Source: Nitrosopumilus sp. | GTDB taxonomy: Archaea > Thermoproteota > Nitrososphaeria > Nitrososphaerales > Nitrosopumilaceae | Direction: 5' to 3' | NCBI GenBank assembly: GCA_965238065.1 | Contig: OZ250170.1 | Coordinates: 1,148,422-1,180,421 of the forward strand | Length of the DNA stretch: 32,000 nucleotides | Part shown: piece after piece, positions 1-32,000 of the stretch | How positions within the stretch are numbered: the first letter of the stretch is position 1 | Layout of the letters: each line of letters begins with the position of its first letter | Notes under the pieces: model-generated | What the model was told of the DNA's origin: nothing | The model's database searches: none | What the model saw: the letters and a program-made list of their open reading frames with translations, nothing else | Made by a program: the position numbers and the translations under genes

Positions 1-542
1 CTAAACACATTACGCATCTTTTCTACTTGTTCTCACTTGGAGTTCCAGCATACAGAATACGATTCTATGCAAGAACAAGCCTCAAAACAAGAGCACACAT
101 TTAGAATATTTCGAGAAGCAATCTACGATTCATCAATGGTTAATCTCAGACTAGCTGGCAAGCTGGAACTTGATGAAGCCATGTTTGGCGGACATCATAA
201 GGGAAAACGTGGATAGGGTGCCGAAGGCAAGACATTGGTGTTTGGAATATACAAGAGAAGCGGACATGTAATGACGTTTCCAGTACCTGGCAGAAAATAG
301 GATACACTTGAAATTAATTAAAAAGCACACAAGAAAAGGCTCGCTGTACTATACAGATGACTATACATATATGCTTCTTTGGTAATGAGAGGTAAACACA
401 AAGTTGTATCTCATGAAATTAACAGTATGTCAGAGGCGATGCTCACATCAACGGAATGGAGCTTGCAATGGATGGATAGTTGAAACCGCCTCCTGTTCCA
501 CCTCCAGATTAGTCATGATTGTAAGCACATCTGGGTTAACTG
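1..542 (+). mobile_element. Decayed IS1595-family (ISXO2-like DDE) transposase remnant, cut by the window edge. It ends in a 61-bp terminal module shared with the IS at 11487-12788.
   Basis: Frame 1 reads ...LAGKLELDEAMFGGHHKGKRG*GAEGKTLVFGIYKRSGHVMTFPVPGRK*DTL. Shifted frames give KGSLYYTDDYTY and RGDAHINGME. These are the DE..GG.KGKRGRG, TD and H.N..E motifs of DDE_Tnp_IS1595. In-frame stops lie at 214-216 and 298-300, with at least 2 frameshifts. Bases 482-542 are ~88-92% identical to 12728-12788 and 29936-29996. Confidence 0.6.
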
Positions 543-585
543 AAGACTGGTAAAACTTTATAACCTTTTTGAGGATGTTTTTAGT

Positions 586-909
586 GTGTTTAATTTCAAA
601 TCATACCTGATCTTCCTATTTATATCACTAGCAATCAGTATCGGATTACAGTTGATGCTTCCATTCCCATACGGTTTGGCAGCTGCACTAGGTATTTTTG
701 TTGCATTTCCCTTATTACTAAAAAGACGATACACGAGCCGCATGCGCAATTATGGCGGTGACTCTGAGACAAGTGGTGGAGGATTCTTTGGAATGGGTTC
801 ACAGGGAGGCTCTGCTAGAGTTAACTATGTCTGCCTTGTATGTAACAACAAACACAAAGGCGGTACTTGTCCTCGATGCGGATCAAAGATGCAACGGGCG
901 GATTTTTAA
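586..909 (+). CDS. Small membrane protein with C-terminal zinc ribbon
   Basis: GTG-start ORF of 107 aa. Two hydrophobic helices at the N-terminus, a Gly-rich linker, then CLVCNNKHKGGTCPRC (CxxC..CxxC). Confidence 0.55.
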   Translation: MFNFKSYLIFLFISLAISIGLQLMLPFPYGLAAALGIFVAFPLLLKRRYTSRMRNYGGDSETSGGGFFGMGSQGGSARVNYVCLVCNNKHKGGTCPRCGSKMQRADF

Positions 910-915
910 CAGGGT

Positions 916-1236
916 ATGTCACTAGATGAGATTCGAAAAAAGGTGATCTTTCACAATTCCGTTGATGTCTGGATTGCAGCATGCTATGAGAAAAATACCA
1001 AATGGACAAACACTCTGGACTATAAAAGATTCATTTCTTACTTGCTTGAGAAGAATCTGAATCTCAAGGCGTTTAATCTGTGTGCGCATGAAGCCGGAGC
1101 CACCGAGGAAGAAAAGACAAAGTTTACTGACGTCCTGGCTGAAACAAAAGATGATCCAAACTCATTGACATACACAATCAAGCTAAACGACGCTGCCTTG
1201 AGTGTCATTAGAAGTTATGACATGTTCATCTCTTGA
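916..1236 (+). CDS. Hypothetical protein
   Basis: ATG ORF of 106 aa, 7 nt after the previous stop. No motif recognised. Confidence 0.45.
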   Translation: MSLDEIRKKVIFHNSVDVWIAACYEKNTKWTNTLDYKRFISYLLEKNLNLKAFNLCAHEAGATEEEKTKFTDVLAETKDDPNSLTYTIKLNDAALSVIRSYDMFIS

Positions 1237-2593
1237 GCTTTGGATTAACTATAACATCAAGTGCATTTCCAATAAAGACAAATGCGAGACCGGTTATGGC
1301 AATCATTATTCCCGGCGGCATTATCCACCACCATAATCCTCTTGGTGCCGCACCAAACGTATTTGCATCGTGTAAAATCTGTCCCCATGTCGGAAATGAA
1401 GGATCACCTAGTCCAAGAAAACTCAGACCAGCCTCAGTGGTAATAGCTGCTGGAACAGATATTGCAATGCTTGCAAATGCATAAGGCAGTAATTGTGGCA
1501 AGATGTGCTTGAGAATTATTTTGGAATCTTTTTGACCCATCATGTTTGCAGCATCCACAAACCCCCGGGTCTTTATCTGAAGCGACATGCTTCTTGATAC
1601 TTTTGCAATTCCTACCCAACCGAACATCATCAAAAACCCCACCATTAGAAATATACTGTTGCTGATTGTCACTGAGAGAATGATGAGAAACGGAAGTACG
1701 GGCAATGCATAGATTACGTCATTGAATCGCATCATCGTCTCATCAGTCTTTTTGCCCCTAAATCCAGCATAGATACCATAAAACAATCCCATTGTCACGG
1801 ATGCAATTGCAACAACAATGCCAATGAACAGTGCGAGTGGGGTTCCCCACAATAATCCTATTGCCAAGTCGCGTCTCAGCTCATCGGTTCCCATTATCCC
1901 AAACGCTTTGCCGCCAATGATTAGTTTTGATTCTGGGATTTTGACTAAAGAATCTACTGAATACAAATCCACTAAAAAGACGTAATTTCCCTTTAGAGGC
2001 TCGTGTGTCAGTGTTTTTGAGAAAATAATATCCTCAGAGGATAGCCTGTTAGTGACAAATGCAAATAGTTTGGATTGGAATGACAGGTTTTTCATAATTG
2101 TGCCATCAGTTGAAAAGATTCTTTCAGTGTGAGTCGTTTTTAAATTCGAGAATGGGAGCGATGTTGATACTAGTTCAAGTTTAATGCCGTCAGGTCTGAT
2201 TACGGTCATTTGTAGTAGGGGAGAGCCAGAGTATTCTGATGAAAACTCGTATATGAAATCATTTGGAAAGTCATCATAGTCAAAATTCACTCCAAACTGA
2301 TGCGATATACGCGAAATCTCTCCCTGTGAACTTGTGTGAATGCTTGGCGTCTCTAGAATTCTATGCTCTGGGATCTTTTCTGCAGTAAAAAGATTCGCCC
2401 AGATTGGAATTGCGACCTTTGGATATGAAATCCAATGACTTGGATTGTTCCACTCTTGAAACGTATCAAGTGGAATTACAATCATGGTAATCATTGATGT
2501 TGCAACAAGTATTGCAAGAATTGTAATTCCTGCAATTCCCATCCTACTTTTGAGAAATTCTTGTCTTATTTCTCGTGGGTCCATACTACTCAT
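1226..2593 (-). CDS. ABC transporter permease, oligopeptide/dipeptide DppC/OppC type
   Basis: 455-aa ORF with multiple TM helices and the typical C-terminal half (ITTEAGLSFLGLGDPSFPTWGQILHDA). Its start overlaps the stop of the upstream permease gene by 4 nt (ATGA at 2590-2593). Confidence 0.9.
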   Translation of the reverse strand: MSSMDPREIRQEFLKSRMGIAGITILAILVATSMITMIVIPLDTFQEWNNPSHWISYPKVAIPIWANLFTAEKIPEHRILETPSIHTSSQGEISRISHQFGVNFDYDDFPNDFIYEFSSEYSGSPLLQMTVIRPDGIKLELVSTSLPFSNLKTTHTERIFSTDGTIMKNLSFQSKLFAFVTNRLSSEDIIFSKTLTHEPLKGNYVFLVDLYSVDSLVKIPESKLIIGGKAFGIMGTDELRRDLAIGLLWGTPLALFIGIVVAIASVTMGLFYGIYAGFRGKKTDETMMRFNDVIYALPVLPFLIILSVTISNSIFLMVGFLMMFGWVGIAKVSRSMSLQIKTRGFVDAANMMGQKDSKIILKHILPQLLPYAFASIAISVPAAITTEAGLSFLGLGDPSFPTWGQILHDANTFGAAPRGLWWWIMPPGIMIAITGLAFVFIGNALDVIVNPKLKR

Positions 2594-3645
2594 TGGCCAG
2601 TCCTCACTCTGGGATCAAAATATCCATAAAGCAGATCTGCAATAAATATGCTGACAAGGAAAAATACCGTGAGAATATAAGTAGAGCCAATAATTACTGG
2701 CAAGTCCATCACAGTAATTGCCTCAAAGTACAGTCTTCCCATACCTGGCCAGTCAAAGACTGCTTCAGTAATGATTGCGCCACCAAGAGACCCTGACAAA
2801 CTGAGTGCCAGAATTGTCACAATTGGCGGGGCTGCATTTTTTAGGGCATGTGTATAGATTATCTTTTTTTGCCTGATCCCAATCGTCCTTTTAGCCATGA
2901 TAAAGTCTTCTTGCATGATTCCAACCATGAAATTTCTTACCAGATAGGCCCACGAACCAAAACCAATCATTACGATTGTGATTAATGGTAATGTCATGTG
3001 GTACAACAATGCACCGATGTATCGGGCATCTGATGAAGGAATATCCGGAGTTGCCCTTGCAGGAAATATCTGATACGTAAATGCAAACAAGAATATCATC
3101 AGCATTCCTATCCACCACACGGGAAAGCTAGAACTGATTATTGCAAAGCTTGATGTCACCCTGTCCACAACAGAGCCAACCTTGCTGCTAGATAATGCCC
3201 CAAGAAAGATACCCAGAATTGAGATGATTATGGTGGCAGTTGTAAAGAGTAGAATTGTTCTTGGAAGCTTTTCCAGGATAATGTCTTTGACATCAGAAGA
3301 ACCAGAATCGCTAATAAGAAATGTCGCATGTCCGAAATCAAGTAGCAGTATTTTGTACATTGTAAGGCCAATCCTTTGCGGAGAGTACCACGGTTCATTC
3401 AGCCCCAGAAGCTTGATTCGCTGATCTATCTGGGTTTGAACAAAGGCCTCAAACTCTCCGACTGATGAAAAGCTTTGGGCCATGGTAGGATCATTTGTTA
3501 TCTCTGTTCTGACCTGAAAAACAACCCCTTGTTTTAGTATGATATCCATGTTGGAGCCAACAAGTGCGATTGTGATTAATAGGGTAATCATCAAAACAGC
3601 AAACATTGTTATCATTCTTGTGGCAACATATCTCTTTAGACCCAA
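2590..3645 (-). CDS. ABC transporter permease, DppB/OppB type. Start uncertain; the maximal ORF runs to 3867.
   Basis: C-terminal motif ITEAVFDWPGMGRLYFEAI and 6 TM helices. The family-typical N-terminus (GLKRYVATRMITMF...) begins at the TTG at 3645. The extra 74 codons up to 3867 run through a (T5G)n microsatellite and into a MITE, so they are unlikely to be coding. Confidence 0.85.
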   Translation of the reverse strand: MGLKRYVATRMITMFAVLMITLLITIALVGSNMDIILKQGVVFQVRTEITNDPTMAQSFSSVGEFEAFVQTQIDQRIKLLGLNEPWYSPQRIGLTMYKILLLDFGHATFLISDSGSSDVKDIILEKLPRTILLFTTATIIISILGIFLGALSSSKVGSVVDRVTSSFAIISSSFPVWWIGMLMIFLFAFTYQIFPARATPDIPSSDARYIGALLYHMTLPLITIVMIGFGSWAYLVRNFMVGIMQEDFIMAKRTIGIRQKKIIYTHALKNAAPPIVTILALSLSGSLGGAIITEAVFDWPGMGRLYFEAITVMDLPVIIGSTYILTVFFLVSIFIADLLYGYFDPRVRTGQ

Positions 3646-3800
3646 TAATCTCAGGTAATGATATTGGTTTATAATAATTTCAACATTGCTTGCTGGCCAG
3701 TTAACTAAACAGACCAGAGACAGGCTCTGGGCAGAAAAGCAGAGCAGTTCTCCAACCCGTATTAGGGCATCGCCGGAGATATCTCCTTTGTGGTAATTTT

Positions 3801-3824
3801 TTTTTGTTTTTGTTTTTGTTTTTG
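3801..3824. repeat. (TTTTTG)x4 microsatellite preceded by a T run
   Basis: Read directly: tttttg tttttg tttttg tttttg, upstream of the permease operon start. Confidence 0.9.
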
Positions 3825-3882
3825 TGAAATTATGTAATTGTTTACAGTTTTGAAGTATTACGCACAAGATATGTCAAAACAG

Positions 3883-4050
3883 GCAACTGTCTACAGTTTT
3901 GAAAGCAAGAGTTTAGGTCTCCTGACTAGAACATCTAAAATTCGTGCTCAGCCTAAACTCTTACTTTTAAAGTATTACGCACAAGATATGTCAAAACTGG
4001 TTATTTTTTTGACACAAACACGAAGGAACTTTAAAACTCTAGATAATTAC
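3883..4050 (+). mobile_element. MITE-A copy (inner), itself carrying a MITE-C
   Basis: Complete MITE-A (gcaactgtctacag...aaaactctagataattac) flanked by the 8-bp direct repeat CAAAACAG. Confidence 0.9.
3905..3964. mobile_element. MITE-C copy (60-bp hairpin element) inside the inner MITE-A
   Basis: 13-bp TIR GCAAGAGTTTAGG / CCTAAACTCTTAC. Flanks are TTTTGAAA and TTTTAAAG, each 7/8 to the canonical MITE-A sequence TTTTGAAG. Second copy at 15832-15889. Confidence 0.8.
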
Positions 4051-4194
4051 CAAAACAGGTTATTTTTTCGACACAAACACGAAGGAACTTTAAAACTGTA
4101 AACAGCTACAGAGATTGGGTCTAATTGTAATTACGCAAGATGTCTAATATACAGTCCTTTTAACTTTGAAAAAATTCAAATTCCCCCATTGTTT

Positions 4195-4341
4195 ATGACA
4201 GATAAGATGATTTGTGCCGCATGTGAGACAAGAAAACACTTTGAATGTATTGACTGTATAAATAATCATAAAATTCATCTGTGTTCCTGTGATTGTCATG
4301 ATGAAAATACGGAACCACATCCAGTGGGAAATTCCCACTGA
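4195..4341 (+). CDS. Small Cys/His-rich (probable metal-binding) protein, 48 aa
   Basis: Own translation: MTDKMICAACETRKHFECIDCINNHKIHLCSCDCHDENTEPHPVGNSH* (7 Cys, 6 His, CxxC, CxxC and CxCxC spacing). Below the 60-aa cutoff of the supplied track. Converges on the PAC2 gene with a 2-nt gap. Confidence 0.45.
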   Translation: MTDKMICAACETRKHFECIDCINNHKIHLCSCDCHDENTEPHPVGNSH

Positions 4342-4343
4342 AC

Positions 4344-5024
4344 CTAATTCCGAAAGTCCCTTTCAATATTTTGTGCCAATGCTTCCAGCTGACTTGTGTC
4401 TCCAAACTTTCGGTATGTTAATTTTTCAAGGGTCTTGATTATGCTAATTGCCGCCCTATACTGCGGAATGTCTGGCACGTTTAGTTCCCCGTACATTCCT
4501 ATTCCATGAATTCCATTCTGCTTTGCAAATCCCAGAATTAATCCGTTGAATCCCGTAATTATTGATCTTTGAGGAGTTGTCTCCACATTGAGTCTTTCCA
4601 TCTGTTTTGTGAGTTCCATGGATGTTGTAGTGATGTACGTCTTGGGATTGCCGCCAAAACCTCTGTTAGTGTGAAAGCCGCCAAGCGTATAGATGAATTT
4701 TGCAGAGTATTTTTTTGCAATATCAATCACATCCTGACACAAAGAGTTTATCTCAGTGTTGCCTTGAGGTTGTCCTCGCCCTTCACCAAATATTATCAGG
4801 CCATCAGTATACTTGTACTTCCAACTCTCATCTGGAATCTCAATGTATCCACCTTTGTCAACTATAAATGTAGGATATGGAATACTTGCAATTCTGAATG
4901 TTTTTGCCCTCAGAGAATTGTTTATGAAATTTATCACTATGCTTCCCACATTCCCCATGTCCTGCATTGCTGCAATCACAATCGGTTTTTCCACATTTGG
5001 CTCTTGATTTTGTGTAAATTCCAC
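4344..5024 (-). CDS. PAC2-family proteasome assembly chaperone-like protein
   Basis: 226 aa. The N-terminal IVIAAMQDMGNVGSIV..., FIYTLGGF and GIHGIGMYGE segments resemble the archaeal PAC2/ATP-grasp-like family. Confidence 0.6.
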   Translation of the reverse strand: MEFTQNQEPNVEKPIVIAAMQDMGNVGSIVINFINNSLRAKTFRIASIPYPTFIVDKGGYIEIPDESWKYKYTDGLIIFGEGRGQPQGNTEINSLCQDVIDIAKKYSAKFIYTLGGFHTNRGFGGNPKTYITTTSMELTKQMERLNVETTPQRSIITGFNGLILGFAKQNGIHGIGMYGELNVPDIPQYRAAISIIKTLEKLTYRKFGDTSQLEALAQNIERDFRN

Positions 5025-5089
5025 AATTGTTCTGAGATGCGGTGGATTTTAAACGTATGTTGAAATTGAAAATTTACAAAGAAATTTTT

Positions 5090-5500
5090 TTACGAATAAT
5101 ATTTTTTAAAGCCTTTTTCAGTTGGAACAAGTTTTACTTTGACTCCAAAAGGCCCACTCTTTTTTACTACCTTCATCAATCCTTGTTTTTCCAGGTCCTT
5201 CAAGATGTCTTCGAGTTCCTGATTGTTAATGCCCAGATTTTTTTGAATTTTATTGAAATCCCGGGTACCGGTGTTTAGATCTCCTAAAACTTGCATCTCT
5301 TTGTTTTGCGGCTTTACAAATGACGGGGATTTTTCAAATGATTCCTGTCTTTGATCCGTTCCAGGATTGCTTTGACTGAACTGACTTTGGGTAAACGAGT
5401 CGTTCTTTTTTTTCCATTTCCTAACTAGACGTGGGAGTAGTCTTGCCAGAGGGATCAGGAAGAATATCAGATAAAACCACGAGAAATTTTCATCGACCAT
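5090..5500 (-). CDS. Membrane-anchored winged-helix protein (hypothetical)
   Basis: I prefer the ATG at 5500 (MVDENFSWFYLIFFLIPLARLL...). The 57 upstream codons of the track ORF (to 5671) are encoded by MITE-B at 5567-5648. The C-terminus RDFNKIQKNLGINNQELEDILKDLEKQGLMKVV looks like a wHTH. Confidence 0.6.
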   Translation of the reverse strand: MVDENFSWFYLIFFLIPLARLLPRLVRKWKKKNDSFTQSQFSQSNPGTDQRQESFEKSPSFVKPQNKEMQVLGDLNTGTRDFNKIQKNLGINNQELEDILKDLEKQGLMKVVKKSGPFGVKVKLVPTEKGFKKYYS

Positions 5501-5566
5501 GTCTAAAATGATAGTTAATGACGTATTATTTGTTATTTTATGCTGTAAACAGACATTACTTTGATC

Positions 5567-5648
5567 GTATGAATCAAGCAAAGAGCATGTTTTACGCCTA
5601 TAACGTCCAACTGTTCTAGTGGATTTAGGTGTAGAGGTTGATACATAC
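5567..5648 (+). mobile_element. MITE-B copy
   Basis: gtatgaatcaagcaaag...gaggttgatacatac, flanked by CTTTGATC at 5559-5566 and 5649-5656. Confidence 0.9.
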
Positions 5649-5656
5649 CTTTGATC

Positions 5657-5730
5657 GTATGTGCCAGGCACATGGCAACTAGACCAGATAGAATGTCTAG
5701 ACGTTTAGGCATAAGACATGCTATTCATAC
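5657..5730 (-). mobile_element. Degenerate older MITE-B copy abutting the previous one
   Basis: gtatgtgcc...gacgtttaggcataagacatgctattcatac aligns to the reverse MITE-B consensus with an internal deletion. Flanked by CTTTGATC (5649-5656) and CTTTGAAC (5731-5738). Confidence 0.6.
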
Positions 5731-5879
5731 CTTTGAACCCAGAGATCGCCTCTCAAATTTTTTTCCCAATATGTGGTAATTTTATCATATTTTAACTATT
5801 GCAGATATTAATTCATCATTTAATGATTCAAGAAAACATGAAAGATTCATAAGGCAAAAAGATAATTGACCTACAAATT

Positions 5880-7604
5880 ATGGAGACAACGCTGAAGACG
5901 ATTGGTACACTGGAATATGTGCTAGACAAATATTCCAAAATCTGGAGTTGGAAGATTTCCGGTGATCGTGCAGTAAACATGATCTCACGATTGGTTACCG
6001 AGGCATGGTACGGGGAAGATGAAAACGAAGTGATAATTCAGGACAATGTTGAAAACGTAAAACAGATCAAACTAATCATTGATCGGTATCCGCTTGAAAT
6101 TTTATCAAAATATGTGTGGCAAAGAAAGATCATAAAGATACATGATCCAAAACCTACTTTGTCTCCAATTAAACACAAGTTAAAACGCGCAAAAGTCGGG
6201 GAACAGTTCCGAGGAAAGCTTATGAATTTCCAAAAAGAAGGGTTGGATTTCTTGTTAAAATCATCAGGTAACGCCCTGCTAGCTGATGAGATGGGTCTTG
6301 GAAAGACCGTGGAGACGCTATCATACATAGCTACTGAAAAACAAACATTTCCAGTACTTGTGATTGCGCCACTAGTTACATTACACAACTGGGAACGAGA
6401 GATTGAAAAATTTCTAAAGAAAAAGAGCAGAAACGGACGAATAAATGAATCAAAATCCCCTAGTGTCACACTTATTCGGACTGGGAAATCCAAAGCACTC
6501 CCAAAGACGGACATTTACGTAATCAACTATGAATTGCTTCTCAAGAGAAGTGACGATTTGGCAAAACATCGAATAAAGACTTTGGTCTGTGACGAGGTGC
6601 ACAACCTAAGATCAAAGACCACTCAGAAATACAAGGGAGTTAAAAAACTTGCGGCATTGCCCTCAGTATTGTACAGAATCGGCCTTTCAGGCACTCCGAT
6701 ATATAATCGGGGCTCTGAAATCTGGCCAATAATTGACATCATAAGACCTGGACTGCTTGGAAGCTTTAAGGAATTTTGTGAATACTTTTGCTATGTAAAT
6801 ACAAAGGGAAAGGCCATTGTTTTAGAAAACAAGCGGGCATCGCTCAGGCATATATTGCAAAAACATGTCATGTTAAGAAGAAAAAAATCGGATGTTCTAA
6901 AGGAACTCAAAGACAAGGTTCGCTATAAGGAGGTCATCGCATCTGATACTGACTATTATCTTGAAGAATTAGATAAAATCTGGAAGAAACTAGAGGCGGA
7001 ACAAAAAAACGCAGAAACAGCATTCTCAAAGTCCGCTTCATATCAGAGGGCAATTCAAAGTGAGAGGCAGATTGCAGGCATAGCAAAGCTTTCACATGTA
7101 ATCAATTTTGTTAAAAACATCATGGAGATTGAAGAGAGCGTAGTAGTGTTTTGCCACCACAAGATAATTCACAGGTTACTCCATGAGAGTCTTGGCGAGT
7201 TTTCACCTGTTGCCATAATTGGAGGACAGACAGATTCATTCAGAGAGGATCAGATCAGTAAATTCCAGAGCGGTGAATCAAAACTGATGATTGCAGGTCT
7301 GCGTGCAGGAAACGTTGGCATTAACCTGACTAGAGCAAGATATGTCATATTTGCAGAACTTGACTGGAGTCCTGCAATTCACAGACAGGCAGAAGATAGA
7401 CTACACAGAATCGGTCAAAAAAATACTGTCTTTGCATACTATTTGATTGGAAATGGAACACTAGATGATCATGTTGCAAATATCTTGGTAGATAAGAGTT
7501 TTGAGATTGATGCAATAATTGATGATTCAGCTGACAGCTATGAAAATAAAAACAAGGCAGAACTAATCTTGGCGCAGATACAAGACAAGATTCGCTCAAA
7601 CTAG
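5880..7604 (+). CDS. SNF2/Rad54-family DEAD/H helicase
   Basis: 574 aa. Motif I LADEMGLGKT, motif II DEVH, SGTPIYN, helicase-C QAEDRLHRIGQ. An N-terminal ~110 aa has no recognised domain. Confidence 0.9.
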   Translation: METTLKTIGTLEYVLDKYSKIWSWKISGDRAVNMISRLVTEAWYGEDENEVIIQDNVENVKQIKLIIDRYPLEILSKYVWQRKIIKIHDPKPTLSPIKHKLKRAKVGEQFRGKLMNFQKEGLDFLLKSSGNALLADEMGLGKTVETLSYIATEKQTFPVLVIAPLVTLHNWEREIEKFLKKKSRNGRINESKSPSVTLIRTGKSKALPKTDIYVINYELLLKRSDDLAKHRIKTLVCDEVHNLRSKTTQKYKGVKKLAALPSVLYRIGLSGTPIYNRGSEIWPIIDIIRPGLLGSFKEFCEYFCYVNTKGKAIVLENKRASLRHILQKHVMLRRKKSDVLKELKDKVRYKEVIASDTDYYLEELDKIWKKLEAEQKNAETAFSKSASYQRAIQSERQIAGIAKLSHVINFVKNIMEIEESVVVFCHHKIIHRLLHESLGEFSPVAIIGGQTDSFREDQISKFQSGESKLMIAGLRAGNVGINLTRARYVIFAELDWSPAIHRQAEDRLHRIGQKNTVFAYYLIGNGTLDDHVANILVDKSFEIDAIIDDSADSYENKNKAELILAQIQDKIRSN

Positions 7605-8228
7605 CTAAATCCTCAACTTGTCTTTTAGTTTAGATAATTTTTCAACAATAGCATCTTTTTTTGATTGATCTATCTGAGAGTCTTGAATTTCCTTTACAAT
7701 CTCATCTAACAGAGGGAATACCTCAACTTTTGGCTTGATTTTATCAAAATCAGTATTGTCAAATCCCATGGCGTCTGTCTTGTCAATCTCTTCTATCCCT
7801 TCAGGCAAGATCTCGTATACTTTTACTAGTCTGTCTTTTTGTCTTTGTGGTGACATTAGGACAAACTGACTTTTTCTCAATTTTTCCACATCATCTGTCA
7901 GAGTATATTCAGGTGCCCCAAGAATGTCCGATATCTGTTTCATACTATATGACTTTATCTGAAGAAGACGCAGTATTTTTGCCCATGTTGGAATATTGCC
8001 GCTCCAAAGAATTTCCCGGGCAAGAACTGTAATGGAAAAAGAGCCGTCACTGTTTAGCGATATCATTTTCCTGTCTTTTAGTGATGCAAGGGCATCAAGA
8101 ATTCTTCCAACTCCCAATTCCTTCAACTCAGAGTTCTCTAGACTGCTTTCATCAAATGTTCCATTTTTTTTGATTGCCAAAGTCAAAATTTGCAAATCAA
8201 CAGTCCCTAATTTTCTCATATTATACAT
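7605..8228 (-). CDS. Hypothetical protein, possibly tandem winged-helix
   Basis: 207-aa ATG ORF, convergent with the helicase gene and directly abutting it. Segments such as LQILTLAIKKNGTFDES...ILDALASLKDRKMISL look wHTH-like, but only weakly. Confidence 0.55.
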   Translation of the reverse strand: MYNMRKLGTVDLQILTLAIKKNGTFDESSLENSELKELGVGRILDALASLKDRKMISLNSDGSFSITVLAREILWSGNIPTWAKILRLLQIKSYSMKQISDILGAPEYTLTDDVEKLRKSQFVLMSPQRQKDRLVKVYEILPEGIEEIDKTDAMGFDNTDFDKIKPKVEVFPLLDEIVKEIQDSQIDQSKKDAIVEKLSKLKDKLRI

Positions 8229-8340
8229 TATTATTCAAGAATATATGTGGATTCAGATAACATGATTTACGGTTACCTATCAACTCCCAAAATTATCCTA
8301 TGGATATGATGAATTAGAACCATTCATTGATGCAGAAACA

Positions 8341-8889
8341 ATGAAGATTCATCACCAGAAACATCATCAGACATATGTTGACGGACTAAACAGATCACTT
8401 GAACAGATGGGCAGTGCATCACACCCACAGTATATTTCATCTATTCTCTCTGATCTAAAATCAATTCCTGAATCAGGGCAAAACGCAATCAACTTTTTTG
8501 GTGGAGGGTTTGAGAATCACAGATTATTTTGGGAGACATTGATTCCAGATAGTGACGGCAAACCCGGAGGAAAATTGGCAGATTCGATTGATGTTTATTT
8601 CAACAACTTTGAGAATTTCAAGAAAGTTTTTTCAGAAAAGGCGATCGCCATTCAAGGAAGTGGCTGGTGCTGGTTAGTCTTCAATCAGACTTTTAACAAA
8701 ATTGAAATTATTACAACTTTAAACCAGGATAGTCCTTGGATTCTTCAAAAAATTCCTTTGTTAGGATTAGATGTCTGGGAACACGCATACTATCTAAAGT
8801 ACCATAATAAGAGATCTGATTATGTTAAGGCATGGTGGAATATTGTGAATTGGGATTACGTAGGAAATCGATTCATAGAACTCCCTTGA
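8341..8889 (+). CDS. sod: Fe/Mn superoxide dismutase. As an ORF it lacks the conserved N-terminus; see the finding on a frameshift at the start.
   Basis: MKIHHQKHHQTYV...GLDVWEHAYYLKYHNKRSDYV carries the Fe/Mn-SOD metal ligands and signature. The conserved TYQLPKLSYGYDELEPFIDAET is encoded in the same frame at 8275-8340 but without a start codon. Confidence 0.85.
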   Translation: MKIHHQKHHQTYVDGLNRSLEQMGSASHPQYISSILSDLKSIPESGQNAINFFGGGFENHRLFWETLIPDSDGKPGGKLADSIDVYFNNFENFKKVFSEKAIAIQGSGWCWLVFNQTFNKIEIITTLNQDSPWILQKIPLLGLDVWEHAYYLKYHNKRSDYVKAWWNIVNWDYVGNRFIELP

Positions 8890-8945
8890 CATGATATGCC
8901 TAATTTGGGCAAATTCTTTTAAAGAAAGATAGGATTTTTCATTTA

Positions 8946-11372
8946 ATGAATAGAAGTCTAAAGTATATTGCGCTTCTTGCAATCATTCCCTTGTTTACTG
9001 CAGGGTTGACAACTGACTATTTCACAGATGCCAATGCAGCCAAAGGTAAAGGTGTTAAAATCTTATCATACGGTTCTGACACTAATATTTGTGGTTTACA
9101 ATTGTGTTCTGAAATTCTAGGTGGCAAGGCCGCATGGATGGAACAGAAAAAGATATCAATTCCTGTGATAGCAGTTATGGATGATACCATGATGGATGAT
9201 ACCATGATGGATGATACCATGATGGATGATACCATGATGGATGATACCATGATGGATGATACCATGATGGATGATACCATGATGGATGATACCATGATGG
9301 ATGATACCATGATGGATGATACCATGATGGATGATACCATGATGGATGATACCATGATGGATGATACCATGATGGATGATACCATGATGGATGATACCAT
9401 GATGGATGATACCATGATGGATGATACCATGATGGATGATACCATGATGGATGATACCATGATGGATGATACCATGATGGATGATACCATGATGGATGAT
9501 ACCATGATGGATGATACCATGATGGATGATACCATGATGGATGATACCATGATGGATGATACCATGATGGATGATACCATGATGGATGATACCATGATGG
9601 ATGATACCATGATGGATGATACCATGATGGATGATACCATGATGGATGATACCATGATGGATGATACCATGATGGATGATACCATGATGGATGATACCAT
9701 GATGGATGATACCATGATGGATGATACCATGATGGATGATACCATGATGGATGATACCATGATGGATGATACCATGATGGATGATACCATGATGGATGAT
9801 ACCATGATGGATGATACCATGATGGATGATACCATGATGGATGATACCATGATGGATGATACCATGATGGATGATACCATGATGGATGATACCATGATGG
9901 ATGATACCATGATGGATGATACCATGATGGATGATACCATGATGGATGATACCATGATGGATGATACCATGATGGATGATACCATGATGGATGATACCAT
10001 GATGGATGATACCATGATGGATGATACCATGATGGATGATACCATGATGGATGATACCATGATGGATGATACCATGATGGATGATACCATGATGGATGAT
10101 ACCATGATGGATGATACCATGATGGATGATACCATGATGGATGATACCATGATGGATGATACCATGATGGATGATACCATGATGGATGATACCATGATGG
10201 ATGATACCATGATGGATGATACCATGATGGATGATACCATGATGGATGATACCATGATGGATGATACCATGATGGATGATACCATGATGGATGATACCAT
10301 GATGGATGATACCATGATGGATGATACCATGATGGATGATACCATGATGGATGATACCATGATGGATGATACCATGATGATGGATGAAACAACAGAGGCA
10401 GACTTGGATTCTGTACTTAGATTATCAAGAGCAAACGTTCCAGCAGTAATTCCACTGCACCAAGGATACTATGACGGCGAAGATGTTTATTTTATCATCA
10501 CTGACTCTAGTGATCCTGCTCATGCAAAAATAATTACAGAGAATCAAGGATGGCAAGTAGAGCTTGCACCCTTGTTAGCAAACGCTCCTGATGAGGCACT
10601 TTCAAAGATATACATATTTACCAACGGTGTTGTTGGCGATGGCATTCATGAATACCAAGGTGAAGTCTTTACAAGCACTCCTGCACAAACAGACACATAC
10701 AGTGCATTGACTTCTCATGTTCATGTTACATGGAATGAAAGTGAAACATCAAGAATACTTGATTCAGATGAAATGATTATGAAAGCAGTCGAGAACGGAG
10801 AAATTACATTAACTAACGTTGATGTAATTTTAAACATGCCACAGATTATTTGGCCTGAGGGTCAGATGATGGTTAAAGAAGACAAAACTTTGACTGATGA
10901 GCAGCCATATGGTGGGGGTCAAGTTCTTGATATAGATACAGAGGAGATGAATGTAACTTTCATCGCTCATCGTGGATGGGGTCCTGATGGTAGAACAATC
11001 TATTACATTGTAACAGATGCTACTCCAAGCGGGCCTGCAGAATTGATGGGTGTTGTAAGTGCACCAACATTATCTAGCTTGATTACAAATTCAGCGGCAG
11101 TTGATCTATTCCAATTCAAAAACGGAATAACAGGCTCTGGCCCATTAGGTTTCCAAGCTGGAATTGCAACCTCGGCACCTAATGATGCCAATTATTCTCC
11201 AATATGGAGAATTTCTGGCATTACATGGGAAAACCCAGATGATGCATCTCTTCTTCAAACATTGCAAGACATTAGCGCATTCCAAAAAGCAGGACTTGTC
11301 AGTACAACATTACTACGTCCAATGGATAGTGATCACATTGTCAACTGTCCATTCATAGATCCATTCCAATAG
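8946..11372 (+). CDS. Secreted repeat protein: signal peptide, (MMDDT)x80 tract, internally duplicated C-terminal domain of unknown function
   Basis: 808-aa ORF. The N-terminus MNRSLKYIALLAIIPLFTAGL...ANA is signal-like. A 1200-nt in-frame repeat follows. The non-repetitive C-terminal ~330 aa has normal-looking composition. Confidence 0.8.
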   Translation: MNRSLKYIALLAIIPLFTAGLTTDYFTDANAAKGKGVKILSYGSDTNICGLQLCSEILGGKAAWMEQKKISIPVIAVMDDTMMDDTMMDDTMMDDTMMDDTMMDDTMMDDTMMDDTMMDDTMMDDTMMDDTMMDDTMMDDTMMDDTMMDDTMMDDTMMDDTMMDDTMMDDTMMDDTMMDDTMMDDTMMDDTMMDDTMMDDTMMDDTMMDDTMMDDTMMDDTMMDDTMMDDTMMDDTMMDDTMMDDTMMDDTMMDDTMMDDTMMDDTMMDDTMMDDTMMDDTMMDDTMMDDTMMDDTMMDDTMMDDTMMDDTMMDDTMMDDTMMDDTMMDDTMMDDTMMDDTMMDDTMMDDTMMDDTMMDDTMMDDTMMDDTMMDDTMMDDTMMDDTMMDDTMMDDTMMDDTMMDDTMMDDTMMDDTMMDDTMMDDTMMDDTMMDDTMMDDTMMDDTMMDDTMMDDTMMDDTMMDDTMMDDTMMDDTMMMDETTEADLDSVLRLSRANVPAVIPLHQGYYDGEDVYFIITDSSDPAHAKIITENQGWQVELAPLLANAPDEALSKIYIFTNGVVGDGIHEYQGEVFTSTPAQTDTYSALTSHVHVTWNESETSRILDSDEMIMKAVENGEITLTNVDVILNMPQIIWPEGQMMVKEDKTLTDEQPYGGGQVLDIDTEEMNVTFIAHRGWGPDGRTIYYIVTDATPSGPAELMGVVSAPTLSSLITNSAAVDLFQFKNGITGSGPLGFQAGIATSAPNDANYSPIWRISGITWENPDDASLLQTLQDISAFQKAGLVSTTLLRPMDSDHIVNCPFIDPFQ
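9177..10376 (+). repeat. Perfect tandem repeat, 80 x 15 bp (ATGGATGATACCATG)
   Basis: Every 60-nt line from 9181 to 10320 is identical. The unit phase starts at 9177 and first deviates at 10377. Confidence 0.95.
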
Positions 11373-11384
11373 GGATAAACTCTA

Positions 11385-11396
11385 TTTTATTTTTTT
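11385..11396 (+). terminator. Oligo-T tract, candidate archaeal terminator of the repeat-protein gene
   Basis: ttttattttttt lies 13 nt after the stop codon. Archaeal termination typically uses T runs. Confidence 0.3.
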
Positions 11397-11486
11397 GAAT
11401 TCTTTACATGTTAATTTTAATTAAAAATCTGTAACAAATTTAGAAAATCAACTATACAGTTCTGGTATAACTTAAGGCCGTACAAT

Positions 11487-12788
11487 CAGTTAACCCAGAT
11501 GTGCTCAAAATCAGCTAAAAATGCAAAGATCTATAGGAGGGACGTCTCAAACAGTAATTCGTGCTTAAGCAAACAAACCGTCTGAGACGCGATTTAATTA
11601 ATAATCGTACAGCATATCAACAAATCACATTTTTTCTTGAAAACTACCTGTCATTATACAATACCAGTATCCACCAGATATAATGCAGTGTATACTCTGA
11701 ACAATTTTTTTCAGGGCATGATGCGTGTATCAATTCTTACTACGTCAATCGCCAGATGTGCTTCTTCGTTTCAAAAGTTTGCACAATTGGATAATGACTC
11801 GTGCAGGCAAAGAAATCCAATCGGAGAGTGGTTTCGCAATATGCTCTCCAAAATAAGGATTAGTGACGTTCGTGAATCCTTTGAATCCACACTACGAGAA
11901 CAAATTTCCATGTTTCAACATATCAAATGTCTTTCAAAAAAATGTGATTATATAATTGACATGCATGAAATATCACGATATGATAAGAAACATGCACCAG
12001 ATCTACGACGTGGTAAATACAAAAATGGAACATCGTGGTTTGAGACATATGTCACCATACAATGTGTCAACGGTGGCCTCGCATCTGGTTTTGGCATCAT
12101 TACATGTTCCTGCACTAGAAAATTATGGCAAATTCGTGCGTAAAATTGTAACTATATGCACTGAACTGGATGTAAACATTGGAACCATAATGCTGGATCG
12201 AGTGTTTTTTTTTCAACCAGTGTAATGCAGACCTTGGATGAACTCGGGGTTTAATTTTTGATTCCATGTAAAAACACTACTACTGTTGTTGATGCTCTAA
12301 ATGATTTTGCTGCAGGCAAACGCAAGCGTATCACAATATCTGTAATTACATCTAGTACATCACATCAGAAATTTGAATACACAATGAAAATAACTGAGAG
12401 AAAAAAGATAAAGCGCAACACTGGCAATAAAGAACCAAAAGAAAAGTACATTGGATTTGCAACCAATTCACCTAATGTTAATGTGCGAAAATATGCCAAA
12501 CGATGGGGAATCGAGACAGGATATAGGATGATTGAATCGACAAGGCCTAGAACGCGCAGTACCAACATGGCATCACGTGAATTCTGTTTTCTTTATGCGA
12601 TAATAGTGTTCAATGCGTGGGTGATGGCAAATGCACTGATTTCACGTGGTAGATAGAGAGAGAGATGGAAGGGTAAGATAACAATGACGGACATGAGGAT
12701 TATGATAAACGAATCTGTGATATGGTCGAAACTACCTCCTGAACCACTTCCGAATTGGTCAGGATTGTGAGCACATCTGGGTTAACTG
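11487..12788 (+). mobile_element. IS4/ISH3-type insertion sequence (1302 bp) with an inactivated transposase
   Basis: TIRs CAGTTAACCCAGATGTGCTCA(A/C)AATC at both ends. 5-bp direct repeat ACAAT at 11482-11486 and 12789-12793. Confidence 0.85.
11637..12656 (+). pseudogene. DDE (DDE_Tnp_1 / IS4-ISH3 type) transposase, disrupted
   Basis: Three ORF pieces in frames 3/1/3 (11637-12143, 11956-12225, 12258-12656). They contain IIDMHEISRYDKK...GKYKNGTSWF, LDRVFFFQPV and YAKRWGIETGYRMIES (the Y-x2-R-x3-E signature). Continuity needs 2 frameshifts plus read-through of a TAA near 12255. Confidence 0.75.
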
Positions 12789-12964
12789 ACAATATCCGAT
12801 TGTCATAATTACAATAGGTTTTAGGTGCTAAGCGAGAACTTGTCGAATTTTTTTCACCAAGAAGCAAATATGAGAGCTAATTATTACACGATGTAACAAT
12901 TTTTTCAATATTTCATGTTTTTTTGTTTGATTTAGGAACAAATTGTTCAAATCTTCCAAATATT

Positions 12965-13064
12965 GTAACTGTTTACAGTTTTAAAGTATTACGCACAAGA
13001 TATGTCAAAACAGGTTATTTTTTTAACACAAACACGATGGGACTTCAAAACTCTAGACAATTAT
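12965..13064 (+). mobile_element. MITE-A copy
   Basis: gtaactgtttacagttttaaagtattacgcacaagatatgtc...acttcaaaactctagacaattat. No matching flanking duplication seen. Confidence 0.85.
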
Positions 13065-13254
13065 CTTCAATCTGTTCTGGAGTGAACATGAGCTTTACAC
13101 TGTTGTAAATTGAACTGCTTAGCCATGTATAAAATTCCGGTTGATCAGATGTAAATGATATTATCCTGTCTTTTGTATCTGGTGTTACCTTCTAATTTTC
13201 CTTGCTTGCATTTTGAAATTTGAGATGGGCTAAAAAACTCAATATAGTTTTCAC

Positions 13255-13337
13255 GTATGAATCAAGCAAAGAACATGTTTTATGCCTGTAACGTCTTGAC
13301 TATTCTAGTAGATTTAGGTGCAGAGGTTGATACATAC
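13255..13337 (+). mobile_element. MITE-B copy, overlapping the 3' end of the ORF 13280-14227
   Basis: gtatgaatcaagcaaagaacatg...gcagaggttgatacatac. No TSD recognisable. Confidence 0.85.
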
Positions 13338-14227
13338 TGTAATTTTAAAATCTCATCTAAAATTGTCCCTGCAAATCTCCTCGCTGGTTTTTGCTTTTTT
13401 AAAATTTCAGTGGCAATCTGCACCAAATAAGGACGTAATAATTTGTCACTAAAACACAGTTTTAGCGTATCATAGTATTCTAGTATCATAGTGTCATTCT
13501 TTTCACAAACTATCTTTTGAACTATCAGAGTTGCCCTATTTACTTTGTCATGTGTCTCAAGTTGAATCATCGCATACTGTAAAAACTCTTGTACAACTTC
13601 TTTGTGTCTTTGTATTATTGATGCAGTTAATCTAAATTTTGAGATATTGCTAAATTTTATCAGTATCTGGGATACTGTATTGTCAAATTTCATATAATAC
13701 TGTTGCATTAATGGTGCCACTTGTAACAGTAAAATTTCATCAAACACGTAGTTTTTTGACAAGTTTCTTTCTATATCAATTACAAGTTCAATTATTACAA
13801 ATACAAATTTCAGAGGATCCAATATTTCAGATTTTTTGTATTCTACAGAGTATTTTGCAAACATCTGGTTTAACATGTTGATTGCATGTGCAGACAACAA
13901 ACTCCTGCTTTTGTCTGCATCCAATGTCTTGATAATTTTAAGAAGAATGGCTGCAAATAACGAATAGTTTTTTGCCGAATATCCGTTATTTCTTAGGCAC
14001 TGACTCTCAAAAATACTTGCAAATTCATCCAAGATTCTTGGAATTTGCTCTGCTTGTTTTATGTTTCTAAAATTGATTATCTTGTCCGGTTTAGAGTTGC
14101 TTTTTACTATAAACAAAGGATTAGCTAGTTTCAATGCACTTTGAATCGATGCTAGTCTGACCCTGTTACCTCTGCTGTATTTGTTTTTTTGTAATGTGTG
14201 AATGGATTGAATCAATGAATCATACAA
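13280..14227 (-). CDS. Hypothetical all-helical protein (orphan) with a MITE-derived C-terminus
   Basis: 315-aa uninterrupted ORF in AT-rich DNA. No motif recognised. The last 18 codons and the stop lie inside MITE-B (YVSTSAPKSTRIVKTLQA*). Confidence 0.5.
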   Translation of the reverse strand: MYDSLIQSIHTLQKNKYSRGNRVRLASIQSALKLANPLFIVKSNSKPDKIINFRNIKQAEQIPRILDEFASIFESQCLRNNGYSAKNYSLFAAILLKIIKTLDADKSRSLLSAHAINMLNQMFAKYSVEYKKSEILDPLKFVFVIIELVIDIERNLSKNYVFDEILLLQVAPLMQQYYMKFDNTVSQILIKFSNISKFRLTASIIQRHKEVVQEFLQYAMIQLETHDKVNRATLIVQKIVCEKNDTMILEYYDTLKLCFSDKLLRPYLVQIATEILKKQKPARRFAGTILDEILKLQYVSTSAPKSTRIVKTLQA

Positions 14228-14323
14228 TAAAGTTTGTTACCTTGCTATCTTCATAAACGTTACATATATGCACAAAAGGTATGTGTCAACCCTTACGCCT
14301 GAATCAACTAGATTAGTTGGATG

Positions 14324-14405
14324 GTATGTATCAACCTCTACGCCTAAATCCACTAAAATAGTTGGACGTTATAGTCGTAAAACATGCTCTTTGCTTGATT
14401 CATAC
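14324..14405 (-). mobile_element. MITE-B copy inserted in the older MITE-B
   Basis: Flanked by GTTGGATG (14316-14323) and GTTGAATG (14406-14413), a 7/8 match. Confidence 0.85.
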
Positions 14406-14438
14406 GTTGAATGTTATAGGCATGAAGCATGTTATTTG

Positions 14439-14538
14439 GTAACTGTCTACAGTTTTGAAGTATTACGCACAAGATATGTCAAAACAGGTTATTTTTTTGA
14501 CACAAGCACAAAGTAACTTCAAAACTCTAGACAATTAC
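14439..14538 (+). mobile_element. MITE-A copy inserted in the older MITE-B
   Basis: Flanked by perfect GTTATTTG at 14431-14438 and 14539-14546. Confidence 0.9.
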
Positions 14539-14553
14539 GTTATTTGTTTAATT

Positions 14554-14635
14554 GTATGAATCAGCAAAGAACGTGTTTTATGCCTATAACGTCTTGACCA
14601 TTCCGACGGATTTGAGTGTAGAGGTTGATACATAC
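14554..14635 (+). mobile_element. MITE-B copy inserted in the older MITE-B
   Basis: Flanked by perfect GTTTAATT at 14546-14553 and 14636-14643. Confidence 0.9.
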
Positions 14636-14958
14636 GTTTAATTCATACCGCAAAAGCATACAGGTTTTCAGTTCATTACTGTTGAAAAATATCCGCACAT
14701 TTGGAGGATCATTCTTTGTAAACCTTGAAAGATTTGCGCTGTGGGTTATGTGCTGTATATGATGTCTTTGTGTGATACGTCTTTGCAGTCTAGATATTTC
14801 TGATGTCTGTTTGGGCGTTAATGTTTTGAGTTTAGAGATTCTCTCATTTTTTGCTTGATTGGCAATTGCCACGTTTGTGATCTAAATGTGATTACTTTTC
14901 CACATGCTGAAATTAGACAAAGTTGTTATTAAAGGAAAAAATTAGTGTCTAGTGACAT

Positions 14959-15267
14959 ATGATTCAGGCTGAAATTAGTGTCTATCCAATGGCAACAAGA
15001 ACTACCAGTGCTAGTTTTTACATTGCAAAAGCAATAGAGTCAATCCAGAATACAGAAAATCTAAGATACGAGATCAATTCAATGGGGACAGTTTTAGAAT
15101 CTGACAGCATTGATGTAATCTACAAGGCATCCAAGACAATGATGGAAACAGTTCACAATCTAGGAGTTGACAGAGTTGAGGTTGTAATCAAGGTAGACTC
15201 ACGGAGAGACAAACATGTAAAGATGGAAGAAAAACTAGAGTCTATCAAAAAACATCTGAACAAATAG
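14959..15267 (+). CDS. MTH1187/YkoF-family (DUF77, thiamine-binding-like) protein
   Basis: 102 aa. MIQAEISVYPMATRTTSASFYIAKAIESI...NSMGTVLE...VDRVEVVIKVDSRRDK matches the family pattern. Confidence 0.8.
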   Translation: MIQAEISVYPMATRTTSASFYIAKAIESIQNTENLRYEINSMGTVLESDSIDVIYKASKTMMETVHNLGVDRVEVVIKVDSRRDKHVKMEEKLESIKKHLNK

Positions 15268-15831
15268 GTATATCCGAGAATGCAAAAATCACGTCCATGA
15301 TATCTTTGCTCTTGATGCCAAGTTTTGTTGCTATATAAAGAACAGATTATTTTGGTGAACTTTGAATAATCATCCTGCTCTCTCATGTTGTGCAAAAATG
15401 CAAACGTTTGTACATGTGATTCCAGATTAAACTTGTTGACTCTTTTGTGCTATACCGTCCACAGTCAAAGATATGCTGTTCTGCACTCAGTTGTTGGTAT
15501 GCACATCATCTCTTGCATATTCATTGAGACTGATTTACTGTATGATGTTCGTACCCCAAAGATTCCAAAGAATGATACACATTATACTCGTCTGTGCTGT
15601 TGTGAGATCCTTTTGATATCACATTACAAACAAGGTCTGCAATGGATGTATACTTTTGAGGTAACCTCAAATATCGTATCACCGCCTCTTTGATGATTGT
15701 ACAGAGTAATCGGGAAATCTCGATCAAACTTGCCACGTTCCGGTGGTGGTTTTACTGCATGTCTTTTTGGCAGTCTTTCTGATGGTATGATGGTATAGTG
15801 ATAGTTTTTTCCTTTCAGTCCACTGTGCATA

Positions 15832-15889
15832 ATAAGTTTAGGTCTCCTGACCAGAACATCTAAAATTCGTGCTCAACCTAAACTCTTAC
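15832..15889. mobile_element. MITE-C copy inside the IS1595 transposase pseudogene
   Basis: ataagtttaggtctcctgaccagaacatctaaaattcgtgctcaacctaaactcttac, flanked by perfect TGTGCATA at 15824-15831 and 15890-15897. Removing it restores EMDELYMHSGLKGK. Confidence 0.85.
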
Positions 15890-16140
15890 TGTGCATATAC
15901 AGTTCATCCATCTCACAATTACCCGATAACATCTTGTCTTTTTATGAATCAGTAATCTTTTGTAAAACTTTGTGAGTCATGTAATAGCACATCTTGTACT
16001 GCACCCACATCTTTTTGCAAATCTCTCTGATTGATATTCCAATACTGGTGAGACAATGCAGGACATCCAGATAAAAAAGAACCGCTGGAATGGGAACATG
16101 TGAGAGTAATGAAAGTCACCGGTCTTGTCGTTGAATGTGC

Positions 16141-16223
16141 GTATGTGTCAACCTCTACGCCTAAATCCACTAGAATGGTCAAGACGCTATAGGCATAAAA
16201 CATGTTCTTTGCTTGATTCATAC
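16141..16223 (-). mobile_element. MITE-B copy inside the IS1595 transposase pseudogene
   Basis: Flanked by perfect GAATGTGC at 16133-16140 and 16224-16231. Removing it restores ...CHSCGSTFNDKTG... Confidence 0.9.
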
Positions 16224-16657
16224 GAATGTGCTGCCGCAGCTGTGACAGAAATATGTCTAAAGATGAATCGCATATTTTCCATATTTTTTTATGTCATTTG
16301 ATTTGCAGTGTGGACATGAAATGTTCCCATTCCATCTTCCATCTTTGAATAGGCTGGCACATGCCTGCCTCGTCAAGTATTATTGCTAGTCCAATGACAT
16401 TCACAAAAACTAATGACTCTACATATTGATTTTTTCGTTTGAAAAACAGTTACAAAGTGAGCAACAAAACTTGGCATTAAGAGCGTATATCTTTAGAAAA
16501 GTAATTTCAAAAAAACACTTTGCCATTCCATATTGACATCAACTGTCTCCATGTCAACTGACACTGTTACTTATATTTACCATAACAAACATGATCCTAA
16601 TACCTGTCTTTAGAATCGCTTAATTTCAAATATCTCTGATTTCTGGAATGAGTATTC

Positions 16658-17755
16658 TCAGAACTGCCTTAGGATTTTAAAATGTGTGCTTCTTTGGGCC
16701 GGAGTCCTTCCAATCTCTTTTACCATTGTTGCAAGTTCCTCAACTGATGTTGTAGTTGGCTTTCCTGCAGCACGGTAAATCTCTTCAGAAAATGCGGTTC
16801 CCACCAAGTCACTTCCGCCATTTGACAGTGCAACTTGTGCCAGTTTCTTGCCGTACGCTACCCAGTAAACTGAGATGTTGTTTAGCACATTTGCAAGCAT
16901 GAGTCTTGATAATCCGATTATTCGCAAATCATACACAGACGAGCATTCGTTATTCACCAAATGTTCTTGCTCTAGTTCGGTATTGTCCAGACTAAACTTT
17001 AGTGGAATCAGTGTGATAAATCCACGGGTCTTTTTTTGCAGTTCACGAATCCTTATGAGATGGTCGATAATGTGTTCTGGCTTTTCTACATGTCCGTACA
17101 GCATTGTGACATTGCTCTTTATTCCCATGTTGTGTGCCTCCTCAATCACATCTAGCCATTCCTGTCCTGAGCATTTTCCCCTGATAATCCTGTCTCGTAT
17201 TTCCGGATGAAAAAGCTCTGCACCGCCGCCTGGCATTGAATCAAGTCCGGCGTCTTTTAGGCGAGATAAAATCTCTTTTGTAGAATTTTTTGTCAGTTTT
17301 GATAGATAGAATATCTCTGCTGCAGTAAGTGCCTTGATGTTGAGTTCCGGGTGATTCTTTTTGATAACACTCATCATATTCTCATAGTATTCTAGTGGAA
17401 GTTTTGGATGGAATCCACCAACTATGTGAACTTCAGTCGCACCCATCTGTTTTGCAATTCCGACTCTATGTTCAATTTCCTGTGGAGTCAGCGTGTATGC
17501 GTCATCTGCCCCGTCTTTTCGATAAAATGCACACATCTGGCAGCTGGCCGCACAGACATTTGTGTAATTCATGTAATATGATGCGGCAAAAGTAACAGTA
17601 TCGCCGACTAGTTTTTTTCTTGTAATGTCTGCAACAGCGCCCAGCAGATGCATGTTATCATAATTCATCAATTCAAGACCGTCCTTGTAGGACAGTTCTT
17701 CTCCTGCAATTGCTCTATCTAGGGCCTGAGAATCTCCAACTAGCTGTTCTAGCAT
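16658..17755 (-). CDS. Radical SAM enzyme of the MqnE/MqnC/CofH family (menaquinone-futalosine or F420 branch; not resolved)
   Basis: NYTNVCAASCQMCAFYRK (CxxxCxxC), GGGAELF, MLYGHVE...HLIRIRELQKKTRGF. I prefer the ATG at 17755, which has a TATA-like AATATAT 23-29 nt upstream. The track ORF extends to a GTG at 17815. Confidence 0.85.
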   Translation of the reverse strand: MLEQLVGDSQALDRAIAGEELSYKDGLELMNYDNMHLLGAVADITRKKLVGDTVTFAASYYMNYTNVCAASCQMCAFYRKDGADDAYTLTPQEIEHRVGIAKQMGATEVHIVGGFHPKLPLEYYENMMSVIKKNHPELNIKALTAAEIFYLSKLTKNSTKEILSRLKDAGLDSMPGGGAELFHPEIRDRIIRGKCSGQEWLDVIEEAHNMGIKSNVTMLYGHVEKPEHIIDHLIRIRELQKKTRGFITLIPLKFSLDNTELEQEHLVNNECSSVYDLRIIGLSRLMLANVLNNISVYWVAYGKKLAQVALSNGGSDLVGTAFSEEIYRAAGKPTTTSVEELATMVKEIGRTPAQRSTHFKILRQF

Positions 17756-17777
17756 ACTGTACTGTATGTTTGTCGTG

Positions 17778-17784
17778 ATATATT
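17778..17784 (-). promoter_or_regulatory. Candidate TATA box for the radical SAM gene (leaderless spacing)
   Basis: AATATAT on the minus strand, 23-29 nt upstream of the ATG at 17755. Confidence 0.3.
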
Positions 17785-17827
17785 CCTTAGTCTCAAGAGA
17801 TAAGTAGGTAACCACACCAATACAATT

Positions 17828-18001
17828 ATGGTACTTTCTCTAGTTGATGAACACAAGCCAAAATGCTACTTGTGTCATGAGGGTTTTGAGAGCATAGAAA
17901 AACTCCGGGATCATCAAAATGAGAAACACAAAGACTTTTTTGAATCAAATGAAAAGCAGGTTAATCGAGAGCCTGCACCAGGCGATGTCACTGTATTTTA
18001 G
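17828..18001 (+). CDS. Small C2H2 zinc-finger protein, 57 aa
   Basis: Own translation: MVLSLVDEHKPKCYLCHEGFESIEKLRDHQNEKHKDFFESNEKQVNREPAPGDVTVF*. This is exact C-x2-C-x12-H-x4-H spacing. Below the track cutoff. Confidence 0.65.
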   Translation: MVLSLVDEHKPKCYLCHEGFESIEKLRDHQNEKHKDFFESNEKQVNREPAPGDVTVF

Positions 18002-18445
18002 ACCGTTCTTGGAAAACTTGAGATGCCTGCCAAATCACAGCAATGATTAACTGACAGTGTTTTTTTGAAATATTTTATTGCATCTTGTGGTTCCCTGTCT
18101 TGTTTAACGAGTGTCCCCTTACATGCAAATGCATGTCTATTGTCAATTGTCAATTCTCAATGCACATATCCTGGCACTCTTCTGAATGCAATGCATCCCT
18201 TTGATGTGTCAAGATTATCAGAAGAGATGGAATCTGCCTTGTCACATAAGCGAATTGTATCTAACCGTCACATGCCATATAGATTCACACCACTGTCAAA
18301 AGTACTCTGGTACTATGGGTTCTTCTGAGTGTCAGATTGTATGGTCTTTGCACCAAAGAATTTCCATTCTCTGCATGCTCTAATCTTTTGTTATCATCCT
18401 ACCTGTCTCTACAATAATATCGACTCGTTATCTGTCAATACAAAA

Positions 18446-18673
18446 TCAGGATGCATTTCTGTCTCTGGGATCAATTCTTAATGACTTGTTAAAGCACTCT
18501 ATTGCCTCTTCATATCTTCCCAAGCTCCGAAGTGCAATCCCCTTGTTATTCCAAAGATTGGAATCATCCTGATGCAAAAGAAGCGCTTGCTCAAAGAGGT
18601 CAAGGGCACCATCAAATTTCCCGTCTTTTAGCAACAATTCTCCCTTTGCTACAAGATCTTGGACTTTGACCAT
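18446..18673 (-). CDS. Tetratricopeptide-repeat protein (two TPR units)
   Basis: 75 aa. GKFDGALDLFEQALLLHQDDSNLWNNKGIALRSLGRYEEAIECFNKSLRIDP is a classical TPR pattern. Confidence 0.75.
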   Translation of the reverse strand: MVKVQDLVAKGELLLKDGKFDGALDLFEQALLLHQDDSNLWNNKGIALRSLGRYEEAIECFNKSLRIDPRDRNAS

Positions 18674-18794
18674 AAATTATAGGGGAGTGTGTCTGTATTA
18701 AATCTGAAAAATTAATACCATAAAGCATCCAATAGCACCTCACAGATGTCCAACTATACTAAAAATTTAAATAAATTTTTTCATACCCTATAAT

Positions 18795-19238
18795 ATGAAG
18801 ATGGATAAAACAGATGAGAAAATTCTCAAAAATTTAACGGTTGATGCCAGACAGTCTGCTAGGCAACTCGCATTAAAACTTGGAATCTCGACTGTTACCG
18901 TACTGTCCAGACTCAAAAAGTTAGAAAGAGAAAAGATCATAAAGGGATATACGGCAATAATTGACCATGAAAAAATAGGGTACGCGCTTACTGCAATTAT
19001 TGAGATTGTTGCCAAAAACGATAAAATTGAGGAGATAACAGACAGGATATCAAAATTTGAAAATGTATGTGGAGTGTATGATATTACGGGTCTGACAGAT
19101 GCTGTAATTGTGGCAAAATTCAAAGAGAGGGATGAATTAAGCAAGTTTGTAAAGAGTCTGGCAGCCATTACAAATGTAGAGAATACAATCACCCATGTGG
19201 TTTTAAATACTGCAAAAGAAGATTTCAGACTGACGTAG
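18795..19238 (+). CDS. Lrp/AsnC-family transcriptional regulator
   Basis: 147 aa. DEKILKNLTVDARQSARQLALKLGISTVTVLSRLKKLEREKIIKGYTAIID forms the HTH_AsnC region, followed by a RAM-like domain. Confidence 0.9.
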   Translation: MKMDKTDEKILKNLTVDARQSARQLALKLGISTVTVLSRLKKLEREKIIKGYTAIIDHEKIGYALTAIIEIVAKNDKIEEITDRISKFENVCGVYDITGLTDAVIVAKFKERDELSKFVKSLAAITNVENTITHVVLNTAKEDFRLT

Positions 19239-19248
19239 GTGGAAAAGG

Positions 19249-19803
19249 TTGAAACTGTCTGATATTTTTTTAATTCTACTAATAACATTTGGGGCATTAC
19301 AAACAACACATGCGCAATCTGATGAATCAGACATGTATATTGAAATCTCAAATGAGGATCTGACCGTACTCATTGGAGGTTTTGTAATTGCACTCTTTGC
19401 AATCTGTTTGTTTCTGGTAAGAGACATCATACTTGGAAGAAAAACCGAATATGACAAAGAGGATCTTGAATCAAAAAAGGACAGAATGTATGAAAAGTAT
19501 CACTCTGACTGGGGGGATGATTATGAGGAGATTGGAGAGAGAGGATATTCAAAAGAAGACAGGGAATTCAGACATGCTGTAAGAAACAATGATCTTCCCA
19601 ATTACTATGAAATTCTGAGAGTCTCAAGGGATGCAACACAGGACGAGATCAAGAAAAAGTTCAGAGAACTTGCAAAAAAGACACACCCAGATAAAACAAA
19701 AGAGGGTTCTGAGGAAAAAATGGTAGAGTTAAACAGGGCGTATGAAGTACTCTCAAATAGACAAAGCAGGGTAAAGTATGACAAATATCTAAAGGTTGAC
19801 TAG
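19249..19803 (+). CDS. Membrane-anchored J-domain (DnaJ-like) protein
   Basis: TTG start. Signal-like MKLSDIFLILLITFGALQTTHA, a TM helix LTVLIGGFVIALFAICLFLV, then a J domain NYYEILRVSRDATQDEIKKKFRELAKKTHPDK with the HPD motif. Confidence 0.8.
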   Translation: MKLSDIFLILLITFGALQTTHAQSDESDMYIEISNEDLTVLIGGFVIALFAICLFLVRDIILGRKTEYDKEDLESKKDRMYEKYHSDWGDDYEEIGERGYSKEDREFRHAVRNNDLPNYYEILRVSRDATQDEIKKKFRELAKKTHPDKTKEGSEEKMVELNRAYEVLSNRQSRVKYDKYLKVD

Positions 19804-20252
19804 ACAGATTCTATTCTGACTATTACCATGTTTAGTTCAATGGAATCTAGAGTCTGGATACTGTTTGTAAGATTGGTAAAAATTTCAAGATTCATAGACG
19901 TTCTGTCGTCTTTAATCTTGGTGGATATCTTTATTTCGGCAAATTCTGTGTTTGGTCCAAGCATCTTCTCTGTCAATAACGGAACCGCCAAGAGACCCTT
20001 TATTGTCCCTCTCATTTTATAGGCAAATTTCTCTGAAAAATATGCACCTCCACGACTAGTCGGCTCGTTGACTGGTATAGGCGAGTTTGTAATTGATACG
20101 TTTGTAATTCGAAACGTATCATCATTCAGATAAAGCAGGTACTCTGGAGAGTTTTTTTCGATAAATCCTATCAAAATTTCAAGCAAATCCAGGTTTATGA
20201 ACATTTGAGGATAATCTGTTTGTAATTCTATTGAGTGTTTCCAAGAGAGCAT
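19800..20252 (-). CDS. Hypothetical protein
   Basis: 150-aa ATG ORF. 4-nt overlap with the convergent J-domain gene. No motif recognised. Confidence 0.5.
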   Translation of the reverse strand: MLSWKHSIELQTDYPQMFINLDLLEILIGFIEKNSPEYLLYLNDDTFRITNVSITNSPIPVNEPTSRGGAYFSEKFAYKMRGTIKGLLAVPLLTEKMLGPNTEFAEIKISTKIKDDRTSMNLEIFTNLTNSIQTLDSIELNMVIVRIESV

Positions 20253-20316
20253 ACAGCCTCATATATGTGGCGTTCATCTTTAAAAACATGAATTATAATC
20301 CGTGTTCTAGCTCTCA

Positions 20317-21693
20317 GTGTTTTTTGCAGTGAGCAGACCGCACACATTTAAAAACATGAATTATAATCCAACATTATTGTTACAACTCTCAAAGACCAAT
20401 TCCATAAGAAAAGAGATTATCAATCTGATGGCAGTAAACGGACTGGAAAATGACTGTTATACTGAGATGCTGGATTATACCATCGACTTGTTTGAATGCC
20501 AAGGTCTTGGAGCGGATTATTACGGATATCACAATATCAATCACGAATTGGAAGTGACATATGTCTCACTTTTGGCTGCGGGGCAAGACAGAGTACGGTT
20601 AACTGATGAGGACATTAAATACGTATTTACTGCCGCACTGTTTCACGATTTTGATCCTGAAAAAAGCGTGGACAAACCACATGAGGACAATGTCATAAAA
20701 TTCATTACAACGGAGAAGAAAATTTGTGAATTATTCTACACCGCAAACATTGATTTGGAAATTATCAAAGCACTGATTCTAAGAACGACATATCCCTGGA
20801 ATGGAAATTCCCGAAAAAATGCAGAAGAGCAGATCAGACAGTGTTTTCAAAATTCCTCTCTGGCGAGAAATGACGCACAATACCAGCACCACATAATGAA
20901 TATCGGCAAGTACCTGTCAGTAGTGGACAGAATTAGCGGTTATGCATTGGGGGATTTCAAAAAAGCAGTAAAGATGGCAAAGATGAACGCACACGCACTG
21001 GCGTGGAGATCATCATTGATTGTTAGAAATTCGGTTGCATATTTTGAGGAATTGTTGAGCAAAGAGCAGGACATGACACAAGCAATTCTCGGCTCTCTTC
21101 CAAAAGAGATGAGAAAAAACTTTTTTAATATCATACTGTCCTTTATGAAACTCAGACAGCAAGAAATTAGCATTCAGGCAGATTTTGCATATGAAAATCT
21201 CAAGCTAGTTCCTACCATAGACTATATGGAGACAAAAAAAGATCCGAATTTCATTCAGGCATTGTATGAGATCTTTTTGGAACTTCCAACACCGTTGCAA
21301 TTTGAAAAAGATAATTTTGAAAAATCAGTCAAGGATCCGCAGACCATCATCACAACACTTCGGTTAAATGACAAGGATGGGGAGATTGTGGGGTTTGTCA
21401 AGGGTGGAGCACTAGAAAAGTACACTCTGCGTGAAGAGATCCGAGATGAGAATTACGGCTTGGGAAACACAATATTTCTAGAACCGTTGGCATTAAAGAT
21501 GGGGTATTGGGGACTGGGAGGGGGAAGCGAGATGCGACACATGTTCATCATGCAATCATGCTCTATGAAGTACAAATACCTGACAAGTTTTGCACTACGG
21601 GATGTCATTAATGCAAGAATAGGAAAGGAGCATGCAGAGTTTGTGAAGCAGTTTGATCCTGAAAGATGGGACTATTATAGAATCAAAATCTAG
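20317..21693 (+). CDS. HD-domain-like protein with a long uncharacterised C-terminal region. Start is either the GTG at 20317 or the ATG at 20356.
   Basis: 458 aa. H...HD pattern: YHNINHELEVTYV...FTAALFHDFDPEKS. The C-terminal third (GEIVGFVKGGALE...LALKMGYWGLGGGSEM) is weakly acyltransferase-like. Confidence 0.7.
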   Translation: MFFAVSRPHTFKNMNYNPTLLLQLSKTNSIRKEIINLMAVNGLENDCYTEMLDYTIDLFECQGLGADYYGYHNINHELEVTYVSLLAAGQDRVRLTDEDIKYVFTAALFHDFDPEKSVDKPHEDNVIKFITTEKKICELFYTANIDLEIIKALILRTTYPWNGNSRKNAEEQIRQCFQNSSLARNDAQYQHHIMNIGKYLSVVDRISGYALGDFKKAVKMAKMNAHALAWRSSLIVRNSVAYFEELLSKEQDMTQAILGSLPKEMRKNFFNIILSFMKLRQQEISIQADFAYENLKLVPTIDYMETKKDPNFIQALYEIFLELPTPLQFEKDNFEKSVKDPQTIITTLRLNDKDGEIVGFVKGGALEKYTLREEIRDENYGLGNTIFLEPLALKMGYWGLGGGSEMRHMFIMQSCSMKYKYLTSFALRDVINARIGKEHAEFVKQFDPERWDYYRIKI

Positions 21694-21768
21694 ATAACTA
21701 TGAAAAAATCGATACTAAAAACGTTATAATTGACAATTCAAGGGGATGTACTGTATCAGAAAAAAATC

Positions 21769-21792
21769 GTAACTGTCTACAGTTTTGAAGTA
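21769..21792 (+). repeat. Solo left terminus of MITE-A (24 bp)
   Basis: gtaactgtctacagttttgaagta, after which similarity ends. Confidence 0.7.
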
Positions 21793-22000
21793 GAATTTCT
21801 CAAATATTCCAAAGTATAATCATGTAAATTCAATCCCCTCATCCGACATGTCTCCTTTATACTCATCAATATCTTGTGAGAATCAGCTCCGACCTTTGAG
21901 CGATGACCGTTTGTGATCTATCTAATTATGGCATTTGGTCGTGTTGCCCTATGCCGTGTTGTTATGGTAATCAGGTCAGTCTGCAAAAACGTAAAGAGCA

Positions 22001-22296
22001 GTAATTGTCTAGAGTTTTGAAGTAATACGCACAAGATATGTCAAAACAGGTTATTTTTTCAACACAAACACGAAGGAACTTCAAAACTGTAGACAATTAC
22101 AAATGAACTGTATCTCCAGTCATACCTAACATGGAATTATTGGCAAATTCTAGCTCTGCAGGAGTATATCGTCTATTTTGACTTTGTAGATTTTTTGTAA
22201 CTGTCTACAGTTTTGAAGTATTATGCACAAGATATGTCAAAACAGGTTATTTTTTTGACACAAACACGAAGGAACTTTAAAACTGTAGACAATTAC
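22001..22296 (+). mobile_element. Composite unit: two full MITE-A copies (22001-22100, 22197-22296) bracketing 96 bp
   Basis: Both copies are complete and in direct orientation. AAAGAGCA occurs immediately outside only the outer ends (21993-22000 and 22297-22304). Confidence 0.8.
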
Positions 22297-22438
22297 AAAG
22301 AGCATCATTCTTTCACGTTTCGATTTTTTTACAAACCTGATGTAGTTCTCTTCGTTGTATTTTTTGGATATCATTGCAGATATTCGTATGAATTAACCTT
22401 CACGCCTAGATCAACAAAATTAAACCAAAAGATCCGAG

Positions 22439-22521
22439 GTATGAATCAAGTAGAGAACATGTTTTATGCCTATAACGTCTTGACCACTCTAGCAGATTTA
22501 GACGTAGAGGTTGATACATAC
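22439..22521 (+). mobile_element. MITE-B copy
   Basis: Flanked by perfect GATCCGAG at 22431-22438 and 22522-22529. Confidence 0.9.
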
Positions 22522-22654
22522 GATCCGAGTAACCTCATCCACCTTCTGATATGAGCAAGACTGACAAAATTGATTCAGAATTAAGACGAGAAAACAAACA
22601 ACTCTGATTATTCATAGATGATCTAATAAAACACAATAAAAGTCTGACAAGATC

Positions 22655-22737
22655 GTATGTATCAACATCTATGCCTAAATCCGCTAGAATAGTCAAGACG
22701 TTATAGACATAAAACATGTTCTTTGCTTGACTCATAC
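22655..22737 (-). mobile_element. MITE-B copy
   Basis: gtatgtatcaacatctatgcctaaatcc...ctttgcttgactcatac. No TSD recognisable. Confidence 0.85.
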
Positions 22738-23041
22738 GAAATTTTTATGTAAACGATTCAACACAGACAAAAAGATTTGTTACCAAAATTACAATTCTGA
22801 AAGATATTATGTAATGAGTAGAGGAAACTTGTGATGTAATGAATGCAAGACAAACTACAAACCATTTTCATATACACAATTCAGTAAAATCGACATAATT
22901 ATTCCAAATGGCTGATTCTGATCAAACTCTTTGATCTGGGAATCAGTGCAAGAAAAGAGGTAGCAGAAGCAGATGTAAGTTATCCTACTACACTGCATTG
23001 TTTTGATGTAATTAGATTCTCAATCTTGTATGAACAATCCA

Positions 23042-23231
23042 GAATTAATGAAGCAAAGAACATGTTTTATGTAATTGTCTAGAGTTTTGAAGTAATACGC
23101 ACAAGATATGTCAAAACAGGTTATTTTTTTGACACAAACACGAAGGAACTTCAAAACTGTAGACAATTACTGTTTTATGTCTATAACGTCTTGACTATTC
23201 TAGTGGATTTAGGGTAGAAGTTAATACATAC
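23042..23231 (+). mobile_element. MITE-B copy (degenerate left end) interrupted by a MITE-A
   Basis: gaattaatgaagcaaagaacatgttttat | MITE-A | tgttttatgtctataacgtcttgac...gaagttaatacatac. Confidence 0.8.
23071..23170 (+). mobile_element. MITE-A copy inserted in MITE-B
   Basis: Flanked by perfect TGTTTTAT at 23063-23070 and 23171-23178. Confidence 0.9.
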
Positions 23232-23257
23232 TTATTATGCATTGCACTATTTTGTAG

Positions 23258-26200
23258 ATGTCTAAATTGAGAAGTCTACATTTGATCTTCATGTTTCTGA
23301 TATTAGCACTTGGGTCGTTGTATACTATAATGTACCAAAATGTATCTGCAACTGGAGACGAAATCATATCAAACACCATAGAAGTCAATGATCTTACAGC
23401 AGACGCCCTTGTCTTGTCTAATTATGATTACTTTGGACAATCCATTGCAAACATTGGCGACCTGAATGGTGACGGTGTATTAGATATTGCAGTTGGTGCA
23501 TCTGGTGATGATGCTGGTGGTGCTAATAGAGGCGCCATACATGTAATGCTTATGAACAGTGATGGAAGTGTATCAAACACCATAGAAATCAATGATCTTA
23601 CAGCAAACGGCCCTGTCTTGTCTGGTTTTGATTTCTTTGGATCATCCATTGCAAACATTGGCGACCTGAATGGTGACGGTGTATTAGATATTGCAGTTGG
23701 TGGTGCCAACAAAGGCACCATACATGTAATGCTTATGAACAGTAATGGAAGTGTATCAAGTACAATAAAAATCAATAGCAATACAGCAAACGGCCCTGTC
23801 TTGTCTAATTCTGATTTCTTTGGATCATCCATTGCAAACATTGGCGACCTGAATGGTGACGGTGTATTAGATATTGCAGTTGGTGCATCTGGTGATGATG
23901 CTGGTGGTACCGACAAAGGCACCATACATGTAATGCTTATGAACAGTAATGGAAGTGTATCAAACACCATAGAAATCAATGATCTTACAGCAAACGGCCC
24001 TGTCTTGTCTAATTCTGATTCCTTTGGACAATCCATTGCAAACATTGGCGACCTGAATGGTGACGGTGTATTAGATATTGCAGTTGGTGCATCTGGTGAT
24101 GATACTGGGGGTACTAGTAGAGGTGCCATACATGTAATGCTTATGAACAGTAATGGAAGTGTATCAAGTACAATAAAAATCAATAACAATACAGCAAACG
24201 GCCCTGTCTTGTCTGATAATGATTTCTTTGGACAATCCATTGCAAACATTGGCGACCTGAATAATGACGGTGTATTAGATATTGCAGTTGGTGCAACTGA
24301 TGATAATACTGGGAGTACCGACAAAAGTACCATACATGTAATGCTTATGAACAGTAATGGAAGTGTATCAAACACCATAGAAATCAATGATCTTACAGCA
24401 AACGGCCCTGTCTTGTCTGATAATGATTACTTTGGACAATCCATTGCAAACATTGGCGACCTGAATAATGACGGTGTATTAGATATTGTAGTTGGTGCAA
24501 CTGGTGATAATGCTGGGGGTACTCGTAGAGGCGCCATACATGTAATGCTTATGAACAGTGATGGAAGTGTATCAAACACCATAGAAATCAATGATTTTAC
24601 AACAAACGGCCCTGTCTTGTCTAATTTTGATTTCTTTGGATCATCCATTGCAAACATTGGCGACCTGAATAATGACGACATATCATATATTGCAGTTGGT
24701 GCAACTGGTGGTAATAGTAGAGGCGCCATACATGTAATGCTTATGAACAATGATGGAATCGTATCAAACACCATAGAAATCAATGATCTTACAGCAAACG
24801 GCCCTGTCTTGTCTGATAATGATTACTTTGGACAGTCCATTGCAAACATTGGCGACCTGAATAATGACGGTACATTAGATATTGCAGTTGGTGCACCTGG
24901 TGATGATACTGGGGGTAGCAACAAAGGCGCCATACATGTAATGCTTATGAACAGTAATGGAAGTGTATCAAACACCATAGAAATCAATGATCTTACAGCA
25001 AACGGCCCTGTCTTGTCTAATTTTGATTCCTTTGGACGCTCCATTGCAAACATTGGCGACCTGAATGGTGACGACATATTAGATATTGCAGTTGGTGCAC
25101 CTGGTGATGATACTGGTGGTAATAGTAGAGGCGCCATACATGTAATGCTTATGAACAGTGATGGAAGTGTATCGAGTACAATAAAAATCAATAACAATAC
25201 AGCAAACGGCCCTGTCTTGTCTAATTTTGATTTCTTTGGACAATCCATTGCAAACATTGGCGACCTGAATAATGATGGTACATTAGATATTGCTGTTGGT
25301 GCAATTGGTGATGGTCCTGGGGGTACCAACAAAGGTGCCATACATGTAATGCTTATGAACAGTAATGGAAGTGTATCGAGTACAATAAAAATCAATAACA
25401 ATATAACAAACGGCCCTGTCTTGTCTGATAATGATTTCTTTGGACAATCCATTGCAAACATTGGCGACCTGAATAATAACGGTGTATTAGATATTGCAGT
25501 TGGTGCATCTGGTGATGATACTGGGGGTACTAGTAGAGGCGCCATACATGTAATGCTTATGAACAGTAATGGAAGTGTATCAAACACCATAGAAATCAAT
25601 GATCTTACCGCAAACGGCCCTGTCTTGTATAATTATGATTACTTTGGACGCTCCATTGCAAACATTGGCGACCTGAATAATGACGGTGTATTAGATATTA
25701 CAGTTGGTGCATCTGATGATGATGCTGGTGGTACCGACAGAGGTGCCATACATGTACTGTTTATGAACAGTGTTAACACGACTTTGCCAACCATAACTAA
25801 CATCACATCTAATGCAATAACTTCTGGTGTACTCAAGGTAGGCGATACCATATCATTCACATTGACTCTGACTTCAGCTGAGAACGGTGCTACTATTAAT
25901 GGTACTTACAACTCTGTACCATTATCCTGGAACAGTATCAACAACGGAACCACATACACTGCAACATACACCATATCTGAAGGGGATGCGGATCAGACTA
26001 CACCACTTCAAATCACTGGTGTAACAATCACAGATAGTACAGGCAGTACGAGCTTGCCATTTAATGGTACTGACATACTAGATACCATTGATGCAAACTC
26101 TCCCCAATTCTCTAGTGCCCAAACCCTCTCAATTTCACAGATTGCAATCACACTAGACCAGAGTGTTACTGACTCTACTGCCACTCCTAATGACTTTACA

Positions 26201-28864
26201 CTTGGAGGGGTCACTGGCGGTTCAATTAATTCCATAGTGTCTGTCTTGAATGATATAATTACACTTGACATCACTGGTACGACAATCTCTGATAGTGATG
26301 ATGTGACTATATCTTATGCCAGAACGTCTGGATCAATTGATGATGTGTCTGGCAATTCATTGCTAGACTTTGCAAAAGATGTAGCAAACAATCTGGATAC
26401 CACTCCTCCAATGATAACCCTGATTGGTGACAATCCACAGACCATAGAGCAGGGAGCAGGATACACAGAACTAAACGCCACAACTAACGACGGCTCACCA
26501 GTTACCATAAACTCTGCAAATTTCACTGACGCAGTAGGTAATTACACCATCTATTATGATTCAACTGACACAGCAGGCAATACCGCAATCCAGGTCAGCA
26601 GAACTGTAAACGTAGTTACCCCCACTTTACCAACATTCTCATCAGCAGTACTAAATGAGGGAACTGGCATCTTTACAATCACATTTAGCGAGATAATTAA
26701 TGCCTCTGCCATAAACTCTGCTGGATTCTCCATCAGGGATAACAATACCAGTACTGGCGCTATAACACTATCAAATCTGGAACTAACCACAACTGCCAAC
26801 GGTGCAACAATATCATTCAACATGACTATGGCTAATCGTCAGTCCGTAATTGCATTTAACGTCTCAGTGCTGGACATTGGTGCCGGTGCAGTACAGGACA
26901 TTAATGGTAACGCAATTACATTGTCTGCAAACAATACCATCACAACCACTTCTGACAGCATTCCACCAGTCATTTCCCTGATTGGTGACAATCCACAGAC
27001 AATAGAACTTGGTGATGGCTATACAGAATTAAACGCCACAACTAACGACGGCTCTACAATAACCATAAACTCTGCAAATTTCACTGACGCAGTAGGTAAT
27101 TACACTATCTATTATGATTCAACTGATACAGCAGGCAATAACGCAATCCAGGTTAATAGGACTGTAAACGTAGTTGACACCACTCTACCAACACTCTCAT
27201 CAGCAGTACTAAATGAGGGAACTGGCACCTTTACAATCACATTTAGCGAGACAATTAATGCCTCTTCCATAAACTCTGCTGGATTCTCCATCAGGGATAA
27301 CAACAATAACACCAGTACTGGCGCTATAACACTATCAAATCTGGAACTAACCACAACTGCCAACGGTGCAACAATATCGTTCAACATGACTATGGCTAAT
27401 CGTCAGTCCGTAATTGCATTTAACGTCTCAGTGCTGGACATTGGTGCCGGTGCAGTACAAGACATTAATGGTAACGCAATTACATTGTCTGCAAATAATA
27501 CCATTACAACCACTTCTGACAGCATTCCACCAGTCATTTCCCTGATCGGTGACAATCCACAGACAATAGAACTTGGTGATGGCTATACAGAATTAAACGC
27601 CACAACTAACGACGGCTCTACAATAACCATAAACTCTGCAAATTTCACTGACGCAGTAGGCACTTACTATATCTATTATGATTCAACTGATACAGCAGGC
27701 AATAACGCAATCCAGGTTAATAGGACTGTAATTGTATCTGATACCACTCCACCAACATTCTCATCAGCTGCACTAAATGAGGGAACTGGCATCTTTACAA
27801 TCACATTTAGCGAGACAATTAATGCCTCTGCCATAAACTCTGCTGGATTCTCCATCAGGGATAACAACAATAACACCAGTACTGGCGCTATAACACTATC
27901 AAATCTGGAACTAACCACAACTGCCAACGGTGCAACAATATCATTCAACATGACTATGGCTAATCGTCAGTCCGTAATTGCATTTAACGTCTCAGTGCTA
28001 GACATTGGTGCCGGTGCAGTACAGGACATTAATGGTAACGCAATTACATTGTCTGCAAATAATACCATCACAACCACTCTTGATAGCATTCCACCAGTCA
28101 TTTCCCTGATCGGTGACAATCCACAGACCATAGAGCAGGGAGCAGGATACACAGAACTAAACGCCACAACTAACGACGGCTCACCAGTTACCATAAACTC
28201 TGCTGAATTCATGGATGCAGTAGACACATACTATATCTATTATGATTCTGTTGATATATCCGGAAATGTTGCCACTCAGGTTATCAGGACTGTAAACGTA
28301 ACGGATACTATCCCGCCAGCATTCTCATCAGCCGTTCTAAATGTGGAAACAGGTGTCATTACAATCCAATTTAGCGAGACAATCAATGTATCAACCATAA
28401 ATCCCATCGGACTATCAATACGGGATAACAATAGTGGTGCCGTAACACTCTCTGTTTCAGAACTAATCACAACTGCTAATGGTAGAACTATATCATTTAA
28501 CATGTCTCAAACCAAACTTGCATCAGTAACAGCATTCACCATGTCAGTGCTAGACATTGATGCTGCAGCAGTTAGTGATGTCTCTGGAAATAAGATTATC
28601 GTATCTACAGATAACCCCATCAGAGTCACTACTCTTCCGCACTCTCATACACCTTGCCATCTTCCCGGTTCTGGAGACTGGATAATTACAACTAGTTGTA
28701 TGCTTTCTACAAACTATGTGACTCTTGAAAATGTGATTGTACGAAATAACTCTGTCCTGATTATTCTTGATGAGATCACTCTGGATATCGACTTTCTAAA
28801 CAATAACCTCACAATAGAATCTGGAAGCGGGGTTTTGATTGAATCCGGCGGAACAATCACCTGA
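23258..28864 (+). CDS. Giant secreted/surface protein: 12 FG-GAP (integrin-alpha type) repeats, Ig-like domains, 4 tandem DUF5011-like + Ig-like double modules, beta-helix-like tail
   Basis: 1868-aa ORF. Signal-like MSKLRSLHLIFMFLILALGSLYTIMYQNVSA. 12 x FG(Q/S/R)SIANIGDLN(G/N)DGVLDIAVGA. 4 x PP(V/M)I(S/T)LIGDNPQTIE.G.GYTELNATTNDGS..TINS..F.DAVG.Y.IYYDS.D.(A/S)GN. Confidence 0.9.
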   Translation: MSKLRSLHLIFMFLILALGSLYTIMYQNVSATGDEIISNTIEVNDLTADALVLSNYDYFGQSIANIGDLNGDGVLDIAVGASGDDAGGANRGAIHVMLMNSDGSVSNTIEINDLTANGPVLSGFDFFGSSIANIGDLNGDGVLDIAVGGANKGTIHVMLMNSNGSVSSTIKINSNTANGPVLSNSDFFGSSIANIGDLNGDGVLDIAVGASGDDAGGTDKGTIHVMLMNSNGSVSNTIEINDLTANGPVLSNSDSFGQSIANIGDLNGDGVLDIAVGASGDDTGGTSRGAIHVMLMNSNGSVSSTIKINNNTANGPVLSDNDFFGQSIANIGDLNNDGVLDIAVGATDDNTGSTDKSTIHVMLMNSNGSVSNTIEINDLTANGPVLSDNDYFGQSIANIGDLNNDGVLDIVVGATGDNAGGTRRGAIHVMLMNSDGSVSNTIEINDFTTNGPVLSNFDFFGSSIANIGDLNNDDISYIAVGATGGNSRGAIHVMLMNNDGIVSNTIEINDLTANGPVLSDNDYFGQSIANIGDLNNDGTLDIAVGAPGDDTGGSNKGAIHVMLMNSNGSVSNTIEINDLTANGPVLSNFDSFGRSIANIGDLNGDDILDIAVGAPGDDTGGNSRGAIHVMLMNSDGSVSSTIKINNNTANGPVLSNFDFFGQSIANIGDLNNDGTLDIAVGAIGDGPGGTNKGAIHVMLMNSNGSVSSTIKINNNITNGPVLSDNDFFGQSIANIGDLNNNGVLDIAVGASGDDTGGTSRGAIHVMLMNSNGSVSNTIEINDLTANGPVLYNYDYFGRSIANIGDLNNDGVLDITVGASDDDAGGTDRGAIHVLFMNSVNTTLPTITNITSNAITSGVLKVGDTISFTLTLTSAENGATINGTYNSVPLSWNSINNGTTYTATYTISEGDADQTTPLQITGVTITDSTGSTSLPFNGTDILDTIDANSPQFSSAQTLSISQIAITLDQSVTDSTATPNDFTLGGVTGGSINSIVSVLNDIITLDITGTTISDSDDVTISYARTSGSIDDVSGNSLLDFAKDVANNLDTTPPMITLIGDNPQTIEQGAGYTELNATTNDGSPVTINSANFTDAVGNYTIYYDSTDTAGNTAIQVSRTVNVVTPTLPTFSSAVLNEGTGIFTITFSEIINASAINSAGFSIRDNNTSTGAITLSNLELTTTANGATISFNMTMANRQSVIAFNVSVLDIGAGAVQDINGNAITLSANNTITTTSDSIPPVISLIGDNPQTIELGDGYTELNATTNDGSTITINSANFTDAVGNYTIYYDSTDTAGNNAIQVNRTVNVVDTTLPTLSSAVLNEGTGTFTITFSETINASSINSAGFSIRDNNNNTSTGAITLSNLELTTTANGATISFNMTMANRQSVIAFNVSVLDIGAGAVQDINGNAITLSANNTITTTSDSIPPVISLIGDNPQTIELGDGYTELNATTNDGSTITINSANFTDAVGTYYIYYDSTDTAGNNAIQVNRTVIVSDTTPPTFSSAALNEGTGIFTITFSETINASAINSAGFSIRDNNNNTSTGAITLSNLELTTTANGATISFNMTMANRQSVIAFNVSVLDIGAGAVQDINGNAITLSANNTITTTLDSIPPVISLIGDNPQTIEQGAGYTELNATTNDGSPVTINSAEFMDAVDTYYIYYDSVDISGNVATQVIRTVNVTDTIPPAFSSAVLNVETGVITIQFSETINVSTINPIGLSIRDNNSGAVTLSVSELITTANGRTISFNMSQTKLASVTAFTMSVLDIDAAAVSDVSGNKIIVSTDNPIRVTTLPHSHTPCHLPGSGDWIITTSCMLSTNYVTLENVIVRNNSVLIILDEITLDIDFLNNNLTIESGSGVLIESGGTIT
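23365..25770 (+). repeat. 12 tandem coding repeats of ~180-204 bp (FG-GAP units) with high nucleotide identity
   Basis: Recurrent blocks such as ccattgcaaacattggcgacctgaat and catacatgtaatgcttatgaacagt recur with a ~200-bp period. Confidence 0.9.
26400..28640 (+). repeat. 4 tandem coding modules of 558-564 bp; the middle two are almost identical
   Basis: at(t/c)ggtgacaatccacagac starts at 26423, 26981, 27545 and 28109. Confidence 0.9.
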
Positions 28865-28891
28865 TGTTACTAGTCGGTATATTCAGATACT

Positions 28892-28944
28892 GTAACTGTC
28901 TAGAGTTTTGAAGTTCCTTCGTGTTTATGTCAAAAAAATAACCT
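28892..28944 (-). mobile_element. Half MITE-A (reverse orientation), truncated at the MITE-D junction
   Basis: gtaactgtctagagttttgaagttccttcgtgtttatgtcaaaaaaataacct is the reverse complement of the right half of MITE-A. The other half is absent. Confidence 0.8.
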
Positions 28945-29229
28945 AGAGTTTATGCGTAATTGACTAAACCACGTCGACTATTACAACAATACTCAAACAA
29001 AATCATTAGACGTATTGCGTAATTATTCCTAGACGTGGTTTTAGAAGATAATTTTTCGGATTATTCTGAAATTTTGGATTTTTAGGCATAAAATTACACA
29101 AGATATCGAATGTTGAAAAAAATCACACAAATTACGCAAAAGGTCTATTGGCATCATATCAGCTGTGAACAAGTTGATACGTACAAGTTGAATGTTGTTT
29201 CTTATTTTGGTCAATTACGCATAAACTCT
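28945..29229. mobile_element. MITE-D: 285-bp element with perfect 20-bp terminal inverted repeats
   Basis: AGAGTTTATGCGTAATTGAC (28945-28964) and GTCAATTACGCATAAACTCT (29210-29229). No ORF. The interior has four ATTACGCA/TGCGTAAT motifs plus one variant, and a 10-bp stem aaaccacgtc/gacgtggttt. Confidence 0.75.
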
Positions 29230-29451
29230 TCTACATTGTTTTTCCTGATAATTTGAGCAGTGAATTGATTCCACATTCAGAATACTCAGCAATAATCAAG
29301 TTCAGTGAATCACTCTTGCAGTCTGAATTTTTTCCAGGTGTATATATTCAGGCATTTTTTAAATTAACGACCAGTCCAATATAGAAGGATTGATACATTT
29401 AGAAAATTCTGCAAAATATCATATATAGGAAGACCAGATTCGCAAGACCAT

Positions 29452-29598
29452 TCACAATTCCTCAAAAGAATTTTTATAACAATTTGGGTTTGCTTTGAGC
29501 TGTTCATCTACAATTTTTTGTGAGAATTTATGTTCTGTAACCATGTGCTGTGGAATGTCATCACACTTTTTTTTACAGGTTCTGCACACATATGTCAT
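29452..29598 (-). CDS. Small C2H2-like zinc-finger protein, 48 aa
   Basis: Own translation: MTYVCRTCKKKCDDIPQHMVTEHKFSQKIVDEQLKANPNCYKNSFEEL* (C-x2-C-x9-H-x4-H). Below the track cutoff. Lies between MITE-D and the IS-derived MITE. Confidence 0.4.
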   Translation of the reverse strand: MTYVCRTCKKKCDDIPQHMVTEHKFSQKIVDEQLKANPNCYKNSFEEL

Positions 29599-29647
29599 AT
29601 CTAATTTCCAATGATTTTCAGGTACTATTAGAACTATTGTTTTATCT

Positions 29648-29996
29648 CAGTTAATCCAGATGTGCTCAAAATCGGCTAAAAATGCAAAGATATAGTCAAA
29701 ACCCAGTAGATGGGAAAGTAGGTTATAAAAGCTCGATTTTCGTGGCTTTTTGAGGGTCAAAAATTCCTAGTTCTTACAAATTGTGATGAAAACATCTTGA
29801 ATCAATCGATTTACGCATAAAAACTAGCAAAAACAGATCAGTTACAAATCCTATAATCTCAAGACTTGTAATCTAAAGAAATTCGGTCAAAAATACACGA
29901 AAAACAAAGAATTTGATTTTACTTTCCCATCTACTGAAACCACCTCCTGTTCCACCTCCGGATTGGTCATGATTGTGAGCACATCTGGGTTGACTG
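29648..29996 (+). mobile_element. 349-bp MITE (MITE-E) derived from the IS4/ISH3-type IS at 11487-12788
   Basis: The first ~45 bp match the IS left end with 2 mismatches. The last 61 bp are ~88% identical to the IS right end. No transposase. 5-bp direct repeat TATCT at 29643-29647 and 29997-30001. Confidence 0.85.
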
Positions 29997-30000
29997 TATC

Positions 30001-32000
30001 TTAATCTTTGTCAATAAACTCGTTTATGCCTGGAGGGTCTGGAGCCAGCCCTTTTCTCTTTCTAATATCAGATATTGCCGCCTGAAACAATGATTTTGGA
30101 ACCTCGGTCCAGGCCTTAAATGACGTGTTCCATGTTGCACGTCCTGCAGTTTGCCCTCTCATTGCTTCAGATAGGGTAAATGTTTCAGAAGCTGGAATCT
30201 CACCTATAACGATACTTGATGCACCTTTTTGTGACATGTCGAGAACTTTGCCACGCTTGCCAGAAAGGACGGTTGCAACGTTTCCAACCAGGTCAGTCGG
30301 AACACGCACCTCAATTGCCAGAGTTGGCTCTAAAACAGTAGTCCCTGCAGTCAGTAATGCACCCATGCATGCACGACGGGAGGCAGGGCCTAGTTGGGAC
30401 AAGCCCCGGTGGGCAGTATCCTCGTGTGGGACAAAGTGTGTAAAGATAAACTTGCAATCCCTCATCTGTTCTCTACAGAGAGGGCCTTCTTTCATTACCT
30501 CATCAAAACCAGTATTGATGGAATCAGTTGATTCCTGTACAAACTGAACGCCCTTGGTTCCGTTAATCAGGACATTTCCACGTGAATCAAGCTTCATGAT
30601 TCTCTTGATTGTATCAGTGTCCCATCCCGCATCTTTGAGCCGGTCTGCGACAAATTTCTTGTCTTTCATCTCGCTGATTTCACCGGTTCTAAGCATGTTT
30701 GCAATATTGGGTTCTAGAGGCTCTACCTTCATGAAGATCTTGTTGTGTCTGTTAGGTGACTTTGACATGATTGGCTCACTTGTGCCCTTTACGGTCTCCC
30801 TGTAGTTAATCAGAGGCTCTGATGTTATAATCTCAATTTTGGCATCCTGTATACGATGGACAGCGACATCAAGGTGCAGTACGCCCATTCCTGCAACAAT
30901 AGTCTCACCGCTCTCTTGATCAATTTTTACGACAAGGTTGGGATCCTCGATTGTCAATTGTTTTAGAAATTCAACTAGTTTAGGCAAGTCTTTGGGATGT
31001 TTTGGCTCTATTGCAATTTGGACTACGGGTTCTGAGACATATTTTACTCCCTCAAACATTTGAGTGTCTTTGATGGAAGACAGAGTGTTTCCTGCCCGGG
31101 CATCAGTTAATCCCAACAATGCCGGGATGTTTCCCGCTCCAAGTTCTCCCACTTGTTCCCTTTGGTTTCCCATAAAAAAGTTTACAGATTGAATTCTTCC
31201 CTCCCTTTTCTCGTCAATTATGTTAATGGTTTGTCCGTCCTTGATTGTACCAGAGAACAGCCTGCCTATCGCAACAGGTCCTGCCGCAGGATCTAACACC
31301 ATATTTACAATCATCATGATTGTTGGGCCATCATCACTGCAAGCAAGCAGTGCCTTTCCAATATCAGAATCCAAATCCCCTTTCCAAATTTGCGGAATTC
31401 TGTACTTTACTGCCACATGTGGTGGAGGATGGTGTTTTACAACCATGCCAAGTATGGCCTCTGCTAGTGGTGCTTTTTCTACAAGTTCTGAAACTTTGTC
31501 ATTTTGATAGGCATCAATGACATCCTTGAATGTAAGTCCTTTCTCTTTCATTAGGTCAGTATTGATTGCCCATCTGTCCTTTGCAGAACCAAAGGTGACG
31601 CTGGCATCCTGAATTGACACTTTCCATTTTTCTCGGTATTCAGGTTCTGCGTATGTATCAATTAGCTGATTAAAGTTTGAAATGACTTCTGCTAGTTGCT
31701 GCTGCATCTTTTCAGGGGTCAGTTTGAGTTCTTTTATGAGCCTATCTACCTTGTTGATGAACAGGATAGGCTTCACCCTCTCTTCAAGCGCCATTCTAGT
31801 TACGGTCTCAGTCTGAGTCATGATGCCTTCCACTGCATCACACACCACAACTGCACCATCAATTGCCCTTAGGCTACGGATTACCCTTCCACTAAAGTCC
31901 ACGTGTCCGGGGGTATCAATCATGTTAATGACGTATTCTTTATCTTTTTGAGTAAAATGTAAAGTAACGTTTGCCTGATAGATTGTGATTCCTCTTTCCT
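30001..32000 (-). CDS. fusA: Translation elongation factor aEF-2, 5'-partial (N-terminus beyond the window end)
   Basis: ...ERGITIYQANVTLHF...MIDTPGHVDFSGRV..., GMGVLHLDVAVHRIQD, and the diphthamide-site region HEDTAHRGLSQLGPASRRA. The frame stays open to position 32000. Stop TAA at 30003-30001. Confidence 0.95.
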   Translation of the reverse strand, partial: ERGITIYQANVTLHFTQKDKEYVINMIDTPGHVDFSGRVIRSLRAIDGAVVVCDAVEGIMTQTETVTRMALEERVKPILFINKVDRLIKELKLTPEKMQQQLAEVISNFNQLIDTYAEPEYREKWKVSIQDASVTFGSAKDRWAINTDLMKEKGLTFKDVIDAYQNDKVSELVEKAPLAEAILGMVVKHHPPPHVAVKYRIPQIWKGDLDSDIGKALLACSDDGPTIMMIVNMVLDPAAGPVAIGRLFSGTIKDGQTINIIDEKREGRIQSVNFFMGNQREQVGELGAGNIPALLGLTDARAGNTLSSIKDTQMFEGVKYVSEPVVQIAIEPKHPKDLPKLVEFLKQLTIEDPNLVVKIDQESGETIVAGMGVLHLDVAVHRIQDAKIEIITSEPLINYRETVKGTSEPIMSKSPNRHNKIFMKVEPLEPNIANMLRTGEISEMKDKKFVADRLKDAGWDTDTIKRIMKLDSRGNVLINGTKGVQFVQESTDSINTGFDEVMKEGPLCREQMRDCKFIFTHFVPHEDTAHRGLSQLGPASRRACMGALLTAGTTVLEPTLAIEVRVPTDLVGNVATVLSGKRGKVLDMSQKGASSIVIGEIPASETFTLSEAMRGQTAGRATWNTSFKAWTEVPKSLFQAAISDIRKRKGLAPDPPGINEFIDKD

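Follow-up and report, generated by a model that had tools for sequence, protein, structure and literature searches.

Ammonia-oxidising archaea rank with the most abundant microbes on Earth; little work has been done on their mobile DNA. Among prokaryotic MITEs, those descended from IS630, IS5 and other families include RUP in pneumococcus, the Correia elements in Neisseria and the archaeal MITEs of Sulfolobus. To our knowledge, target choice by IS66 elements is poorly understood. These elements have 20-30-bp inverted repeats beginning with GTAA and are flanked by 8-bp direct repeats (PMC11946415); in ISDge4, which is of the ISBst12 type, the ends read GTAACTGCTCAGCA and the direct repeat is likewise 8 bp long (PMC12898284). 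Insertion sequences are listed in the main survey of mobile elements in Thaumarchaeota, the text of which mentions neither MITEs nor IS66 (PMC6563490). An IS content of 14.95% has been reported for one Nitrosopumilus MAG (PMC13343696). In the literature searched we found no account of MITEs derived from IS66, nor of any thaumarchaeal ones.

Here we analyzed a stretch of 32,000 nucleotides (the window) that contains many nested MITEs. Its host is a Nitrosopumilus with a 2,387,848-bp (~2.39-Mb) contig: the EF-2 encoded in the window is 100% identical to a protein encoded there and 95-100% identical to Nitrosopumilus proteins, with the closest relatives (P0122-P0124) at 95-96%. Streptococcus and Methanosarcinales, considered as hosts on the basis of GC content and repeats, were discarded in view of this EF-2 match and of a genome scan in which the matches listed were almost all from Nitrosopumilaceae. 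We propose, with a probability of about 80%, that single-ORF IS66 insertion sequences (ISBst12 type) of Nitrosopumilus gave rise to MITE-A and MITE-C, and probably to MITE-B, as non-autonomous derivatives.

Mobile elements of the window and their target duplications

The following elements were identified.

3834..4111, + strand: outer MITE-A, split by a nested MITE-A; no flanking duplication visible; the rebuilt copy aligns over its full length
3883..4050, + strand: MITE-A inside the outer MITE-A, split by MITE-C; duplication CAAAACAG at 3875-3882 and 4051-4058
3905..3964, + strand: MITE-C, 60 bp, in the terminal repeat of the inner MITE-A; terminal repeat GTAAGAGTTTAGG; duplication TTTTGAAA/TTTTAAAG
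5567..5648, + strand: MITE-B; duplication CTTTGATC
5657..5729, - strand: divergent MITE-B-like element adjoining the preceding copy, inserted in the same 8-bp target (CTTTGATC/CTTTGAAC)
11487..12788, + strand: frameshifted ISH3-family IS; 5-bp duplication ACAAT
12965..13065, + strand: MITE-A; no visible duplication
13255..13337, + strand: MITE-B; no visible duplication
14281..14648, - strand: old, outer MITE-B with three nested insertions; duplication CACAAAAG/CGCAAAAG; the rebuilt copy aligns with other MITE-B
14324-14405: MITE-B nested in the 14281..14648 MITE-B; duplication GTTGGATG/GTTGAATG
14439-14538: MITE-A nested in the same MITE-B; duplication GTTATTTG
14554-14635: MITE-B nested in the same MITE-B; duplication GTTTAATT
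15308..16486, - strand: decayed IS1595-like element, 1022 bp without its inserts; terminal repeat GCTCTTGATGCCAAGTTTTGTTGCT; duplication ATATCTTT
15832-15889: MITE-C in the IS1595-like element; duplication TGTGCATA
16141-16223: MITE-B in the IS1595-like element; duplication GAATGTGC
21769..22385, - strand: dead IS66 remnant (tblastn) with a terminal repeat and the last ~100 transposase codons, carrying a stop codon and a deletion
22001..22296, + strand: MITE-A composite (MITE-A at 22001-22100, 96 bp, MITE-A at 22197-22296), a single-unit insertion in the IS66 transposase gene; duplication AAAGAGCA at 21993-22000 and 22297-22304
22386..22540, - strand: degenerate MITE-B remnant
22439-22521: intact MITE-B within this remnant; duplication GATCCGAG
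22655..22737, - strand: MITE-B; no visible duplication
23042..23231, + strand: outer MITE-B with a degenerate left end; no visible duplication
23071-23170: MITE-A within the preceding MITE-B; duplication TGTTTTAT
28892..28944, - strand: half copy of MITE-A, broken where MITE-D adjoins
28945..29229, no strand assigned: MITE-D, with a 20-bp terminal repeat AGAGTTTATGCGTAATTGAC and no 8-bp duplication; probably TA-type
29009-29145: TA-flanked MITE (TA/TA) of 137 bp inside MITE-D
29648..29996, no strand assigned: fifth MITE type, 349 bp, derived from an ISH3-family IS; 5-bp duplication TATCT

An earlier note on this DNA had read twelve events with 8-bp direct repeats and described elements nested in elements. 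All twelve duplications were found at the junctions given there, and a thirteenth flanks the outer MITE-B at 14281-14648. The MITE events account for nine perfect and four near-perfect pairs; the chance of a perfect 8-bp match at fixed junctions is ~1.5e-5 per element. The nesting is real, as excision of each nested insert together with one copy of its duplication restored full-length MITE-A or MITE-B in register with the uninterrupted copies.

Tested as a MITE, MITE-A proved to be small (100 bp) and non-coding, with seven full copies (mean identity 92%), four single-copy 8-bp duplications and that of the composite. It folds into a strong hairpin (-18.4 kcal/mol, z=-5.5). Two fragments had been counted in addition to the seven full copies; one is the half copy at 28892-28944, and the other, at 21769, belongs to the dead IS66 element as its terminal repeat. 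A search with the 96-bp cargo of the composite gave no match. MITE-B, at 83 bp, is present as 11 copies or remnants, in agreement with the previous estimate of at least ten; mean identity is 85%, and six of its duplications are perfect. The expected two copies of MITE-C were recovered.

All four MITE families had been thought to make 8-bp duplications. This holds for MITE-A, MITE-B and MITE-C and fails for MITE-D, the flanks of which, AATAACCT and TCTACATT, are not 8-bp direct repeats. Its ends, (TA)GAGTTTATGCGTAATTGAC, resemble those of a TA-flanked IS5-type (DDE_Tnp_4) MITE family, and MITE-D looks like a TA-duplicating IS5-type element. A kinship between MITE-D and MITE-C through their common AGAGTTTA was considered and dropped once relatives flanked by TA had come to light, along with the MITE that MITE-D contains.

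All transposase genes of the window are broken, just as the earlier note had it; the ISH3-family copy is a dead transposase outside the 8-bp system. Since no gene in the window can supply a transposase, the MITEs would have been moved in trans. The mostly perfect duplications had also been taken to argue for recent activity. The two copies of the duplications differ at 5 of 112 positions; given this figure, the identities of 92% for MITE-A and 85% for MITE-B and the lack of an intact cognate transposase among the matches listed, they speak weakly for it, and the burst is probably largely over.

The full-length partner of MITE-A

The terminal repeat of MITE-A, GTAACTGTCTACAG, was scanned against 185,579 species genomes. 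Among the matches listed, 37 of 38 stretches belonged to Nitrosopumilaceae and other thaumarchaeal MAGs and one to a bacterial (Puia) MAG. At least 14 inverted pairs were obtained, 13 of them spaced by 1385-1583 bp and one by 2636 bp. The full-length elements are 1.39-1.41 kb long (1390-1411 bp) and are filled by a single ORF of 439-446 aa, with no tnpA or tnpB. The encoded transposase matched Pfam DDE_Tnp_IS66 (5.7e-32) and zf-IS66 (2e-7) and scored 217 bits with the NCBIfam transpos_IS66 equivalog, the cut-off of which is 180. GTAACTGTCTAGAGTTTTGAAGT is present at both ends, a pattern that recurs across about 50 loci; the terminal repeats of the family follow GTA(A/C)..GTTTAG..TTTGAAGT. Perfect 8-bp duplications flank 6 of the 14 full copies in genome loci, the other eight having none, and likewise ten further metagenome loci, nine of them distinct in sequence (L040, L047, L054, L058, L059, L068, L092, L113, L060 and L078). 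Judged by its predicted protein and its ends, the partner is a member of the single-ORF ISBst12 group of the IS66 family, with which it agrees in all four features used to assign membership.

The 23-bp end of MITE-A is identical to the ends of these elements at 22-23 of 23 positions. In the full-length elements CAGTTTTGAAGT is the reverse complement of the last transposase codons (..TSKL stop), and its conservation in the ends is explained by this coding function. Past the terminal repeat, MITE-A has weak similarity to the IS66 element (39 bp at 85%), so it is not a simple internal deletion of the sampled IS66 elements. No 100-bp MITE-A, MITE-B or MITE-C copies were present in the 118 fetched loci. 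The identical ends and the identical duplication length indirectly suggest that MITE-A was moved by an IS66 transposase.

The terminus of MITE-C, GTAAGAGTTTAGG, matched GTAAGAGTTTAGC of IS66 locus L053 at 12 of 13 positions (likewise 12 of 13 for L051), a comparison based on n=2 MITE-C copies. From this end match and the 8-bp duplication, the ends of MITE-C can be assigned to an IS66 subtype other than the partner of MITE-A.

The IS66 copies in the window and in the host protein records are broken, and several are split by MITE-A or MITE-B. The remnant in the window is cut off at 22386 by the degenerate MITE-B and split by the MITE-A composite; with the composite and one duplication copy removed, blastx gave 70% identity, continuous over 101 aa. 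At least 11 IS66 fragment proteins of 57-166 aa from the host contig were among the matches listed, and no intact cognate IS66 transposase from that contig was among them. One fragment (P0253) contains a translated MITE-A with 'RKI' duplicated on both sides, another (P0250) has a MITE-A at a site equal to that of the window's composite, and a third (P0256) appears to run on into a MITE-B-like translation.

The dead IS66 element at 21769-22385 had been overlooked in the first reading of the window.

These data are best explained as follows. The ~23-bp terminal repeats, beginning with GTAA or GTAT, would be recognized by an IS66 transposase of ~440 aa that carries a DDE domain and a zinc finger; it would insert the element by an 8-bp staggered cut, repair of which would give the 8-bp duplication. 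The MITEs, having retained the terminal repeats only, would have relied on the transposase of full-length copies elsewhere in the genome. Insertions would have built up in the scarce dispensable DNA of a compact genome, mostly in older mobile elements including IS66 transposase genes, and the outcome would be layered element-in-element stacks and broken helper genes.

Target sites and neutral accumulation

Overall, 11 of 14 insertions are nested; the expectation is 59%, since this is how much of the dispensable sequence consists of mobile DNA (P=0.12). The overall nesting fits neutral accumulation. The reuse of target sites hints at a real preference. A preference of the transposase itself, be it for certain 8-mers or for DNA of the MITE or hairpin kind, over and above survival in harmless places, seems to us possible, if doubtful. 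CTTTGATC was used twice, in tandem, and two independent MITE-A insertions of opposite orientation occupy the same (T/C)GCTCTTT site in two IS66 copies, that of the window and P0250. Three insertions hit one 83-bp MITE-B within a ~445-bp spacer, for which (83/445)^3 = 0.006, and of the 11 nested hits in mobile DNA, 8 are in MITE-A or MITE-B, where 28% would be expected (P=0.002); these tests are post hoc, are based on small numbers and ignore element age. Apart from the overall figure, two observations speak against such a preference: no clear consensus emerges from the 13 MITE-event duplications and those of the full-length copies, and MITE-D in turn harbours the unrelated TA-type MITE, as neutral accumulation predicts.

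A stronger proposal is that the IS66-type MITEs have other MITEs, and the IS from which they derive, as active targets, via specific 8-mers or hairpin-prone DNA, and hit the same sites repeatedly, the helper transposase gene included. We consider this unlikely. If true, the family would disable its helper and gather in safe havens of its own making within a compact genome, a built-in self-limiting mechanism beyond the residue left by selection.

Assignment of MITE-B

MITE-B, the most abundant family here, has ends GTATGAATCAAG and GTATGTATCAAC, of the GTAT type. It is probably an IS66 derivative: it begins with GTA, as do IS66 elements, and its duplication length and nesting behaviour equal those of MITE-A. 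The nearest IS66 end, GTATCTATTAAG, matches at 9 of 12 positions and comes from a divergent IS66 clade (L087, L088, L092) in which an 8-bp duplication is seen (L092). A MITE-B-like insertion is also present in a host IS66 gene elsewhere (P0256, above). Another, so-far-unseen transposase family with 8-bp duplications might instead serve MITE-B, which would then have merely its habitat in common with the IS66-type MITEs. Its ends do depart from the GTTTAG..TGAAGT pattern of thaumarchaeal IS66 ends, they agree with each other over ~11 bp only and the element folds weakly (z about -1); no full-length partner with MITE-B ends was found in the 118 fetched loci, and a scan of the MITE-B end against the viral collection gave no match. 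Set against the features shared with IS66 elements and MITE-A, we regard a separate transposase as rather unlikely and favour IS66 for MITE-B as well.

The IS1595-like element

The earlier note had all four MITE families mobilized in trans by an IS1595-type transposase encoded elsewhere. Mobilization in trans stands in principle; the attribution to IS1595 does not, and we regard it as very improbable. Duplications of 8 bp are indeed found with IS1595 elements, and ATATCTTT flanks the local IS1595-like element on either side. However, this length never separated IS1595 from IS66, because it is equally typical of IS66 (PMC11946415, PMC12898284), and MITE-D has no 8-bp duplication at all. The best ungapped match of the terminal repeat GCTCTTGATGCCAAGTTTTGTTGCT to MITE-A is 10 of 23 positions, compared with 22-23 of 23 for the IS66 elements, and no match to the MITE-B and MITE-C ends was found. 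The repeat begins with GCTCTT and not with GTA. The 7-mer AGTTTTG, which occurs at a similar offset in the MITE-A end and had been taken as a hint of a shared binding site, sits within the 10/23 match, in the stretch where the conserved C-terminus of the IS66 transposase is encoded. The IS1595-like element is itself decayed. Its stop-bridged rebuild matched Zn_ribbon_IS1595 and DDE_Tnp_IS1595 below the Pfam curated cut-offs, and a 39-aa fragment was barely at the zinc-ribbon cut-off (25.5 versus 25.4 bits).

That the repeats are structured non-transposons (REP-like or small RNA genes) spread by recombination, as the strong MITE-A hairpin might suggest, can be dismissed, since thirteen MITE junction pairs have 8-bp duplications, an element that encodes a transposase has identical ends, and removal of the inserts restores the interrupted hosts precisely, a reconstruction test that already rejects such an origin.

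Comparison with known systems

The system described here is not of a new kind. If the IS66 origin is correct, single-ORF IS66 elements gave rise to MITE families in a lineage of Nitrosopumilus whose genome is unusually large and laden with repeats, and these MITEs repeatedly disrupted the transposase genes on which they depend. The practical value is modest: a family assignment is corrected, and the terminal-repeat consensus sequences can be used for annotating such genomes. The insertions also provide a small natural data set on IS66 target choice.

The host resembles IS-rich symbionts in its many IS families, its mass pseudogenisation and a genome that is large for the genus (here a 2.39-Mb contig). 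Examples of such symbionts are the Nitrosopumilus MAG noted above for its IS content of 14.95% (PMC13343696) and, in Oopsacas minuta, a Cenarchaeum symbiont. A related transposase fragment (P0246) is annotated in a sponge symbiont. With the IS1595 family the MITEs share the 8-bp duplication, and one decayed copy of that family lies at 15308-16486. Its terminal repeat is unrelated to every MITE here, and in the window it is a target of MITE insertions and not their source.

RUP, Correia and Sulfolobus MITEs are likewise short, non-coding and hairpin-forming, with terminal repeats from an autonomous IS, family-specific duplications, many copies and mobilization in trans. The present elements differ from them in the IS66 parent with its 8-bp duplications and in unusually high nesting, with up to three inserts per 83-bp element. 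The closest relatives are in the ISBst12 group (ISBst12, ISDge4), where one transposase of ~440-450 aa with the IS66 DDE domain and a zinc finger is likewise encoded without tnpA or tnpB. ISDge4 and MITE-A both have ~23-bp terminal repeats beginning with GTAA (GTAACTGCTCAGCA and GTAACTGTCTACAG, respectively) and 8-bp duplications (PMC12898284, PMC11946415). In contrast to that group, the host here is thaumarchaeal, the family is mainly visible as 58-100-bp MITE derivatives and broken copies, and the transposase gene runs into the terminal repeat with its last codons.

MITE copies and 8-bp duplications in the window

The MITE copies described in an earlier note on this sequence were recovered by a repeat search and by BLAST queried with a single copy from each family: MITE-A (~100 bp) is present seven times in full and once as a half copy, MITE-B (~83 bp) as 11 copies or remnants, MITE-C (58-60 bp) twice and MITE-D (285 bp, 28945-29229) once. 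All twelve 8-bp direct repeats read in that note are located exactly at element junctions. A thirteenth, CACAAAAG/CGCAAAAG, surrounds an old MITE-B at 14281-14648, which later received three insertions (MITE-B, MITE-A and MITE-B). When a nested insert and one copy of its duplication were deleted, full-length MITE-A or MITE-B sequences were obtained that aligned in register with the uninterrupted copies.

Mechanically called minus-strand ORFs at 2590-3867, 5090-5671, 13280-14227 and 14561-14872 extend into MITEs, with apparent starts inside MITE-A or MITE-B. The ends of these ORFs may be spurious; alternatively, adjoining genes may have start codons or promoters provided or moved by MITE sequence.

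An IS66 element with the ends of MITE-A

The MITE-A terminal repeat was scanned against one genome per species. Among the matches listed, 37 of 38 stretches were in Nitrosopumilaceae and other thaumarchaeal MAGs and the remaining one was in a Puia MAG. At least 14 inverted pairs of the repeat were found, 13 of them spaced 1385-1583 bp and one 2636 bp. Full-length elements with such ends contain a single ORF of 439-446 aa, identified as an IS66-family transposase by matches to Pfam DDE_Tnp_IS66 (5.7e-32) and zf-IS66; its score against the NCBIfam equivalog model was 217 bits (cut-off 180). Perfect 8-bp duplications flank 6 of the 14 full-length elements among the matches listed.

By tblastn, the window was found to carry the last ~100 codons of this transposase on its minus strand (21780-22386), disrupted by a stop codon and a small deletion. 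The sequence at 21769 that had been taken for a piece of MITE-A is the terminal repeat of an overlooked full-length element, now dead. The inner part of the terminal repeat, CAGTTTTGAAGT, is the reverse complement of codons for the conserved transposase C-terminus (..TSKL-stop), which explains the AGTTTTG motif seen previously. The IS66 remnant is split by one insertion:

22001-22296: composite of MITE-A, 96 bp and MITE-A, with duplication AAAGAGCA

Removal of this block together with one AAAGAGCA restored a continuous 101-aa transposase alignment (70% identity). This demonstrated that both MITE-A copies moved together with their cargo as a single miniature composite transposon; the 96-bp cargo itself gave no identifiable match. 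Since reconstruction restores both full-length elements and a protein alignment, chance does not come near explaining the nested MITE insertions, which are genuine transposition events.

The wider IS66 family and the ends of MITE-C and MITE-B

A protein search returned 352 relatives of the IS66 transposase, and the named ones are annotated as IS66 family transposase, with sources in Thaumarchaeota, Nitrosotalea, Nitrosopumilaceae or Nitrososphaerales. Element ends were taken from 80 metagenome loci encoding relatives. The elements are 1.39-1.6 kb long, their terminal repeats of 22-24 bp have the form GTA(A/C)..GTTTAG..TTTGAAGT, and a further 10 loci have perfect 8-bp duplications. The MITE-C terminus GTAAGAGTTTAGG agrees at 12 of 13 positions with GTAAGAGTTTAGC of one IS66 subtype (locus L053). 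The MITE-B termini, GTATGAATCAAG and GTATGTATCAAC, are outside the main thaumarchaeal end pattern; their sole resemblance is to GTATCTATTAAG, found in a divergent IS66 clade (locus L092) that also makes 8-bp duplications. As no full-length partner was found, we only infer that MITE-B belongs to IS66.

MITE-D and a TA-duplicating family

Duplications of 8 bp were earlier claimed for all four families, but MITE-D is an exception: none was present at its junctions. Alignment of MITE-D with weak matches in a Nitrosopumilus MAG delimited a 137-bp inner element, MITE-E (29009-29145), with TA at both flanks. In that MAG, 138-bp MITEs and elements of 1069-1073 bp share the terminal repeat of MITE-E and are all TA-flanked; ORFs of the full-length copy inspected (L016, 4200-5268 of that locus) match HTH_Tnp_4 and DDE_Tnp_4, the IS5/Harbinger-like type. 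The ends of MITE-D itself agree with this repeat at 12 of 18 positions and TA precedes the left end. MITE-D probably belongs to a TA-duplicating family.

Loci of the TA-type family are L016, L025, L029, L001, L004 and L010, and a solo TA-type end lies at 4127-4144, adjoining a MITE-A stack at 4111. By eye, the motif ATTACGCA(C)AAGA is seen in the MITE-A interior (e.g. 14462-14480), at the MITE-E ends and in MITE-D. The MITE-A core might have arisen from a TA-type MITE that became enclosed by IS66 ends.

Other dead transposons and assignment of the MITEs

Three further elements were located:

11487-12788: ISH3-family IS, 1302 bp, frameshifted, terminal repeat CAGTTAACCCAGATGTGCTCACAATC, 5-bp duplication ACAAT
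29648-29996: MITE derived from the ISH3-family IS, 349 bp, 5-bp duplication TATCT
15308-16486: IS1595-like element, weakly recognisable

The ISH3-derived MITE is a fifth MITE type, with another duplication length; a solo end of the ISH3-family IS is present at 481-543. MITE-B and MITE-C have both inserted into the IS1595-like element, whose terminal repeat matches none of the MITEs. The earlier note was largely right, and carefully made, as regards copies, junction repeats and nesting, and wrong in attributing the MITEs to IS1595, the MITE-A ends being IS66 ends. Judged by their termini, MITE-A and MITE-C are best assigned to IS66 (ISBst12-type); the placement of MITE-B there is tentative, and MITE-D is probably of a TA-duplicating type.

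The host and its IS66 copies

The window contains an archaeal gene set (PAC2, CofH/MqnC, thiamine-binding protein, superoxide dismutase, EF-2 and a DUF7482 protein). A protein on a 2,387,848-bp contig has 100% identity to the EF-2 fragment, proteins named Nitrosopumilus sp. have 95%, and the CofH gene has 80% DNA identity to a Nitrosopumilus MAG. These identities show that the host is a Nitrosopumilus-type ammonia-oxidising archaeon, with a genome large for the group.

Inside ORF 8946-11372, a 15-bp unit, ATGGATGATACCATG, is repeated in tandem at 9177-10379 (80.2 copies, all perfectly identical) and encodes (MDDTM)x80 within the secreted DUF7482 protein. At 100% identity the array is either very young, or homogenised, or an assembly artefact. 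A surface-type protein of 1868 aa (23258-28864) combines 11 FG-GAP repeats, with a DNA period of 204 bp, and, after them, four Ig-like domains with a period of 564 bp; within its gene the repeat families D2-D9 show 66-100% DNA identity to the reference copy.

When the remnant peptide served as the query, at least 11 proteins of the 2.39-Mb host contig were matched, those listed all being fragments of 57-166 aa. No intact transposase from this contig was among the best 120 full-length relatives, where an intact host copy should rank near the top because one fragment, P0242, reaches 80% identity to the query transposase. The annotated proteins P0250, P0253 and apparently P0256 are MITE read-throughs in other IS66 transposase copies. 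P0253 reads through MITE-A between duplicated RKI (33 + 3 residues = 100 + 8 bp); P0250 has MITE-A at the site of the composite, in opposite orientation and in a different IS copy, and so represents an independent insertion; P0256 appears to continue into MITE-B-like sequence. By such insertions the MITEs repeatedly struck their own probable helper gene. By eye, P0257 is joined to an apparent IS110-type transposase fragment.

Copies of the duplications differ at 5 of 112 positions, and mean identity is 92% for MITE-A and 85% for MITE-B copies. Taken with the finding of fragments only, these values indicate that the burst did not happen very recently and, within the limits of gene calling and database coverage, may be over.

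Selection or target preference

The window contains ~5.1 kb of mobile and ~3.5 kb of other non-coding DNA. Of 14 insertions verified by duplications, 11 are inside another element or at its edge, against 59% expected (P=0.12). The overall nesting bias needs no more than neutral accumulation in dispensable DNA; nesting of the unrelated TA-type MITE also fits. Some finer-scale features hint at a genuine target preference, which we consider rather unlikely: the same 8-mer served as target two times in tandem, a single 83-bp MITE-B took three insertions (0.006), two IS66 copies were independently struck at the same site, and, within mobile DNA, MITE-A and MITE-B were hit more often than expected (P=0.002). 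These tests were post hoc and the numbers small.

Comparison with known elements

The searchable literature yielded no earlier account of MITEs derived from IS66, nor of any MITEs in Thaumarchaeota. Conceptually the MITEs of the window are a further example of a well-known kind of element. Published IS66 elements have 8-bp repeats and inverted repeats of 20-30 bp starting GTAA (PMC11946415), and ISDge4, an element with a single ORF, carries ends GTAACTGCTCAGCA along with an 8-bp repeat (PMC12898284). The thaumarchaeal elements are like the published ones in both their 8-bp repeats and their GTAA-type inverted ends.

Follow-up and report, generated by a model that had tools for sequence, protein, structure and literature searches.

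The 32,000-nucleotide (nt) stretch of Nitrosopumilus DNA analyzed here (the window) carries a native coding minisatellite of a kind that evolves fast, in an allele that is a sevenfold outlier by comparison with orthologous genes. An exact string test found that positions 9177 to 10376 of the plus strand consist of ATGGATGATACCATG repeated 80 times with zero mismatches, and TRF reported 80.2 copies with 100% matches, 0 indels, and a score of 2406. These analyses bear out the original prediction of 80 perfect in-frame copies within an 808-amino-acid (aa) open reading frame (ORF) (8946 to 11372, plus strand). The periodicity continues for 3 nt to the right (ATG, up to position 10379) and not at all to the left. 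In the frame of the ORF, the array encodes residues 78 to 477 as (MMDDT)80, a tract of 160 Met, 160 Asp, and 80 Thr residues with a mass of 47.5 kDa and a formal charge of about -160; Met makes up 2.9% of the other 408 residues. The 15-nt unit is divisible by 3 and its 80 copies are identical, as in a coding VNTR built of near-identical units. We tentatively favor the reading that this is an expanded coding minisatellite in the linker of an exported protein, where it would most likely provide transient copper binding.

From N to C terminus, the 808-aa protein comprises a signal-like segment, a Cys-loop module, the (MMDDT)80 linker, and a DUF7482 domain. Residues 1 to 31 (8946 to 9038, plus strand) read as MNRSLK, a 15-residue hydrophobic core, and an A-N-A motif, with a Kyte-Doolittle 15-residue maximum of 2.2 at residues 8 to 22, and are near-invariant in 54 orthologues. 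This segment looks like a signal peptide, as had been proposed from the letters alone, and the protein is thus putatively exported. An alignment of the same 54 orthologues delimits a conserved N-terminal module at residues 32 to 77 (9039 to 9176, plus strand) with an invariant Cys pair, C-G-L-Q-L-C (9090 to 9107), a GGKxxW motif, and then a short hinge; C49, G50, C54, S55, G59, and G60 are invariant. The hinge preceding the linker is ISIPVIAV in the window protein and PV-rich ("PVAPV") in orthologues. The motif of this module was also found in the distant homologues P0121, P0123, and P0125.

The region beyond the array belongs to a known domain family. The C-terminal 331 aa match Pfam DUF7482 (PF24298) over profile positions 1 to 257 of 257 with an E value of 9.9e-104 and 347 bits, against a profile cutoff of 27.5 bits; the domain occupies residues 510 to 783 (10473 to 11294, plus strand) and is the only one that Pfam found. 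An AlphaFold2 model of these 331 aa has a pLDDT of 88.8 and a pTM of 0.87, with the first 16 residues disordered; the folded region spans about 10422 to 11369. Internally, the domain is a duplicated ~140-aa module whose two halves align at an E value of 3e-11. Neither a sequence search nor Foldseek returned a solved relative. The window protein has 2906 homologues, the top matches being 77 to 88% identical. The earlier impression that the repeat belonged to no described family therefore fell away, since the C-terminal domain is DUF7482 and the tract itself is homologous to short tracts in orthologues.

Orthologues within Nitrosopumilus are ~410 to 465 aa long, and removal of the array from the window protein leaves 408 aa, near this normal size. 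They share with the window gene its layout, its position downstream of a superoxide dismutase (SOD) gene, the N-terminal module, and the C-terminal domain (77 to 88% identity). At the site of the array they have a linker of 22 to 240 aa (median, 36 aa) that is rich in Met, Glu, and Asp, with His and Lys in addition in some cases. Relative to the domain, these linkers are enriched in Met (14.8% versus 3.9%), Glu (22% versus 5%), and Lys (8% versus 2%). His reaches at least 5% in 16 of 55 linkers, Met falls below 10% in 21 of the 55, with a minimum of 0%, and acidic residues are the sole universal feature. On the question of whether orthologues carry a Met/Asp tract, raised with the original prediction, linkers at the same site are usually Met-rich and acidic, but some lack Met.

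Like the window linker, many of these linkers are built from near-perfect in-frame tandem repeats. DNA tandem repeats were present in more than 20 orthologue linkers, with periods of 12 to 54 nt and mostly 88 to 100% identity, but with 2 to 11.3 copies rather than 80; in arrays scoring at least 50, every period is a multiple of 3. A single 36-nt unit separates the linker of L007 from that of L015. Taken together with a DM13 protein pair described below, these data give good support, at the level of the family, to the proposal that the tract is length variable while preserving the frame; within one sample, two contigs have 11.3 copies each. The original prediction also took zero divergence to imply a very recent expansion, concerted evolution, or an assembly artifact; near-perfect identity is normal in these linker arrays, and a recent origin is not required per se.

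The closest counterpart of the window array is the linker of P0040/L082, in which GAAACCATGATGGAT, encoding MMDET, is repeated 11.3 times. This unit is 1 nt apart from the window unit, having Asp-Glu where the window unit has Asp-Asp, and its GAA (Glu) codon is kept in the decayed copy that flanks the window array. This flank (10377 to 10394, plus strand) consists of the partial copy (ATG) followed by ATGGATGAAACAACA at 10380 to 10394, which matches the unit at 11 of 15 bases and encodes M-D-E-T-T. Thr is encoded by ACC in 80 of 80 units and at only 2 of 34 Thr positions elsewhere in the gene, which points to a single founder unit. The linkers of P0090/L070, (HDDDDKMMM)x6, and P0001/L081, (MDHSKTDHPK)x5.7, are likewise repeats of few copies. 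In the relative that is closest overall, at 88% identity, the unit is unrelated and rich in His. Two long minus-strand ORFs also cross the array, encoding MVSSI and HPSWY repeats; we rejected both, because only the plus frame joins the conserved flanks and the minus-strand frames stay open simply because the repeat is stop-free.

A similar arrangement is found in a second family. Exoproteins of Nitrosopumilaceae with a DM13 domain ("electron transfer DM13"; PF10517) consist of an anchor, a Met/acidic repeat linker, and a globular domain, and this layout was seen in 22 of 22 DM13 exoproteins inspected. They resemble the window protein in having an N-terminal anchor, a Met/Asp/Glu(/Lys) repeat linker of variable copy number, and a small globular domain, but the globular domain and the N terminus are unrelated. 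Their arrays reach 10.9 to 12.6 copies at 98 to 100% identity, the longest seen having ~13 copies of a 30-nt unit. The DM13 proteins P0434 and P0510 are identical apart from seven KMMDN units, and the DM13 gene L090 has an exact 17-mer, GATGATACCATGATGGA, in common with the window repeat. As judged from these comparisons, Met/acidic repeat linkers that evolve fast occur in two unrelated, putatively exported families of these archaea, a pattern that is not mentioned in the literature we searched.

The size of the window array also raises the possibility that an assembler or polisher inflated or homogenized an array that is genuine yet far shorter or not uniform, which we consider quite improbable. 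No orthologous simple array comes within a factor of 7 of its length, it has no mismatch, and both the protein and the repeat are absent from the other public data searched: the 808-aa protein from a collection of 15 billion proteins, and the repeat, sought as three units and as about two, from JGI metagenome contigs. The best genome match is only 81% identical. Against an artifact, short versions occupy the same site in many independent assemblies, including long-read metagenome-assembled genomes (MAGs) with 11 to 13 copies. Moreover, a second array in the window, of 204 nt x 10, keeps 13% divergence (87% matches), which argues that the assembly does not homogenize repeats, and the conserved genes are intact. 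A de Bruijn assembler would collapse or break an array of this kind instead of writing out 80 copies, so a long-read origin spanning the 1.2 kb is likely. Because 80 copies are 7 times the next longest simple array and occur in no other data set, the allele itself may be transient, nonadaptive, or misassembled.

If the array is genuine, the minisatellite would have grown by replication slippage or unequal recombination within an interdomain linker. Linkers of this family are as a rule short, strongly acidic, usually Met-rich, and presumably disordered, with units and copy number that turn over quickly; in the window, a single founder unit, 1 nt from the MMDET unit of a relative, would have grown to ~80 copies. 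The repeat unit is a quasi-palindrome (ATGGAT-G-AT-A-CCAT-G) and folds well, at -23.4 kcal/mol per 150 nt as single-stranded DNA (z, -4.7) and -61.5 kcal/mol as RNA (z, -9). We considered an expansion driven by hairpins peculiar to this unit and rejected it: orthologue units with 3 to 11 copies fold equally well or better, and hairpin formation therefore does not account for 80 copies.

One alternative, to which we assign a modest chance, is that the linker is a pure spacer, serving only to hold the DUF7482 domain to the cell, and the array a neutral or mildly harmful runaway expansion, its composition a by-product of a slippage-prone unit and its 80 copies functionless. Linker composition is indeed not fixed: some marine orthologues lack Met, and the linkers of soil homologues are rich in Gln, Ser, Asn, and Thr, which implies that the basic role of the linker may be that of a spacer only. 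Many units also share a quasi-palindromic core, CCATGATGG, that folds well as single-stranded DNA and is found again, rare ACC codon included, in a gene of another family. These features are compatible with a driver at the DNA level, and the units may have this core in common because such a motif is prone to slippage and not because it was selected. The uniqueness of the allele, far beyond the family range, fits as well. Several observations weigh against a pure spacer, however. Orthologue units that are unrelated in DNA sequence (those encoding EKHME, HDDDDKMMM, MDHSKTDHPK, and EAMMEE) nonetheless all encode Met together with acidic residues or His, which argues for selection on composition and not on one DNA motif. 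Met-dense windows are ~50 times more common in DUF7482 ORFs (17 of 84) than in other ORFs of the same loci (3 of 793), and all of the 22 DM13 exoproteins inspected have a like composition despite belonging to an unrelated family. The window unit is, in addition, no better a hairpin former than units with far fewer copies.

In the copper reading that we favor, the product would be a ~47-kDa tether, rich in thioethers and carboxylates, in the space that separates membrane and S-layer. Its Met thioethers would serve as ligands for Cu(I), and its Asp carboxylates for Cu(II) or other cations, with low affinity, high capacity, and short residence. Metal bound in this way would be concentrated or stripped from chelates and handed on near the cell surface, much as by the Met-rich domain of CueO. 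The enrichment of Met, Glu, Lys, and often His in orthologue linkers, and the occurrence of a linker of like kind in the unrelated DM13 family, lend indirect support to a role in metal binding. Further indirect support, specifically for CueO-like copper recruitment, comes from the soil homologues P0146, P0271, P0272, P0273, and P0289, in which DUF7482 is fused to plastocyanin/azurin-type domains. Such a role would suit the organism, since ammonia-oxidizing archaea are heavily copper dependent (PMC7785015). The proposal that the host is an ammonia oxidizer agrees with its phylogenetic neighbors: the close relatives are all Nitrosopumilus MAGs or isolates, and the closest contig has 84 to 90% nucleotide identity to the window.

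The Met-rich domain of CueO, a periplasmic multicopper oxidase, is also among the close parallels. These domains take Cu(I) from strongly chelated forms and vary in size between species (PMC11494321, PMC12041951). Like them, the window tract is putatively extracytoplasmic and flexible, is dense in Met, varies in length between species, and is attached to another domain, the CueO domain being carried by a redox protein; CueO binds Cu(I) transiently, recruiting it from chelates, and for the window tract this activity is putative. The two differ in that the window tract has no sequence homology to the CueO domain, forms a perfect tandem array, and is about ten times longer, in a protein without the multicopper oxidase domain found in CueO, CopA, and PcoA; plastocyanin-type domains occur only in the distant soil homologues. 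The tract contains 0 MxM, 0 MxxM, 80 MxxxM, and 79 MM motifs and no His, which departs from the canonical Cu(I) "Mets" spacing (MxM/MxxM) of the Ctr1, CusF, and CopA/PcoA type. Met/His motifs are also known from CopA/PcoA, CopB, PcoE/SilE, CusF, and Ctr1, and His-Met units such as EKHME and MDHSK do occur in some orthologue linkers. Both the motif content of the tract and the enrichment of orthologue linkers in Lys, which is not a copper ligand, count against the copper reading, as do the orthologue linkers that lack Met and the Gln/Ser/Asn/Thr-rich ones of soil homologues. No copper-handling genes were found among the window ORFs scanned, and the five soil contexts compared have no common neighbor gene. 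The "BCP" protein of Nitrososphaera viennensis, which has a C-terminal blue copper domain, belongs to a cluster with 15 of 25 genes upregulated in copper-limited cells (PMC7785015); we considered it as a possible DUF7482 protein and set it aside, as a mapping to DUF7482 was not achieved.

The gene upstream of the array-bearing ORF suggests a different use for its Met residues. NCBIfam SOD matches and the frame translation place an Fe/Mn superoxide dismutase gene at 8266 to 8889 on the plus strand, and among 81 sequences compared, the window and 80 related loci, 50 have SOD upstream and on the same strand. Orthologous SODs begin with ATG or GTG at a position where the window has ACG (8269 to 8271), and the first canonical start codon is at 8341. 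Between the SOD stop codon (8887 to 8889) and the start of the 808-aa gene, a consensus scan detected, by pattern match only, a small G+C hairpin followed by a T-rich stretch resembling a terminator (8897 to 8911, plus strand). It is followed by a TATA-like box, a conserved AATTCTTTTAAAG block (8912 to 8924, plus strand) that is invariant in a four-locus DNA alignment and centered ~26 nt upstream of the ATG. Interpreted through general archaeal promoter architecture, this box suggests that the gene is transcribed from a promoter of its own into an mRNA with a short leader or none. The adjacency to SOD emphasized in the original prediction is thus real as synteny, whereas the functional link is made weaker by the intervening hairpin and TATA-like box and by the ACG codon. 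For the same reason we did not adopt an operon with SOD; synteny is kept, yet these elements separate the two genes, and cotranscription is not assumed.

A sacrificial oxidant sink, in which the Met residues would quench H2O2, hypohalous acids, and reactive nitrogen species outside the membrane in the manner of MrpX, appears unlikely to us. The position directly downstream of SOD in those 50 of 81 sequences is in its favor, as is the presence of MsrA, MsrB, thioredoxin, or DsbA-like genes near two soil homologues. There is also a precedent in MrpX, a Met-rich peptide of the periplasm that the MsrP-type reductase YedY recycles (PMC4436054), and H2O2 harms marine ammonia-oxidizing archaea, most of which have no catalase (PMC6593220). 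The window protein resembles MrpX in being very Met-rich and putatively exported and in its oxidative stress neighborhood, here SOD, but it is strongly acidic, and its tract joins two domains of one protein, whereas MrpX is small and free. Unlike MrpX with its MsrP partner, it has no adjacent periplasmic Met sulfoxide reductase: no Msr, YedY, or MsrP family was detected among the window ORFs scanned. Msr genes are missing from 3 of 5 soil contexts, and PMSR/SelR occurs in the other 2, up to 7 kb away. The gene's promoter-like box and the terminator-like hairpin that parts it from SOD likewise argue against an oxidant sink. Nor would such a sink account for the fusions to cupredoxins or for how often His and acidic residues occur. 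Two soil homologues have Msr, thioredoxin, and tyrosinase genes in their vicinity, an observation that we do not take as evidence.

The charge of the tract raises one further alternative, a polyanionic cation exchanger or reservoir. The S-layer of Nitrosopumilus maritimus traps cations by its negative charge, which rises toward the membrane (PMC11153153), and acidic residues are universal in orthologue linkers. We nevertheless regard this as very improbable, as it would leave the enrichment in Met and His unexplained and many linkers are enriched in Lys too. In seawater, Na+ and Mg2+ would swamp unstructured carboxylates.

The bearing of these linkers would be on copper acquisition by marine ammonia-oxidizing archaea, which rank with the ocean's most abundant cells. 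To our knowledge, no chalkophore or dedicated copper uptake system is known in these organisms, and a linker of this kind may serve at the cell surface to trap copper or oxidants. A bolder version, which we think rather unlikely, is that at least the DUF7482 and DM13 proteins form an undescribed exported class whose linkers make up a tunable brush between membrane and S-layer. This brush would draw copper from strongly complexed pools in seawater for the copper-dependent respiratory machinery, or quench oxidants, and the 80-copy allele would be a variant of high capacity selected under copper scarcity or stress. If the linker is only a spacer, the array would still show, as a clean natural example, how extreme a coding minisatellite can become in an archaeon, and it could be useful for typing strains.

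As a structure, the array also recalls the Ser-Asp stalks of the staphylococcal Clf/Sdr proteins. These too are long, acidic, low-complexity arrays encoded by a short in-frame DNA unit, with a copy number that varies between strains and a folded domain spaced from an anchor. They differ in residues, anchor polarity, and organism. In Clf/Sdr and similar surface proteins with VNTR stalks, stalk length has a demonstrated function in display.

Downstream of the array-bearing gene, 13 nt past the stop codon, the T-run TTTTATTTTTTT (11385 to 11396, plus strand) is likely an archaeal transcription terminator. The "hypothetical protein" orthogroup OG0028 in the supplement of an H2O2 proteome, which lies beside SOD in three strains, is probably the DUF7482 protein family.

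The repeat occupies positions 9177-10376 of the window, where ATGGATGATACCATG is repeated 80 times head-to-tail with 0 mismatches by exact string comparison. Tandem Repeats Finder (TRF) reported 80.2 copies with 100% matches, 0 indels, and a score of 2406; the periodicity runs 3 nt past the right end but not past the left end. The array lies in frame within an 808-aa open reading frame (ORF; 8946..11372, plus strand), and the 80 perfect in-frame copies described in the original prediction are thus confirmed by string comparison, TRF, and the ORF list. The encoded residues 78-477 comprise 160 Met, 160 Asp, and 80 Thr (47.5 kDa), and Met accounts for 2.9% of the 408 residues outside the tract. 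Thr is encoded by ACC in all 80 units, a codon used for only 2 of the gene's 34 other Thr residues. Long ORFs also cross the array on the opposite strand, simply because those frames of the repeat are free of stop codons; these were rejected as coding, as the conserved flanks are joined by the plus frame only.

The protein begins with MNRSLK, a 15-residue hydrophobic core, and A-N-A, which together look like a Sec signal peptide. Behind this putative signal lies a conserved module (~45 residues) in which a C-G-x-Q-L-C pair is invariant. The 331 residues C-terminal of the tract match the whole Pfam DUF7482 profile (PF24298; E 1e-103), making this domain a member of that family, which our literature search found mentioned in no paper. 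Its predicted structure, based on a 58-sequence alignment, is confident (pLDDT 88.8, pTM 0.87), with the first 16 modeled residues, which form the linker end, disordered. Internally, the domain is made up of a duplicated module of ~140 residues, and the two halves align with each other at E 3e-11 (window 10434-11369). His321 and Cys325 (H-x3-C near its C terminus) are invariant in 58 sequences of 37 to 87% identity. Among other DUF7482 proteins, one of 767 aa (P0121) has three such stretches, and a giant distant protein with DUF7482-like stretches ends in a bacterial T9SS sorting tail.

All named close homologs come from Nitrosopumilus or other Nitrososphaerota, and the window protein is a member of an ortholog group in Nitrosopumilus whose genes adjoin that for superoxide dismutase (SOD). 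Nucleotide identity to the closest public contig is 84 to 90% in shared genes, indicating that the window represents another species of the same clade. In some Nitrosopumilus DUF7482 paralogs (P0123, of 852 aa; P0172; and L072, with 257 aa between its Cys motif and LRLSR motif), the N-terminal region is very long, Met rich, and not of simple sequence, and it contains repeated Cys-bearing modules (e.g., ...DTMMMDMMDNNMMDMMKAMDD...). It may form a folded, Met-rich domain instead of a linker.

Orthologs of the window protein are 410 to 465 aa long, and removing the 400-residue tract leaves 408 aa. Across 55 orthologous loci, the linker that joins the Cys module to the DUF7482 domain is 36 residues long at the median (range, 22 to 240) and is enriched relative to the domain in Met (14.8% versus 3.9%), Glu (22% versus 5%), and Lys (8% versus 2%), with at least 5% His in 16 of the 55. 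The original prediction assigned the tract to no described family; instead, it belongs to a DUF7482 protein and corresponds to these linkers. The check proposed there, whether orthologs carry a Met/Asp tract, gave a mixed answer: the linkers are Met and Glu rich overall, but Met is below 10% in 21 of the 55, and some have none.

More than 20 of these linkers are themselves DNA tandem arrays of 2 to 11.3 copies, mostly 88 to 100% identical, with periods of 12, 15, 18, 21, 27, 30, 36, 39, or 54 nt; the period is a multiple of three in every array scoring at least 50. Encoded units include (ETMME)n, (EAMMEE)x7, (EKHME)x6-7, (HDDDDKMMM)x6, and (MDHSKTDHPK)x5.7. A 15-nt unit can be gained or lost without ever breaking the frame, and at the level of the family the proposed frame-preserving, length-variable tract is well supported by these arrays. 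The closest unit, GAAACCATGATGGAT (11.3 copies encoding MMDET in L082/P0040), is one nucleotide from that of the window (GAA to GAT), and a decayed copy directly 3' of the window array, ATGGATGAAACAACA (M-D-E-T-T), retains GAA. Judged from these sequences and the uniform ACC codon, expansion of one mutated founder unit is the simplest reading. The closest relative overall, P0001 (88% domain identity), has a wholly different, His-rich unit, indicating that linkers change far more quickly than the gene's other parts. At 80 copies, the window array is ~7 times longer than any other simple array found. That it is a real, greatly expanded linker minisatellite is a much firmer conclusion than any role in copper handling.

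The original prediction also took zero divergence to imply very recent expansion, ongoing concerted evolution, or an assembly artifact. By our own estimate from general microbial mutation rates, a first substitution in 1.2 kb would take roughly one million generations. Since near-perfect identity is the norm among these linker arrays, ongoing slippage or unequal exchange is suggested, and a single very recent event is not required. The copy number may be wrong through misassembly. Against this, the conserved genes of the window are intact, related arrays of 11 to 13 copies occur in independent long-read MAGs, and a second array has kept its divergence: ~10 copies of a 204-nt (68-aa) unit, 87% identical, at 23698-25771 within a 1,868-aa FG-GAP/bacterial Ig-like surface protein (23258-28864), an internal control showing that the assembly retains repeat divergence. 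The 80-copy allele itself may be transient or miscounted.

The unit is a quasi-palindrome in which 12 of 15 positions pair with another copy, and it folds well both as single-stranded DNA and as RNA (-61.5 kcal/mol for 150 nt of RNA, z -9). A very long imperfect hairpin could form in the full transcript. Such potential may favor slippage in general. As the cause of the 80-copy outlier it was rejected, since ortholog units fold equally well at much lower copy numbers.

Similar linkers occur beyond DUF7482. All loci examined together hold 877 ORFs of 100 aa or more, and in these Met-dense stretches (20-residue windows with at least 6 Met) were present in 17 of 84 DUF7482 ORFs versus 3 of 793 others, and two of those three directly adjoin a DUF7482 gene. 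One neighbor, immediately 3' of the DUF7482 gene in a Cenarchaeum MAG (L061:6098-7075), encodes a DM13 "electron transfer" domain (PF10517) that a Met/Glu-rich linker joins to an N-terminal anchor. Used as a query, it returned 3,842 relatives; the 22 inspected came from Nitrosopumilus, Nitrosotenuis, and other Nitrosopumilaceae, and every one has an anchor, a Met/Asp/Glu(/Lys) repeat linker, and DM13. Their units include (DDTMMEDEMK)x13, (EKEDDDAMMM)x10, (EEEMMKDDGTM)x8, (KMMDN)x9, and (ETMMG)x5, and the DNA arrays in the genes at L061:6098-7075, L090:6001-6912, and L091:6001-6840 have 30-nt units in 10.9 to 12.6 copies at 98 to 100% identity. In the L090 gene, which is unrelated to the window gene, the repeat contains a 17-mer, GATGATACCATGATGGA, that occurs unchanged in the window repeat. 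Two Nitrosotenuis DM13 proteins (P0434 and P0510) differ only by a 35-residue gap equal to seven KMMDN units and otherwise match at 100% identity; the gap would be either direct evidence of whole-unit copy-number change or repeat collapse in one assembly. Short-read assemblies can collapse repeats. Because two families share this layout, the combination of anchor, variable Met-acidic repeat linker, and small globular domain is a class-level feature of putatively exported Nitrosopumilaceae proteins, and these repeat linkers of archaeal nitrifiers are apparently an undescribed class. A further 139-aa protein, directly upstream of a DUF7482 gene in a Nitrosarchaeum MAG (L062:4137-4556), has one N-terminal membrane helix followed by an extremely Met/Asn/Gln-rich remainder and matched no Pfam family significantly.

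That unrelated DNA units in two unrelated protein families converge on one composition points to selection on composition. Neutral spacer expansion, in which the linker merely tethers the domain and its composition follows a slippage-prone motif, fits in part, given the variable linker composition across the family and the unique 80-copy allele, yet leaves this convergence unexplained. A polyanionic cation trap, for which the negatively charged S-layer offers an analogy (PMC11153153), would account for the acidity but not for Met. The residues enriched in marine linkers (Met, Asp/Glu, often His) are ligands in extracytoplasmic copper proteins. This and the convergence on such a composition favor a metal role, most plausibly with copper, and the copper idea of the original prediction is plausible, with indirect support. 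The tract could be an extracytoplasmic tether recruiting copper through transient binding, much like the Met-rich domain of CueO, whose size differs among species and which has been shown to bind Cu(I) transiently and draw it out of strong chelates (PMC11494321, PMC12041951). Ammonia oxidizers have a high copper demand (PMC7785015), making such recruitment a fitting task in the sea. In addition, DUF7482 is fused to a plastocyanin/azurin-type domain in five soil homologs (P0146, at 30.8 bits versus a cutoff of 21.2, and P0271-P0273 and P0289, from precomputed domain lists), linking it to copper-based electron transfer. The fused cupredoxin of soil Nitrososphaeraceae (including that at L084) is N- or C-terminal and carries C-T-[IVFL]-H-P-[YF]-M. 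A "BCP" of unassigned function with a C-terminal blue copper domain, which may or may not be a DUF7482 protein, is drawn in a Nitrososphaera viennensis gene cluster, 15 of whose 25 genes are upregulated under copper limitation (PMC7785015).

Several observations count against copper. The tract has MM and MxxxM spacings only, with no MxM, MxxM, or His, and by this spacing it is not a member of the described copper-motif families; nor does the window protein have a multicopper oxidase domain. Many ortholog linkers are Met poor, Lys is enriched too, and soil-homolog linkers are Gln/Ser/Asn/Thr rich. No copper-handling genes were found in the window ORFs scanned, and the five soil-homolog contexts share no neighbors. 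Our literature search found no paper joining Met-rich sequences, ammonia-oxidizing archaea, and copper. A copper-recruiting tether is the best single explanation of the tract, held tentatively and at somewhat less than an even chance. The tract is an extreme coding minisatellite within a Met-rich, putatively extracytoplasmic segment, and the family-level pattern makes copper acquisition by marine ammonia oxidizers approachable by experiment.

An oxidant sink resembling MrpX (PMC4436054) might also fit in part, given the H2O2 sensitivity of these archaea (PMC6593220) and a conserved position after SOD in 50 of 81 sequences. Against such a sink, no exported Met sulfoxide reductase was found nearby, and the DUF7482 gene appears to have its own promoter, behind a terminator-like hairpin. 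The SOD connection drawn in the original prediction stands as to position, but the link is weak. Orthogroup OG0028 ("hypothetical protein"), with two members per genome, is listed in supplementary file 6 of PMC6593220 for Nitrosopumilus maritimus SCM1, N. adriaticus NF5, and N. piranensis D3C; it adjoins one SOD copy per genome (e.g., IMG 641316366/641316367) and, from that file, is probably the SOD-adjacent DUF7482 family. The window SOD gene (8266-8889) has ACG at 8269-8271, where orthologs start with ATG or GTG (*FTVTYQLP versus *FMVRYELP), and its first canonical start, at 8341, would cut ~25 conserved N-terminal residues. The ACG might reflect mutation of the start codon or an error in sequencing; alternatively, initiation here could be non-canonical.

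Just downstream of the DUF7482 gene, positions 11637-12656 hold three overlapping ORF fragments in different frames, with no Pfam match; in the last (12258-12656), YAKRWGIE fits a Y-x2-R-x3-E motif reminiscent of IS4/ISH3-type transposases, and the region may be a decayed insertion sequence. Relatives carry other genes there, such as a Fic gene in L081. Finally, TRF identified two copies of a 45-nt unit (84% identity) at 14278-14366, just downstream of the minus-strand ORF 13280-14227.
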